From assembly GCA_963666515.2 (NCBI GenBank), contig OY762897.2, positions 3,904,001 through 3,968,000 of the forward strand: DNA of 64,000 nt, in the 5' to 3' direction. The translations under genes were made by a program, and so were the position numbers. This DNA is from Candidatus Binatia bacterium. GTDB lineage: Bacteria > Desulfobacterota > Binatia > UBA9968 > JAJDTQ01. The notes beneath the pieces were generated by a model. It was not told the DNA's origin. It worked only from the letters and a program-made list of their open reading frames with translations, and searched no databases. Below, piece by piece: positions 1-64,000 of the stretch (its first letter is position 1; each line of letters starts with the position of its first letter).

Positions 1-3000
1 GCGGTGGACTTCCGCAACCGCCTGAACCGGGGTCTGGCGGGTGAGCACGTGATGTCCAGCACCGCGGTGTTCGACTACGCCAGCCCCGAGGTGCTGGCCC
101 GTCATCTGGCCGAGGCGACCGGGGTGCTCGCCGCCTCAGAGCCGGCGCGGTCGCCGCGGCGCGCGCTGCCGTCGCGGGGGGACGACGCGGTCGCGGTCGT
201 GGGCATGGCGTGCCGTTTTCCGGGAGGGGGCGGCGTCACCGGGTTCTGGCGGCTGCTGGAGTCGGGCGGCGATGCCGTGACCGAGGGCCGCGCGGCTTCG
301 CCGGGCGCGCCGGCGCACGGTCCGGGCGGCGGGTCCGGGCTGGCCCCGGGCGGCTTCATCGAGGGCGTGGATCTCTTCGACGCGGAGTTCTTCCGCATCG
401 GGCCGGCCGAGGCCCGGCTCCTGGACCCGCAGCAGCGGTTGCTGCTGGAGACGAGTTGGGAGGCGCTGGAGTCTGCGGGGATCGGCGCGGACCGGCTCCG
501 CGGCAGCCTTGCCGGGGTGTACGTGGGCATCTCCAGCCACGACTACCTGGACCTGATGATCGCGGCCGGCGCCGAGGACTCCTCCACCCTGTACCTGGCG
601 TCGGGCAACCACGGCAGCACGGCCATCGGCCGGGTGGCGTTCACGCTGGGCTTCGAGGGCCCGGCCGTGGCGGTGGACACGGCGTGCTCGTCTTCGCTGG
701 TGGCGGTGCACCAGGCGGTGTCGGGCCTGCAGCGGGGGGAGGCGGACCTGGCGTTGACGGGCGGGGTGAACGTGCTGCTGTCGCCGGTCATGACGGAGGC
801 CTTCCGCAGCGGCGGGGCGCTGTCTCCGGACGGCCGCTGCAAGACCTTCGATGCGTCCGCGGACGGCTACGTCCGCGCCGAGGGGTGCGGGGTGCTGGTG
901 CTCAAGCGGCTGCGCGACGCCGAGGCGGACGGCGACCGCATATGGGGCGTGGTCCGGGGGTCGGCGACGAACCACGACGGCGCCAGCGCAGGGCTGACGG
1001 TTCCCAACGGGCAGGCCCAGGAGCGGGTGATCGAGGAGGCGCTGGCGCGGGCGGGACTGGAGCCCCGGGAGGTGGACTACCTGGAGGCGCACGGCACCGG
1101 CACGGAGCTGGGGGACCCCATCGAGGTCCACGCGGCTGCCGCGGTGTACGGGGCGGGCCGCGACCCGGCGCATCCGTTGCTGCTGGGGTCGGTGAAGACG
1201 AACATCGGGCACCTGGAGGCGGCCTCGGGGGTGGCGGGACTGATCAAGGTGCTGCTGTCCATGACCCGCGGCGTGATCCCGAAACACCTGCACTTCCACG
1301 AGCCCACGCCGCACGTGGAGTGGGAGCGCCTGCCGGTGCGGGTGGTCTCGGAGCCGGAGGCGTGGCCGCCGGCCGCGGATCGCCCGGCGCGCGCCGGGGT
1401 CAGTTCGTTCGGCCTGTCGGGGACCAACGCGCACGTGGTGTTGGAAGGCTATGGCGCCGTTGCAGCGGCCGGCCCCCGTCATTCCGGCGAAAGCCGGAAT
1501 CCAGTGGCGGGAGGCGCGGGGCCGGCGGTAGCGGTGGGGTGGCCTGAAGGCGCATCGGAGTTTCGTCCTGCGGAGGGGAGTCGTGGTGTAACGGGAACGC
1601 GGGCGCGGCGGCTGCTGCCGCTGTCGGGACGGACGGACGAGGCCCTGCGGGCGCTGGCCGGGCGTTACGTGGAGTGGCTGGAGCAGCGCGCGCCGGCCTC
1701 GGGAGATTCCGATGGCCCGGATTCGGACCCCGCCGGCCTGCTGGCCGACGCCGCCTGGACCGCGGGGGTGGGCCGGAGCCACCTGAGCCATCGCGCCGGG
1801 CTGACCTTCGGCGGGATCGACGAACTGCGCGACAAGCTGGCCGCGCTGGTCTCCGGAGCCGCCCCGGGGACCGTGGGCTCGCGGGAAGGCCGGGGCGCAC
1901 CCGCGGTGGCGTTCCTGTTCACGGGCCAGGGAAGCCAGTGGGCCGGCATGGGGCGGGAGCTGTACGAGAGCGAGCCGGTGTTCCGGGCGGTGCTGGACCG
2001 TTGCGAGCGGGAGGTGCAGGCGCTGCGGGGCGGGTCGCTGCTGGCGGTCATGTTCGGGGATGCGGCCGAGTCGGCGCTGGACGACACCCGCTGGACCCAG
2101 CCGGCGCTGTACGCGCTGGAGAGCGGCCTGGCGGCGCTGTGGCGGAGCGTGGGGGTGACGCCCACCGCGGTGCTGGGCCACAGCGTCGGCGAGATCGCCG
2201 CGGCGTCCGCGGCGGGGGTGTTCTCGCTGGAGGCGGGGCTGCGTTTCGCCGCGTTGCGCGGCGAGTTGATGGCGTCGTTGCCGGCGGACGGGCCGCGGGC
2301 GGGCTCGATGGCCGCGGTGTTCGCGCCGCCGGCCCGGGTCGAGGCGCTGGTGGCGGAGGTGAACGCGGGCGCGGGCAACGAGGGATTGGGCCTGGCCGCG
2401 TACAACGGCGGGCACCAGGTGGTGAGCGGAGGCGCCGGGGCCGTGGACGCGCTGCTGGCGCGGTGCGGCTCGGAGGGAGTCCGGGCCGAGCGCCTGCGGG
2501 TGAGCCACGCGTTCCACAGCGCCCTGATGGATCCGATACTCGACGACCTGGAGGGTCTGCTCGGCGGCGAGGAGGTGTCGCCGCCCGTGGTGGCGCTGGT
2601 GAGCAACGTCACCGGCGGCGTGGTGCGTCCGGAAGACGTGCTCGACGGCGCCTACTGGCGCCGCCACGCGCGCGCGCCGGTGGCCTTCGCCGCGGGGGTG
2701 AGCGCGTTGGCGGAACTGGGCGTGGAGGTGCTGGTGGAGGTGGGGCCGCGGCCGGTGCTGGGAGCGATGGCGGCGCTGGCATGGCCCGCGGATGACGCCG
2801 AGGGTTCCGCGGGAAGGCCGGCGGTGCTGTCGAGCCTGGGACAGGGAGCGGACCGCGGCCCGGCGTCCTTCGTCGAGGCGGTGGCGGCCGCCTATGCCGA
2901 GGGGTTGGAGGTGGCGTTCGAGGGCCTGTTCACCGGGGAGGAACGGCGGCGGGCGCCGTTGCCCACCTATCCGTTCCAACGCCGGCGCTACTGGGCCGAT

Positions 3001-6000
3001 ACCCGCCGGCGTCGAGCCCGCGCCGGGCATCCGCTGCTGGGCGAGGGAGGCGTGTCGGCGCGGGGCGAGATGACCTTTGAGCGGGAGCTGCGCGCCTCGG
3101 AGCCGGAGTGGCTCTCGGACCACCGGGTGTTCGGGCGGGTCGTGGCGCCGGCGGCGCTGTACGGCGCCATGGCGCTGAGCGCGGCGTCCGCAGCCGCGCG
3201 GGCGGGGTCCGGAGGTCCGGGCGCGGTGGTCGAGGACTTGCGGGTCCATGCGCCGCTGGCCCTGCCCGAAGGCGACGGCGGGGACGTTGGGCCCGGCTGC
3301 ACGGTGCAGCTATGGGCGGGCGCCCCGGACGGCTCCCGGCGCCGCTCGGTGGAGATCCACGGCAAGGGTGACGGCGAAGCGGAATGGACGCTGCACGCCG
3401 AGGCCCGGGCGGGATGGGAAGCCCGGCCGCCGGAGGCCGGCGAGACGGACGTGGAGGGACTCAAGGAGCGCCTGTCGGAGGGAGACCCGGCGGCCTTCTA
3501 CCGCACGCTCGCGGCCGCGGGGCTTGATTTCGGGGCGCGGTTCCGCGCCTTGCGGACGCTGTGGCTGGGATCGGGGGAGGCGCTGGCGGAGGTGCGGCTG
3601 CCGGAAGGCCTGGAGGCGGGCGCCGCTGAAGTGCATCCGGTGCTGCTGGACGGCTGTATCCAGGCCGTCGGGGCGGCGTTGCCGGGAGGCGAAGGCGGCG
3701 AGACCTGGCTGCCGGTCGGCTGGGAGCGGTTGTGGGTGAGCGGGCCGTTGCCGGATCGGGTGACGTGCCACGCGCGGCTGCGGCAGGCGTCCGGCGCCGG
3801 CGACCGGGACGCGCCGGGAGAGGCTTTCACCGCGGACCTGTGGCTGTACGGCGAGGACGGCGCGGTGCTGGGCGTGGTGGCGGGCCTGGCGTTGAAGCGG
3901 GCGACGCGGGCGGCGTTCCTGTCGGGCGTGGTCCGGTCGGAGGACCTGCTGTACACGCCGGTGTGGCGGGAGGCCGCGTTCGTGGGCGCGCCGCAGCCCG
4001 CGTTCTTCCTCTCGCCGCCGGAAGCCGCGGCCGCGGAGGCCGGGAGCCTCGCGGCGCGCCTGGAAACGGCGGGGTTGCCGGCGGGCGCGGTTTCGGGCTT
4101 GCAGGAGGACCTGGAGCGCCTGTCGCGGGCGTACGCGGCGGCGGCGCTGGACGGATTGGGGTGGCGGCGTGAGCGCGGGGTGGAGGTGAGGGTTGCGGAG
4201 TTGCGTCAACAGCTCAAGGTGGTGTCGGAGCACGCCGGGTTGTTCGGACGGGTGCTGGCGCTGGCCGCGGATGCGGGAGTGCTGGAGCGGGCCGCGGATG
4301 ATGGGGCCGGGGGTTCGGAGTGGCGCGTGGCGTTGGCCTCGGGGGAGGCGTTGGAGGACGTGGCGCTGGGAGACCCGGCGTCTCTGGCCGCGGCGCTGGT
4401 AGAGCGTCACCGGTCGGGGTCGATGGAGCTGGGGCTGCTGGCGCGTTGCGGCGATGCGCTGGCCGAGGTGCTGCGCGGGCGGGCGGAGCCGCTGGCGCTG
4501 CTGTTCGACGAGGCCGGGCCGAGCGCCGCGGACCTGTACCGGGACGCGCCGGTGGCGCGGGCGGTGAGCGGGCTGCTGGCGGCGCTGGTGGGCGCCGCGG
4601 TGTCGGCACTGCCGGAGGAGCGCCGCCTGCGGGTGCTGGAGGTGGGAGCGGGGACCGGCGGGACCACCGGAGCGATTCTGGGGGCGCTGTCCCGGGGCCG
4701 GTTCGACTACGCCTACACGGACGTGTCCGCAGGCTTCTTCGCGGGCGCGCGGGAGCGTTTCGGGGAGGATCATCCGGGGATGGAGTACCGGGTGCTGGAC
4801 ATCGAGCGGGACCCGGTGGAGCAGGGTTTCAGGGCGCACGGGTACGACGTGGTGGTGGCGGCCAACGTTCTGCACGCGACGCGGGACATGGGCGAGACCC
4901 TGGCGCACTGCCGGGGGTTGCTGGCGCCCGGGGGTCTGCTGGTGGCGTTGGAGGGGCTGGGGGTTCAGGGCTGGCTGGACCTGACGTTCGGGATGCTGGA
5001 GGGTTGGTGGCGTTATGCGGAGGGCGAGGACCGCTACCGGGCGGACTACCCGCTGATGGGGGCTGGGGATTGGCGTCGGGCGTTGGCGGACGCGGGGTTC
5101 GAGGAGGCGGAGGTGCTGGGTGAGGGAGAGGGAGCGCAGCAGGGAGTGATCGTGGCGCGGGGACCGGCGGAGGTGGAGGAGGTCCCGGGGCTGTGGGTGG
5201 TGGCGTTGGACGGCGATGGCGAGGGGATGGAGTTGGCGGCGCGGTTGGCGGAGCGGAATCAACGCGTGGTGACGGTGATGGACGAGCAGGCGGGCGAGGT
5301 GGAGACGGGGGGAGCGCCCGGGGTGGAGTTGTCGCGGCTGGACACGTCGAGCCGGCAGGCGTGGCGCGGACTCCTGGAGGGACTGCCTGGGGAGCCGCGC
5401 CTGCGCGGGGTGGTGCATCTGGCGGCCTTGTCGGGGCACGGCTGCGGCGCGGAAGCGGCGGAGTTGGCCGCGGACGTGGAGCGGGTGCTGCGGAGCGCTC
5501 TGGCGCTGTCGCAGGGGCTGCTGGACGCGGGAGCGCAGCCAAGCGGCGGGCTGTGGATGGTGACGCGCGGAGGGCAGGTGGTGGAGCGGGAGCACGGCGG
5601 CGAGTTGTCGGGGGCGGCGCTTTGGGGGTTGGGGAAGACGGTGTGGTGGGAGGCGGGACAACTGACCCCGCGGCTGGTGGACCTGGACCCGGGTGAGGGG
5701 AGGGGTCTGGACGGACTGGTGGAGGAGTTGCTGTACCCGGACGGTGAGCGGGAGGTGGCGTATCGCGGCGGCAGGCGTCTGGCGCTTCGCCTGGTGCGTT
5801 CCGGGCGCGGTTTGCCGGAAGGGACGGAGTGGCGGCTGGCCGCGGGCGCGGACGGGCTGCTGGCGAGCGTGGGCGCGGAGCGGGCGCCGGCGCGGGCGCT
5901 GGAGGCCGGGGAGTTGCGGGTGGCGGTGGAGGCCGCGGGCCTGAATTTCAGGGACGTGGTGCTGGCCTTGGGTCTGATCGAGAGGGCGCCGTTGGGGGGT

Positions 6001-8004
6001 GAGTTCTGCGGGCGGGTGACGGAACTGGGACCGGGAGTCAGTGGTTTCTCCGAAGGGGACCGCGTGGTGGGGTTTGCGGTGGGGGCGTTGGCGCCGGAGG
6101 TGGTGGCCCGCGCCGGGTTGGTGGCGCGCGCGCCCGAGGGGCTCTCGCCGGAGGGGTTGGCGGCGGCCCCGGTGGTGTTCGCGACCGCGGCGCTGGCATT
6201 CGAGTTGGCGCGGCTTGAGGCGGGGGACCGGGTGCTGGTGCACGCGGGCGCCGGGGGCGTGGGTCTGGCGGCGATCCAGTTGGCGCACGGCATGGGCGCG
6301 GAAGTGTACGCCACCGCCAGCGAGGGCAAGCGGGGATACCTGAGATCGCTGGGAGTGTCGCACGTGTTCGACAGCCGGAGCACGGGGTTCGGGGAGGATA
6401 TCCTGGCGGAGACGGGCGGAGTCGGGGTGGACGTGGTGCTGAACAGCCTGACGGGAGCGGGTTTCATCGAGGCGAGCCTGTCGTGCCTGGGTGAGGGGGG
6501 CCGGTTCGTGGAGATCGGCAAGCTGGGGATCTGGAGCGCGGAGGAGATGAGGACGGCGCGGCCGGACGTGGATTACCACGTGCTGGCGCTGGACGAGTTG
6601 CTGGAGGAGGACCCCGGGCAGGTGGGCCGGGTGTTTCACGAGTTGATGGGACGGATGGAGGCCGGGGAGTTGCGGCCGTTGCCGTGCTCGGTGTGGGGGA
6701 TGGACGAGGCGGCGCCGGCTCTGGAGTGGCTGAGATCGGGCCGCAGCGTGGGGAAGCTGGCGTTGCGGGTGCCGGGGCTGCTGTCGGCGAGGGGTTTGCG
6801 TGAGGACGGGACGTACCTGGTGACCGGTGGCCTGGGCGGAGTGGGTCTGGAGGTGGCGGGATGGCTGGCGGACCGCGGGGCGCGGACCCTGGTGTTGAAC
6901 GGGCGGCGGGCGCCGGACCCGGAGGCGCTGGCGTCGGTCGAAGCGTTGCGGGAACGCGGGGTGGACGTGCGGGTGGAGTTGGCGGACGTGACGGACGGGG
7001 AGGCGGTGGCGGCGATGCTGGCGCGGATGGACGCGGCGCTGCCGCGGCTGGTGGGAGTGTTCCACTGCGTAGGGGTGTTGTCGGACGCGTCGCTGGCGAA
7101 CCAGGACTGGGAACGGTTCGAGCGGGTGCTGTGGCCGAAGGTGCTGGGGGCGTGGCGCCTGCACCGGGCGACCGAGACGCGGGAGCTGGACCTGTTCGTG
7201 CTGTTTTCGAGCGCCACCGGGGTGCTGGGCAACCCGGGCCAGGCGAACCACACCGCGGCCAACGCGTTTCTGGACCAGTTGGCGCGGCATCGCCGGCGCT
7301 CGGGGCTGGCGGCGCAGTCCATCGCCTGGGGGGCGTGGTCCGGCGTGGGCGAGGCCGAGGAGCAGCGCGAGCGGTTCGGCGAGCTTTTCGCCGCCGGCGT
7401 CGGTTGGATGACGCCGGGCCGGGCGCTCGGGGCCCTGGAGAGCGTGGTGCGGCGGGGGACGTCCACCAGCGTGGCGGCGCTGGTGGACTGGGAGACCTAC
7501 GTGGCGGGGGCGAAGCAGGCGCCGGCGCTGCTGGAGGAGCTGGCCGAGCCCGCGGCCGGCGCCGCCGCGGGTTCGGGGGAGGGGTGGCTGGAGTGGCTGC
7601 GGGAGGCGCCGGCTTCGAGGCGCGAGGAGTTGCTGCTGGAGTTCGTGCAGCGGGAGCTGCAGGCGGTGCTGGGGCTTTCGTCGCTGCCGGCGCCGGGAGT
7701 GGGGTTCTTCGACCTCGGCATGGACTCGCTGATGGCGGTGGAGTTCCGCAACCGCCTCAACCGGGGGCTGGCGGGCGAGTACGTGGTCTCCAACACCGCG
7801 GCGTTCGATCACGCCAGCGCCGCGGCGTTGACGCGCCACCTGGCCGCGGCGTTGAAGTTTCCGGGCGACGGCGAGGCGCCGCCCGAGGACGTCTCACCGG
7901 CTGCCGTGTCCGATGGAGAGAAGGAGCGGGTTCGAGACCTGTCGGAGCAGGACTTCATCGAGGAAGCCATGCGGGCGCTCGGAAAGAAACCCGAGCGGCC
8001 GTAG
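1..8004 (+). CDS. Modular type I PKS subunit, 5'-truncated: (ACP end)-KS-AT-DH-cMT-ER-KR-ACP-docking domain (module A)
   Basis: Frame is open from base 1 ([12 protein letters not shown] = ACP helix II), so the start lies upstream. Motifs: KS DTACSSS/HGTGT/NIGHLE, AT GHSVG+HAFH, DH HRVFGRVVAP+[48 protein letters not shown]. Stop TAG at 8002-8004. Confidence 0.96.
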   Translation, partial: AVDFRNRLNRGLAGEHVMSSTAVFDYASPEVLARHLAEATGVLAASEPARSPRRALPSRGDDAVAVVGMACRFPGGGGVTGFWRLLESGGDAVTEGRAASPGAPAHGPGGGSGLAPGGFIEGVDLFDAEFFRIGPAEARLLDPQQRLLLETSWEALESAGIGADRLRGSLAGVYVGISSHDYLDLMIAAGAEDSSTLYLASGNHGSTAIGRVAFTLGFEGPAVAVDTACSSSLVAVHQAVSGLQRGEADLALTGGVNVLLSPVMTEAFRSGGALSPDGRCKTFDASADGYVRAEGCGVLVLKRLRDAEADGDRIWGVVRGSATNHDGASAGLTVPNGQAQERVIEEALARAGLEPREVDYLEAHGTGTELGDPIEVHAAAAVYGAGRDPAHPLLLGSVKTNIGHLEAASGVAGLIKVLLSMTRGVIPKHLHFHEPTPHVEWERLPVRVVSEPEAWPPAADRPARAGVSSFGLSGTNAHVVLEGYGAVAAAGPRHSGESRNPVAGGAGPAVAVGWPEGASEFRPAEGSRGVTGTRARRLLPLSGRTDEALRALAGRYVEWLEQRAPASGDSDGPDSDPAGLLADAAWTAGVGRSHLSHRAGLTFGGIDELRDKLAALVSGAAPGTVGSREGRGAPAVAFLFTGQGSQWAGMGRELYESEPVFRAVLDRCEREVQALRGGSLLAVMFGDAAESALDDTRWTQPALYALESGLAALWRSVGVTPTAVLGHSVGEIAAASAAGVFSLEAGLRFAALRGELMASLPADGPRAGSMAAVFAPPARVEALVAEVNAGAGNEGLGLAAYNGGHQVVSGGAGAVDALLARCGSEGVRAERLRVSHAFHSALMDPILDDLEGLLGGEEVSPPVVALVSNVTGGVVRPEDVLDGAYWRRHARAPVAFAAGVSALAELGVEVLVEVGPRPVLGAMAALAWPADDAEGSAGRPAVLSSLGQGADRGPASFVEAVAAAYAEGLEVAFEGLFTGEERRRAPLPTYPFQRRRYWADTRRRRARAGHPLLGEGGVSARGEMTFERELRASEPEWLSDHRVFGRVVAPAALYGAMALSAASAAARAGSGGPGAVVEDLRVHAPLALPEGDGGDVGPGCTVQLWAGAPDGSRRRSVEIHGKGDGEAEWTLHAEARAGWEARPPEAGETDVEGLKERLSEGDPAAFYRTLAAAGLDFGARFRALRTLWLGSGEALAEVRLPEGLEAGAAEVHPVLLDGCIQAVGAALPGGEGGETWLPVGWERLWVSGPLPDRVTCHARLRQASGAGDRDAPGEAFTADLWLYGEDGAVLGVVAGLALKRATRAAFLSGVVRSEDLLYTPVWREAAFVGAPQPAFFLSPPEAAAAEAGSLAARLETAGLPAGAVSGLQEDLERLSRAYAAAALDGLGWRRERGVEVRVAELRQQLKVVSEHAGLFGRVLALAADAGVLERAADDGAGGSEWRVALASGEALEDVALGDPASLAAALVERHRSGSMELGLLARCGDALAEVLRGRAEPLALLFDEAGPSAADLYRDAPVARAVSGLLAALVGAAVSALPEERRLRVLEVGAGTGGTTGAILGALSRGRFDYAYTDVSAGFFAGARERFGEDHPGMEYRVLDIERDPVEQGFRAHGYDVVVAANVLHATRDMGETLAHCRGLLAPGGLLVALEGLGVQGWLDLTFGMLEGWWRYAEGEDRYRADYPLMGAGDWRRALADAGFEEAEVLGEGEGAQQGVIVARGPAEVEEVPGLWVVALDGDGEGMELAARLAERNQRVVTVMDEQAGEVETGGAPGVELSRLDTSSRQAWRGLLEGLPGEPRLRGVVHLAALSGHGCGAEAAELAADVERVLRSALALSQGLLDAGAQPSGGLWMVTRGGQVVEREHGGELSGAALWGLGKTVWWEAGQLTPRLVDLDPGEGRGLDGLVEELLYPDGEREVAYRGGRRLALRLVRSGRGLPEGTEWRLAAGADGLLASVGAERAPARALEAGELRVAVEAAGLNFRDVVLALGLIERAPLGGEFCGRVTELGPGVSGFSEGDRVVGFAVGALAPEVVARAGLVARAPEGLSPEGLAAAPVVFATAALAFELARLEAGDRVLVHAGAGGVGLAAIQLAHGMGAEVYATASEGKRGYLRSLGVSHVFDSRSTGFGEDILAETGGVGVDVVLNSLTGAGFIEASLSCLGEGGRFVEIGKLGIWSAEEMRTARPDVDYHVLALDELLEEDPGQVGRVFHELMGRMEAGELRPLPCSVWGMDEAAPALEWLRSGRSVGKLALRVPGLLSARGLREDGTYLVTGGLGGVGLEVAGWLADRGARTLVLNGRRAPDPEALASVEALRERGVDVRVELADVTDGEAVAAMLARMDAALPRLVGVFHCVGVLSDASLANQDWERFERVLWPKVLGAWRLHRATETRELDLFVLFSSATGVLGNPGQANHTAANAFLDQLARHRRRSGLAAQSIAWGAWSGVGEAEEQRERFGELFAAGVGWMTPGRALGALESVVRRGTSTSVAALVDWETYVAGAKQAPALLEELAEPAAGAAAGSGEGWLEWLREAPASRREELLLEFVQRELQAVLGLSSLPAPGVGFFDLGMDSLMAVEFRNRLNRGLAGEYVVSNTAAFDHASAAALTRHLAAALKFPGDGEAPPEDVSPAAVSDGEKERVRDLSEQDFIEEAMRALGKKPERP
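1477..1504. repeat. CGTC-tagged REP-like palindrome, short form, in frame in KS-AT linker of module A
   Basis: CGTC ATTCCGGC GAAA GCCGGAAT CCAG; encodes RHSGESRNP. Confidence 0.8.
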
Positions 8005-8019
8005 GCGAGGGCGCCAACC

Positions 8020-11000
8020 ATGAGCCGGTTGGAAGAATACATCGAGCTTTCCAGGGAGTTGCTTGCCGAGTTGAACGTTCGGCAACGCGAAGTCGCCGGG
8101 TTCAGGCAACCCATCGCCATCGTGGGCATGGCGTGCCGGTTCCCGGGCGCTCCGGGCCTGGAGGCGTTCTGGCGGCTGCTGGAGTCCGGCGCCGACGCCG
8201 TCACCGAGGGTCGCGGCAGCGCGCCGGACGGAGGGCCGCGCGCGGAGGTCCCGGAAGCGGCTCACTGGGGCGGCTTCATCGAGGACGTGGAGATGTTCGA
8301 TGCGGATTTCTTCCGCATCGCGCCGGTGGAGGCCCGGCTCCTGGACCCGCAGCAGCGGCTGCTGCTGGAGACGAGCTGGGAGGCGCTGGAGGACGCGGGG
8401 ATCGACGCCGGGCGTCTCAAGGGCAGCCGCACGGGGGTGTACGCGGGGATCGCCAGCCACGACTACATGGACCTGCTGGCCGCGGCCGGCGCCGGGGACC
8501 CGGCCAGCCTGTATCTGGCGTCCGGCAACGCCGGCGCCACCGCCATCGGACGGGTCGCCTTCACGCTCGGCCTGGAGGGCCCGGCGGTGGCGGTGGACAC
8601 GGCATGTTCGTCGTCCCTGGTGGCGGTGCACCAGGCGGTGCTGGGCCTGCGGAACGGCGAGGCCGACCTGGCGCTGGCGGGCGGCGTGAGCGTGATGCTG
8701 TCGCCGCTGCTGACCGAGGCGTTCAGGGCCGGCGGGATGCTGTCGCCGGACGGGCGCTGCAAGACCTTCGACGCCGCCGCGGACGGGTACGTGCGGGGAG
8801 AGGGGTGCGGGGTCGTGGCGCTCAAGCGCCTGAGCGACGCCGAGGCCGCCGGGGACCGGGTCTGGGGGGTGATCCGCGGGTCCGCGGTGAACCACGACGG
8901 CGCCAGCGCGGGACTGACGGTCCCCAACGGCCCGGCGCAGGAGCGGGTGATCGCCGCGGCGCTGAGCCTCGCGGGACTGGAGCCCCGCGAGGTGGACTAC
9001 CTGGAGGCCCACGGCACCGGCACCGAGTTGGGAGACCCGATCGAGGTGCACGCGGCCGCCGCGGCCTACGGCGCCGGTCGTGACCCCGCGCGCCCGCTGC
9101 TGCTGGGATCGGTGAAGACGAACATCGGCCACCTGGAGACCGCGGCCGGGGTCGCGGGCCTGATCAAGGCGGTGCTGTCGATGGCGCGCGGGGTGATCCC
9201 GCCGCACCTGCACTTCCGGAAGCCGAGCCCGCGGGTGGACTGGGAGCGGCTGCCGGTGCGCGTGGTGTCCGGGCCGGAAGCGTGGCCGTCGGGCGAAGGC
9301 CGCCCGGCGCGCGCGGGGGTCAGTTCGTTCGGCTTCTCGGGGACCAACGCGCACGTGCTGGTGGAGGGGTACGGCGCCGTTGCGGCGGCCGGCCCCCGTC
9401 ATTCCGGCGAAAAGCCTGCCCCGTACTTGATACGGGGCCGGAATCCAGTGGCGGGAGGCGCGGGGCCGGCGGTAGCGGTGGGGTGGCCTGAAGGCGCATC
9501 GGAGTTTCGTCCTGCGGAGGGGAGTGGTGGTGTAGCGGGAACGCGGGCGCGGCGCTTGCTGGCGTTGTCCGGAGGCACGGACGAGGCGTTGCGTGCCCTG
9601 GCGGGGCGGTACCTGGAGTGGCTGGACGGGAGCGCAGGGCTCCTGTCTACGTCCGATTCGGAAGATGGGGATGCGGACTCGGTCGTATCCGGGTTGCTGG
9701 CGGACGTGGCGTGGACCGCGGGGACGGGCCGCAGCCATCACGCCCGCCGCGCGGGCCTGACGTTCGCGGACGCGGGAGAGCTGCGCGCCCGGCTCGCGGC
9801 GCTGGCGTCCGGCGGCGGGGAGGTCTCCGGCGCGGCCGTCGAGGCGCCCTCCGGGGCCGCTCCCAAGGTGGCGTTCCTGTTCACCGGCCAGGGCAGCCAG
9901 TGGGCGGGGATGGGCCGGGAACTGTACGAGCGGGAGCCGGTGTTCCGCGCGGTGCTGGACCGTTGCGAGAGCGCGGTGCAGGCGCTCCGGGGGGAGTCGC
10001 TGCTGGACGTGATGTTCGGTGACGCAAACCGCGGGGGCCTGGACGACACCCGCTGGACGCAGCCGGCGTTGTACGCGCTGGAGAGCGGTCTGGCGGCGCT
10101 CTGGCGGAGCGTCGGGGTGATCCCGTCCGCGGTCCTGGGCCACAGCGTCGGGGAGATCGTTGCGGCCCACGTGGCGGGGGTGTTCTCGTTGGAGGACGGT
10201 CTGCGGTTCGCGGCGCGGCGCGGGGAGTTGATGGGATCGCTCCCCGCGGAGGGCTCGATGGCCGCGGTGTTCGCTCCCGCGGATTGGGTGTCCCGCGCGG
10301 TGGCGGAATGGAAGCGCGGTTCGGAGGGAACGGAGCTGAGCGTGGCCGCGTACAACGGCGGGCACCAGGTGGTCAGCGGCGCGGCCGCGGCGGTGGACGC
10401 CTTGCTGGAGCGGTGCGGCCGGGAGGGTCTCCGCGCCGGGCGCCTGCAGGTGCGCCACGCCTTCCACAGCGCGCTGATGGAGCCGGTCCTGGATGAGCTG
10501 GAAGGGTTGCTGGCGGGAGTCGCGGTGTCGCCGCCGGCGGTGGATTGGGTGAGCAACGTGACCGGCCGCGTGGTGGCCGCGGATGAGGAGCTGGCCGGGG
10601 TCTACTGGCGGCGGCAGGCGCGGGAGCCGGTGGCGTTCGGCGCCGGGGTGGCGGCGCTGGCGGAGTTGGGGGTGGGGGTGCTGCTGGAGGTGGGGCCGCG
10701 GCCGGTGCTGGGAGCGATGGCGGCGTTGGCCTGGCCGCCGGCGGCGACGGACGGCGCGGACCAGGGGACCGGCGGGCCGGCGCCCGCGGCGCCGGTGACG
10801 TTGTCGAGCCTGGGGCGGGACGCCGGGGGGGCCGGCGCGGCGTCGCCGGGCGGGGGTTTCGTGGAGGCCGTGGCGCGGGCCTACGAGGCCGGGTTGGAGG
10901 TGAGCTTCGAGGGCCTGTTCACGGGCGAGGAGCGGCGGCGCGTGTCGTTGCCGAGGTATCCGTTCCAGCGGCGGCGCTACTGGGCGGACTCGCGGCGTCG

Positions 11001-14000
11001 TCCCTTCGCGGGCGGCAGGGGGCACGCGCTGGTGGGCGCGCGGCACGAGTCGGCCCGCGGCGAGACCACGTTCGAGACCGAGCTGCACGCGACCGCGCCG
11101 GAGTGGCTGTCGGGGCATCGGGTGTTCGGACAGGTGGTGGCGCCGGCGGCGCTGTACGGGGCCATGGCGTCGAGCGCGGCGTCTTTGGCCGCGGGTCCCG
11201 GCTCCGCGGGCGGCGGGGTGGTGCTGGAGGACGCGCGGATACGCGGGCCGCTGGTGCTGCCGGAGGGGGAGGGTGACGGGGCCGAGCCGGGCCGCAGGGT
11301 GCAGGTGGTCGTCGGAACGGCGGAGGGATCAGGCCGGCGGACGGTGGCGATCTACAGCAAGGGAGACGAGGCGGCCGGGTGGGCGTTGCACCTCGAAGCG
11401 CGCGCCGCGGTGGAGGCGCCGTCGGCCGAAGCGGGTCCAGACCCGGAAACCGTGAGGAGGGGCTTGCGGGAGCGCGAAGCCGCGGAGTTCTATCGCGCGT
11501 TGGCGGCCGCGGGCATGGATTTCACGGGGCCGTTGCGCTCGGTGCGGGAGCTGTGGTGCGGACCGGGAGAGGCGGTGGGCGAGGTGTCGCTGGCGGAGGG
11601 GCTGGAGGAGCCGGGCGCCGCGGCGCACCCGGTCCTGCTGGACGGGTGTTTCCAGGTCATGGGCGCGGCGTTGGCGGACGGCGGGGAGGACGGGGCGTAC
11701 ATGCCTTTCGGCTGGGAGCGGCTGTGGGTGAAGGGGACGTGGCCGGAGCGGGTGACGTGCCACGCGCGCTTGCGGGAGTCCGGGGGCAATGGCGGGAGCG
11801 CGGGGTCCGGGGAGGTGATGGTCGCGGACCTGTGGGTGTACGGCGCGGAGGGAGCGTTGCTGGGGGCGGTGAGCGGGCTGGTGTTCAAGTGGGCGACGCG
11901 GGCGGCGTTCCTGGCCGCGGCCGGGGCATCGGCGGAACTGTTGTACACGCCGGTCTGGCGGGAGTCGGCGCGCGTGGTCCCGGCGCCGGGTCCGGCGGAG
12001 GCGGAAGAGGCGCCGGGGCTGTGGGTGGTGGCGTTGGACGAAGCGGGTGAGGGCATGGCGTTGGCGGAGGCGTTGGCGGCGCGGAATCAGCGGGTGGTCG
12101 CGGTGGCGGACGGACAGGCCGAGGGCGCGGAGGACGTGGCCGCGCCGGAGGTGGAGGAGGCTCCCGCGGGGGCGGGGTCCAGACCCGCTCCGGCGCCTCC
12201 CGGGGCATCGGCATTGCCCGGCGTGGAGGTGTTGCGGTCGGCGGTGGTGAGCCGGCAGGGGTGGCGGGTCCTGCTGGAGCGGCTCACGGAGGAGGCGGGG
12301 TTGCGGGGGGCGGTTCACCTGGGGGCGTTGGCCGGGCACGGCAATGGCGCGGGCGCGGCGGAGATGGCGGAAGACCTGAAGCGCGGGACCGGGAGCGCGC
12401 TGGCGATGGTCCAGGGACTGCTGGACGCGGGCGCGGAGCCGAGCGGCGGGACGTGGCTGGTGACGCGCGGGGGTCAGGTGGTGGACGGGGAGACGGAGGG
12501 CGAGCTTTCGGGGGCGGCGTTGTGGGGGATGGGAAAGACGCTGGCCTGGGAGGCCGGGCAACTGAAACCCCGGCTGGTGGACCTGGACCCGGAAGACCCC
12601 GGCGGGTTCGGGGGATTGGTGGAGGAGCTGCTGCACCCGGACCGCGAGGGCGAGGTGGCGTACCGCGGGGGCAGCCGGCGGGTGCTGCGTCTGGCGCGAG
12701 GGGGAGGGGGGACGGAGTCCCCGGGCAGGGCGGTCGAGGGGGAGAAGGCAAGGCCGGACGGGTCTTCGGCGCCGTTCCGGGCCGACGGGACGTACCTGGT
12801 GACGGGAGGACTGGGCGGGATCGGGATGGAGGTGGCGGGGTGGCTTGCCGCGGGAGGGGCGCGGAACATCGTGCTGAACGGGCGGCGGGAGCCCGGGGTG
12901 GAGGCGCTGGCCGCGGTGGAGGAGCTGCGGGCGCGCGGCGTGGACGTGCGGGTGGAGCTGGCGGACGTGGCCGACGGGGCCGCGGTGGCGGCGATGCTGG
13001 AGCGCGTGGAACGCGGGATGCCGCCATTGGCGGGGGTGTTCCACAGCGTCGGAGTGTTGGCGGACGCGTCGGTGATGAACCAGGACTGGGAGCGGTTCGA
13101 GCGGGTGTTGTGGCCGAAGGTGATGGGGGCGTGGCACCTGCACCGGGCCACCGCGGAGCGGGAGCTGGAACTGTTCGTGCTCTTCACCAGCGTGGCGGGA
13201 GTCCTGGGGAATGCGGGGCAGGCGAACTACGCCGCGGCCAATGCCTTCCTGGACCAGTTGGCGCGGCACCGCCGGGGGGCGGGACTGGCGGGGCAGTCCA
13301 TCGCGTGGGGTGCCTGGTCGGGCGTGGGGGAGGCGGACGAGCAGCGCGACCGGATCGGTGAGCGGTTGGCGGCCGTGGGCGTGGGCTGGATGACGGCGCA
13401 GCAGGGACTGGGGGCGCTGGACCGGGTGTTGCGCGGGGGAGCGCCCACCAGCGTGGCGGTGTTGATGGACTGGCGGTTGTACGGAGAGCGGGTGAAGGAC
13501 GCGCCGCCGTTGCTGGAGGAGCTGGTGGCGGCGCCCGCGGGCGGCGGTCCGGAGCCCGGTCTGGAGTTGCTGGACCGGCTGCGGGGAGTGCGGGAGCCGG
13601 AGCGGGAAGGGGTGCTGCTGGAGTTCGTGCAGCGGGAGTTGCAGGGGGTGTTGCAGACGCCCACGTTGCCGGCCGCGGGGATGGGCTTTTTCGACCTGGG
13701 GATGGACTCGTTGATGGCGGTGGAGCTGCGGAACCGTCTGAACCGGGGATTGGGGGGCGTTGCGGTGTTGTCGAGCACGGTGGTGTTCGACCACGGCAGT
13801 CCGGCGGCGTTGGCGCGTCATCTGGCGGAGCAGTTGGGAGTCCTGGCGGGGCCGGAGATGCGCCGGGCGGCGCTCCGCGGCAGGGCGGCCGGAGCGGACG
13901 AGGGGATCGCGATCGTGGGGCTGGCGTGCCGGTTTCCCGGCGGAGGCGGAGTGGATGGATTCTGGCGCCTGCTGGAGTCGGGAGGGGATGGGGTGAGGGA

Positions 14001-17000
14001 GGGTCGGAAGAACCCGCCGCCCGGGGCATACGGGGGAGCGGGCGGAGGGGAGCCGTCGATACGGTGGGGCGGATTCGTGGAGGGGGTGGAGTTGTTCGAC
14101 GCGGAGTTCTTCGGGATAGCCTCGGCGGAGGCGGAGTTGCTGGACCCTCAGCAGCGGTTGCTGCTGGAGGCGAGCTGGCAGGCGCTGGAGTCCGCGGCGA
14201 TCGACGCGCGGAGGTTGAGGGGCAGCCGCACCGGGGTCTACGCGGGGATCTTCACCAGCGACTACCGGGAGCTGGTGCTGCGGGACGAGTCGGTGAGCGC
14301 GTACATGGCCACCGGCACCAGCGCGGCGACGGCCATCGGCCGGGTGGCGTTCACGCTGGGGCTGGAAGGGCCGGTGCTGGCGGTGGACACGGCGTGCTCG
14401 TCGTCGCTGGTGGCGGTGCACCAAGCGGTGGTGGGGTTGCAGCGGGGCGATACGGACTTGGCGCTGGCGGGCGGGGTGAACGTGATGTTGTCGGCCGCGG
14501 TGACCGAATCGGCGGTGAAAGCGGGGATGCTGTCGCCGGACGGGCGCTGCAAGACGTTCGACGCGTCGGCGAACGGGTACGTCCGCGGCGAGGGCTGCGG
14601 GATGGTAGTGCTGAAGCGGCTGCGGGACGCGGAGGCGGACGGGGACCGGATCTGGGCGGTGATCCGTGGATCGGCGGTGAACCACGACGGTGCGAGCGCG
14701 GGGCTGACGGTTCCGAGCGGTCCGGCGCAGGAGCGCGTGATCGGCGCGGCGTTGGCGCAGGCGGGGCTGTCGCCGGCGGAGGTGGACTACCTGGAGGCGC
14801 ACGGGACCGGGACGGAGTTGGGGGACCCGATCGAGGTGAACGCCGCGGCCGCGGCCTATGGCGCGGGCCGGGAAGCGGACCGGCCGTTGCTGCTGGGGTC
14901 GGCGAAGACGAACGTCGGTCACATGGAGGCAGCCGCGGGGGTAGGGGGACTGATCAAGGTGGTGCTGTCGATGGCGCACGGGGTGATCCCCAAGAGCCTG
15001 CATTTTCGGGAGCCGAATCCGCACGTGGACTGGGAGGGGCTGCCGGTGCGGGTGGTGTCGGAGCAGGAGGAGTGGCCGGTGCGGGAGGGGACGCCGGCGC
15101 GGGCGGGGGTGAGTTCGTTCGGGTTTTCGGGGACCAACGCGCACGTGGTGGTGGAGGGGTATGGGGACGCGTCGGAGCAGAGGAAAGGGCTGACGGGTTC
15201 CGGGCGGGCGGTGCCGGTGGGACGGCCGGACGGGCTGGCGGAGGAAGGGCCGGAAAGTGGAGTCGAGTGTGAGGCACGGGAGCGCCGGCTGCTGGCGTTG
15301 TCGGGTCGGACGGAGGGAGCGGTGCGGGAGTTGGCGGGTCGTTACGTGGAGTGGCTGGATGAGCGGGGGCCGTGGACGGACGAGAGTGTCGAGGATGGGG
15401 ATTCGTCCGGGCGGGAGAGGTTGGCGGACATGGCGTGGACGGCCGGAGTGGGGCGGAGCCATCACGGACATCGCGCGGGGGTGACGTTTGCGGGTGTCGA
15501 GGAGTTGCAGGGGAAGCTGGGGGAGTTGGCGGAGGGGAGGAGCGCGCCGGGGGTGGCGGCGGGATCGCGGGCGGCGCGGGAGAGCGAGGAGGCGCCGAAG
15601 GTGGGCTTTCTGTTCACGGGCCAGGGGAGCCAGTGGGCGGGGATGGGCCGCGGGTTGTACGAGCGGGAGCCGGTGTTCCGCGGGGTCCTGGACCGTTGCG
15701 ATGCCGCGGTTCGGGATCTGCGCGGGGAGTCGCTGCTGGAGGTGATGTTCGGGGAGGAGGGAGCCGAGGGGCCTTTGGACGACACGCGGTGGACGCAGCC
15801 CGGGTTGTACGCGCTGGAGGCGGGTTTGTGCGAGTTGTGGGCGAGCGTGGGGGTGAGGCCCGTGGCGGTGCTGGGGCACAGTGTCGGGGAGATAGCGGCG
15901 GCGTATGCGGCGGGGGTTTGGACGCTGGAGGAAGGGGTGCGGTTTGCGGCGCGGCGCGGAGAGTTGATGGGGAATTTGCCGGTGTCGGGGCCGAGTGCGG
16001 GAGCGATGGCCGCGGTGTTCACGACAGCGGTGGGAGTGGAGGATCTGGTGGCGGAGTTGAACGGGACGAGGAGGGGAGAGGATTGGCTGAGCGTGGCGGC
16101 CTACAACGGAGCGCACCAGGTGGTGAGCGGCGCGGCCGGGGCGGTGGAGGCTCTGCTGGAGCAATGTGAGGAGAACGGGATACGCGCGGCTCGATTGCGT
16201 GTGAGCCACGGGTTCCACAGCGTGCTGATGGAGCCGGTGCTGGAGGAGTTGGAGGGGCTGCTGGAGGGGGTGGGTGTATCGGCGCCCGGGGTGGATTTGG
16301 TGAGCAACGTGACCGGGCGGGTGTTGGGGTCGGGAGAGTTGATGGACGGGGCGTACTGGCGGCGTCACGCCCGGGAGCCGGTGGCGTTCGGGGCGGGGGT
16401 GGCGGCGTTGTCGGAGACGGGGGTGGAGGTGCTGGTGGAACTGGGGCCGGGGCCGGTGCTGGGCGGGATGGCGGCATTGGCGTGGCCGCAGGAGGAGAGC
16501 GAGGGGAGGAAGCCGTCCGGGTCGGGGCCCTGGGGGCCGGTGATGGTGTCGAGTCTCAGGGGCAAGGGGGCGGACGGCGGCGCGGGAACGTCGGACGGTG
16601 GGTTCGTGGATGCGGTGGCGGTGGCGTATGCGGCCGGGTTGGAGGTGGGCTTCGCGGGCCTGTTCGTGGGAGAGGAGCGGCGCCGGGTGTCGTTGCCGGG
16701 GTATCCCTTCCAGCGGCAGCCGTACTGGATGGATGGGCTGGAGCGCGGTCCGCGGGCGGGAGCCGCGGGTGATGCGCTGCTGTCGGCGGCGGCTCGCGGC
16801 AAGGATCTGCTGTACGAAGTGAAGTGGCGGGACGTTGCGGTGGAGGGGGCGGCCGCATCGGCAACCGGACGGTTGCTCGTGGTGGACGGGAGCGGCGGGG
16901 AGTCGCCGTTGGCGGACGGGTTGGCCGGCGCGTTGGAGGGCTGCGGGGTGTCGGTGACGCGGGCGCCGGACCGGGAGCCGGCGGGGCTGCTGGCAATGGT

Positions 17001-20000
17001 CGCGCCCGGCGATGGTGACGGCAATGGAGCCGCTGCGGAGGGGCCGGCGGGAGCTTCGGATGCGTTGGCCGGGATCGTGCTGGCGGCGCCGTCGTGGCAA
17101 TGGCACCCGGATTCCCTGACCGAGCCGCTGGAGTGGCTGCTGGAGCTGGTCCAGGGGTTGGCGGCGTCCGCGGTGTCGTTGCCGCTGGGAGTGTGCGTGG
17201 TGACGCAGTCCGGGGTGGCGGCATCGCCTGGAGAGGCCGTGGATCCGGTGGCCGCGAGCCTCTGGGGCTTCGGGCGGAGCATGCAGGTGGAGCAGCCCGG
17301 GTTGGGGCTGCGGCTGGTGGACCTGGAGCCGGCCGCGGGCGACGGGGTTTCGGGGGAGCGGCCGCCCGAGGGATCCGCGGAGTTGGCCGCGGCGCTGGTG
17401 GGGGCGTGCGGCGAGAACCAGTTGGCGGCCCGGGGCGGGGGTCTGCTGGCGCCGCGGCTGGAGCGGATGGGAGATGAGCGGGCCGGACCGGCGGCCGGCA
17501 CGGCGGTGGTGAGCGGTGAGGGGAGCTACCTGGTGACGGGAGGGCTGGGGTACCTGGGCCTGGAATTGGCGGAGTGGCTGGCGCGTGAGGGTGCGCGGCA
17601 CGTGGTGCTGGTGAGCCGGCGCGCGCCGGACGAAGAGACGCGCGCCCGGCTGGATGGGCTGGAACGGGAGACCGGGTGCCGGTTGCTGACGGAACGCGTG
17701 GACGTCGGCGACGGCGCGCAGGCGGCGGCTTTGCTGGGGCGGTTCGCGGCGCCCGCAGAGGGAGCGGCGGCGGACGCCGAGTGGCCGCGGCTGCTGGGAG
17801 TGTTCCATGCCGCGGGGGTGGTGGACGAGGAGGCGGCGGTGACCGAGCAGACCGCGGCGCGGCTGGCGGGGGTGATGCGGGGGAAGGCGCTGGGGGCGTG
17901 GCATCTGCACCTCGGGACCGCGGAGCGGGGGCTGGAGTTGTTCGTGCTGTACTCGTCGGTCTCCTCGGTGTGGGCCTTGCCGCGCCAGAGCGGTTACGCC
18001 GCGGCCAACGCTTTTCTGGACGGGTTGGCGGCGTTGCGGCGGAGCCGGGGGCTGGCGGCGACGAGCGTGTGCTGGGGACCGTGGGGCGGGGGCGGAATGG
18101 GCCGTGAGGCGGAGGTGGAATCGTGGATGACGCGGCAGGGACTGGGGCTGTTGAGCGCGGGGACCGCGCACGCGGGGCTGGAAGAGTTGCTGAGGCGGGA
18201 CCGGGCCGCGGGGGTGGTGCTGGACGCGGACTGGGCGCGGGTGGGAGCGGTGCTGGGAGAGGAGACGCCGCCGCTGCTGTCGGCCCTGGTGCTGGAGGCG
18301 GAGGGACCGGAAGCGCGGGAGAGCGGTCTGCCGGAGGACTTGCGCGGGGCGCGGCCGTCGGAGCGGGAGAGCCTGGTGTTGGAGTTCGTGCAGGGGGAAT
18401 TGCAGGGGGTGTTGGGTCTGCCGGCGCCGCCGGAGCCCGAGGTGGGGTTCTTCGACCTGGGGATGGACTCGCTCATGGCGGTGGAGTTCCGCAGCCGGGT
18501 GAACCGGCGGCTGTCCGGGGCGCACGTGCTGTCGAGCACCGCGGCGTTCGACTACCCGACTCCGGCGGCCCTGGCGCGCCACCTGGCGGAAGCGCTTGGG
18601 GTTGTGGAAGCGGCCGAGGCGCCGGCGCATCGGGTGCCGATGCCGCGTGGCGACGAGGGGATCGCGGTGGTGGGGATCGCGTGCCGTTTCCCCGGCGGCG
18701 CCGGCGCCGAGGGGTTCTGGCGCTTGCTGGAGTCGGGCGGAGACGCGGTGACCGAGGGGCGCGGCAGCCCGCTCCAGGGATTGGGGACCGCCGCGGTCCC
18801 GGACGACGGGCGGTGCATCGGCCCGGGCGGGTTCATCGAGGGCGTGGACCTGTTCGACGCGGAGTTTTTCCGCATCGCCCCGGTGGAGGCGCGGTTGCTG
18901 GACCCGCAGCAGCGGCTGCTGCTGGAGACGAGTTGGGAGGCGCTGGAGAACGCGGGGATGGACGCGGGCGGTCTGAGAGGGAGCCGGACGGGGGTGTACG
19001 CGGGCATTTCGAGCCACGACTACGTGGACGTGATGGCCGCCGCGGGCGCGTGGGATGAGGCCACCCTGTACCTGGCGTCGGGGAACAGCGGCGCCACGGC
19101 CATCGGGCGGGTGGCCTTCACGCTGGGGTTCGAGGGTCCCGCGGTGGCGGTGGACACGGCGTGCTCGTCGTCCCTGGTGGCGGTGCACCAGGCGGTGTCG
19201 GGCTTGCAGCGGAGGGAGGCGGACCTGGCGCTGGCGGCCGGGGTGAACGTGCTGTTGTCGCCGGTGCCGAGCGAGGCGCTCCGGTCCGGGGGGGCGCTGT
19301 CGCCGGACGGGCGGTGCAAGACGTTCGATGCGTCCGCGGACGGGTATGGCAGATCGGAGGGCTGCGGGGTGGTGGTGCTGAAGCGGCTGGCTGAGGCGGA
19401 AGCCGACGGGGACCGGATCTGGGGAGTGATCCGGGGCGCCGCGGTGAACCATGACGGCGCCAGCGCCGGGCTGACGGTGCCCAACGGGCCGGCGCAGGAG
19501 CGCGTGATCGGAGAGGCGCTGGCGCGGGCGGGTTGGGCGCCCGGGGAGGTGGACTACCTGGAGACGCACGGCACCGGCACCGAGCTGGGAGACCCCATCG
19601 AAGTCGGCGCCGCGGCCGCGGCCTACGGTCCCGGCCGCGACGCCGGGCGTCCGCTGCTGCTGGGGTCGGCGAAGACCAACGTGGGGCACCTGGAGGCCGC
19701 GGCCGGGGTGGCGGGACTGATCAAGGTGCTGCTGTCCATGGCCCACGGGGTGATCCCCAAGCACCTCCACTTCCGGGAGCCGACGCCGCACGTGGACTGG
19801 CAGCGGCTCCCGGTGCGGGTGGTGTCGGAGTCCGAGGGTTGGCCGCCGGCGGGCGGGCGCCCGGCGCGGGCCGGCATCAGCTCGTTCGGATTCTCGGGAA
19901 CCAATGCCCACGTGCTGGTGGAAGAGCACGGCGCCGTTGCAGCGGCCAGCACCCGTCATTCCGGCGAAAAGCCTGCCCCGTACTTGATACGGGGCCGGAA

Positions 20001-23000
20001 TCCAGTGGCGGGAGGCGCGGGGCCGGCGGTAGCGGTGGGGTGGCCTGAAGGCGCATCGGAGTTCCGCCCGGCGGACGGGAGCGCCGGCGGCGCGGGAGTC
20101 CGGGAGCGCCGGCTGCTGGCGTTGTCGGGGCGGACGGATGCGGCGTTGCGGGAGTTGGCGGGGCGCTACGTGGACTGGCTGGAGGAGCAGGCGCCGTCGC
20201 CGGAGTCCGGCGGCGCGGATACGGGCTTGTCGGAGAACGAGTGGCTGGCGGACGTGGCGTGGACCGCCGGGGTCGGGCGGAGTCATCACCGTCACCGCGC
20301 CGGGGTGACGTTCGCGGCCGCGGCGGAGTTGCGGGAGAAGCTGGCGGCGTTGGCGGCCGGCGGCGAGGCCGCCGGAGCGGCATTGGGGTCGGTGGCCGCG
20401 GCGGAGAGCGGGGACGGGCCCAAGGTGGGGTTCCTGTTCACCGGCCAAGGGAGCCAGTGGGTGGGGATGGGGCGGGAGCTGTACGAGCGGGAGCCGGTGT
20501 TCCGGGCGGTGCTGGACCGTTGCGAGGCCGTGGTCCGGGAGCTTCGCGGAGAGTCGTTGCTGGCGGTGACGTTCGGAGACCGCGGAAACGCCGGGTCCCT
20601 GGACGACACCCGCTGGACGCAGCCGGCCCTGTATGCGCTGGAGGCGGGGCTGTGCGCGCTGTGGGCGAGCGTGGGGGTGAGGCCCTGGGCGGTGCTGGGG
20701 CACAGCGTGGGCGAGATCGCTGCAGCCCATGCCGCGGGGGTGTTCTCGCTGGAGGCGGGGATCCGGTTCGCGGCGCAGCGCGGCGAGTTGATGGGGTCGC
20801 TGCCCGCAACGGGGCCGGAGGCCGGCGCCATGGCCGCGGTGTTCGCGCCCGCCGGATACGTGGAGGAATTGGTCCGGGGGTTGAACGGCGCGGGACTGGG
20901 CGTCGCGGCGTACAACGGCGCGCACCAGGTGGTGAGCGGGTTGGTCGGGGCGGTGGACGAGCTTCTGGAGCGGTGCGGATCGGCGGGCGTGCGGGCGGAG
21001 CGGTTGCGGGTGAGCCACGGCTTCCACAGCGAGCTGATGGAGCCGGTCCTGGACGAGTTGGCGGGCCGGCTGGCCGGCGTGGAGCTTGCGGCGCCCAGGG
21101 TGGCATTCGTGAGCAACGTGACCGGCGAGGCGCTGGCGGAGGGGGCGGCGCTGGACGGGACCTACTGGCGGCGGCAGGCGCGGGAGCCGGTGGCGTTCGC
21201 CGCGGGGGTGAGAGCGCTGGCGGGGCTGGGAGTGGACGTGCTGGTGGAGGTGGGGCCGCGGCCGGTGCTGGGGACGATGGCGGCGCTGGCGTGGCCGGAC
21301 GAGGACGAAGAGGAAGGAGGCGCGGCCGGGATGTCTTCGGGACCGGGTCCCGCGCGCCCGGTGCTGCTGTCGAGCCTCGACCGGAGATCGCGCGGGGGCG
21401 ACGGGGACGGCCCGGGACCGCCGGAGGGCGGGTTCGTGGAGGCGGTGGCGCGCGCTTACGCGTCGGGATTGACGGTGAGCTTCGAGGGGCTGTTCGCGGG
21501 CGAGGAGCGGCGCCGGGCGTCGTTGCCCGGCTATCCGTTCCAGCGGCAGCGGTACTGGGCGGACGCGCCCAGGCGGCGCCGCCGGATCGAGGGCGCGGAC
21601 CACCCGTTGCTGGGCGCGCGCCGGGAGTCGGCCAGCGGCGAGACCACCTTCGAGACCGTCCTGTATGCCGCCGAGCCGGAGTGGCTGGCGGAGCACCGCG
21701 TGTTCGGGCGGGTGGCGGCGCCGGGGGCCATGTACGGCGTGATGGCGCTGAGCGCGGCGTCGCCGTCAGCGGGGCCGTCGCACGCGAAGGGCGCCGGGGC
21801 CGCGGTGGAGGACGTGCAGATCCACGCGCCGCTGGTGCTGCCGGAAGGGGACGACGGCGGCGAAGGGCCGGGCCGGACCGTGCAGGTGGTGGTGAGCGCG
21901 GCCGACGGATCGAGGCGGAGGTCCGTAAAGATCTACAGCAGGGGAGAGGACGAGGGCGAGTGGACGCTGCACGCGGAGGCCCGCACGGGGGGCGGCGGCG
22001 CGGTGCGGGAAGCCCGGGCCGGGTCGGACCTGGAGGCATTGAAAGAGACCCTGTCGGAGCAGGACCCCGCGGCGTTCTATCGCGTCTTTGCGGCCGCGGG
22101 GGTGGAGTTCGGAGGATCGTTCCGCACCGTGCGCAGGCTCTGGCGCGCGCCCGGCGAGGCCGTGGGTGAAGTGGCGCTGGCTGAAGGGCGCGGCCTCGAA
22201 GAGGCGGGGGCCGCGGTCCATCCCGTGCTGCTGGACGGCTGTTTCCAGGTCGTCGGAGCGGCGATCCGGGAGGCGGAGGAGGCGCGGACCGGCGCTGATG
22301 AAGACGGCGTCACCTACCTGCCTTTCGGATGGGAACGCCTGTGGGTGGGCGGGACGTTGCCGGACCGCGCGACCTGCCACGCGCGGCTGCGGCAGCCGTC
22401 CGGTGCGGAAGCCGGCGGCCGGGACGCGCCGGGAGAGGTCCTCGCCGCGGACCTGTGGCTGTACGGCGAGGACGCCACGCTGCTGGGCGCGGTGGCGGGC
22501 CTGGTGTTGAAGCGGGCGACGCCGGCGGCGTTCCTGTCGGGCGCCGGACGGACGGACGATCTGCTGTACGCGCCGGTGTGGCGGGAGGCGGGCTCCGCGG
22601 GCGCGCTGCGGCCGGCGGATTTCCTGCTGTCTCCCGAGGCCGCGGCGTCGGGCGCGGGGTCGCTCGAGGACCACCTGGCCGCGGAGGGGTTGTCGGTGCG
22701 CGCGGTCTCGGCCCTGCTGGCGGACTTGGAGCGTCTGTCCCGGGGCTATGCGGTGGCGGCGTTGGACCGCCTGGGATGGCGGCGTGAGCGCGGCGCGGAG
22801 GTGGCGCAGGAGGAGTTGCGCCGGCGGCTCAACGTGGTGGCGGAGCAGGCGAACCTGTTCGGCCGCGTGCTGGCCCTGGCCGCGGGCGGGGGGGTGCTGG
22901 AGCGGGCGTCGGGGGCCGGGGGCCCGTCGTGGCGGGTGCTGCCGGGCGCCGGCGAGGGGTTGCCGGACGGAGAGTTGCCCGACCCGGCGGCGTTGGCCGC

Positions 23001-26000
23001 GGCGCTGGTGGAGCGTCACGGGTCGGGATCGATGGAGCTGGGGGTGCTGTCGCGTTGCGGCGGCGCGCTGGCGGAGGTGCTGCGGGGCCGGGTGGAGCCG
23101 TTGGGCTTGCTGTTCGACCAAGCCGGGCCGAGCGCCGCGGACCTGTACCGGGACGCGCCCGCGGGGCGGGGGATCAACCGGTGGCTGTCCGCGGCCGTGG
23201 CGGCGATGGTGTCGGAGTTGCCGGAGGAGCGCCGGTTGCGGGTGCTGGAGGTGGGAGCGGGGACCGGCGGGACCACCGGAGCGGTCCTGGGGGCGCTGTC
23301 CCGGGGCCGGTTCGACTACGCCTACACGGACGTGTCCGCGGGCTTCTTCGCCGGCGCACGGGAGCGTTTCGAGGAGGAGCATCCGGGGATGGAGTATCGG
23401 GTGCTGGACATCGAGCGGGACCCGATGGAGCAGGGTTTCAGGGCGCACGGGTACGACGTGGTGGTGGCGGCGAACGTGCTGCACGCGACGCGGGACATGG
23501 GCGAGACGCTGGCCCATTGCCGGGGGCTCTTGGCGCCGGGCGGGCTGCTGGTGGCGCTGGAGGGGCTGGGAGTTCAGGGCTGGCTGGACCTGACGTTCGG
23601 GATGCTGGAGGGTTGGTGGCGCTATGCGGAGGGCGAGGACCGGTATCGTGAGGACTACCCGCTGATGGGGGCCGGGGAGTGGCGCCGGGCGTTGGCGGAC
23701 ACGGGGTTCGAGGAGGCGGTGGTGCTGGGTGAGGGAGAGGGAGCGCAGCAGGGTGTGATCCTGGCGCGGGGACCGGCGGAGGTGGAGGAGGTCCCGGGGC
23801 TGTGGGTGGTGGCGTTGGACGGCGATGGCGAAGGGATGGAGTTGGCTGCGCGGTTGGCGGAGCGGAATCAGCGAGTGGTGGTGGCGGTGGACGAGGAGGC
23901 CGCGGGTGCGGAGGACGTGGCCGCGCCGGGGGCGGAGGAGGCGCCTGCAAGGGAATCAGCGGTACCGGGTGTGGAGGTGATGCGGCTGGCGGTGATGAGC
24001 CGGCAGGGGTGGCGGGTCCTGATGGAGCGGCTGACCGAGGAGGGGGGATTGCGGGGAGTGGTGCATCTGGCAGCGTTGTCGGGTCACGGCTGCAACGCGG
24101 AAACCGCGGAAGTGGCCGCCGACGTGGAGCGCGGGACCGGGAGCGCGCTGGCGCTGGCGCAGGGGCTGCTGGACGCCGGGGTGGAGCCGGCCGGGGGGCT
24201 GTGGCTGGTGACGCGCGGGGCGCAGGTGGTGGAGGGGGAGCGAGGAGGGGAGTTGGCGGGAGCGGCGCTGTGGGGGCTGGGGAAGACGCTGGTGTTGGAG
24301 GCGGGGCAGTTGAAGCCTCGGCTGGTGGACCTGGACCCGGACGACGGGAGCGGGCTCGGGGGTCTGGTGGAGGAGTTGCTGCACCCGGACCGGGAGACGG
24401 AGGTGGCGTATCGGGGCGGCAGCCGCCGGGTGTTGCGGCTGGTGCGCGGAGCCGGGCGGCCGGCGCTGCCGGAGGGGGAGGACTGGCGGCTGGTCTCGGG
24501 TGAGGACGGTTTGCTGGAGAGCGTGAGGGCAGCGCGGTCGCCGGCGCGGCCGCCGGGGTCCGGGGAGGTGCGGGTGGCGGTGGAAGCCGCGGGACTGAAC
24601 TTTCACGACGTGCTGGTGGCGCTGAGGGTGGTGGACGCGGAGGCATCGCTGGGCGGCGAGTTCTGCGGGCGGGTGCTGGAGGTGGGAGCGGACGTGACCG
24701 GGTTCTCGCCCGGGGACCGCGTGGTGGGGTTTGCGCCGGGGGCGTTCGGGCCGGAGGCGGTGGCCCGGGTGGAGTTGACGGCGCCGGCGCCCGCGGGGAT
24801 GCCGCCGGCCGGGTTGGCGACGGTTCCGGTGGTGTTCGTGACCGCGGCGCTGGCGTTCGAGCTGGCGGCGTTGAGGGCGGAGGAACGGATCCTGGTGCAC
24901 GCGGGCGCGGGCGGAGTGGGGTTGGCGGCGATCCAGTTGGCGCAGGGTCTGGGGGCGGAGGTGTATGCCACCGCCAGCGCGCCGAAGCGGGGCTACCTGG
25001 AGTCCCTGGGGGTGGCTCACGTGTTCGACAGCCGGAGCACGGGGTTCGCGGAGGACGTCCTGGCGGCGACGGGCGGCGACGGCGTGGACGTGGTGCTGAA
25101 CAGCCTGACCGGAGAGGGCTTCATCGAGGCGAGCCTGTCGTGCCTGAAGCAGGGCGGCCGGTTCGTGGAGATCGGCAAGCGAGGGATATGGAGCGTGGAG
25201 GCGATGAGGGCGGCGCGGCCGGACGTGGGCTACCACGTCCTGGCGCTGGATCGCCTGGTGGAGCAGGAGCCGGAGCACGCGGGGCGCGCGTTGCGGGAGG
25301 TGATGGAGCGGGTGGCGGCCGCGGAGCTGCGGCCGTTGCGGCGCAGCGTGTGGGGGTTGGGGGAGGCGTCGGAGGCCATGGAGTACATGAGTTCGGGCCG
25401 TCACGTGGGCAAGGTGGTGCTGCGTCCGCCGCCGTCGGACGGGCTGCGGGAGGACGGCACGTACCTGGTGACGGGAGGACTGGGAGGCATCGGCCTGGAG
25501 CTGGCGGGATGGCTGGCGGACCGTGGAGCGCGGAGCGTGGTCCTGAACGGGCGGCGGGAGCCGGGAGAGGAGGCCAGGGCCGCGGTGGAGGGCTTGCGCG
25601 GGAGGGGGGTGGACGTGCGGGTGGAACTGGCGGACGTGACCGACGGGGCCGCGGTTGCGGCGATGCTGGAACGGATGGAAGGGTCGATGCCGCCGCTGGC
25701 GGGGGTGTTTCACAGCGTGGGGGTGTTGTCGGACGCGCTGGTGACGAACCAGGACTGGGGCCGGTTCGAGCGGGTGCTGTGGCCGAAGGTCCTGGGGGCG
25801 TGGCGCCTGCACCGGGCGACCGAGGGACGGGACCTGGACCTGTTCGTGCTGTTTTCGAGCCTGACCGGAGTCCTGGGGAATGTGGTGCAGGCGAACCATG
25901 CCGCGGCGAATGCGTTCCTGGACCAGTTGGCGCGGCACCGCCGGGCGCTGGGACTGGCGGGACAGTCGATCGCGTGGGGGGCATGGTCGGGGGTGGGAGA

Positions 26001-26655
26001 GGCGGAGGAGGAGCGGGAGCGGATGGCGGAGCGGTTGGCGGCCGTGGGAGTGGGCTGGATGACCGCGCAGCAGGGACTGGCGGCGTTGGACCGGCTGTTG
26101 CGCGCGGGAACGGCCACCAGCGTGGCGGCGCTGGTGGACTGGGGGGTGTACGGAGGGCGCGTGACGGAGGCGCCGCCGTTTCTGGAGGAGCTGTTGGCCG
26201 CGGCCGCGGGCGGCGGCCCGGAGCCGGCACTGGACCTGCTGGACCGGCTGCGGGAGGCGCGCGCCTCCAAGCGCGAGGAGCTGCTGCTGGGATTCGTGCA
26301 GGCGGAGCTGCGGGCGGTTCTGCAGTCGTCATCCCTGCCGGCCCCGGACGTGGGCTTTTTCGATCTCGGCATGGACTCGTTGATGGCGGTGGAGTTCCGC
26401 AACCGCCTGAACCACGGACTGGCGGGGGCCCACGTCCTGTCGAGCACCGCGGTGTTCAATCACGCCAGCCCGCAGGCGCTGGCCCGCCATCTGGCCGGGG
26501 TGCTGGGCGATCCCGGCGACGGCGCCGGAAGCTCCGCCGCCGGGAGCACGGCTTCGCCGGTTCCCGCTCCGGACCCGGAGATGGAGGCGGTGCAGGGTCT
26601 GTCGGAAAGCGATCTTTTCGAAGAGGCGCTGCGTGAGCTCGGAGAGGACGAATGA
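8020..26655 (+). CDS. Trimodular type I PKS (6211 aa): [KS-AT-DH-KR-ACP]-[KS-AT-KR-ACP]-[KS-AT-DH-cMT-ER-KR-ACP] (modules 1-3)
   Basis: Three KS (DTACSSS), three AT (GHSVG; HAFH, HGFH, HGFH), two DH (HRVFG), one MT (LEVGAGTGG ~23245), one ER ([10 protein letters not shown] ~24895), three KR and three GMDSL ACPs (~13700, ~18465, ~26370). GAGG upstream of the ATG; N-terminal docking helix. Confidence 0.97.
9397..9448. repeat. CGTC-tagged REP-like palindrome, long nested form, KS-AT linker of module 1
   Basis: CGTCATTCCGGCGAAA-AGCCTGCCCCGTACTTGATACGGG-GCCGGAATCCAG; inner hairpin GCCCCGTA-CTTGA-TACGGGGC; encodes [17 protein letters not shown]. Confidence 0.8.
19954..20005. repeat. CGTC-tagged REP-like palindrome, long nested form, KS-AT linker of module 3
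   Basis: Identical to the 9397-9448 copy. Confidence 0.8.
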
Positions 26656-29600
26656 ACAAGTACGTCGAGCTTTCCCGGAAACTGCTCGGTGAGCTGAAGG
26701 TCCGCAAGCGCAGGATCTCGGAGTTCACGCAGCCCGTCGCGGTGGTGGGGCTGGCGTGCCGCTTTCCGGGCGGGGACGGCCTGGAAGGATTCTGGAGATT
26801 GCTGGAGTCGGGCGGGGACGCGGTGACGGAGGCTCGCGGCAAGCCCATCGGCGGTGGGATGGCGGTGTACGGGGAGACGAGGGGAGAAGGGTCGCCGGCT
26901 CACTGGGGCGGGTTCGTGGAGGGCGTGGACCTGTTCGACGCGGAGTTCTTTCGGATCGCGCCGGTGGAGGCGCGGTTGCTGGACCCGCAGCAGCGGCTGC
27001 TGCTGGAGACGAGTTGGCAGGCGCTGGAGTCCGCGGCGATCGACCCCGGAGGCTTGAAGGGGAGCCGGACCGGCGTCTACGCGGGCATCGCGTCGCACGA
27101 CTACGCGGACCTGATGGTGGCCTCGGGAGAGACGGATTCCGGGAGCGTCTACATCGCCACGGGGAACACCGGGAGCACGGCCATCGGCCGGGTGGCGTTC
27201 GCGCTGGGGCTGGAGGGGCCGGCGGTGGCGGTGGATACGGCCTGCTCGTCGTCGCTGGTGGCCGTGCACCAGGCGGTTTCGGGGTTGCAGCGCGGAGAGG
27301 CGGACCTGGCGCTGGCCGGCGGGGTCAACGTGCTGCTGTCGCCGTTGGTGACCGAGACGTTTCGGAACGGCGGCATGCTGTCGCCGGACGGGCGCTGCAA
27401 GACGTTCGACGCCTCCGCGGACGGGTTCGTGCGCGGGGAAGGATGCGGGGTGGTGGTGCTGAAGCGGCTGGCCGACGCGGAGGCGGCGGGGGACCGGATC
27501 TGGGGAGTGGTCCGCGGCTCCGCGGTGAACCACGACGGCGCCAGCGCGGGACTGACGGTCCCGAACGGACTGGCGCAGGAGCGCGTGATCGGGGACGCGC
27601 TGAAACAGGCGGGGGTGGAGCCCTCGGAGGTGGACTACCTGGAGGCCCACGGGACCGGGACGGAGCTGGGGGACCCCATCGAGGTGGATGCCGCGGCCGC
27701 TGTGTACGGCGCCGGGCGGGACCCGGCGCAACCGCTGCTGCTGGGGTCGGTGAAGACCAACATCGGACACCTGGAGACCGCCGCGGGCGTGGCGGGGCTG
27801 ATCAAGGTGCTGCTGTCGATGAATCACGGGGTGATACCCCGGCACCTGCACTTCCGGCAGCCGAACCCGCACGTGGACTGGGACCGGCTGCCGGTGCGGG
27901 TGGTTTCGGAGCCGGAAGCATGGCCTCGTCACGAAGGGCGTCCGGCCCGGGCCGGGGTCAGCTCGTTCGGATTCTCGGGGACCAACGCGCACGTGGTGGT
28001 GGAGGGGTACGGCGCCGTTGCAGCGGCCGGCCCCCGTCACTCCGGCGAAGAGCCTGTTCCGTACTTGGTACGGGGCGAGAATACGGCAGAGGAGAGCGGC
28101 GGCGCCGGCCCCCGTCATTCCGGCGAAAGCCGGAATCCAGTGGCGGGGGGCGCGGGGCCGGCGGTAGCGGTGGGGTGGCCGGAAGGCGCATCGGAGTTTC
28201 GTCCTGCCAAGGGGAGCGGCGGTGTAACGGGAGCGCGGGAGCGGCGGCTGCTGGCGTTGTCGGGGCGGACGGAGGAGGCGTTGCATGCACTGGCGGGGCG
28301 CTACGTGGAGTGGCTGGAGGAGCGCGCGGAGTTGCTGACGCCGGTGGAAGGCGGAGGTGAGGGGCTGTCGGGGCGGGAGTTGCTGGCGGACATGGCCTGG
28401 ACCGCGGGAGTGGGGCGGAGCCATCTCGGTCATCGTGCGGGGTTGACGTTCGGCGAGGTTGGAGAGTTGCGGGAGAAACTGGCGCTGTTGGCGGGGGGGA
28501 GCGTGGAGGTTTCGAGGGTTCGAGGGAGGGGCGGCGCACCGAAGGTGGGATTCCTGTTCACGGGCCAGGGGAGCCAGTGGGCGGGGATGGGTCGGGATCT
28601 GTACGAGGGGGAGCCGGTGTTCCGGGCGGTGCTGGACCGATGCGAGGAGGAGGTGAAGCGGCTTCGGGGCGAGTCTCTGCTGGAAGTGATGTTCGAGGCG
28701 GGCCAAGGGCCGGAACTGGACCACACGCGGTGGACGCAGCCCGCTCTGTACGCCCTGGAGGCGGGGTTGGCGGCGTTGTGGAGGAGCGCGGGTGTGAGGC
28801 CGGCGGCGGTGCTGGGACACAGCGTGGGGGAGATAGCCGCGGCGTATGCGGCGGGGGTGTTGACGCTGGAGGAGGGGATGCGGTTGGCGGCGCGGCGGGG
28901 GGAGTTGATGGGGTCCTTGCCGGTGGACGGACCGCGTGCGGGCTCGATGGCCGCGGTGTTCGGATCGGCGGGACGGGTGGAGGAACTGGTGGCGGAGGTG
29001 AACGAGGCGGTGCGCGGCGGGATTCCCGGGACCGAGGGCGATCCGCCCTTTGCGGGGGAGGCGCTGAGCGTGGCCGGGTACAACGGCGGGCACGTGGTGG
29101 TGAGCGGGTTGACGGGGGCAGTGGAGGAACTGGTGGAGCGGTCCAGGGTCGCGGGACTGCGGGCGGAGCGTCTGAGAGTGAGCCACGGCTTCCACAGCGG
29201 ACTGATGGAGCCGGTCCTGGACGAGTTGGCGGGCTTGCTGGAGGGAGTGGAGGCAAGGGCGCCCGAGGTGGAGCTGGTGAGCAACGTGACGGGTGCGGTG
29301 CTGGGGTCCGGGGAGCGGATGGACGGGTCGTACTGGCGGCGGCAGGCGCGGGAGCCGGTGGCGTTCAGCGCCGGGGTGGCGGCGCTGGCGGGTTTGGGGG
29401 TGGAGGTGCTGGTGGAGTTGGGTCCGGGGCCGGTGCTGGGGCGCATGGCGGCGCTGGCATGGCCGGCGGAGGGACGTGGGCAAGGGGACGAAGCGTCATC
29501 AGGGCCGGGGTCTCGTTCGCCGGTGGTGGTGACGAGCCTGAGCGGGAGGATGGCCGGGGGCGGTACGGCCGGACGGGACGCAGGGTTTCCGGAGGCGGTG

Positions 29601-32600
29601 GCGGAAGTCTATTCGGCGGGCGTGGATTTGAGCTTCGCGGGTCTGTTCGCCGGAGAGGAGCGGCGGCGGGTGTCGTTGCCGGGGTATCCGTTTCAGCGGC
29701 AGCGTTACTGGGCGGAACCGCCCAGGCGCCGCCGCCGTGTCGGGGAAGCGAACCACCCGCTCCTGGGGGAACGGCGGGATTCGGCCGGCGGCGAGACGAC
29801 GTTCGAGACGGAGCTGTACGCGTCGGAGCCGGAGTGGCTGCGGGATCACCGGGTGTTCGGGCAGGTGGCGGCGCCGGGGGCGATCTACGGAGCGATGGCG
29901 CTGAGCGCCGCGGCGCTGGCCGGCGGGACGCGGCCCGTGGCGGGCGGGGTGGCGGTAGAGGACATGGAGATGCACGCGCCATTGCTGCTGCCGGGAGGGA
30001 ACGGCAAGGGCGGCGAGCCGGGGCGCGCGGTGCAGGTGGTGGTGAGCGCGGCCGGGGAGTCGGGACGGCGTGAGGTGAAAATTTACAGCAAGGGGGACGA
30101 GGAGGAGAAGTGGACGCTGCACGCGGCGGCGCAGACCGCTGGCGCGGTTGAAGAAGCCATGGCGGGTGAGGCGGTGGACGTGGAGGGACTGAAGGAGGAG
30201 CTTGGGGCGGATGAGGCGGCGGAGTTCTATCGCGCGGTTGGGAAGATGGGTGTGGAGTTGGGGCCATCGTTTCGGACGGTGACGGGATTGTGGACGGGAC
30301 CGGGGGAGGCGGTGGGCGAAGTGAGGTTGAGGGAGGGATTGGCGAACGGAGAGACCGGCCTGCATCCGGTTCTGCTGGACGGGTGTTTCCAGGTGCTGGG
30401 AGCGGCGTTGTCGGCGGGCGCCATGGGAGCGGATGAGGAAGGGGAAGAAGGGGATACGGGGGAACAGGAAGCGGTGTACCTGCCGTTCGGGTGGGAGCGG
30501 CTGTGGATACGGGGCGATTTGAAGGAGGGGGTGACGTGCCGTGCGCGGGTGCGCGGGGGCGGGGAGAAGGGAGAAGCGGGGGAAGTGGCGACCGCGGACC
30601 TGTGGTTGTACGGGGAAAGCGGAGAGATGGTGGGGGAGGTCCGGGGACTGGCGCTGAAACGGGCGAGCCGGGGCGCGTTCCTGTCAGTGGGGGTGCGGAC
30701 GGAGGAGTTGCTGTACGTGCCGGAGTGGCGGGAAGCGCCGTATGAAGGCGAGGTGAAGGGTGCGTCGTTCCTGAAGCCGCCGGAGGAAGCGGTTCGTGGT
30801 GGGGGGAGCGTGTCGGAGCACCTGGAGGGGGCAGGGGTGACGGTGGCGGGTGTGAGGGAGTTGCAGGGAGAGTTGGAGCGTGTGGCGCGCGGGTATGCGG
30901 CGCGGGCGCTGGAGGAGTTGGGGTGGCGGCGAGAGGCAGGGGAGGAGGTTTCGGAGGATGAGTTGCGGGAGCGGCTCGGTGTGGTGAAGGATCAGGAGCA
31001 CCTGTTCGGGCGTGTGCTGTGGCTGGCGGCGGAAGCGGGGCTGCTGGAGCGGGTGGAAGGAGAGCGAGGACGGTGGCGGGTTCCGGCAGGATCGTCCGGG
31101 GAGATGGGAGAGGAGGGCTTGCGGGACCCCGGGGGTCTGGCGTCGCGGTTGGTGGAGCGTCACGGGAGAGTGGTGGAGGTGGAGGCGGGGCTGTTGAGCC
31201 GTTGCGGGGGTTCTCTTGCGGAGGTGCTGCAAGGACGGACGGAGCCGCTGGGCCTGCTGTTCGCAGAGGGAGATTCGGGAGCCGCGGAGCTGTATGGGGA
31301 AGCGCCGGTGTCGCGCGCGATGAGCGACCTGTTGGCGGGTGTGCTGGGGAGCGCGGTGAGCGGGCTGCCGGAGGGGCGTGTGCTGCGAGTTCTGGAGGTG
31401 GGAGCGGGCACGGGCGGGACGACGCGGGCGGTGCTGGAGCGTCTTCCTGCGGGGGAGTTCGAGTACGAGTACACGGACGTGAGCGCGTGGTTTTTTGCGG
31501 GTGCGCGGGAGCGGTTCGAGGAGTGGGGGGAGGCGATGGAATACCGGGTTCTGGACCTGGAAGGGGAGCCTGGGGAGCAGGGATTCGAGGAGCACGGGTA
31601 CGACGTGGTGTTGGCGGGGAACGTTCTGCATGCGACGCGTGACATCGTGGCGACGCTGAGGCGTTGTCAGTGGCTGTTGGCGCCTGGGGGGTTGTTGGTG
31701 GCGCAAGAGGGTTTGCGGCGTCAGGGTTTGTGGGACCTGACGTTCGGGATGCTGGCGGGGTGGTGGCGGTTCGTGGAGGGAGGGGACGGCTACCGTGAGG
31801 AGAGTCCGTTGATGGGCGGGGATGAGTGGCGCGGGGCGTTGAGGGAGGCGGGATACGAGGATGTGGCTGTGGTGGGAGAGGCAGAGGGACTGGACTACGG
31901 AGTGATCGTGGCGCGGAGTCCTGAGGAGGCGGCGGAGACGGGCGGGGTATGGGTGTTGTCGTCGGATGCGGGAGTGGAGGGGTTGGAGTTGGCGAAGGAG
32001 TTGTCGGAGAGGAAGCAGCGTGTGCTGCTGGCGGTGGATGAGAAGTGGGGACAGGAGGGAGAGGCGGACGCGGCGGGGGTGGAGGTGTTCAGGCTGGAGC
32101 AGCGGAGCCGGGAGAGCTGGCGCAGTTTGCTGGAAGGAGTTGTCGGGGAAGGCGGCGGTGTGCGCGGGGTGGTGCACGTGGGGGGAATGAGCGGACAAGG
32201 GGAGGGAGCGGGTAGTGAGGAGATGGCGGCGGACGTGCGGGAGTCGTTGGGGAGCGGCCTTGCGCTGGTGCAGGGGCTGCTGGACGCGGGAGTGGAGCCG
32301 GGGGACGGGTTGTGGCTGGTGACGCGCGGCGGGCAGGTGTTGGGGGGAGAGGGAGGTGGAGAGTTGATCGGGTCGGTGATGTGGGGATTCGGGCGGACGT
32401 TGTGGTGGGAGGCGGGTCAGTTGAGGGCGCGGCTGGTGGACCTGGACCCTGCGGAGCCGGGGAGCGGGTTCGGGGTGCTGGCGGATGAGCTTTTGAACCC
32501 GGACCGGGAGCGGGAGATCGCGTACCGGGGCGGGGTGAGGCAGGTGCTGCGGCTGGCGCGTGTCGGCAGGGCGGGGAAGGCCGCGGGCGAGGGCGGGTTG

Positions 32601-35600
32601 TTGCGGGGAGACGGGACGTACCTGGTGACCGGGGGCATGGGAGGCATCGGGCTGGAGGTGGCGGGCTGGCTGGCGGACCACGGGGCGCGGAGCATGGTGT
32701 TGAACGGCCGGCGTGAGCCGGAGGGGGCGGCGATGGTGGCGGTGGAAGCATTGCGGGAGCGGGGAGTGGATGTGCGAGTGGAGTTGGCGGACGTGGCGGA
32801 CGGGGATGCGGTGGCGGCGATGGTGGAACGGATGGACCGCGAGTTGCCGCCACTGGCGGGGGTGTTCCACAGCGTGGGTGTGTTGGCGGACGGGGCGTTG
32901 GGGAATCAGGACTGGGGTCGGTTCGAGCGTGTGCTGTGGCCGAAGGTGTTGGGGGCATGGCATCTGCACCGTGCGACGGAAGCGCGGGAGTTGGACCTGT
33001 TCGTGCTGTTTTCGAGCGTGACGGGGGTGTTGGGGAACGCGGGACAGGCGAACCATGCGGCGGCGAATGCGTTTTTGGACCAGTTGGCGCGGCATCGGCG
33101 GGCCTTGGGTCTGGCGGGGCAGTCGATCGCGTGGGGGGCATGGTCGGGGGTGGGCGAGGCGGAGGAGCAGCGGGAGCGGATCGGGGAGCGGCTGGCGGCC
33201 TCGGGAGCCGGCTGGATGACGCCGCGGCAGGGACTGGGGGTGTTGGAGCGGGTGGTTCGTGGGGGCGAGGCGACGAGCGTGGCGACGATGATGGACTGGG
33301 AGTCGTATGGGGCGGGGCCGCGGGACGTGCCGCCGTTGCTGGAGGAGTTGGTGACGGTGTCGGGCGTGGGAGAGGGGGCGAGCCGTGCGGGAGAGTTGCT
33401 GGATCGGGTGAGGGAGGCGGCGGCGTCGGAGCGGGAGGGTTTGTTGCTGGAGTTCGTTCAGGGGGAGTTGCAGGAGGTGTTGCAGACGAGGTCGTTGCCG
33501 GCGGCGGGTGTGGGTTTTTTCGATTTGGGGATGGACTCGTTGATGGCGGTGGATTTTCGGAACCGGTTGAACCGGGGATTGGGAGGGGCGGTGGTGTTGT
33601 CGAGCACGGTGGTTTTCGACCACGGGAGCGCGGCGGCGTTGGCTCGGCACTTGGCGGAGGAGTTGGGGGTTCGCGAGGTTTCGGAGGGGGTGTTGCGTCG
33701 GCGGCGTGTGGTGGGCGGCGGGGAGGATGGGATTGCGGTGGTGGGTATGGCGTGCCGTTTCCCCGGAGGCGGAGGCGTGGACGGGTTCTGGCGGCTGCTG
33801 GATTCCGGCGGAGATGCCGTCACGAACGGACGGGTGAACCCGCCGGGCGGGCCTTACGGGGTGGTGGCGTCGGGAGACGGACCGTCGATTCGCTGGGGCG
33901 GTTTCATCGAGGACGTGGAGCTGTTCGATGCGGAGTTTTTCCGGATCGCGCCGGTGGAGGCGCGGTTGCTGGACCCGCAGCAGCGGTTGCTGCTGGAGAC
34001 GAGTTGGGAGGCGCTGGAATCGGCGGGGATCGACGCGGGGCGTCTCAGGGGAAGCCCGACCGGGGTGTACGCGGGGATCTCCAACAACGACTACGCGGAG
34101 GTGGTGACGCGGGAAGATGCCGTAAGCCCGTACATGGTCACGGGCAACAGCGGCGCCACGGCCATCGGCCGGGTGGCGTTCACGCTGGGGCTGGAGGGAC
34201 CGGCCGTGGCGGTGGACACGGTGTGCTCGTCGGCCCTGGTGGCGGTGCACCAGGCGGTGCTGGGTTTGCAGCGTGGAGATGCGGATCTGGCGCTGGCGGG
34301 CGGGGTGAACGTGCTCTTGTCGGCGACCGTGACCGAATCGGTTGTGAGGGCGGGGATGCTGTCGCCGGACGGGCGCTGCAAGACGTTCGACGCGTCGGCG
34401 GACGGGTTCGTGCGGGGCGAGGGGTGCGGGATGGTGGTGCTGAAGCGGCTGCGGGACGCGGAGGCGGACGGGGACCGGATCTGGGGCGTGATCCGGGGTT
34501 CGGCCATAAACCACGACGGCGCGAGCGCCGGCCTGACGGTGCCGAACGGGTCGGCGCAGGAGCGTGTGATCCGGGAAGCGCTGAGACGGGCGGGGCTGGA
34601 GTCCTGGGAGGTGGATTACCTGGAGGCGCACGGCACCGGGACGGAGTTGGGGGACCCGATCGAAATTCATGCGGCTGCGGCGGTGTACGGGGCGGGGCGG
34701 GATGGGGCGCAGCCGTTGCGGGTGGGGTCGGTGAAGACGAACGTGGGGCACCTGGAGGCGGCTGCGGGGGTGGCGGGTTTGATGAAGGTGCTGCTGTCCA
34801 TGAATCATGGGGTGATCCCGAAGCACCTGCACTTCCGGGAGCCGAACCCCCACGTGGACTGGGAGCGGCTGCCGTTGCGGGTGGCGTCGGAGCCGGAGGT
34901 CTGGCCGCGGAGGGAGGGGCGTCCGGCGCGCGCTGCGGTGAGTTCGTTCGGGGTATCGGGGACCAACGCTCACGTGGTGGTGGAGGGATACGGCGACGCC
35001 GCGGGGCCGGAGGAGGACAGGTTGCCGGGAGGGCCGGCGGTAGCGGTGGGGTGGCCGGAAGGAGCATCGGAGTATCGGCCGGCGGAGGGAGCCGGCGGTG
35101 TGACGGGGGCGCGGGAGCGGCGGCTGCTGCCGTTGTCCGGGCACACGGAAAAGGCTTTGCGCGCCCTGGCGGCGCGCTATGCGGAGTGGCTGGAGGAACG
35201 TGCCGGGCTGTCGTCGTCGGCCGACACCGATGGCGGCGATTCGGGTCCGGCCGGCGCGGATCCGTTGGCGGACGTGGCGTGGACCGCAGCGGTCGGGCGG
35301 AGCCATCACGGTCGCCGCGCTGCGGTAACGTTCGGTGGGGCGGAGGAGTTGCGCGAGAAGCTCGCCGGGCTTGCGGCCGGCGGATCGGCGTCCGAAGCGG
35401 CGGTGGGGGCGAGGGCCGTGGGGGAGAGCGGCGAGGTGAGGAAGGTGGCGTTCCTGTTCACCGGGCAGGGGAGCCAGTGGGCGGGCATGGGCCGCGAGCT
35501 CTACCGGCGGGAGCCGGTTTTCTGCGCGGTGCTGGACCGTTGCGAAGAGGCGTTTCGAGGGCTGCGTGGCGAGTCTTTGCTGGCGGTGATGTTCGGGGAA

Positions 35601-38600
35601 GGCGGGGACCGCGGGTCCCTGGACGACACGCGCTGGACGCAGCCTGCGCTGTACGCCTTGGAGGCGGGGCTGGCGGCGTTGTGGGGGAGCGTGGGGGTGA
35701 GGCCGGCTGCGGTGCTGGGGCACAGCGTGGGGGAGATCGCGGCGGCGTACGCTGCGGGGGTGTTCTCGCTGGAGGCGGGGATGCGGTTTGCGGCGAGGCG
35801 CGGGGAGTTGATGGGGTCGTTGCCGGCTGCGGGGCCGGATGCGGGGGCGATGGCAGCGGTGTTTGCGCCGGCGGCAGGAGTGGAGGCTCTGGTGGCGGCG
35901 GTGAACGTGGAGATGGGGAGCGAGCGCTTGGGCATGGCGGCGTACAACGGAGCACACCAGGTGGTGAGCGGGCTGGCGGGAGCAGTGGAGGCGATGCTGG
36001 AGCGGTGCGCGCGGGAAGGGGTGCGCGCGGAGCGTTTGCGTGTGAGCCAGGGGTTCCACAGCGTTCTGATGGATCCGATCCTCGATGAGTTGGAGGGTTT
36101 GCTGGCGGGGGTGGACGTGACGGGGCCGGCGGTGGCGCTGGTCAGCGACGTGACCGGCGGAGTGCTGCCGGCGGGGGAGGCGATGGACGGGGCCTACTGG
36201 CGGCGGCAGGCGCGGGAGCCGGTGGCGTTCGGCGCCGGGGTGGCGGCGTTGGCGGGGATGGGAGTGGACGTGCTGGTGGAGTTGGGACCGCGGCCGGTGC
36301 TGGGAGGGATGGCGGCGCTGGCCTGGCCGGTGGAGGAGGGTGGAGGGAACGTCTCCGGGGAGCCGGGCGCGCGGTTCGGGGGACCGGTGGTGCTGACGAG
36401 TCTGAAGGGGCGTGGCGGCGGTGGCGGGGATGGGTCTTCGGACGGGGGCTTCGTGGAAGCGGTGGGAGGTGCGTACGCGTCGGGATTGGCGCTGGGCTTC
36501 GAGGGGTTGTTCGTGGGCGAGGAGCGCCGCCGGGTGTCGTTGCCCGGCTATCCGTTTCAGCGGCAGCGTTACTGGGCGGACGCTCCGAGACGGCGCCGCC
36601 GGGCCGGGGGTTTGGAGCACCCGTTGCTGGGAGAGCGGCGGGAGTTGCCGGGGGGGGAGACGACGTTCGAGACGGAGTTGTACGCGACGGAGCCGGCGTG
36701 GCTGTCGGAGCACCGGGTATTCGGGCAGGTGGCGGCGCCGGGGGCGATGTACGGGGCGATGGCGCTGAGCGCGGCGTCGCTGACGGGAGGGTCGAGGTAC
36801 GGCAGTGTGACGGGCGGCGGGGTGGCGGTGGAGGAGGTGCAGATTCATGCGCCGCTGGTGTTGCCGGAAGGGGAGGGTGATGGTGACGAGCCGGGCCGTA
36901 CGGTGTTTGTGGCGGTGGCGGCGATGGAGGCGGGGGGGTCGCGGCCGGTGAAGATCTACAGCAAGGGGGAGGACGAGAAGGAATGGACCCTGCACGCGGA
37001 AGCCCGGACGGGTGGCGGCGACGCGGTGCGGCAAGCGCCGGCCCGGTTGGACGTGGAGGCGTTGAAGAAGGGTCTGTCGGAACTGGACACCGCGGAGTTC
37101 TATCGCGGGTTTGCGGCCGCGGGGGTGGAGTTCGGGGGGAGTTTTCGGACGGTGCAGGGGTTGTGGCGCGGTCCGGGCGAGGCAGTGGGCGACGTGTGCT
37201 TGGGGGAGGGATGGAAGGATGGGGAGGCGGGTCTCCATCCGGTGTTGCTGGACGGGTGTTTTCAGGTGCTGGGGGCGGCGTTGGGGGCGGGCGCGGAGGA
37301 AGAGGGGCGGGGAACCGCGGCAGGCGGGGCGACGTACCTGCCTTTCGGCTGGGAGCGGTTGTGGGTGGAGGGGGAGATGCCGGAGCGTGTGACGTGCCAC
37401 GCGCGGGTGTGCGGGGTGGATGGCGGCGGCGACGGAGGCGATGAGGGGAAGGGGTCGCCGGCGGAGGTCGTGACCGCGGACCTGTGTCTGTACGGCGATG
37501 ACGGCCGGTTGGTGGGGGAGGTATCGGGTCTGGTGCTGAAGCGGGCGAGCCGGTCGGCGTTTCTGTCCGGGGCGGTTCGGACGGAGGATCTGTTGTATGC
37601 GCCGGTGTGGCGTAAGGCGGGGTTGGAGGGGGAGGTGAGAGAGGCGGATTTTCTGGTGTCGCCGGCGGAGGCGGAGGAGGAGTCGGGGTTGTGGGTGTTG
37701 TCGTCGGACGATGATGGCGAGGGGTTGTCGTTGGCGGAGGAGTTGGCGGGGCGGAACCAGCGGGTGGTGTTGGCGGTGGGCGAGGGGGCGGCGGGGGTGG
37801 AGGGGCCGGGAGTGCGAGGGGTGGAGGTGGTCGGGCTGGACATGAGGAGCCGGGGGGGATGGCACAGGTTGCTGGAGGGGTTGCCGGAGGAAGCACGGTT
37901 GCGGGGAGTGGTGCACCTGGGGGCGTTGTCGGGGCACGGGAGCGGGGCGGGATCAGCGGAGTTGGCGGCGGACGTGGAGCGCGGGACGGGAAGCGCGTTG
38001 GCGCTGGCGCAGGGACTGGTGGACGCGGGCATTGAGCCGAGCGGGGGCATGTGGCTGGTGACGCGGGGGGCGCAGGTGGTGGACGGCGAGCGCGGGGGGG
38101 AGTTGTCGGGGTCGGCGCTGTGGGGGCTGGGAAAGACGCTGGCGCTGGAAGCGGGACAACTGAAGCCCCGGCTGGTGGACCTGGACCCGGAAGATGAGAC
38201 CGGGAGTGGAGTGTTGGTGGAGGAATTGCTGCATCCGGACCGGGAGACGGAGGTGGCGTATCGGGGCGGCAGCCGGCGGGTGCTGCGGCTGGTGCGAGGT
38301 GGAACGCGGCTGGTGCTGCCGGAGGGAGCGGATTGGCGGCTGGTTTCGGGTGCGGACGGACTGTTGGAGAGCGTAAGGGCGGAGCGGGTTCCGGCGCGGG
38401 CTCTGGGGTCCGGGGAGTTGCGGGTGGCGGTGGAGGCTGCGGGACTGAACTTTCGAGACGTGATGGTGGCGCTGAGGCTGGTGGACCTGGATGCTTCCCT
38501 GGGAGGCGAGTTTTGCGGGCGGGTGCTGGAGGTGGGCGCGGAGGTGACGGGCTTCTCGGCTGGCGACCGGGTGGTGGGCTTCGCTCCCGGTGGGTTGGGG

Positions 38601-41600
38601 CCGGAGGCGGTGACGCGAGCGGAGGTGGTGGCGCGGGCGCCGGCGGGGATGACGCCGGCGGAGTTGGCGACGGTTCCGGTAGTGTTCACGACGGTGGCGC
38701 TGGCGTTCGAGTTGTCGGGTCTGAAGGGTGGGGAGCGGGTGCTGGTGCACGCCGGTGCGGGGGGAGTGGGTTTGGCGGCGATCCAGATGGCGCAGAGTCT
38801 GGGGGCGGAGGTGTATGCGACGGCGAGTGCGCCGAAGCGGCGTTACCTGGAGTCGCTGGGGGTGGCGGAAGTGTTCGACAGCCGGAGCACGCGGTTCGGG
38901 GAGGAGGTTCTGGGGGCGACGGGTGGAGAGGGCGTGGACGTGGTGCTGAACAGTCTGACGGGGGAGGGCTTCATCGAGGCGAGCCTGTGGTGCCTGAAGG
39001 AGGGTGGGCGGTTTGTGGAGATCGGCAAGCGGGGGATATGGAGCGAGGAGGGGATGAGGAAGGCGCGTCCGGACGTGGACTACCATGTATTGGCGCTGGA
39101 CCGATTGCTGGAGGCGGAGCCGGGGCGAGTGGGCAGGGTGTTGCGGGGAGTGACGGAGCGGGTGGGAGCGGCGGAGCTGCAGCCGTTGCGGCGGAGCGTG
39201 TGGGGAATGGGAGAGGCGGTGGAGGCGATGGAGTACATGAGTTCGGGGCGTCACGTGGGCAAGCTGGTGCTGCGTGTATCGTCCGGAGGGCTGCGGGAGG
39301 ACGGGACGTATCTGGTGACGGGGGGGCTGGGGGGCATCGGGTTGGAGTTGGCAGGGTGGCTGGCGGACCACGGGGCGCGGAGCATGGTGTTGAACGGCCG
39401 GCGTGAGCCGGAGGGGGCGGCGATGGCGGCGGTGGAAGCATTGCGGGAGCGGGGAGTGGATGTGCGAGTGGAGTTGGCGGACGTGGCGGATGGGGATGCG
39501 GTGGCGGCGATGGTGGAACGGATGGACCGCGAGTTGCCGCCACTGGCGGGGGTGTTCCACAGCGTGGGTGTGTTGGCGGACGGGGCGTTGGGGAATCAGG
39601 ACTGGGGTCGGTTCGAGCGTGTGCTGTGGCCGAAGGTGTTGGGGGCATGGCATCTGCACCGTGCGACGGAAGCGCGGGAGTTGGACCTGTTCGTGCTGTT
39701 TTCGAGCGTGACGGGGGTGTTGGGGAACGCGGGACAGGCGAACCATGCGGCGGCGAATGCGTTTTTGGACCAGTTGGCGCGGCATCGGCGGGCCTTGGGT
39801 CTGGCGGGGCAGTCGATCGCGTGGGGGGCATGGTCGGGGGTGGGCGAGGCGGAGGAGCAGCGGGAGCGGATCGGGGAGCGGCTGGCGGCCTCGGGAGCCG
39901 GCTGGATGACGCCGCGGCAGGGACTGGGGGTGTTGGAGCGGGTGGTTCGTGGGGGCGAGGCGACGAGCGTGGCGACGATGATGGACTGGGAGTCGTATGG
40001 GGCGGGGCCGCGGGACGTGCCGCCGTTGCTGGAGGAGTTGGTGACGGTGTCGGGCGTGGGAGAGGGGGCGAGCCGTGCGGGAGAGTTGCTGGATCGGGTG
40101 AGGGAGGCGGCGGCGTCGGAGCGGGAGGGTTTGTTGCTGGAGTTCGTTCAGGGGGAGTTGCAGGAGGTGTTGCAGACGAGGTCGTTGCCGGCGGCGGGTG
40201 TGGGTTTTTTCGATTTGGGGATGGACTCGTTGATGGCGGTGGATTTTCGGAACCGGTTGAACCGGGGATTGGGAGGGGCGGTGGTGTTGTCGAGCACGGT
40301 GGTTTTCGACCACGGGAGCGCGGCGGCGTTGGCTCGGCACTTGGCGGAGGAGTTGGGGGTTCGCGAGGTTTCGGAGGGGGTGTTGCGTCGGCGGCGTGTG
40401 GTGGGCGGCGGGGAGGATGGGATTGCGGTGGTGGGTATGGCGTGCCGTTTCCCCGGAGGCGGAGGCGTGGACGGGTTCTGGCGGCTGCTGGACTCCGGCG
40501 GAGATGCCGTCACGAACGGCCGCGGGACGCAGGCTGGCGGAGGCCGGACCGGGCAGGTCCTGGAAGGATCGTGGACGGGCTGGGGCGGTTTCATCGAGGA
40601 CGTGGAGCTGTTCGATGCGGAGTTTTTCCGGATCGCGCCGGTGGAGGCGCGGTTGCTGGACCCGCAGCATCGGCTGCTGCTGGAGACGAGTTGGGAGGCA
40701 TTGGAGTCCGCGGGAATGGACACGGGGCGCCTGAAGGGCAGCCGGACGGGGGTCTATGCGGGGATATCCGGCAATGCCTACGGGAGCCTGGCGGCGGTGG
40801 TGAAGGAGGAGTCGGCGAACCTGTACCTAGCCACGGGGAACAGCGGCGCCACGGCCATCGGCCGGGTGGCGTTCACGCTGGGGCTGGAGGGACCGGCCGT
40901 GGCGGTGGACACGGCGTGCTCGGCGTCCTTGGTGGCGGTGCACCAGGCGGTGTCGGGCTTGCGTACGGGCGATGCGGATCTGGCGTTGGCCGGGGGAGTG
41001 AATGTACTGCTGTCGCTGGGGGCGGAGGAGTTCAGCGTCGAGGGGATGCTGTCGCCGGACGGGCGGTGCAAGACGTTCGACGCGTCGGCGGACGGGTTCG
41101 TGCGGGGCGAGGGGTGCGGGATGGTGGTGCTGAAGCGGCTGCGGGACGCGGAGGCGGACGGGGACCGGATCTGGGGCGTGATCCGGGGTTCGGCCATAAA
41201 CCACGACGGCGCGAGCGCCGGCCTGACGGTGCCGAACGGGTCGGCGCAGGAGCGTGTGATCCGGGAAGCGCTGAGACGGGCGGGGCTGGAGTCCTGGGAG
41301 GTGGATTACCTGGAGGCGCACGGCACCGGGACGGAGTTGGGGGACCCGATCGAAATTCATGCGGCTGCGGCGGTGTACGGGGCGGGGCGGGATGGGGCGC
41401 AGCCGTTGCGGGTGGGGTCGGTGAAGACGAACGTGGGGCACCTGGAGGCGGCTGCGGGGGTGGCGGGTTTGATGAAGGTGCTGCTGTCCATGAATCATGG
41501 GGTGATCCCGAAGCACCTGCACTTCCGGGAGCCGAACCCCCACATGGACTGGGAGCGGCTGCTGGTGCGGGTGGCGTCGGAGCCGGAGGCTTGGCCGCGG

Positions 41601-44600
41601 AGGGAGGGGCGTCCGGCGCGCGCTGCGGTGAGTTCGTTCGGGATATCGGGGACCAACGCTCACGTGGTTCTGGAGGAATACGGTGAAGCCGCGGGGCCGG
41701 AGGAGGACAGGTTGCCGGGAGGGCCGGCGGTAACGGTGGGGTGGCCGGAAGGGACAGACGAGGGCCGGCCGGAGGCGAACGGCGGCATGGGGACGGCGGA
41801 GCGGGCGCGCCGTGTGCTGGCGCTGTCGGGTCGGACGGAAGGGGCGGTGCGGGAGTTGGCGGGTCGGTACGTGGAGTGGCTGGAAGAGCGCGCCGGGTTG
41901 CTGTCCCCCGTCGACGCCGAATGCGAGAGGGGTGCGTCTTCGGGTCGGGAGTTGCTGGCGGACATGGCCTGGACCGCGGGAGTGGGGCGGAGCCATCACG
42001 GCTGCCGCGCGGGGCTGACGTTCGGGGAGGCGGGGGAGTTGCGGGAGAAGCTGGCGGGGTTGGCGAGCGGGAGCGACGCGGGTCCGGGGGTATCGACGGC
42101 ACGGGAGACGGGAGGAGCGCCGAAGGTGGGGTTTCTGTTCACGGGCCAGGGGAGCCAGTGGGCGGGTATGGGACGGGATCTGTACGAGGGGGAGGCGGTG
42201 TTCCGGGCGGTGTTGGACCGCTGCGAGGAAGAGGTGAAGCGTCTGCGTGGCGAGTCTTTGCTGGCGGTCATGTTCGGGGAAGGGGGGGACCGCGGGTCCC
42301 TGGACGACACGCGTTGGACGCAGCCTGCGCTGTACGCCTTGGAGGCGGGGTTGGCGGCGTTGTGGGGGAGCGTGGGGGTGAGGCCGGCTGCGGTGCTGGG
42401 GCACAGCGTTGGGGAGATCGCGGCGGCGTACGCCGCGGGGGTGTTCTCGCTGGAGGCGGGGATGCGGTTTGCGGCGAGGCGCGGGGAGTTGATGGGGTCG
42501 TTGCCGGATGCGGGGCCGGCGGCGGGGGCGATGGCAGCGGTGTTTGCGCCGGCGGCAGGAGTGGAGGCGCTGGTGGCGGTGGTGAACGGGGAGATGGGGA
42601 GCGAGCGCTTGGGCATGGCGGCGTACAACGGAGCACACCAGGTGGTGAGCGGGCGGGCGGGAGCAGTGGAGGAGATGCTGGAGCGGTGCGCGCGGGAAGG
42701 GGTGCGCGCGGAGCGTTTGCGGGTGAGCCACGGGTTCCACAGCGTTCTGATGGATCCGATCCTCGAGGAGTTGGAGGGTTTGCTGGCGGGGGTGGACGTG
42801 ACGGCGCCGGCGGTGGCGCTGGTCAGCGACGTGACCGGCGGAGTGCTGCCGGCGGGGGAGGCGATGGACGGGGCCTACTGGCGGCGGCAGGCGCGGGAGC
42901 CGGTGGCGTTCGGCGCCGGCGTGGCGGCGTTGGCGGGGATGGGAGTGGACGTGCTGGTGGAGTTGGGACCGCGGCCGGTGCTGGGAGGGATGGCGGCGCT
43001 GGCCTGGCCGGTGGAGGAGGGGGGAGGGAACGTCTCCGGGGAGCCGGGCGCGCGGTTCGGGGGACCGGTGGTGCTGACGAGTCTGAAGGGACGTGCTGGC
43101 GGTGACGGGGATGGATCTTCGGACGGGGGCTTCGTGGAAGCGGTGGGAGGCGCGTACGCGTCGGGATTGGCGCTGGGCTTCGAGGGGTTGTTCGTGGGCG
43201 AGGAGCGCCGCCGGGTGTCGTTGCCCGGCTATCCGTTTCAGCGGCAGCGTTACTGGGCGGACGCGCCGAGACGGCGCCGCCGGGCCGGGGGTTTGGACCA
43301 CCCGTTGCTGGGCGAGCGGCGGGAGTTGCCGGGCGGCGAGACGACGTTCGAGACGGAGTTGTACGCGACGGAGCCGGCGTGGCTGTCGGACCACCGGGTA
43401 TTCGGGCAGGTGGCGGCGCCGGGGGCGATGTACGGGGCGATGGCGCTGAGCGCGGCGTCGCTGGCGGGAGGGTCGAGGTACGGCAGTGTGACGAGCGGCG
43501 GGGTGGCGGTGGAGGAGGTGCAGATTCATGCGCCGCTGGTGTTGCCGGAAGGGGAGGGCGATGGTGACGAGCCGGGCCGTACGGTGTTTGTGGCGGTGGC
43601 GGCGATGGAGGCGGCGGGGTCGCGGCCGGTGAAGATCTACAGCAAGGGGGAGGACGAGAAGGCATGGACCCTGCACGCGGAAGCCCGGACGGGTGGCGGC
43701 GACGCGGTGCGGCAAGCGCCGGCCCGGTTGGACGTGGAGGCGTTGAAGAAGGGTCTGTCGGAACTGGACACCGCGGAGTTCTATCGCGGGTTTGCGGCCG
43801 CGGGGGTGGAGTTGGGGGGGAGTTTCCGGACGGTGCAGGGGTTGTGGCGCGGTCCGGGCGAGGCAGTGGGCGACGTGTGCCTGGGGGAGGGGTGGAAGGA
43901 TGGGGAGGCGGGGCTCCATCCGGTGTTGCTGGACGGGTGTTTTCAGGTGCTGGGGGCGGCGTTGGGGGCGGGCGCGGAGGAAGAGGGGCGGGAAACCGCG
44001 GCAGGCGGAGCGACGTACCTGCCTTTCGGCTGGGAGCGGTTGTGGGTGGTGGGGGAGATGCCGGAGCGTGTGACGTGCCACGCGCGGGTGTGCGGGGTGG
44101 AGGCCGGCGGCGACGGAGGCGATGAGGGGGAGGGGTCGCCGGCGGAGGTAGTGACCGCGGACCTGTGGCTGTACGGCGATGACGGCCGGTTGGTGGGGGA
44201 GGTATCGGGTCTGGTGCTGAAGCGGGCGAGCCGGTCGGCGTTTTCATCCGGGGCGGTTCGGACGGAGGATCTGTTGTATGCGCCGGTGTGGCGTAAGGCG
44301 GGGTTCGAGGGGAAGGTGAGAGAGGCGGATTTTCCGGTGTCGCCGGCGGAGGTGGAGGAGGAATCGGGGTTGTGGGTGTTGTCGTCGGACGATGATGGCG
44401 AGGGGTCGGCGTTGGCGGAGGAGTTGGCGGGGCGGAACCAGCGGGTGGTGTTGGCGGTGGGCGAGGGGGCGGCGGGGGTGGAGGGGCCGGGAGTGCGTGG
44501 GGTGGAGGTGGTCGGGCTGGACATGAGGTGCCGGGGGGGATGGCACAGGTTGCTGGAGGGGCTGCCGGAGGAAGCACGGTTGCGCGGAGTGGTGCACCTG

Positions 44601-47183
44601 GGGGCGTTGTCGGGGCACGGGAGCGGGGCGGGATCAGCGGAGTTGGCGGCGGACGTGGAGCGCGGGACGGGAAGCGCGTTGGCGCTGGCGCAGGGACTGG
44701 TGGACGCGGGCATCGAGCCGAGCGGGGGCATGTGGCTGGTGACGCGGGGGGCGCAGGTGGTGGACGGCGAGCGCGCGGGGGAGTTGTCGGGGTCGGCGCT
44801 GTGGGGGCTGGGAAAGACGCTGGCGCTGGAAGCGGGACAACTGAAGCCCCGGCTGGTGGACCTGGACCCGGAAGATGAGACCGGGAGTGGAGTGTTGGTG
44901 GAGGAATTGCTGCATCCGGACCGGGAGACGGAGGTGGCGTATCGGGGCGGCAGCCGGCGGGTGCTGCGCTTGGTGCGGGCTGGAACGCGGCTGGTGCTGC
45001 CGGAGGGAGCGGATTGGCGGCTGGTTTCGGGTGCGGACGGACTGTTGGAGAGCGTAAGGGCGGAGCGGGTTCCGGCGCGGGCTCCGGGGTCCGGGGAGTT
45101 GCGGGTGGCGGTGGAGGCCGCGGGACTGAACTTTCGAGACGTGATGATGGCGCTGAAGCTGGTGGACGTGGATGCTTCCCTGGGAGGCGAGTTTTGCGGG
45201 CGGGTGCTGGATGTGGGAGCGGACGTGACAGGCTTCTCGGCCGGCGACCGGGTGGTGGGCTTCGCTCCCGGTGGGTTGGGGCCGGAGGCGGTGACGCGAG
45301 CGGAGGTGGTGGCGCGGGCGCCGGCGGGGATGACGCCGGCGGAGTTGGCGACGGTTCCGGTGGTGTTCACGACGGTGGCGCTGGCGTTCGAGTTGTCGGG
45401 TCTGAAGGGTGGGGAGCGGGTGCTGGTGCACGCAGGTGCGGGGGGAGTGGGTTTGGCGGCGATCCAGATGGCGCAGAGTCTGGGGGCGGAGGTGTATGCG
45501 ACGGCGAGTGCGCCGAAGCGGCGTTACCTGGAGTCGCTGGGGGTGGCGGAAGTGTTCGACAGCCGGAGCACGCGGTTCGGGGAGGACGTTCTGGGGGCGA
45601 CGGGTGGAGAGGGCGTGGATGTGGTGCTGAACAGCCTGACGGGGGAGGGCTTCATCGAGGCGAGCCTGTCGTGCCTGAAGGAGGGGGGGCGGTTTGTGGA
45701 GATCGGCAAGCGGGGGATATGGAGCGAGGAGGGGATGAGGAAGGCGCGTCCGGACGTGGACTACCATGTATTGGCGCTGGACCGATTGCTGGAGGCGGAG
45801 CCGGGGCGAGTGGGCAGGGTGTTGCGGGGAGTGACGGAGCGGGTGGGAGCGGCGGAGCTGCAGCCGTTGCGGCGGAGCGTGTGGGGAATGGGAGAGGCGG
45901 TGGAGGCGATGGAGTACATGAGTTCGGGGCGTCACGTGGGCAAGCTGGTGCTGCGTGTATCGTCCGGAGGGCTGCGGGAGGACGGGACGTATCTGGTGAC
46001 GGGGGGGCTGGGGGGCATCGGGTTGGAGTTGGCAGGGTGGCTGGCGGACCACGGGGCGCGGAGCATGGTGTTGAACGGCCGGCGTGAGCCGGAGGGGGCG
46101 GCGATGGCGGCGGTGGAAGCATTGCGGGAGCGGGGAGTGGATGTGCGGGTGGAGTTGGCGGACGTGGCGGACGGGGACGCGGTGGCGGCGATGCTGGAAC
46201 GGATGGACCGCGAGTTGCCGCCTCTGGCGGGGGTGTTCCACAGCGTGGGTGCGTTGGCGGACGGGGCGTTGGGGAATCAGGACTGGGGTCGGTTCGAGCG
46301 TGTGCTGTGGCCGAAGGTGTTGGGGGCATGGCATCTGCACCGTGCGACGGAAGCGCGGGAGTTGGACCTGTTCGTGCTGTTTTCGAGCGTGACGGGGGTG
46401 TTGGGGAACGCGGGACAGGCGAACCATGCGGCGGCGAATGCGTTTTTGGACCAGTTGGCGCGGCATCGGCGGGCCTTGGGTCTGGCGGGGCAGTCGATCG
46501 CGTGGGGGGCATGGTCGGGGGTGGGCGAGGCGGAGGAGCAGCGGGAGCGGATCGGGGAGCGGCTGGCGGCCTCGGGAGCCGGCTGGATGACGCCGCGGCA
46601 GGGACTGGGGGTGTTGGAGCGGGTGGTTCGTGGGGGCGAGGCGACGAGCGCGGCGATGCTGGTGGACTGGGAGTTGTATGGGGCGGGGCCGCGGGACGTG
46701 CCGCCGTTGCTGGAGGAGCTGGTGACGGTGGCCGCGGCCGGAGTTGGTGAAGAGGAGCGAAGGGGGGCGCTGTTGGAGCGGTTGCGTGGGGTACGCGCGC
46801 CGGAGCGGGAGGGGCTGCTGCTGGAGTTCTTGCAGCGGGAGTTGCAGGCAGTGCTCCATATGCCGTCGTTGCCCGCCGCGGGGGTCGGCTTTTTCGATCT
46901 GGGGATGGACTCGTTGATGGCGGTCGAGTTCCGCAACCGGGTGAACCGCGGTCTGGCAGGGGTGACGGCGTTGGCGAGCACCGCGGTGTTCGATCACGCG
47001 AGCCCGGAGGCGCTGGCCCGGCATCTGGTCCGGGAGTTGGGAGTGCACGACGGTCCGGGAAGCTTTTCTGCCGAGGAAGATGCTTCCTCCGTGTCTGACC
47101 TGGAAACGGAGAGAGTTCAAGGTCTGTCGGAGCAGGAGTTCCTGAAAGAAGCATCGCGAGTGCTGGGAGAGGATCATGAGTAG
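26652..47183 (+). CDS. Trimodular type I PKS (6843 aa): [KS-AT-DH-cMT-KR-ACP]-[KS-AT-DH-ER-KR-ACP]-[KS-AT-DH-ER-KR-ACP] (modules 4-6)
   Basis: ATGA overlap with the upstream stop. KS DTACSSS / DTVCSSA / DTACSAS; AT GHSVG x3 (HGFH, QGFH, HGFH); DH HRVFG x3; one MT (~31390); ER x2 (~38740, ~45420); KR x3; ACP GMDSL x3 (~33530, ~40220, ~46905). Confidence 0.97.
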   Translation: MNKYVELSRKLLGELKVRKRRISEFTQPVAVVGLACRFPGGDGLEGFWRLLESGGDAVTEARGKPIGGGMAVYGETRGEGSPAHWGGFVEGVDLFDAEFFRIAPVEARLLDPQQRLLLETSWQALESAAIDPGGLKGSRTGVYAGIASHDYADLMVASGETDSGSVYIATGNTGSTAIGRVAFALGLEGPAVAVDTACSSSLVAVHQAVSGLQRGEADLALAGGVNVLLSPLVTETFRNGGMLSPDGRCKTFDASADGFVRGEGCGVVVLKRLADAEAAGDRIWGVVRGSAVNHDGASAGLTVPNGLAQERVIGDALKQAGVEPSEVDYLEAHGTGTELGDPIEVDAAAAVYGAGRDPAQPLLLGSVKTNIGHLETAAGVAGLIKVLLSMNHGVIPRHLHFRQPNPHVDWDRLPVRVVSEPEAWPRHEGRPARAGVSSFGFSGTNAHVVVEGYGAVAAAGPRHSGEEPVPYLVRGENTAEESGGAGPRHSGESRNPVAGGAGPAVAVGWPEGASEFRPAKGSGGVTGARERRLLALSGRTEEALHALAGRYVEWLEERAELLTPVEGGGEGLSGRELLADMAWTAGVGRSHLGHRAGLTFGEVGELREKLALLAGGSVEVSRVRGRGGAPKVGFLFTGQGSQWAGMGRDLYEGEPVFRAVLDRCEEEVKRLRGESLLEVMFEAGQGPELDHTRWTQPALYALEAGLAALWRSAGVRPAAVLGHSVGEIAAAYAAGVLTLEEGMRLAARRGELMGSLPVDGPRAGSMAAVFGSAGRVEELVAEVNEAVRGGIPGTEGDPPFAGEALSVAGYNGGHVVVSGLTGAVEELVERSRVAGLRAERLRVSHGFHSGLMEPVLDELAGLLEGVEARAPEVELVSNVTGAVLGSGERMDGSYWRRQAREPVAFSAGVAALAGLGVEVLVELGPGPVLGRMAALAWPAEGRGQGDEASSGPGSRSPVVVTSLSGRMAGGGTAGRDAGFPEAVAEVYSAGVDLSFAGLFAGEERRRVSLPGYPFQRQRYWAEPPRRRRRVGEANHPLLGERRDSAGGETTFETELYASEPEWLRDHRVFGQVAAPGAIYGAMALSAAALAGGTRPVAGGVAVEDMEMHAPLLLPGGNGKGGEPGRAVQVVVSAAGESGRREVKIYSKGDEEEKWTLHAAAQTAGAVEEAMAGEAVDVEGLKEELGADEAAEFYRAVGKMGVELGPSFRTVTGLWTGPGEAVGEVRLREGLANGETGLHPVLLDGCFQVLGAALSAGAMGADEEGEEGDTGEQEAVYLPFGWERLWIRGDLKEGVTCRARVRGGGEKGEAGEVATADLWLYGESGEMVGEVRGLALKRASRGAFLSVGVRTEELLYVPEWREAPYEGEVKGASFLKPPEEAVRGGGSVSEHLEGAGVTVAGVRELQGELERVARGYAARALEELGWRREAGEEVSEDELRERLGVVKDQEHLFGRVLWLAAEAGLLERVEGERGRWRVPAGSSGEMGEEGLRDPGGLASRLVERHGRVVEVEAGLLSRCGGSLAEVLQGRTEPLGLLFAEGDSGAAELYGEAPVSRAMSDLLAGVLGSAVSGLPEGRVLRVLEVGAGTGGTTRAVLERLPAGEFEYEYTDVSAWFFAGARERFEEWGEAMEYRVLDLEGEPGEQGFEEHGYDVVLAGNVLHATRDIVATLRRCQWLLAPGGLLVAQEGLRRQGLWDLTFGMLAGWWRFVEGGDGYREESPLMGGDEWRGALREAGYEDVAVVGEAEGLDYGVIVARSPEEAAETGGVWVLSSDAGVEGLELAKELSERKQRVLLAVDEKWGQEGEADAAGVEVFRLEQRSRESWRSLLEGVVGEGGGVRGVVHVGGMSGQGEGAGSEEMAADVRESLGSGLALVQGLLDAGVEPGDGLWLVTRGGQVLGGEGGGELIGSVMWGFGRTLWWEAGQLRARLVDLDPAEPGSGFGVLADELLNPDREREIAYRGGVRQVLRLARVGRAGKAAGEGGLLRGDGTYLVTGGMGGIGLEVAGWLADHGARSMVLNGRREPEGAAMVAVEALRERGVDVRVELADVADGDAVAAMVERMDRELPPLAGVFHSVGVLADGALGNQDWGRFERVLWPKVLGAWHLHRATEARELDLFVLFSSVTGVLGNAGQANHAAANAFLDQLARHRRALGLAGQSIAWGAWSGVGEAEEQRERIGERLAASGAGWMTPRQGLGVLERVVRGGEATSVATMMDWESYGAGPRDVPPLLEELVTVSGVGEGASRAGELLDRVREAAASEREGLLLEFVQGELQEVLQTRSLPAAGVGFFDLGMDSLMAVDFRNRLNRGLGGAVVLSSTVVFDHGSAAALARHLAEELGVREVSEGVLRRRRVVGGGEDGIAVVGMACRFPGGGGVDGFWRLLDSGGDAVTNGRVNPPGGPYGVVASGDGPSIRWGGFIEDVELFDAEFFRIAPVEARLLDPQQRLLLETSWEALESAGIDAGRLRGSPTGVYAGISNNDYAEVVTREDAVSPYMVTGNSGATAIGRVAFTLGLEGPAVAVDTVCSSALVAVHQAVLGLQRGDADLALAGGVNVLLSATVTESVVRAGMLSPDGRCKTFDASADGFVRGEGCGMVVLKRLRDAEADGDRIWGVIRGSAINHDGASAGLTVPNGSAQERVIREALRRAGLESWEVDYLEAHGTGTELGDPIEIHAAAAVYGAGRDGAQPLRVGSVKTNVGHLEAAAGVAGLMKVLLSMNHGVIPKHLHFREPNPHVDWERLPLRVASEPEVWPRREGRPARAAVSSFGVSGTNAHVVVEGYGDAAGPEEDRLPGGPAVAVGWPEGASEYRPAEGAGGVTGARERRLLPLSGHTEKALRALAARYAEWLEERAGLSSSADTDGGDSGPAGADPLADVAWTAAVGRSHHGRRAAVTFGGAEELREKLAGLAAGGSASEAAVGARAVGESGEVRKVAFLFTGQGSQWAGMGRELYRREPVFCAVLDRCEEAFRGLRGESLLAVMFGEGGDRGSLDDTRWTQPALYALEAGLAALWGSVGVRPAAVLGHSVGEIAAAYAAGVFSLEAGMRFAARRGELMGSLPAAGPDAGAMAAVFAPAAGVEALVAAVNVEMGSERLGMAAYNGAHQVVSGLAGAVEAMLERCAREGVRAERLRVSQGFHSVLMDPILDELEGLLAGVDVTGPAVALVSDVTGGVLPAGEAMDGAYWRRQAREPVAFGAGVAALAGMGVDVLVELGPRPVLGGMAALAWPVEEGGGNVSGEPGARFGGPVVLTSLKGRGGGGGDGSSDGGFVEAVGGAYASGLALGFEGLFVGEERRRVSLPGYPFQRQRYWADAPRRRRRAGGLEHPLLGERRELPGGETTFETELYATEPAWLSEHRVFGQVAAPGAMYGAMALSAASLTGGSRYGSVTGGGVAVEEVQIHAPLVLPEGEGDGDEPGRTVFVAVAAMEAGGSRPVKIYSKGEDEKEWTLHAEARTGGGDAVRQAPARLDVEALKKGLSELDTAEFYRGFAAAGVEFGGSFRTVQGLWRGPGEAVGDVCLGEGWKDGEAGLHPVLLDGCFQVLGAALGAGAEEEGRGTAAGGATYLPFGWERLWVEGEMPERVTCHARVCGVDGGGDGGDEGKGSPAEVVTADLCLYGDDGRLVGEVSGLVLKRASRSAFLSGAVRTEDLLYAPVWRKAGLEGEVREADFLVSPAEAEEESGLWVLSSDDDGEGLSLAEELAGRNQRVVLAVGEGAAGVEGPGVRGVEVVGLDMRSRGGWHRLLEGLPEEARLRGVVHLGALSGHGSGAGSAELAADVERGTGSALALAQGLVDAGIEPSGGMWLVTRGAQVVDGERGGELSGSALWGLGKTLALEAGQLKPRLVDLDPEDETGSGVLVEELLHPDRETEVAYRGGSRRVLRLVRGGTRLVLPEGADWRLVSGADGLLESVRAERVPARALGSGELRVAVEAAGLNFRDVMVALRLVDLDASLGGEFCGRVLEVGAEVTGFSAGDRVVGFAPGGLGPEAVTRAEVVARAPAGMTPAELATVPVVFTTVALAFELSGLKGGERVLVHAGAGGVGLAAIQMAQSLGAEVYATASAPKRRYLESLGVAEVFDSRSTRFGEEVLGATGGEGVDVVLNSLTGEGFIEASLWCLKEGGRFVEIGKRGIWSEEGMRKARPDVDYHVLALDRLLEAEPGRVGRVLRGVTERVGAAELQPLRRSVWGMGEAVEAMEYMSSGRHVGKLVLRVSSGGLREDGTYLVTGGLGGIGLELAGWLADHGARSMVLNGRREPEGAAMAAVEALRERGVDVRVELADVADGDAVAAMVERMDRELPPLAGVFHSVGVLADGALGNQDWGRFERVLWPKVLGAWHLHRATEARELDLFVLFSSVTGVLGNAGQANHAAANAFLDQLARHRRALGLAGQSIAWGAWSGVGEAEEQRERIGERLAASGAGWMTPRQGLGVLERVVRGGEATSVATMMDWESYGAGPRDVPPLLEELVTVSGVGEGASRAGELLDRVREAAASEREGLLLEFVQGELQEVLQTRSLPAAGVGFFDLGMDSLMAVDFRNRLNRGLGGAVVLSSTVVFDHGSAAALARHLAEELGVREVSEGVLRRRRVVGGGEDGIAVVGMACRFPGGGGVDGFWRLLDSGGDAVTNGRGTQAGGGRTGQVLEGSWTGWGGFIEDVELFDAEFFRIAPVEARLLDPQHRLLLETSWEALESAGMDTGRLKGSRTGVYAGISGNAYGSLAAVVKEESANLYLATGNSGATAIGRVAFTLGLEGPAVAVDTACSASLVAVHQAVSGLRTGDADLALAGGVNVLLSLGAEEFSVEGMLSPDGRCKTFDASADGFVRGEGCGMVVLKRLRDAEADGDRIWGVIRGSAINHDGASAGLTVPNGSAQERVIREALRRAGLESWEVDYLEAHGTGTELGDPIEIHAAAAVYGAGRDGAQPLRVGSVKTNVGHLEAAAGVAGLMKVLLSMNHGVIPKHLHFREPNPHMDWERLLVRVASEPEAWPRREGRPARAAVSSFGISGTNAHVVLEEYGEAAGPEEDRLPGGPAVTVGWPEGTDEGRPEANGGMGTAERARRVLALSGRTEGAVRELAGRYVEWLEERAGLLSPVDAECERGASSGRELLADMAWTAGVGRSHHGCRAGLTFGEAGELREKLAGLASGSDAGPGVSTARETGGAPKVGFLFTGQGSQWAGMGRDLYEGEAVFRAVLDRCEEEVKRLRGESLLAVMFGEGGDRGSLDDTRWTQPALYALEAGLAALWGSVGVRPAAVLGHSVGEIAAAYAAGVFSLEAGMRFAARRGELMGSLPDAGPAAGAMAAVFAPAAGVEALVAVVNGEMGSERLGMAAYNGAHQVVSGRAGAVEEMLERCAREGVRAERLRVSHGFHSVLMDPILEELEGLLAGVDVTAPAVALVSDVTGGVLPAGEAMDGAYWRRQAREPVAFGAGVAALAGMGVDVLVELGPRPVLGGMAALAWPVEEGGGNVSGEPGARFGGPVVLTSLKGRAGGDGDGSSDGGFVEAVGGAYASGLALGFEGLFVGEERRRVSLPGYPFQRQRYWADAPRRRRRAGGLDHPLLGERRELPGGETTFETELYATEPAWLSDHRVFGQVAAPGAMYGAMALSAASLAGGSRYGSVTSGGVAVEEVQIHAPLVLPEGEGDGDEPGRTVFVAVAAMEAAGSRPVKIYSKGEDEKAWTLHAEARTGGGDAVRQAPARLDVEALKKGLSELDTAEFYRGFAAAGVELGGSFRTVQGLWRGPGEAVGDVCLGEGWKDGEAGLHPVLLDGCFQVLGAALGAGAEEEGRETAAGGATYLPFGWERLWVVGEMPERVTCHARVCGVEAGGDGGDEGEGSPAEVVTADLWLYGDDGRLVGEVSGLVLKRASRSAFSSGAVRTEDLLYAPVWRKAGFEGKVREADFPVSPAEVEEESGLWVLSSDDDGEGSALAEELAGRNQRVVLAVGEGAAGVEGPGVRGVEVVGLDMRCRGGWHRLLEGLPEEARLRGVVHLGALSGHGSGAGSAELAADVERGTGSALALAQGLVDAGIEPSGGMWLVTRGAQVVDGERAGELSGSALWGLGKTLALEAGQLKPRLVDLDPEDETGSGVLVEELLHPDRETEVAYRGGSRRVLRLVRAGTRLVLPEGADWRLVSGADGLLESVRAERVPARAPGSGELRVAVEAAGLNFRDVMMALKLVDVDASLGGEFCGRVLDVGADVTGFSAGDRVVGFAPGGLGPEAVTRAEVVARAPAGMTPAELATVPVVFTTVALAFELSGLKGGERVLVHAGAGGVGLAAIQMAQSLGAEVYATASAPKRRYLESLGVAEVFDSRSTRFGEDVLGATGGEGVDVVLNSLTGEGFIEASLSCLKEGGRFVEIGKRGIWSEEGMRKARPDVDYHVLALDRLLEAEPGRVGRVLRGVTERVGAAELQPLRRSVWGMGEAVEAMEYMSSGRHVGKLVLRVSSGGLREDGTYLVTGGLGGIGLELAGWLADHGARSMVLNGRREPEGAAMAAVEALRERGVDVRVELADVADGDAVAAMLERMDRELPPLAGVFHSVGALADGALGNQDWGRFERVLWPKVLGAWHLHRATEARELDLFVLFSSVTGVLGNAGQANHAAANAFLDQLARHRRALGLAGQSIAWGAWSGVGEAEEQRERIGERLAASGAGWMTPRQGLGVLERVVRGGEATSAAMLVDWELYGAGPRDVPPLLEELVTVAAAGVGEEERRGALLERLRGVRAPEREGLLLEFLQRELQAVLHMPSLPAAGVGFFDLGMDSLMAVEFRNRVNRGLAGVTALASTAVFDHASPEALARHLVRELGVHDGPGSFSAEEDASSVSDLETERVQGLSEQEFLKEASRVLGEDHE
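28035..28140. repeat. Two REP-like palindromes in tandem (degenerate long copy + intact short copy), KS-AT linker of module 4
   Basis: CGTCACTCCGGCGAAGAGCCTGTTCCGTACTTGGTACGGGGCGAGAAT at 28035, then CGTCATTCCGGCGAAAGCCGGAATCCAG at 28113-28140. Confidence 0.78.
32671..46729 (+). repeat. Tandem module-scale duplication, period ~6.68-6.69 kb
   Basis: 32671-33829 matches 39361-40519 (offset 6690) almost base for base. ~35570-40048 matches ~42250-46729 (offset 6681) with scattered SNPs. The KR is present in three near-identical copies (32671, 39361, 46042). Confidence 0.92.
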
Positions 47184-50100
47184 GTCCGACAAGTACTACG
47201 AGCTTTCCAGAAAACTGCTTGCCCAGGTCAACGTTCGAGAGCGCAAGATCGCTGAATTCACGCAGCCCATAGCGGTGGTGGGTCTGGCGTGCCGTTTTCC
47301 CGGAGGATCGGATGTGACCGGATTCTGGCGGCTGCTGGAGTCCGGCGGAGATGCGATCACGAAGGGTCGTGGGACACGGTCGGCTGGAGGTCGGGACGGG
47401 CAGGTTCAGGAAGGATCGTGGGAAGGCTGGGGAGGCTTCATCGAGGACGTGGAGTTGTTCGACGCGGAGTTTTTTCGGATCGCTCCGGTGGAAGCGCGGT
47501 TGCTGGATCCGCAGCATCGGTTGCTGCTGGAGACGAGTTGGGAGGCATTGGAGTCGGCGGGTGTGGATGCAGGGCGTGTGAAAGGCAGCCGGACGGGGGT
47601 CTATGCGGGGATCTCCGGCAACGAATACCGGATGATGGCGGCAGCGGCGGCGAGGGAGGAATCGGCGAACCTGTATATGGTCACGGGGAACAGCGGGAGC
47701 ACGGCCATCGGCCGGGTGGCGTTCACGCTGGGACTGGAGGGACCCGCGGTGGCGGTGGATACCTCGTGCTCGTCGTCTTTGGTGGCGGTGCATCAGGCAG
47801 TGTCGGGGCTGCGGAATGGAGATGCGGACCTGGCGCTGGCCGGAGGAGTGAACGTGTTGTTGATGCCGCCGGGGGCGGAGGAGTTCAGCGTCGAGGGGAT
47901 GCTGTCGCCGGACGGGCGCTGCAAGACGTTCGACGCGTCGGCGGACGGGTTCGTGCGGGGCGAGGGGTGCGGGATGGTGGTTCTGAAGCGGCTGCGGGAC
48001 GCGGAGGCGGACGGGGACCGGATCTGGGGCGTGATCCGGGGTTCGGCCATAAACCACGACGGCGCGAGCGCCGGACTGACGGTGCCGAACGGGTCGGCGC
48101 AGGAGCGGGTGATCGAGGAGGCGCTGGGCCGCGCCGGGCTGGAGTCCTGGGAGGTGGATTACCTGGAGGCGCACGGCACCGGGACGGAGTTGGGGGACCC
48201 GATCGAAATTCATGCGGCTGCGGCGGTGTACGGGGCGGGCCGGGATGGGTCGCAGCCGTTGCGGGTGGGGTCGGTGAAGACGAACGTGGGGCACCTGGAG
48301 GCGGCTGCGGGGGTGGCGGGTTTGATCAAGGTGCTGCTGTCCATGAATCATGGGGTGATCCCGAAGCACCTGCACTTCCGGGAGCCGAACCCCCACATGG
48401 ACTGGGAGCGGCTGCTGGTGCGGGTGGCGTCGGAGCCGGAGGTCTGGCCGCGGAGGGAGGGGCGTCCGGCGCGCGCTGCGGTGAGTTCGTTCGGGATATC
48501 GGGGACCAACGCTCACGTGGTTCTGGAGGAATACGGTGAAGCCGCGGGGTCGGAGGGAGGCCGGTCGCCCAGGGGGCCGGCGGTAGCGGTGGGATGGCCG
48601 GAAGGAGCATCGGAGTATCGGCCGGCGGAGGGACCCGCCGTTGCGACGGGGGCGCGGGAGCGGCGGCTGCTGCCGTTGTCCGGGCACACGGAAGAGGCTT
48701 TGCGCGCGTTGGCCGGGCGTTACGCGAACTGGCTGGAGGATCGCGTGCCGCCCCCGGCTGACGTCGGTGGCGGGAATTGGGGCGCCGTCGGGAAAGCTCT
48801 CCTCGCGGACGTGGCGTGGACCGCGGGGACGGGCCGGAGCCACCACGAGCATCGCGCCGGGTTGACGTTCGCCGAAGCCGGTGAATTGCGGGAGAAGCTC
48901 GCGGCGCTGGCAGGGAACCGGGAAGCGTCCGAGGCGCCGGCGGGTTCCGGGTCGAGGACCAAAGTGGCCTTTCTGTTTGCGGGTTACGGCAGCCAGTGGG
49001 TGGGCATGGGCCGGGACGTCTACGACCGCGAGCCGGTGTTCCGCGCGGTCCTGGACCGGTGCGAGAAGGCGTTTCGTGATCTCAGGGGGGCGTCCCTGCT
49101 GGACGCGGCCTTCGGGGATGCCGCCGGCGTGGACCTGAAAGACCCCACCTGGGGGCATCCCGCGGTGTACGCCGTGCAGACCGGCCTCACGGCGCTGCTG
49201 GCAAGCGTCGGGATCAGGCCGTTCGCGGTCATGGGTTACAGCCTGGGAGAGATCGCGGCCGCGCACGTGGCGGGCGTGTTCTCGCTGGAAGACGGTCTGC
49301 GTTTTGCGGCGTTGCGCGGCGAGCTGATGGCTTCGCTGGTCGCGGACCCGTCGGAATCGGGTCATGCCGTGTCCGTGTACGAGTCGCCCGAGCGCGTGTC
49401 GGAGTTGATGGAGGAGGTCAACCGGGAACACCGGGGGATGGAGTTGAGCGTGGCGGCGTATGCCGGCGCCTACCAGGTGGCGGCCGGGGCGCCGGAGGTG
49501 GTGGGCGCTTTGCAGGAGCGGTGTGTCGCGGAGGGCGTGCGCGCGGAACGTCTGCCGGTGAACGTGGGGTTTCACAGCGCGGTCGTGGACCCGATCCTGG
49601 ACGGCCTGGAGGCGGCGATGGAGGGCGTGACGGTGTCGCCGCCGGCGCTCGCCATGGTGAGCAATGTGACCGGTCGCGTGTTCCGGGCGGGGGAGACGTT
49701 GGACGGCGCCTACTGGCGGCGGCAGGCGCGGGAGCCGGTGAGGTTTTCCGGCGGGGTGGTCGCGTTGGCCGAGCTGGGAGTGGACGTGTTGATGGACGTC
49801 GGGCCGCAGCCGCGCGTGGGTCTGCTGGCGACGACGATGTGGCCCACCAACCCGCCGCCGGCCGTGGTGGTGGGGATGAAACGGCCGTCCGAGGAGGACG
49901 CCGGGGCCTCGCCAGGTTGGGCGGAGGCGGTGGCGGAAGCGTATGCGGCCGGGCTGGACGTGAAGTTCGAAGGTCTGTTCGCGGGCGAGGAGCGGCGGCG
50001 GGTGCTGCTGCCGGGGTATCCGTTCCAGCGGCAGCGCTACTGGGCGGACGCGCCGAGGCGTCGTCGGCGGGTCGGGGAGGCGCACCACCCGCTCCTGGGA

Positions 50101-53100
50101 GAGCGGCGGGATTCGGCCGGCGGCGAGACGACGTTCGAGACGGAACTGTACGCGTCGGAGCCGGGGTGGCTGCAGGACTACCGGGTGTTCGGGCAGGTGG
50201 CGGCGCCGGGGGCGCTGTACGGAGTGATGGCGCTGAGCGCCGAGGCGCCGCCGGAGGAGCCGCGGTCCGGCGGCAGCGGCGCCGCGGTGGAGGACATGCA
50301 GATGCACGCGCCGCTGGTGTTGCGGGGCGGGCGTGGGGAAGAAGACGATGAGCCGGGGCGCACGGTGCAGGTGGTGGTGAGCGCGGCCGAGGGGTCGGAG
50401 CCGCGTGAGGTGAAGATCTACAGCAAGGCGGACGAAGAGGAGAAGTGGACGCTGCACGCGGAGGCGCGGACCGCAGGGACGGTTGAAAAAGCCGGGGCGG
50501 TCGAGGCGGTGGACCTGGAAGGGCTGAAGGAGGGGCTGGAGGAGAAAGAGCCGGCGGGGTTCTATCGCGCGGCCGGGGAGATGGGCGTGGAGTTCGGGGC
50601 GTCGTTTCGGACGGTGACGGGGTTGTGGACGGGGGAGCGGGAGGCCGTGGGCGAAGTGAGGTTGGGGGACGGGCTGGGGGGGGCGGAGGGGGACCTGCAC
50701 CCGGCTCTGCTGGACGGGTGCTTCCAGGTCCTGGGAGCGGCCTTGGGGGCCGGAGCCAGGGAGGACGGAAGCTCCGGGCAAAAAGCGCCGGCGATGTACC
50801 TGCCGTTCGGGTGGGAGCGGCTGTGGATACGGGGCGGTCCGATGGAGGAGGTGACGTGCCGTGCGCAGGTGCGGGGAGGCGGGGAGAACGGCGTAGCGGA
50901 GGTGGTGGCCGCGGACCTGTGGATGTATGGGACGGGTGGGGAGTGCGTGGGGCTGGTGAAGGGACTGGCGCTGAAGCGGGCGAGTCGGAGTGCGTTCCTG
51001 TCCGTGGGAGTGCGGACGGACGATCTGGTGTACGTGCCGGAGTGGCGGGAAGGCGCAAGGGGCGTGGCGCAGCCTGCGGAGGAAGAAGCGGCGCCGGCCG
51101 GCGAGGGAAAGTGGGTGCTGTCGTCGGACGCCGGGCAGGAGGGGCTGGGGTTGGCGAAGGAGCTGGCAGGGAGGGATGAGCGGGTGTTGCTGGCGGTGGA
51201 AGACGGCTGGGGACATGAGGCGGAGGCGGAAGCCGCTGGAGTGGAGGTGGTCCGGCTGGACCTTCGGAGCCGGGAGAGCTGGCGCGGGCTGCTGGAAGGC
51301 GTCGTGGAGGAGGGCGGCGGAGTACGCGGGGCGGTTCACCTGGGAGGGATGAACGGACACGGAGCAGCGGCGGACGGGGAGGAGTTGGCCGCGGACGTGG
51401 AGGCCGCGCTGGGGAGCGGTCTCGGGCTGGTGCAGGGGCTGCTGGACGCGGGGGTGTCGCCCGAGGGGGGCGTATGGCTGGCGACGCGCGGCGGGCAGGT
51501 GTTGGGCGGGGAGGCCGGAGAAGGGTTGAGCGGCTCGGTGATGTGGGGATTCGGGAGGACTCTGTGGCGGGAGGCGAGGCGGTTGCGGGCACGCCTGGTG
51601 GACCTGGACCCGGCGGGTGGTGAAGCAGGGGGGATGGAGGAACTGGCGGAGGAGCTTCTGGCCCCGGACCGGGAGCAGGAGATTGCGTATCGCGGGGGAG
51701 TACGGCGTGTGCTGCGGCTGGCGCGTGCGGGACGGGTGGGGAAGGAGAGCGGCGGTGAGGGGGCGCTGTTGCGCGGGGACGGGACGTACCTGGTGACGGG
51801 TGGATTGAGGGGGATCGGGCTGGAGGTGGCGCGTTGGCTGGGCGATCAGGGGGCCGGGAAGATCGTGTTGAACGCCCGGCGGGAGCCCGGCGCGGAGGCG
51901 CAGGCGGTGATCGAGGAGTTGCGGGGCCGGGGCGTGGAGGTGCGGGTGGAACTGGCGGACGTGACGGACGGGGATGCGGTGGCGGCGATGGTGGAGCGCG
52001 TGGAGGAGGAGATGGGGCCTCTGGCCGGAGTGATTCATGCCGCCGCGGTGTTGTCGGACGGGGCGCTGAAGAACCAGGACTGGGAGCGGTTCGAGCGGGT
52101 GTTGTGGCCCAAGGTGAAGGGGGCGTGGCATCTGCACCGTGCGACCGCGGGACGGGAGCTGGACCTGTTCGTGCTGTTCTCGAGCGTGGCGGGGCTGATG
52201 GGGAACCCGGGCCAGTCGAGCTACGCCGCGGCCAACGTGTACCTGGACCAGTTGGCGCGTTGCCGTCGCGAGATGGGACTGGCGGGACAGTCGATCGTGT
52301 GGGGTGCGTGGTCCGGAGTGGGCCTGGCGGAGGCGTGGCGGGAACTCTTGAGGGAGCGGATGGCGGCCGCGGGAATGGACTGGATGACGCCGCGGCAGGG
52401 ACTCGGGGTGCTGGAGCGGGCTATACGGGGGGGCGAAGCGACCATCGCGGCCATGCCGGTGGACTGGGAGCTGTTCGCGGCCGCGGCGAAGGACGTGCCG
52501 CCGCTGCTGGAGGACCTGGTGACGGCTGCGGCAGGCGTTGGCGGCGGGGAGAGTCCGGCGGGTCAGGCGGGAGCATTGGTGGAGCGGCTGCGCGCGGCGC
52601 GGCCTGCGGACCGGGAGGGGATGGTGCTGGCGTTCGTGCAGCGTGAGCTGCAGGCCGTGCTCCAGGCGCCTTCTCCGCCGGCGCCCGCAGCGCGGTTTTT
52701 CGAGCTGGGCATGGACTCGCTGATGGCGCTGGAGTTCCGCGAGCGCCTGAACCGCGGTCTGGGCGGTGCCTGCGAGGTGTCGGGCACCGCAGTGTTCGAC
52801 CACCCCAGCCCCGAGGCGTTCGCCCGCCACCTGGTAGCGGAGCTGGGGTTGGTGGTGGAAGAGCCGCGGCCGTTGCCGGCGCCGCGGCGCCGGGCGGCGG
52901 CGCGTGGGGAGGACGCGGTAGCGGTGGTGGGGATGGCGTGCCGTTTTCCCGGAAGCCCGGACCTGGCGAGTTTCTGGCGTCTCCTGGAAGCGGGCGGCAA
53001 TGCGGTGACCGCCGGCCGCCCGGAGGTTTCGGCGGAACCGCCGGTCCCGGACGAAAGGTTCTGGGGCGGCTACATCGAGGACGTGGACCTGTTCGATGCC

Positions 53101-55539
53101 GGCTTCTTCGGCATCCCTCCGGTGGAGGCCCGGTACATGGACCCGCAGCAGCGGCTGCTGCTGGAGACGAGCTGGACGGCGTTGGAGTCCGCGGGGATGG
53201 ACCCGGGCAGCCTGAGGGGCAGCCGGACCGGGATCTACGTGGGCATCAGCGCCAACGACTACCGCTACGTGATGGCGGACGGCGGAGAGGCGGAGTTCAA
53301 CCCGTACCTGATAACCGGGAACGGCCTCAGCATGGCCATCGGCCGGGTGGCCTTCACGCTGGGCTTCGAGGGGCCGGCGGTGGCTGTGGACACGGCCTGC
53401 TCGTCATCCCTGGTGGCGGTGCACCAGGCGGTGTCGGCGTTGCAGCGGGACGAGGCGGACCTGGCGTTGGCGGCAGGGGTGAACGTGATCCTGTGGTCGA
53501 CTCGAACGGCCATGATGAAGGCCATGGGGGCGATGGCCGCGGATGGGCGTTGCAAGACGTTCGATGCATCGGCCGACGGATACGTCCGCAGCGAGGGGTG
53601 CGGGGTGGTGGCGCTCAGGCGGCTGCGCGACGCCGAGGCCGAAGGCCTCCCGATCTGGGGCGTCATACGGGGGTCGGCGGTGAATCACGGCGGCGGCGCG
53701 GCCGGCATGATGACGCCGAGCGGCCCGGCGCAGGAGCGGTTGATCGGCGAGGCGTTGGGACGCGCGCAAATCGAGCCTTCGGACGTGGATTACCTGGAAG
53801 CGCACGGGACTGGAACGTTCCTGGGCGATCCCATCGAGGTGCGGGCCGCGGCCGCGGCGTACGGCCGCGGGCGCGGCGCGGAGCGTCCCCTGCTGCTCGG
53901 TTCGGTGAAGACCAACATCGGCCACCTGGAGCCGGCCGCGGGCGTGGCCGGTCTGATCAAGGTGTTGCTGGCGATGGCCTACGGCAGGATTCCGAGGCAC
54001 CTGCATTTCAGGGAACCGAACCCGCACGTGCCGTGGGACCGCCTGCCGGTGCGCGTGGTGTCGGAGGCGGTGGAGTGGCCGTCTCGCGACGGCCTGCCGC
54101 GGCGCGCCGGGCTGAGTTCCTTCGGTCTGTCCGGGACCAACGCCCACGCGGTGCTGGAGGGCTACGGCGATGCATCGGGGCCGGCAGGCGTCTCGGGGGC
54201 GGCGGTGCCGGTGGGATGGCCCGCGGGAGTCCCGGAGTCGCCGTCCGAGGCCGCGGACGGCGACGGCGCGGGCGCGCGGATCCACCGTCTGCTGGTGTTG
54301 TCGGGGAATACGGGCGAGGCCTTGCGGGCGCTTGCCGGGCGGTACGTGCAATGGCTGGACGCGCGCGCGGACTCGTTTTCTTCAGCCGCCGGCGAAGACG
54401 GCTTTCGCCCGGACGGCGCGGACCTGCTGGCGGACGCCGCCTGGACCGCGGCGACGGGCCGGTTCCATCTTCCGCATCGCGCCGGCGTGACGTTCACCGA
54501 CGTGGAGCAGCTTCGGGCGCGGCTGTCGTCGCTGTCGTCCGGCGAGCCGGAGGCGTCCGCCGTCGCGGTGGGGTCCGGGGTCGCGGACAGGGCGGCCTTC
54601 CTCTTCCCTGGCGAGGGCAGCCAGTGGGCGGGCATGGGCCGGGACCTGTACGAGAGCGAGCCGGTGTTCCGGGCGGTGCTGGATCGTTGCGAGCAGGAGA
54701 TGCGCTCGTCGCGGGGAGAGTCGTTGCTGGACGTGATGTTCGGGACCGGGGCGGAGTCGGACCTGGACCACGCCCGCTGGGCGCAGCCGGCGGTCTATGC
54801 GTTGGAGAGCGGTTTGGCGGCGCTGTGGGCCGGCCTCGGGGTGACGCCGTTCGCGGTGCTGGGACACGGCGTGGGCGAGATCGCCGCGGCGCACGCCGCC
54901 GGGGCGTTCTCCCTGGAGGACGGCCTGCGTTTGGCGGCGTCGCAGGGGGAGTGGACGGGCTCGCCGCCGGTTCAGGAAGACCTGGAGCGTTTTCTGGAGC
55001 GCGTGGCGGTGTCGCCGCTACGGTTGCCTCTGGTGAGCGGCCCGACGGGCCGGGTGACGGAGGAAGGCGAGTTGCCGGACGGACGGTACTGGATCCGCCA
55101 GGCGCGGGAAGCGGTGGCGTTTCAGGCCGCCGCGGGCGCGCTGGCGGAGCTGGGGGTGGACGCACTGGTGGAGATCGGGCCGCAGCCGGTGCTGGGCGCC
55201 GCCGCAGCGTCGGCGTGGCCGTCCGGGTCGGAGGCGCCCGGCAGGAGACCGCGCGCCTCTTCGTCCGGAAGGGGGGCCGCGGCGCGAGCCCCGGAGCAAT
55301 GGCCCCTGTTGCTCGCCGATGAAGGGGATCAGCCCCCTGCGGTGGTTTCAAGCCTGCGCCGGCAGGAGGATGGGAAGCCGGTGGCGGGAGCATTCGCCGA
55401 AGGGGTTGCCGGGGCGTATGCCGCGGGTCTGAGACTGCGTTTCGAGGGTCTCTTCACGGGCGAAAAGCGGCGCCGTCTGTCCTTGCCGGAATATCCGTTC
55501 CAGCGCCGCCGCTACTGGGTGGACCCGTCGAAGCCGTGA
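47176..55539 (+). CDS. Terminal type I PKS (2787 aa): [KS-AT(atypical)-DH(inactive)-KR-ACP]-[KS-AT(inactive)], no TE
   Basis: 8-bp overlap with the previous ORF. KS DTSCSSS; AT GYGSQ/GYSLG/NVGFH; DH DYRVFG (His->Tyr); KR GQSSYAAAN; ACP GMDSL. Second KS has an intact C/H/H triad; last AT reads GHGVG and lacks the HAFH-containing segment. Protein ends right after YPFQRRRYW. Confidence 0.96.
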   Translation: MSRSDKYYELSRKLLAQVNVRERKIAEFTQPIAVVGLACRFPGGSDVTGFWRLLESGGDAITKGRGTRSAGGRDGQVQEGSWEGWGGFIEDVELFDAEFFRIAPVEARLLDPQHRLLLETSWEALESAGVDAGRVKGSRTGVYAGISGNEYRMMAAAAAREESANLYMVTGNSGSTAIGRVAFTLGLEGPAVAVDTSCSSSLVAVHQAVSGLRNGDADLALAGGVNVLLMPPGAEEFSVEGMLSPDGRCKTFDASADGFVRGEGCGMVVLKRLRDAEADGDRIWGVIRGSAINHDGASAGLTVPNGSAQERVIEEALGRAGLESWEVDYLEAHGTGTELGDPIEIHAAAAVYGAGRDGSQPLRVGSVKTNVGHLEAAAGVAGLIKVLLSMNHGVIPKHLHFREPNPHMDWERLLVRVASEPEVWPRREGRPARAAVSSFGISGTNAHVVLEEYGEAAGSEGGRSPRGPAVAVGWPEGASEYRPAEGPAVATGARERRLLPLSGHTEEALRALAGRYANWLEDRVPPPADVGGGNWGAVGKALLADVAWTAGTGRSHHEHRAGLTFAEAGELREKLAALAGNREASEAPAGSGSRTKVAFLFAGYGSQWVGMGRDVYDREPVFRAVLDRCEKAFRDLRGASLLDAAFGDAAGVDLKDPTWGHPAVYAVQTGLTALLASVGIRPFAVMGYSLGEIAAAHVAGVFSLEDGLRFAALRGELMASLVADPSESGHAVSVYESPERVSELMEEVNREHRGMELSVAAYAGAYQVAAGAPEVVGALQERCVAEGVRAERLPVNVGFHSAVVDPILDGLEAAMEGVTVSPPALAMVSNVTGRVFRAGETLDGAYWRRQAREPVRFSGGVVALAELGVDVLMDVGPQPRVGLLATTMWPTNPPPAVVVGMKRPSEEDAGASPGWAEAVAEAYAAGLDVKFEGLFAGEERRRVLLPGYPFQRQRYWADAPRRRRRVGEAHHPLLGERRDSAGGETTFETELYASEPGWLQDYRVFGQVAAPGALYGVMALSAEAPPEEPRSGGSGAAVEDMQMHAPLVLRGGRGEEDDEPGRTVQVVVSAAEGSEPREVKIYSKADEEEKWTLHAEARTAGTVEKAGAVEAVDLEGLKEGLEEKEPAGFYRAAGEMGVEFGASFRTVTGLWTGEREAVGEVRLGDGLGGAEGDLHPALLDGCFQVLGAALGAGAREDGSSGQKAPAMYLPFGWERLWIRGGPMEEVTCRAQVRGGGENGVAEVVAADLWMYGTGGECVGLVKGLALKRASRSAFLSVGVRTDDLVYVPEWREGARGVAQPAEEEAAPAGEGKWVLSSDAGQEGLGLAKELAGRDERVLLAVEDGWGHEAEAEAAGVEVVRLDLRSRESWRGLLEGVVEEGGGVRGAVHLGGMNGHGAAADGEELAADVEAALGSGLGLVQGLLDAGVSPEGGVWLATRGGQVLGGEAGEGLSGSVMWGFGRTLWREARRLRARLVDLDPAGGEAGGMEELAEELLAPDREQEIAYRGGVRRVLRLARAGRVGKESGGEGALLRGDGTYLVTGGLRGIGLEVARWLGDQGAGKIVLNARREPGAEAQAVIEELRGRGVEVRVELADVTDGDAVAAMVERVEEEMGPLAGVIHAAAVLSDGALKNQDWERFERVLWPKVKGAWHLHRATAGRELDLFVLFSSVAGLMGNPGQSSYAAANVYLDQLARCRREMGLAGQSIVWGAWSGVGLAEAWRELLRERMAAAGMDWMTPRQGLGVLERAIRGGEATIAAMPVDWELFAAAAKDVPPLLEDLVTAAAGVGGGESPAGQAGALVERLRAARPADREGMVLAFVQRELQAVLQAPSPPAPAARFFELGMDSLMALEFRERLNRGLGGACEVSGTAVFDHPSPEAFARHLVAELGLVVEEPRPLPAPRRRAAARGEDAVAVVGMACRFPGSPDLASFWRLLEAGGNAVTAGRPEVSAEPPVPDERFWGGYIEDVDLFDAGFFGIPPVEARYMDPQQRLLLETSWTALESAGMDPGSLRGSRTGIYVGISANDYRYVMADGGEAEFNPYLITGNGLSMAIGRVAFTLGFEGPAVAVDTACSSSLVAVHQAVSALQRDEADLALAAGVNVILWSTRTAMMKAMGAMAADGRCKTFDASADGYVRSEGCGVVALRRLRDAEAEGLPIWGVIRGSAVNHGGGAAGMMTPSGPAQERLIGEALGRAQIEPSDVDYLEAHGTGTFLGDPIEVRAAAAAYGRGRGAERPLLLGSVKTNIGHLEPAAGVAGLIKVLLAMAYGRIPRHLHFREPNPHVPWDRLPVRVVSEAVEWPSRDGLPRRAGLSSFGLSGTNAHAVLEGYGDASGPAGVSGAAVPVGWPAGVPESPSEAADGDGAGARIHRLLVLSGNTGEALRALAGRYVQWLDARADSFSSAAGEDGFRPDGADLLADAAWTAATGRFHLPHRAGVTFTDVEQLRARLSSLSSGEPEASAVAVGSGVADRAAFLFPGEGSQWAGMGRDLYESEPVFRAVLDRCEQEMRSSRGESLLDVMFGTGAESDLDHARWAQPAVYALESGLAALWAGLGVTPFAVLGHGVGEIAAAHAAGAFSLEDGLRLAASQGEWTGSPPVQEDLERFLERVAVSPLRLPLVSGPTGRVTEEGELPDGRYWIRQAREAVAFQAAAGALAELGVDALVEIGPQPVLGAAAASAWPSGSEAPGRRPRASSSGRGAAARAPEQWPLLLADEGDQPPAVVSSLRRQEDGKPVAGAFAEGVAGAYAAGLRLRFEGLFTGEKRRRLSLPEYPFQRRRYWVDPSKP

Positions 55540-55572
55540 TTTCCGGGTAAACGGGACAGGGGAGGAACTGCC

Positions 55573-57135
55573 ATGGAGATGGGCCTGCTTTCCGGTTTGA
55601 TTCAATTGAGCTGCCTCCCGGCCTGGCGGCGGTTCGAACAGGCGACCGCAGACCCGGACCGCGCGCAGCGGGAGGCCTGGGAGCGCATTCGCCGCAAGTG
55701 CCGGCAGGCTCCCTACTGGCGGGAACGGTGGGGCGGGCGAAGCGCGCCGCCGCTGGCGGATTTGCCGGTCACCGATTACGCCGATTACGAGGCCGCTTTC
55801 GACGAGGCGTTCGAGGGCGGTCTCTCTCCCACTACGGGTGAAGCCATTGTGAGCTGGCTGGTCAGCAGCAACAGCACCGGGAAGGCGAGCAAGCGTTATC
55901 CCCTGTATGCGGACCACGAGCGACGGCTGAAGGCTGCTTGGGAAACGTGTCTCTACTCCATGGCCGTGACCGTGCCCGACATTCCGCTGCAGCCGGTCCT
56001 TTCCCCATACTCGGCCAACAACGAGGCGCCGTCGCCCGCGGGCGTGCCCGTTCACCGGGTCACCGAGAAGTGGATGGGCTTGTTGCTCGGCGGCGGGCAG
56101 TCCGGGAACCTGTTTCCGCGAGAATTGGTTGCGAGGCCGGACTTGTGGGACGAGTGGGCGCCGCTCTATGCCGTTGCCGGCGACGCAAGCATGGCGGCGG
56201 CCATTACCGCGGACCGCATCGCGGTCATGCGCGAGGAGGTGGTCGCCGGCATGGACCGCTGGTGGCCCTATCTGGAGGGGCGGTCAGCCCCGCCGCCGCC
56301 GTTGCCGCCCATCCGGGTATCCACGGAACGCCTGAACCACCTGCGATCCGTTTTCGCCGGCGCGCCGCCGGGCATGCGCCGGATATGGCCGAGCATGAGG
56401 GTCGTGTCGTGCTGGACCGTCGCGAGCGCCGGCGCCGCGGTGCCCCTGCTGGAGCCGTGGCTTGAAGGCGTGCGTCTGCTCGGCGGGCCTTATTCGACCG
56501 CTGAAAGCGGACCGGTCACCGCCCCCCTTTTCGACGGCGAGGACGGACACCCGGTCAATCCGGACGTCAACGTTACCGAGTTGCTCCCCGAAGGCGCCGA
56601 GCCTGAGCCCCGCAACGTGATCCCGCTGTCCCAGGCCGAGGCGGGGCGGCGGTACGAGTTGATCGTGACCACGCCCGGCGGCCTGATCCGCTATCGCACG
56701 AGCGACGTCTTCGTCTGCGACGGATTCCATCGCCGCATGCCGCGGCTGACTTTCTGCTCCAAGGTGGCGTTTTCATTGAACGTGTCCGAGACCGTGCGTC
56801 TGCCTGAGGACGCCGTGGTCAAGCTGCTGATGGAGCATGGATACCGTTTGCAGGACGACCTGATGCTGGGCCCCCATCCCACCGGAAGAGCCATTGTCAT
56901 GTACATCAAGGAGGGCTCGGGCCACAGGCCCGCGGGCGACGCCTTCGATCGCGGCTTGTGCGAGTTGTCCGCCGACTATGCGGCCAAGCGGCGGCAAGGA
57001 CTGCTCCGATACGTCCACAACATGGTCGTCCCCGCGGCGCACCCGATGTGGGCGCGGCCGGGCCTGGCCAAGGCGCGCTACGTGCTTCCCGAAGCCCCGG
57101 AGGACCTGGGGGTAGGGGCCACCGTCAGGGGGTAG
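55573..57135 (+). CDS. GH3-family (auxin-responsive GH3-like) acyl-adenylate-forming ligase / acyl-acid amido synthetase
   Basis: 520 aa; the three GH3/ANL motifs occur in order: SSNSTGKASK (P-loop-like), YSTAE (YxSSE-like) and YELIVTTPGGLIRYRTSD (YRxGD-like), plus N-terminal LPVTDYADY. GGAGG RBS; 33 bp after the PKS stop. Confidence 0.82.
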   Translation: MEMGLLSGLIQLSCLPAWRRFEQATADPDRAQREAWERIRRKCRQAPYWRERWGGRSAPPLADLPVTDYADYEAAFDEAFEGGLSPTTGEAIVSWLVSSNSTGKASKRYPLYADHERRLKAAWETCLYSMAVTVPDIPLQPVLSPYSANNEAPSPAGVPVHRVTEKWMGLLLGGGQSGNLFPRELVARPDLWDEWAPLYAVAGDASMAAAITADRIAVMREEVVAGMDRWWPYLEGRSAPPPPLPPIRVSTERLNHLRSVFAGAPPGMRRIWPSMRVVSCWTVASAGAAVPLLEPWLEGVRLLGGPYSTAESGPVTAPLFDGEDGHPVNPDVNVTELLPEGAEPEPRNVIPLSQAEAGRRYELIVTTPGGLIRYRTSDVFVCDGFHRRMPRLTFCSKVAFSLNVSETVRLPEDAVVKLLMEHGYRLQDDLMLGPHPTGRAIVMYIKEGSGHRPAGDAFDRGLCELSADYAAKRRQGLLRYVHNMVVPAAHPMWARPGLAKARYVLPEAPEDLGVGATVRG

Positions 57136-57144
57136 AGGCGGCCG

Positions 57145-58059
57145 TCACGAATTCATGAGCCCGTTTCGTTCGAGAAACTCGCGCACGGCGGCGGCGCATT
57201 CCGCGGGCTTTTCCAGTTGAGCGAAGTGGGTCGTTTCCGGGATGAAATCGTATTCCAGCGTCATGATTTCGCTGAGATCGAACGTCGGCAGGTATGAGAA
57301 CGGTATCGTCGGATCGGCGCCGATGATTTTGGTCGGTTGCCGCAACCCCTGAAAGTCCACCATGCTCGAGAGAATCAAGGCGTATTCCATGACCTGCGCC
57401 TCGTATGCGGGAGGACACCGGAGCACGTAACGATCGCCGCTTTTGCGCAGCAGGGTCTCCGCCGCAAGATCGAAGAGTCCGGGGACCGTCTGCGTGAAAA
57501 CTTTCCGGTAGGGAAAGTCCTCCATGAAGTCTTCGATGGACTCGAACTGTTCCCGGCGGTTCCGGAGCATTGAAGCCACCAATTTGAAGGTGAAGTCATA
57601 GGCTTGAGGGTCCGCCTGATTCAGTTTGTGGCCAACGGGCGGATCGAACAGAATGCCGGCTGCAGGCTGGTTGTCTCCGTTGGCCGACAACAGCCATGCG
57701 AGAGCCGAGAGGGAATGGAATATGGCTGTTTTCGGTTTCTCCCCGAAGAGCCGGTCGACGGCCTCGAACACAACCACATTGTCTCGGACATACGCCATGA
57801 GGTTGTGATCTTCGATGGGGCCCACGGGATTCCAGCCGTGGTTTCTGAGATCGTAAACGATCAGGTCGAAGTCGTCTGCGAGCAGGGACCAGAAGGGAAA
57901 GTAGAGATCCACGGCCAAGCCGTTGCCGTGGCAAACGAGCAGCCGCGGTCCCCTGGGATTCCCATGGCGACGCAGAAAAATTACCGTGGCCGGATCCGGT
58001 CTCACCTCGCAGACCGATTCCGGCTCCGGTATCCGCCATCGTCGATTCTGCGTTGTCAC
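57145..58059 (-). CDS. Alpha/beta-fold hydrolase (SupD/SupE-like; candidate thioesterase/acyltransferase)
   Basis: 304 aa; oxyanion CHGNG, YDLRNHG, nucleophile elbow FHSLS, C-terminal catalytic His in THFAQLE. GTG start with a weak RBS, so the start is uncertain. Confidence 0.88.
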   Translation of the reverse strand: MTTQNRRWRIPEPESVCEVRPDPATVIFLRRHGNPRGPRLLVCHGNGLAVDLYFPFWSLLADDFDLIVYDLRNHGWNPVGPIEDHNLMAYVRDNVVVFEAVDRLFGEKPKTAIFHSLSALAWLLSANGDNQPAAGILFDPPVGHKLNQADPQAYDFTFKLVASMLRNRREQFESIEDFMEDFPYRKVFTQTVPGLFDLAAETLLRKSGDRYVLRCPPAYEAQVMEYALILSSMVDFQGLRQPTKIIGADPTIPFSYLPTFDLSEIMTLEYDFIPETTHFAQLEKPAECAAAVREFLERNGLMNS

Positions 58060-58144
58060 GCTGTCGGCCGAGGCGTCAGGTCAGCTGCACAATGTCGGCG
58101 TCTTTCCGTCGCGAGCCGTCCGAGCACGCGACGGTAGCGCCCGA

Positions 58145-58387
58145 TCAACTGGCGTTGGCTTCGAGGTAGTTGATCACATCCCTCATGCACGAGAACTTCA
58201 CGAGATCGTCGGGAAGAATCGTCACGTTGAACTCCTTGTTGACAAGGATTATGAACGAGACGAGTGCCGACGAACTGATCTGGGCGTCATCGAAACTGGA
58301 GTCCAAATCCATGTTGCTTTTGGCTTCCACTTCTGAGGCAAAGTGCTCTCTCGCCAGAGATTTGACGCGCTCTTCAACGGTGGCCAT
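58145..58387 (-). CDS. Stand-alone acyl carrier protein (SupB-like), 80 aa
   Basis: ATG at 58387 preceded by [19 protein letters not shown]...SFDDAQISSSALVSF...VNKEFNVTILPDD...MRDVINYLEAN fits the ACP four-helix pattern; the Ppant site is ISS instead of DSL. The ORF-track start at 58555 is an over-extension. Confidence 0.85.
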   Translation of the reverse strand: MATVEERVKSLAREHFASEVEAKSNMDLDSSFDDAQISSSALVSFIILVNKEFNVTILPDDLVKFSCMRDVINYLEANAS

Positions 58388-58412
58388 GATTTCTCCTCCC
58401 TCACTGGTTGGT

Positions 58413-58436
58413 ATGGATACCGAATCTGGTATCCAT
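58413..58436. promoter_or_regulatory. Perfect inverted repeat in the divergent ACP/dioxygenase intergenic region (candidate operator)
   Basis: ATGGATACC-GAATCT-GGTATCCAT in an AT-richer 190-bp divergent spacer. Confidence 0.45.
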
Positions 58437-58577
58437 GTTTCCCGATATGAAGCGATGACAAACACAAAGGAAGCATAAAACTGTTCGGGATGCAAGGGTT
58501 CCCGCTTGCTTGTGAATCTGCCCAATTGCGATATGCTGGTCACTATGGACCTCAACCTCTGAAGGAAGGAGCAGGTG

Positions 58578-59537
58578 ATGAGCAGTCATCCCTTCGACAA
58601 CGAGTTCCTCGTCACCGGCGAGCACAGGGAGAAATTCCGGCGCGACGGCTTCGTCAAGCTGGAAGGGTTCTTCAACGCCGCCGTGGTCAACACGCTGCTC
58701 GACCGTGTCGAAGTCGAAATGGGCCGGGCGGCTCCATCGAGCACGGCTTCCGATTTTCTGTTCAGTCGAGTGCGGTACGACTTCAAGAGCGAAAAGGCCG
58801 ACGTCTATGAGCTGCTGGAACGGCCCTACTTCCGGCGGGCTCTGACGGACCTGGTCGAACGCGACCTCTTCCTGACCTTCGAAGTGTGCTTCGAGATTGA
58901 AAAAAAACGCCAAAAGGGGTTTCCATGGCATGTTGACCTGCAGAGTTTCGGCTACCAGGTCGCAACCGAGCACGCGTGCTCGCTGTGGACGCCGCTGCAT
59001 TCCATCGATCCGAAGGGGCAGCGGGGCGGGATGGCTTATGTCCCCATGAACGTCGTATCGGGTGATTTCACCTACCAGGTCGAGCGAGCCATCGTGTCGA
59101 CGGTGGAGGCCAAGGAGCGAGCCGGGGTCAGGACGAACATGCTCGAGTTCGCTGCGTTGAATGCGGGGATACTCAATTCGCCGACCATGGTCGAGATATT
59201 CGAGAACCACCAGGTCGAAGACGACTTCGAGCCCGGCGACGTGCTCCTGTTCAACAAACTGGTCGTCCATCGAAGCATCATGCTCGGTGAGGGACCCCTT
59301 TCCAGGCGCGCCGCCTACACGATGCGTTTCGTCGATGCCGGGTCGCACTATAGTCTGCAGGGGGCGCGGGATCTCGAATTCCCGGTGGAAATGTACGGGA
59401 AGGCGCCCATTCCGTATAAACCGGTTACACGCCAACACATAGAAATCGCGGAAGCCGGGGCGCAGGACGGCGACGTTCTCGCGGAATGCGACTACTTCGA
59501 CAACCGCGATCGTCGCACGGTCCGGCGCGGTTCATAG
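58578..59537 (+). CDS. Fe(II)/2-oxoglutarate-dependent dioxygenase, PhyH (phytanoyl-CoA hydroxylase)-like
   Basis: FRRDGFVKLEGFF N-terminus, WHVD (HxD), CSLWTPL, EPGDVLLF, VVHRS (distal His), RRAAYTMRF (2OG-binding Arg). AAGGAG RBS before ATG 58578. Confidence 0.85.
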   Translation: MSSHPFDNEFLVTGEHREKFRRDGFVKLEGFFNAAVVNTLLDRVEVEMGRAAPSSTASDFLFSRVRYDFKSEKADVYELLERPYFRRALTDLVERDLFLTFEVCFEIEKKRQKGFPWHVDLQSFGYQVATEHACSLWTPLHSIDPKGQRGGMAYVPMNVVSGDFTYQVERAIVSTVEAKERAGVRTNMLEFAALNAGILNSPTMVEIFENHQVEDDFEPGDVLLFNKLVVHRSIMLGEGPLSRRAAYTMRFVDAGSHYSLQGARDLEFPVEMYGKAPIPYKPVTRQHIEIAEAGAQDGDVLAECDYFDNRDRRTVRRGS

Positions 59538-61202
59538 CTGCTCGGATGGCGCTTGGGCAGCTTGTCGAGGCTCTTCAGGCTCTCCAGTCGCTCCTTCCAG
59601 GTCCGGCCTCCTCAGGAACAGCGCCGCCGCCACCGACAGCGCCGCGGCCGCGGCGATCACCATGAACGCCTCGCCCACCGCCCCGGACAGGGCGGACACG
59701 AGAGAGTCGAGCAGCATGTCGGCTACGCCGCCGGCGTGTCCGGCGGCCTCCAGGTCGGCGCCGAGCGCATCCCTGGCGGCCGGATCCATCACCGCCCGCG
59801 GCTCGGCCGTCAGGGCGTCGAGGCCGCCCGGCGGGAGCGCCGCCCTGACCGCGTCGGGGAGCGCCGTCTCCAGCCTCCGCGAGAATCCGTTCGCCATCAC
59901 CGCGCCCATGACGGCAAGGCCCAGCGTGGCCCCGATGGATCGGGAGAACTGAAGCGTGGCGGTGGAGGCCCCCACGAGACTGTAAGGCACCGAGTTCTGA
60001 ACCCCCACGTTCATGGTCGCCAGCGTGCCGCCCACGCCGAGGCCGAGGACCGCGACGTACGACGCGGCCCGCCAGAGGCCGGCATCCTCCCCCAGGGTGA
60101 CGAGAAGAAACGCGCCAGCGGCCGTGATCCCCGTGTTCACCAGCGCTTCCACCCTGTAGTGGCGGCGCTCCCCGCTGAGCCGGCGTCCCGCCAGCGCGGC
60201 CCCCAGCAGCACCGCCAGCAACATGGGGGTCATGAACACGCCGCTGCGGGCGGCCGAAGCGCCGAGCACCGCCTGGAAAAACAGGTTGGTGAAAATGATG
60301 CTCCCGTACAGCACCATGCCGGTCAACAGCAGCACCGCGGCCCCGGCGCTCACCATCGGGTTGCGGTATATCTCCAGCGGCATGATCGGCGAGCGCGCCC
60401 TGGACTCGACGGCCACGAAGGCTGCGGTCATGGCCAGTCCGAAGGCCATGAGGCCGATCACCTCGGCCGAGGTCCAGTCGTATTGGACCCCACCCATTGA
60501 AAACGCCAGCAGCAACGGCACCACGGCCAGTGTGAGGCACGCCGTTCCGGGATAGTCCAGGCCGCGGTGCTCGACCTCGGACGCGATGGCCGGGAACGTT
60601 CGTGCGATCAGCGCGAGCACCACCAGCGCCGCGGGCACGTTGAACAGGAAGATCCAGTGCCACGAAAAGGCGTCGGTGATGAGCCCGCCCAGAACCGGCC
60701 CTATCGCCACGGCCACGCCCAGCACCATCGCGCCCAGCCCCTGAGCCTTGCCCCGTTCCTCCGGCGGAAACAGGTCGGCCACCGCCACGAGGCTGTTGGT
60801 CGCCAAGGTGCCGCCGCCGATGCCCTGGATGGCGCTGGCGGCGATGAGCTGGGTCATCGACTGGCTCGTGCCGGCTGCCAGGGCGCCGATGATGAAGACG
60901 GCCAGGCCGAGCATGAAGAAGAGCCGGCGCCCGTACATGTCGGCAAGCCTGCCCACGATCGGCACGGCCACCGCGGCCGCCACCAGGTAGGCGGTGGACG
61001 GCCAGGTATAGCGGTCGAACCCGCCCAGTTCGGCGACGATGCGGGGCAGCGCCGTGGACAGGACGGTCTGGGCCAGGGTGGACAGGAACAGCGCAAGCAA
61101 CACGCCGGTCGTCGCCCACCGAAGCTGCGCCCCGGAGAGCCTTGCGCGGTCCGCGGCCACCGGCGGATCGCCGCCAGGTTGCTCTTCATCGCGTCGTTGC
61201 AT
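59532..61202 (-). CDS. MFS drug:H+ antiporter, DHA2 (EmrB/QacA) family
   Basis: Many hydrophobic segments; QTVLSTALPRI (motif D1 region), GRLADMYGRR (motif A), QGIGGG, GPVLGG (motif C), WHWIFLFNVP. Likely ATG at 61202 with GAGGG upstream. Stop overlaps the dioxygenase stop. Confidence 0.92.
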   Translation of the reverse strand: MQRRDEEQPGGDPPVAADRARLSGAQLRWATTGVLLALFLSTLAQTVLSTALPRIVAELGGFDRYTWPSTAYLVAAAVAVPIVGRLADMYGRRLFFMLGLAVFIIGALAAGTSQSMTQLIAASAIQGIGGGTLATNSLVAVADLFPPEERGKAQGLGAMVLGVAVAIGPVLGGLITDAFSWHWIFLFNVPAALVVLALIARTFPAIASEVEHRGLDYPGTACLTLAVVPLLLAFSMGGVQYDWTSAEVIGLMAFGLAMTAAFVAVESRARSPIMPLEIYRNPMVSAGAAVLLLTGMVLYGSIIFTNLFFQAVLGASAARSGVFMTPMLLAVLLGAALAGRRLSGERRHYRVEALVNTGITAAGAFLLVTLGEDAGLWRAASYVAVLGLGVGGTLATMNVGVQNSVPYSLVGASTATLQFSRSIGATLGLAVMGAVMANGFSRRLETALPDAVRAALPPGGLDALTAEPRAVMDPAARDALGADLEAAGHAGGVADMLLDSLVSALSGAVGEAFMVIAAAAALSVAAALFLRRPDLEGATGEPEEPRQAAQAPSEQL

Positions 61203-61247
61203 TGCTTGCGACCCTCGTCGGTCCGAGCCCTTGTCCAATGGTCCGTT

Positions 61248-61260
61248 CAACAACTTGTTG
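61248..61260. promoter_or_regulatory. Short palindrome in the divergent MFS/amidohydrolase spacer (candidate operator)
   Basis: CAACAA-C-TTGTTG, about 46 bp upstream of the MFS start. Confidence 0.3.
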
Positions 61261-61379
61261 TACCCGACTGAAAATCCCTTGCCTATTGCTCCTCTTGCTT
61301 CATCTTCCGTCCGCTTTATGCGACAGTGGGGGTAAGATCAGGTGCGAAAATTTCTGAAGCGTCCGCACGGGGATATCAA

Positions 61380-62441
61380 ATGGCCGACAACGGAACACTG
61401 GAGGGCTGCGAAGTCATCATTTCGTCGGACTCCCACGTGATGGAGCCGTCCGACATCCTCGTGGAAAGGGCTCCCAAGGGTTACAGGGACCAAGTGCCGC
61501 GCTTTCCCCGGTTGAAGGTGGGGGAGAGCTTTCAGACCCAGCCGGGCGGATCGGATCCGGACAAACGCATCGCCGAGATGGAGACCGACGGCGTGAGCGC
61601 GGAGGTGCTGTTCCCGACCTACCTCCTGCCGCACTTCGCCATGGACGACGCCAAGCTGCAGGAAGTCTCGTTCCGCGCCTACAACGACTGGCTGGTGGAC
61701 TACTGCTCGGTGGCGCCCAACCGGCTCGTGGGGGTGGCGGCCATCTCCATGTACAATATCGACGAGGCGGTCAAGGAGTTGGAGCGTTGCGCCAAGGCGG
61801 GCCTCAAGGGCTCGCTGATCTGGCAGGCCCCGCGCATGGACCTGCCTTTCTCCTCCGACCACTACCAGGAGTTCTGGGCGGCGTCCGAAGATCTCCAGTT
61901 CCCCGTGCACCTGCACATCCTCACCGGGCACGGCTACCACAAGCAGACGGTGTTCGGTAACAAGCGCATCGGCGTGGAGCCCTACCGCGGCAGCGTCAAC
62001 CTGAAGCTCCAGGAGATCATCAACGCCGTCTTCGACTTCATCTTCTACGGCGTCATGGATCGCCATCCCAAGCTCAAGTTCGTGTGCGTGGAGAACGAGA
62101 TCGGCTGGATGCCGTTCATGCTGCAGCAGTGGGACTACTACTGGAACCGGTTCAAGGGGGAGGCCCCCATCCCCATCACCAAGAACCCCAGCGAGTATTT
62201 CCTCGGCCAGTTCTACGGCACGTTCTTCCGCGACACGGTGGCCGGGCACCACTTCGAGTGGTGGGGTCAGGACAACTGCATGTGGTCCAATGACTACCCC
62301 CACGCCAACTCCACTTGGCCGGAGTCCAAGCGCTACATCGAGCGCGACCTGGGCCACCTGCCGGCGGACATCCGGAAGAAGCTGGTCTACACCAACGTGA
62401 AGAACCTGTACCAGCTCGATATCCCGGACCCGGTTCAATAG
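61380..62441 (+). CDS. Amidohydrolase_2 family metallo-dependent hydrolase/decarboxylase, paralogue 1
   Basis: ISSDSHVMEP, AYNDWL, PVHLHI, ENEIGW, WSNDYPH motifs. Start set at ATG 61380 by alignment with the paralogue (MADNGTL vs MADDGTL). Confidence 0.9.
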   Translation: MADNGTLEGCEVIISSDSHVMEPSDILVERAPKGYRDQVPRFPRLKVGESFQTQPGGSDPDKRIAEMETDGVSAEVLFPTYLLPHFAMDDAKLQEVSFRAYNDWLVDYCSVAPNRLVGVAAISMYNIDEAVKELERCAKAGLKGSLIWQAPRMDLPFSSDHYQEFWAASEDLQFPVHLHILTGHGYHKQTVFGNKRIGVEPYRGSVNLKLQEIINAVFDFIFYGVMDRHPKLKFVCVENEIGWMPFMLQQWDYYWNRFKGEAPIPITKNPSEYFLGQFYGTFFRDTVAGHHFEWWGQDNCMWSNDYPHANSTWPESKRYIERDLGHLPADIRKKLVYTNVKNLYQLDIPDPVQ

Positions 62442-62452
62442 TCCGGTTGCGC

Positions 62453-62488
62453 GAAAGCCGCCCGCCCTGGACGGCTTTCCCTTTGTTC
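62453..62488 (+). terminator. Possible weak intrinsic terminator/stem-loop between the amidohydrolase paralogues
   Basis: GAAAGCCG...CGGCTTTC stem 11 nt after the stop, followed by CCTTTGTT (imperfect U tract). Confidence 0.35.
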
Positions 62489-62504
62489 GTAGGGGGACGA
62501 TCAA

Positions 62505-63593
62505 ATGGCCGACGACGGAACACTGGCGGGCTGCGAGGTCATCATCTCGGCGGACTCCCACGTCATCGAGCCGCCCGACACTCTGGTGGAAAGGGCCCCT
62601 GCGGCCTTCAAGGATCAAGTGCCGCGATTTCCCGAGATGGAGGTGGGCACGGGCTTTCAGGTCCATCCGGGGGGATCGGATCCACACAAGCGCATCACCG
62701 AGATGGACATCGACGGCGTGAGCGCGGAGGTTCTCTACCCGAGCCATCTGCTGTTGTACTTCGCCATGGACGACGCCAGGTTGCAGGAAGTCTCGTTTCG
62801 CGCGTACAACGACTGGCTGATGGACTACTGCTCGGTGGCGCCCGACCGGCTGGCGGGGTTGGCGGCCATCTCCATGTACGACATCGACGAGGCGGTCAAG
62901 GAGCTTGAACGCTGCGCCAGGGCGGGGCTCAAGGGTTCGCTCGTCTGGCAGGCCCCGCGCGTGGACCTGCCGTTCCGCTCCGACCACTACGAGAAGTTCT
63001 GGGCGGCCTCCGAAGCTCTCCAGCTCCCCGTGCACCTGCACATCCTCACCGGCCACGGCTGCCACAAGCGGGTGCAGAGGGCCGTTGAGAAGGACGGCCT
63101 CGACGATATCGACCCGCGCTACCTCATCGAGTTCTACCGCTGCTTCGTCAACATGAGGTTGGGGGAGATCATCAACGCGGTCTTCGATCTCATCTTCTAC
63201 GGCGTCATGGAGCGCCATCCCAAGCTCAAGTTCGTGTGTGCCGAGAACGAGATCGGCTGGATGCCGTTCATGCTGCAGCAGTGGGACTACTACTGGAACC
63301 GGTTCAAGGAGGAGAACCCGATCTCCATCACCAGGAACCCCAGCGAGTACTTCCTTGGGCAGGTCTACGGCACGTTCTTCGGCGACACGGTGGCCGCTCA
63401 CAGCTTCGAGTGGTGGGGACAGGACAACTGCATGTGGTCCAGCGACTACCCGCACGGCAACGCCAAGTGGCCGGAGTCGAAACGCTATGTCGAACGCGAG
63501 TTGGGCCACCTGCCGGTGGACGTCCGGAAGAAGCTGGTCTACACCAACGTGAAGGAACTCTACCGGCTCGACATTCCTCATCCCGCGCAGTAA
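62505..63593 (+). CDS. Amidohydrolase_2 family metallo-dependent hydrolase/decarboxylase, paralogue 2
   Basis: ISADSHVIEP, AYNDWL, PVHLHI, ENEIGW, WSSDYPH; AGGGGG RBS; highly similar to the preceding gene. Confidence 0.9.
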   Translation: MADDGTLAGCEVIISADSHVIEPPDTLVERAPAAFKDQVPRFPEMEVGTGFQVHPGGSDPHKRITEMDIDGVSAEVLYPSHLLLYFAMDDARLQEVSFRAYNDWLMDYCSVAPDRLAGLAAISMYDIDEAVKELERCARAGLKGSLVWQAPRVDLPFRSDHYEKFWAASEALQLPVHLHILTGHGCHKRVQRAVEKDGLDDIDPRYLIEFYRCFVNMRLGEIINAVFDLIFYGVMERHPKLKFVCAENEIGWMPFMLQQWDYYWNRFKEENPISITRNPSEYFLGQVYGTFFGDTVAAHSFEWWGQDNCMWSSDYPHGNAKWPESKRYVERELGHLPVDVRKKLVYTNVKELYRLDIPHPAQ

Positions 63594-63618
63594 CGCAAAG
63601 CCTCCGTCACTGGAGCCG

Positions 63619-64000
63619 TCAATGCATCAGCCGGCCCCCGGAGACGTTCAGCGCCTCGCCGGTGGTGTGGGACGAGTCGCCGGAGGCGAGGAAAAGGGCG
63701 GCGTTGGCCACCTCTTCGTGCAGCGCGTGCTTCCGTAGCGGGGTTTGGGACAGGACGTTCTCCCACAGCTCCTCGAAGGAGACGCCGAGGCCCTTGGCCC
63801 GCTCGGCGTACATCTCCCGCAGGTCGGCCTCGTCCATGCCGCCGGGACAGATGACGTTGGCGCGCACGCCCGAGGGGCCGGCCTCCTTGGCGATGGTCTG
63901 GGTGAGGCCCAGCAGGCCCCACTTGGCGGCGCACAGGGAGCCGCGCAGCGCCATGCCCTCGCGCCCCGCGGTGCCGGAGATGCTGACGATGCTGCCGCGC
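63619..64000 (-). CDS. Short-chain dehydrogenase/reductase (SDR), C-terminal part only
   Basis: Frame is open to the window edge: RGSIVSISGTAGREGMALRGSLCAAKWGLLGLTQTIAKEAGPSGVRANVICPG...EVANAALFLAS...TTGEALNVSGG, a typical SDR C-terminal half. Confidence 0.88.
   Translation of the reverse strand, partial: RGSIVSISGTAGREGMALRGSLCAAKWGLLGLTQTIAKEAGPSGVRANVICPGGMDEADLREMYAERAKGLGVSFEELWENVLSQTPLRKHALHEEVANAALFLASGDSSHTTGEALNVSGGRLMH

Follow-up and report, generated by a model that had tools for sequence, protein, structure and literature searches.

The polyketide synthase (PKS) terminus in the 64,000-nucleotide stretch of DNA analysed here (the window, from a Candidatus Binatia bacterium) combines a KS with an intact Cys-His-His triad, a Ser-less AT (AT0), a discrete ACP and an alpha/beta hydrolase, and this combination is a recurrent, conserved device that is not unique to the PKS4 locus. 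The whole locus is read, with a probability of roughly 40%, as a large sup-like PKS with a split last module, hydrolytic release of a free acid, alpha-hydroxylation, GH3 amidation and DHA2 export. The architecture of the terminus was observed, while we infer its chemistry and the tailoring steps from sequence. The positions that the first-pass annotation had assigned to PKS4 and to the GH3, hydrolase, free ACP, oxygenase and pump genes were confirmed (Table 1).

Table 1. Features of the PKS locus, in window coordinates
Feature	Position	Strand	Description or basis
FAAL-like AMP-binding gene	-18765..-16939		immediately 5' of PKS1
PKS1, 8279 aa, 3' part	1..8004 (start outside window at -16835)	+	domain map: loading ACP, KS-AT-cMT-psiKR-ACP, KS-AT-KR-ACP, KS-AT-DH-ER-KR-ACP, KS-AT-DH-cMT-ER-KR-ACP
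PKS2, 6211 aa	8020..26655	+	KS-AT-DH-KR-ACP, KS-AT-KR-ACP, KS-AT-DH-cMT-ER-KR-ACP
PKS3, 6843 aa	26652..47183	+	KS-AT-DH-cMT-KR-ACP, two KS-AT-DH-ER-KR-ACP modules
PKS4, 2787 aa	47176..55539	+	Pfam: KS-AT-DH-KR-ACP, terminal KS-AT0
Terminal KS (PKS4 residues 1913-2337)	52912..54186	+	Cys, His, His intact
Terminal AT0 (PKS4 residues 2475-2689)	54598..55242	+	GHGVG, internal deletion
PKS4-GH3 junction, 33 nt	55540..55572	+	
Predicted GH3-family (ANL-like) adenylating ligase, 520 aa	55573..57135	+	Pfam, solved-structure matches
Alpha/beta serine hydrolase, 304 aa	57145..58059	-	family-specific
Discrete ACP, 80 aa	58145..58387	-	
BtnX-family Fe(II)/2-oxoglutarate enzyme	58575..59537	+	PhyH fold, HxD motif
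DHA2-family MFS efflux pump	59532..61202	-	

Assembly line and its terminus

The sup PKS family is known from sponge symbionts and is an orphan, uncharacterised family. The PKS1-PKS4 line, judging by its sequence, belongs to the sup-like group and is exceptionally large for it: its four proteins total about 24,100 aa and hold 12 KS, where the canonical sup-like form has 2. The two KS-AT-DH-ER-KR-ACP modules of PKS3 constitute a 6.7-kb tandem duplicate. For the ligase encoded 5' of PKS1, the top-scoring models were FAAL (E 1e-118), yet the scores lay under the FAAL curated cut-offs. According to the domain map, this enzyme would prime the loading ACP of PKS1. A long lipid chain with methyl branches and partial reduction would then be built by eleven modules of the malonyl type, of which four contain a C-methyltransferase.

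As the first-pass annotation had claimed, the line ends in a KS and a dead AT without a TE: beyond its last AT, PKS4 has neither an ACP, a TE, a reductase nor a C domain, and the PF00975 thioesterase was matched 0 times across the genome, which is 98% complete. The terminal AT carries GHGVG where an active AT has GHSxG, lacks the xAFH/xGFH substrate motif, and aligns to an active AT over positions 1-120 and 208-294 only, with 210 aa from the Ser site to the linker versus 260-290 aa in 11 active ATs. Ser-less ATs were likewise the shorter by median span (183 aa, n = 45, versus 261 aa, n = 61). The AT0 of PKS4 is shortened and appears to be dead, with a scaffold role alone. Across sup-like family members, 57/59 of the KS domains that accompany a Ser-less AT had kept the Cys-His-His triad. 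The proposal that the terminal KS passes the chain to the free ACP stands as to the ACP partner, while mere transfer is disfavoured by the full condensing triad, which makes chain extension onto the free ACP probable. Most likely, the discrete ACP, charged with malonyl in trans by another AT, supplies the unit that the terminal KS adds to the chain by condensation. The Ser-Asp-His hydrolase, whose His115-Ser116, Asp249 and His278 were invariant in 16/16 aligned homologues, would then release a carboxylic acid; fatty-acid-synthase enzymes may first reduce the chain.

Spread of the release device

A second PKS of the same genome (3418 aa) consists of one module, KS-AT-DH-cMT-ER-KR-ACP-KS-AT0, with GRDLG in its AT0. 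Genes for an ACP (34% identity to the discrete ACP of the window) and for a hydrolase 58% identical to that of the window lie 3' of it in the same orientation. The search returned 2522 hydrolase homologues and at least 580 hydrolase loci in species genomes; among the best 80 of these loci, KS, AT and cMT were found within 10 kb in 74/80, 75/80 and 66/80, respectively. The same set at the second locus and at the loci of at least 580 genomes supports the assignment of the free ACP and the dedicated serine hydrolase to the terminus, and this recurrence contradicts the view of a new offloading pathway. The device appears to be common in sponge-type bacteria, which fits the orphan sup family. Compared with the canonical sup-like form, the PKS4 locus differs in its inverted ACP-hydrolase pair and in the presence of a GH3 gene.

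GH3-family ligase

The GH3 family assignment was borne out by Pfam (49.7 bits for GH3_M and 45.9 bits for GH3, both against a cut-off of 23.6) and by profile matches to rice GH3.8 (E 6e-27) and JAR1 (E 1e-22). The motif residues Lys107, Glu311, Tyr374, Arg375 and Asp378 were invariant in 18 homologues; the P-loop reads SSNSTG, in contrast to the family consensus SSGTTG, and the GH3 C-terminal domain was undetected by Pfam. At the junction, the PKS4 stop codon (55537-55539) is followed by a strong ribosome-binding site (GGGAGGA Shine-Dalgarno, 55560-55566), a 6 nt gap and the ATG at 55573, and a scan of these 33 nt found no terminator-like site; the GH3 gene is probably co-transcribed with PKS4.

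Only the two closest GH3 relatives (85% and 69%) share contigs with a hydrolase gene. The contig of the 85% homologue matches in length (420,587 nt) that of a 91% hydrolase homologue, and the reading frame of this GH3 homologue extends into sequence with homology to the hydrolase gene, namely to its 3' end in antisense orientation. The contigs of the 69% homologue and of a 61% hydrolase homologue likewise have one length, 7,334 nt. A GH3 gene was present at 0/80 canonical hydrolase loci (best 80 of at least 580). Enrichment of GH3 homologues near PKS genes, whose absence had been named beforehand as counting against the proposed pathway, was not seen: KS, AT, ACP, hydrolase and BtnX-like matches were found at none of the 25 GH3-homologue loci examined (8 at 41-48% identity and 17 more distant). 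The 8 close loci carried instead an RND pump (7/8), a P450 (7/8) and an Acyl_transf_3-like gene (5/8). Bacterial PKS clusters with GH3 genes are already published, although no function was shown for the GH3 genes there; in the legionellol cluster, the product was the same after knockout of GH3 (PMC5640695). The GH3-type ligase may adenylate the released acid for coupling to an amine, which is the least certain step and the weakest part of the pathway.

Oxygenase, locus history and export

The enzyme first described as PhyH-like retains the PhyH fold and a predicted oxidative role, and its identity was corrected to a full-length BtnX homologue (alignment to PDB 9pv1 over residues 2-317, E 2e-126). 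Both iron-binding His and the carboxylate-binding Tyr, Gln, Ser and Arg are kept, whereas Gly117 of BtnX, a Gly in halogenases, is Asp here. According to PMC13489965, BtnX alpha-halogenates free carboxylic acids and requires a propionate-type head group, and G117D turns it into an alpha-hydroxylase. The window enzyme is therefore a predicted alpha-hydroxylase that would act on C2 of the released acid, which favours release of the chain as a free acid.

The ACP-hydrolase-oxygenase trio might alternatively be a recent, untried graft rather than part of a single coherent pathway. Its GC3 (0.71-0.77) is below that of the PKS (0.86-0.91) and flanking genes (0.84-0.99), which indicates a different history. 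The inverted order of the ACP-hydrolase pair also speaks against a single coherent pathway. Moreover, a condensing terminal KS would give a 3-oxoacyl chain, so an extra reduction must be assumed to supply the head group that BtnX requires. On the side of a coherent pathway, BtnX-like genes lie alongside sup-like termini in 4/9 species-genome loci, and at locus L138 such a gene is directly 3' of the hydrolase gene. The two neighbouring enzymes, from families acting on free carboxylic acids, fit release followed by oxidation and conjugation; together with the release device, they suggest how long-orphan sup-like PKSs may finish their products. The DHA2 pump (TIGR00711, 234.2 bits; cut-off 230.2) would export the product.

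Architecture of the assembly line and its end

The window genome comprises 4.67 Mb in two contigs with a G+C content of 65.8% and is 98% complete. The PKS reading frame of its four same-strand PKS genes (PKS1 to PKS4) is intact over approximately 72 kb, and the domains listed in the table were mapped by searching the PKS4 domains against the PKS proteins and then applying Pfam to the gaps. The top scores of the AMP-binding gene at the head of the cluster were to fatty-acyl-AMP ligase (FAAL) models (E 1e-118), below their curated cut-offs. An xAFH/xGFH motif, which we take to be of the malonyl type, was identified in 10 of the 11 active AT domains. The last KS of PKS4 keeps its Cys, His and His residues and is followed by AT0, a dead and shortened AT that carries GHGVG in the place of GHSxG, aligns with an active AT only at positions 1–120 and 208–294, and is without the substrate motif. 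No domain was found 3′ of this AT and no KR, DH or ER after the last KS of PKS4, and the thioesterase model PF00975 gave no match in the whole 98%-complete genome, the same search being positive in 9 of 14 control genomes.

The first-pass annotation had described a PKS that ends in a KS and a dead AT without a thioesterase, and the domain map together with the genome-wide PF00975 search bears this out. The genes it placed downstream of PKS4, encoding a GH3-family protein, a hydrolase, a free ACP, a PhyH-fold protein and a DHA2 pump, were all found as described by Pfam and TIGR matches, including PP-binding for the discrete ACP (27.4 bits against a cut-off of 20.8) and TIGR00711 for the MFS pump (234.2 bits against 230.2). 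Membership in the GH3 family was upheld for the N-terminal and middle domains (PF03321/PF23571, 45.9 and 49.7 bits against a cut-off of 23.6), and the family profile matches GH3.8 at E 6e-27 and JAR1 at E 1e-22. The hydrolase and ACP genes converge on the GH3 gene, and the PhyH-fold gene is divergent from the ACP gene. Within the PKS genes, two whole modules form a 6.7-kb tandem duplicate with 93.8% nucleotide identity, which shows that module duplication is still ongoing in this PKS; it is also a spot where assemblies can err.

Features of the window, its upstream region and related loci of the same genome (G000); positions are window coordinates, negative when upstream, unless a contig (C1) or surveyed locus (L number) is named
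Feature	Position	Strand	Product or domains	GC3
PKS1 to PKS4 together	-16835 to 55539	+	four PKS proteins	0.86–0.91
AMP-binding gene	immediately 5′ of PKS1		608 aa	
PKS1			8279 aa; loading ACP; KS-AT-cMT-psiKR-ACP; KS-AT-KR-ACP; KS-AT-DH-ER-KR-ACP; KS-AT-DH-cMT-ER-KR-ACP (cMT, C-methyltransferase)	
PKS2			6211 aa; KS-AT-DH-KR-ACP; KS-AT-KR-ACP; KS-AT-DH-cMT-ER-KR-ACP	
PKS3			6843 aa; KS-AT-DH-cMT-KR-ACP; KS-AT-DH-ER-KR-ACP (twice)	
PKS4	47176–55539	+	2787 aa; KS-AT-DH-KR-ACP; KS-AT0	0.86
Tandem duplicate	33511–40198 and 40201–46882		two whole PKS modules	
GH3 gene	55573–57135	+	520 aa	0.84
Hydrolase gene	57145–58059	-	alpha/beta-hydrolase	0.72
ACP gene	58145–58387	-	discrete ACP	0.71
Oxygenase gene	58575–59537	+	BtnX-like, PhyH fold	0.77
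Pump gene	59532–61202	-	DHA2 MFS pump	0.87
Amidohydro_2 genes	61326–62441 and 62505–63593		tandem pair after the pump	
AcrB-type RND gene	C1:3880268–3883340 (-23732 to -20660)		4 kb 5′ of the PKS cluster, 20 kb 5′ of the window	
AAA_21/AbiEii-like ATPase gene	L036:11839–13002 (about -20.2 to -19.0 kb)		near AcrB and the PKS cluster	
AAA_14/DUF4143 ATPase gene	L036:5928–7139 (about -26.1 to -24.9 kb)		near AcrB and the PKS cluster	
Second sup-like locus	C1:2388023–2399581 (L052:8023–19581), outside the window	one strand	PKS, ACP, hydrolase	
swf-like cluster	C1:1665046–1677658 (L134), outside the window		PKS and associated genes	

A recurrent terminus and its relation to sup PKSs

The ending of this line had been proposed as a new offloading pathway, and that claim fell: the combination of KS-AT0, ACP and hydrolase recurs in the same genome and in at least 580 species-representative genomes. 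The second locus of the genome holds hydrolase and ACP paralogues at 2.388–2.389 Mb, and a DNA search of the genus found these kept in most of its genomes. The PKS of this locus (3418 aa) reads KS-AT-DH-cMT-ER-KR-ACP-KS-AT0, the last AT being shortened and carrying GRDLG, and its discrete ACP and hydrolase are 34% and 58% identical to those of the window. The hydrolase family numbers 2522 homologues; in an alignment of 16 sequences the mean column identity was 73%, with His115-Ser116, Asp249 and His278 invariant, and the profile matched solved structures only among generic alpha/beta hydrolases, weakly (best E 1.7e-4) and without a functional hint. The hosts of these loci include Nitrospirota, Latescibacterota, Chloroflexota, Acidobacteriota, Gemmatimonadota, Nitrospinota, Pseudomonadota, Thermodesulfobacteriota and Actinomycetota, and many of them, judged by their names, look like sponge-metagenome bins.

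The neighbourhood was surveyed within 10 kb of the hydrolase at the best 80 of at least 580 loci (tblastn with window queries, E ≤ 1e-6), whose hydrolases are 51–58% identical to that of the window. KS and AT were detected at 74 and 75 of the 80 loci, cMT and ER at 66 each, and ACP at 33, its query being short and hence weak; BtnX-like genes were present at two loci, and GH3, MFS and FAAL genes at none. The usual order at these loci was cMT ... KS-AT0-ACP-hydrolase on a single strand. Seen from the other side, GH3 homologues were not enriched near PKS genes, parts of the PKS cassette being absent from all 25 GH3-homologue loci examined. Of the 59 KS domains whose partner AT lacks Ser, 57 retained Cys-His-His, and the distance from the AT motif to the post-AT linker had a median of 183 aa in Ser-less ATs (n = 45) compared with 261 aa in ATs with Ser (n = 61). 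In the five complete genomes checked, the adjacent PKS was in each case one frame of 3436–3505 aa with exactly two KS.

The end of PKS4 has the same make-up, with a KS retaining Cys-His-His, a short Ser-less AT, a discrete ACP and a family-specific hydrolase, and we consider it very probable that KS-AT0, ACP and hydrolase constitute a working terminus of the sup type. It departs from the canonical one-module loci, and from sup PKSs as described, in having 12 KS in four proteins instead of two in one protein of approximately 3450 aa and a putatively FAAL-primed loading ACP, and in its order, the ACP–hydrolase pair being inverted onto the opposite strand with the GH3 gene in between and an Asp-type BtnX-like gene added. 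A quick maximum-likelihood analysis of 51 KS sequences (SH-aLRT support), with FabF as a long-branched outgroup, placed the 12 KS of the window together in one clade (support 97), sister to a clade with 19 of 20 terminal KS (support 100; both together 99), and the first-module sup-like KS fell mostly outside this pair. On the strength of this grouping, the window PKS looks like a multi-module expansion within the sup-like family.

Among the PKS genes of sponge microbiomes, those of the sup-like type rank with the most abundant, and to our knowledge their products and release chemistry have never been shown. In PMC4245539, sup PKSs are described as small, monomodular and ubiquitous in high-microbial-abundance sponges, and are proposed to make mid-chain-branched (methyl-branched) fatty acids. 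The resemblance to that description (PMC4245539) lies in the methyltransferase PKS of about 3450 aa with one module and two KS, found at the second locus and in 5 of the 5 genomes checked. The hosts of the hydrolase loci also belong to the same guild of sponge-type MAG phyla, and in the quick tree the window KS group with the terminal KS of the hydrolase/KS-AT0 clusters. The name sup-like is a well-founded label for the hydrolase/KS-AT0 family, matched to the published genes by description rather than by sequence.

The window genome additionally bears a cluster similar to swf, the other sponge-specific PKS family, which resembles the cluster in PMC3908369 and combines a 2347-aa KS-AT-DH-ER-KR PKS with a B12/radical-SAM protein, a reductase-sulfotransferase and an AMP-binding protein. 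With the sup-like loci, the genome therefore has both PKS families described as sponge-specific. Beyond the window cluster, KS matches in the genome fall in the second PKS (2.39 Mb), in the third (1.67 Mb) and in a frame of 432 aa at 4.51 Mb, taken to be FabF, which served as the tree outgroup.

The oxygenase and the GH3 enzyme

Residues 2–317 of the PhyH-fold oxygenase matched PDB 9pv1, the biotin halogenase BtnX, at E 2e-126, and the CurA halogenase domain was matched at E 1.6e-18. According to PMC13489965, BtnX accepts biotin and many free acids, fatty acids among them, for alpha-halogenation, binds the propionate head group via Tyr64, Gln119, Ser120 and Arg248, and has a 2-His-1-Gly iron site, and its G117D variant has lost halogenation, hydroxylates about 40-fold more and is an alpha-hydroxylase. 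Like BtnX (Dinoroseobacter shibae Dshi_3684, PDB 9pv1/9q04), to which it aligns over its full length, the window oxygenase retains the two iron-binding His and the complete carboxylate-binding set of Tyr, Gln, Ser and Arg, with HVD where BtnX and CurA have HVG. Radical halogenases of this type have Gly or Ala at this third ligand position, and the space so left takes the halide. Because of this Gly117-to-Asp exchange, it is filed as a predicted hydroxylase-type relative of the BtnX halogenases and not as a halogenase and, as far as its sequence tells, is the natural counterpart of the G117D mutant. Hydroxylation of C2 of the freed acid by this Asp-type enzyme is, in our judgement, probable.

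Among the 120 homologues listed (P0298–P0417), the halide-site residue was Gly in 112, Asp in six including the window enzyme, Glu in one and Cys in one, with Gly and Asp both present among the five closest; the switch occurs even between sequences 82–88% identical. BtnX adjoins a biotin ECF transporter, in contrast to the window oxygenase, which adjoins a PKS terminus. BtnX-like genes repeatedly accompany sup-like termini: the hydrolase was located within 10 kb at four of nine BtnX-like loci in species genomes, all nine being Gly-type, as were both BtnX-like neighbours among the 80 hydrolase loci, and at locus L138 the order on one strand is ... KS-AT0, ACP, hydrolase, BtnX-like. Of the evidence for a free-acid intermediate in the pathway, this link is the strongest; such contexts may already appear in the supplements of PMC13489965. 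That the hydrolase releases the chain as a carboxylic acid is a reading we hold as likely. Beside some sup-like termini (L135–L137), BtnX-like genes occur as two or three tandem copies.

Regarding the GH3 gene, it starts 33 nt past the PKS4 stop codon and is preceded by GGGAGGA, and a scan of the PKS4–GH3 junction found no terminator-like site. As in the plant enzymes JAR1, GH3.8 and GH3.12, the N-terminal and middle Pfam domains are present and three nucleotide-binding motifs can be aligned, presumably the SSGT-type P-loop with Lys, the YxSSE-type Glu and YRxGD. Lys107, Glu311, Tyr374, Arg375 and Asp378 were invariant in 18 sequences. In contrast to the plant enzymes, which are 575–613 aa long, the window protein has 520 aa, its P-loop reads SSNSTG against the consensus SSGTTG (Gly to Asn), and its C-terminal region of about 110 residues, conserved in the alignment but different, is not recognised as the GH3 C-terminal domain: Pfam gave no PF23572 match for it, and among 28 homologues only P0029 has one. 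The clade is broad and without a name: it falls into 28 clusters at 90% identity, and its representatives number 75 at E ≤ 1e-30 and 1808 at E ≤ 0.001; no NCBIfam model matches the window protein, and a pattern search with the GH3 protein alone gave no match.

No GH3 orthologue was found among the 122 other genomes of the order, a set that takes in the 27 others of the genus and the unpublished G073, G051 and G093, which enter no other result here. Of the 122, 43 were positive at E ≤ 0.001, with listed hits 25–41% identical and mostly partial; a sample of 400 genomes from the phylum gave no match at E ≤ 1e-30. Homologues with 41–48% identity occur in MAGs of Acidobacteriota, Bryobacterales, Vicinamibacterales, Paracoccaceae and Pseudomonadales, and at eight such loci, analysed by blastp clustering with Pfam checks on representatives, an RND pump was a neighbour at seven, a P450 (in some cases GPP34-fused) at seven and an Acyl_transf_3-like gene at five. 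A metagenome scan returned one close GH3 locus, without a PKS. Linkage to the hydrolase reappears in two closer homologues. The frame of P0003 (85% identical) extends into sequence with homology, in antisense, to the 3′ end of the window hydrolase gene, and the contigs of P0003 and of the hydrolase homologue P0180 (91%) are both 420,587 nt long; likewise, those of P0004 (GH3, 69%) and P0183 (hydrolase, 61%) are both 7,334 nt. From these equal sizes, we infer that the genes of each pair are co-located.

GH3 genes are occasionally found in PKS clusters, and the one tested, legionellol lol1, had no effect when knocked out, according to PMC5640695; our literature search found no further reports of GH3 genes in PKS clusters. 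As described there, lol1 (lpg2225) of Legionella pneumophila encodes a GH3 protein of about 510 aa and is comparable with the window gene by family and cluster content, lying in a polyketide/fatty-acid cluster with no chain-release enzyme, with a free ACP and with an MFS pump. That cluster differs in using discrete KS III enzymes instead of a modular PKS, and the product of the lol1 knockout was unchanged (PMC5640695). As a separate observation, the P450 (in some cases a fusion to a GPP34 lipid-binding domain), Acyl_transf_3-like and RND pump genes surround GH3 in several phyla (L002–L008 and L039), a set that has the look of a hitherto undescribed cassette for the conjugation and export of lipids or xenobiotics. 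At L002, a type III PKS adjoins the GH3 gene.

Competing explanations and regional history

Our main reading, to which we assign a probability of roughly 0.4, combines the sup-type terminus, hydrolytic release, C2 hydroxylation and action of the GH3 enzyme on the freed acid, this last step being the tentative one. A broader version, namely that sup-type PKSs finish by a split last module and free methyl-branched acids, that BtnX-type enzymes modify C2 (mostly by halogenation, here by hydroxylation) and that, in the lineage of the window genome, GH3 would turn the 2-hydroxy acid into an amide lipid, is on the unlikely side as a whole; if true, it would provide the first bacterial GH3 enzyme with a polyketide-tailoring role. 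The locus is of value less as a PKS without a thioesterase than for the connection it makes between free-acid tailoring chemistry and an abundant PKS family that has been orphan ever since it was discovered in sponge metagenomes. Together with its relatives, it ties the KS-AT0/ACP/hydrolase ending to enzymes with a solved and assayed relative, BtnX, giving a testable release model with 2-halo or 2-hydroxy methyl-branched acids as predicted product types. The window oxygenase is, in addition, a naturally occurring case of the Gly-to-Asp switch within the BtnX family, and for the bacterial GH3 ligases of this uncharacterised clade the cluster supplies a defined candidate setting for their substrates.

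The GH3 gene could instead be a passenger that came with a graft or from a P450/acyltransferase/RND setting, leaving the ACP, hydrolase and oxygenase to finish the product alone, which we judge somewhat unlikely. Consistent with a passenger are the lack of GH3 at all 80 canonical loci and of PKS parts at all 25 GH3-homologue loci, the usual company of close homologues (RND pump, P450 and Acyl_transf_3-like gene), the Asn in the P-loop, a mosaic region in which AcrB has moved from its operon and the downstream amidohydrolases are duplicated, and the Legionella knockout without effect (PMC5640695); the 33-nt gap to PKS4 with a strong ribosome-binding site, an intact frame with invariant catalytic motifs, a GC3 near that of PKS4 and the hydrolase linkage kept in two more contigs (85% and 69%; co-location inferred) speak against it. 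A different course, which we hold to be unlikely, is that the chain is not freed at once: the terminal KS would pass a 3-oxoacyl chain to the free ACP, the housekeeping FAS would extend and reduce it, the hydrolase would act late or in editing, and membrane lipids would result. This would suit the condensing triad kept in 57 of 59 terminal KS, the dead AT, so that the ACP is loaded in trans, the missing KR, DH and ER past the last KS, the old proposal that sup PKSs make mid-chain-branched fatty acids, and the need of BtnX-type enzymes for a reduced, propionate-like head group (PMC13489965). Against membrane lipids, the chain has already undergone 11 extensions, far past membrane fatty acids, and a drug-type DHA2 pump adjoins the genes.

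In the enacyloxin and polyether pathways, the line also ends in a KS, and the chain is handed to a stand-alone carrier protein before release, an arrangement which the window line resembles in ending in a KS before a free carrier protein. The KS of those pathways are transacylases, with release by a condensation domain or other hydrolases, whereas the terminal KS of the window has its triad in full, an indication of a real extension step. The GH3 enzyme could also act as an acyl-ACP ligase that, in place of the dead AT, loads an adenylated acid on the free ACP and so provides the terminal KS with an unusual last unit. The inactive AT beside the terminal KS and the position of the GH3 gene between AT0 and the ACP–hydrolase pair would agree with this, as would the adenylate-forming chemistry that GH3 proteins share with ANL ligases, relatives of which load carrier proteins; canonical loci nevertheless do without GH3 (0 of 80), we know of no GH3 enzyme with a thiol acceptor, and we find the proposal highly improbable. 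Barely credible is the view of KS-AT0 as the stump of a decayed PKS that lost its last module and thioesterase, in a broken cluster with unrelated neighbours. The AT is indeed dead and shortened and the downstream genes differ in composition, but KS-AT0 with the KS triad kept (57 of 59) is spread over many phyla and repeated at the second locus of the genome, the PKS frame of about 72 kb is intact, and this is precisely the ending to which the ACP and hydrolase belong as family-specific partners.

Judged by their low GC3, the hydrolase, ACP and oxygenase genes form a trio whose origin is separate from that of the PKS and GH3 genes. Import of the PKS from a high-GC donor found no support, as its GC3 overlaps that of the flanking genes (0.84–0.99 in GC3-filtered frames) and its high overall GC stems from codon positions 1 and 2. 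An attempt to place island borders by synteny failed, the flanks being a mosaic with a moved AcrB and multi-copy amidohydrolases. The AcrB site at 1.1099 Mb is empty in this genome, and three relatives keep AcrB there, between the membrane-fusion gene and the next operon gene; its displacement from 1.11 Mb is either a translocation or an assembly error. The two Amidohydro_2 genes are 76% identical to each other and probably unrelated to the PKS; the family has nine matches in the genome, and one of these, at 2.14 Mb, shares 91% identity with the first gene. Near the moved AcrB and the PKS cluster, two ATPase genes were identified, of the AAA_21/AbiEii-like and AAA_14/DUF4143 types, which are typical of variable or defence islands.
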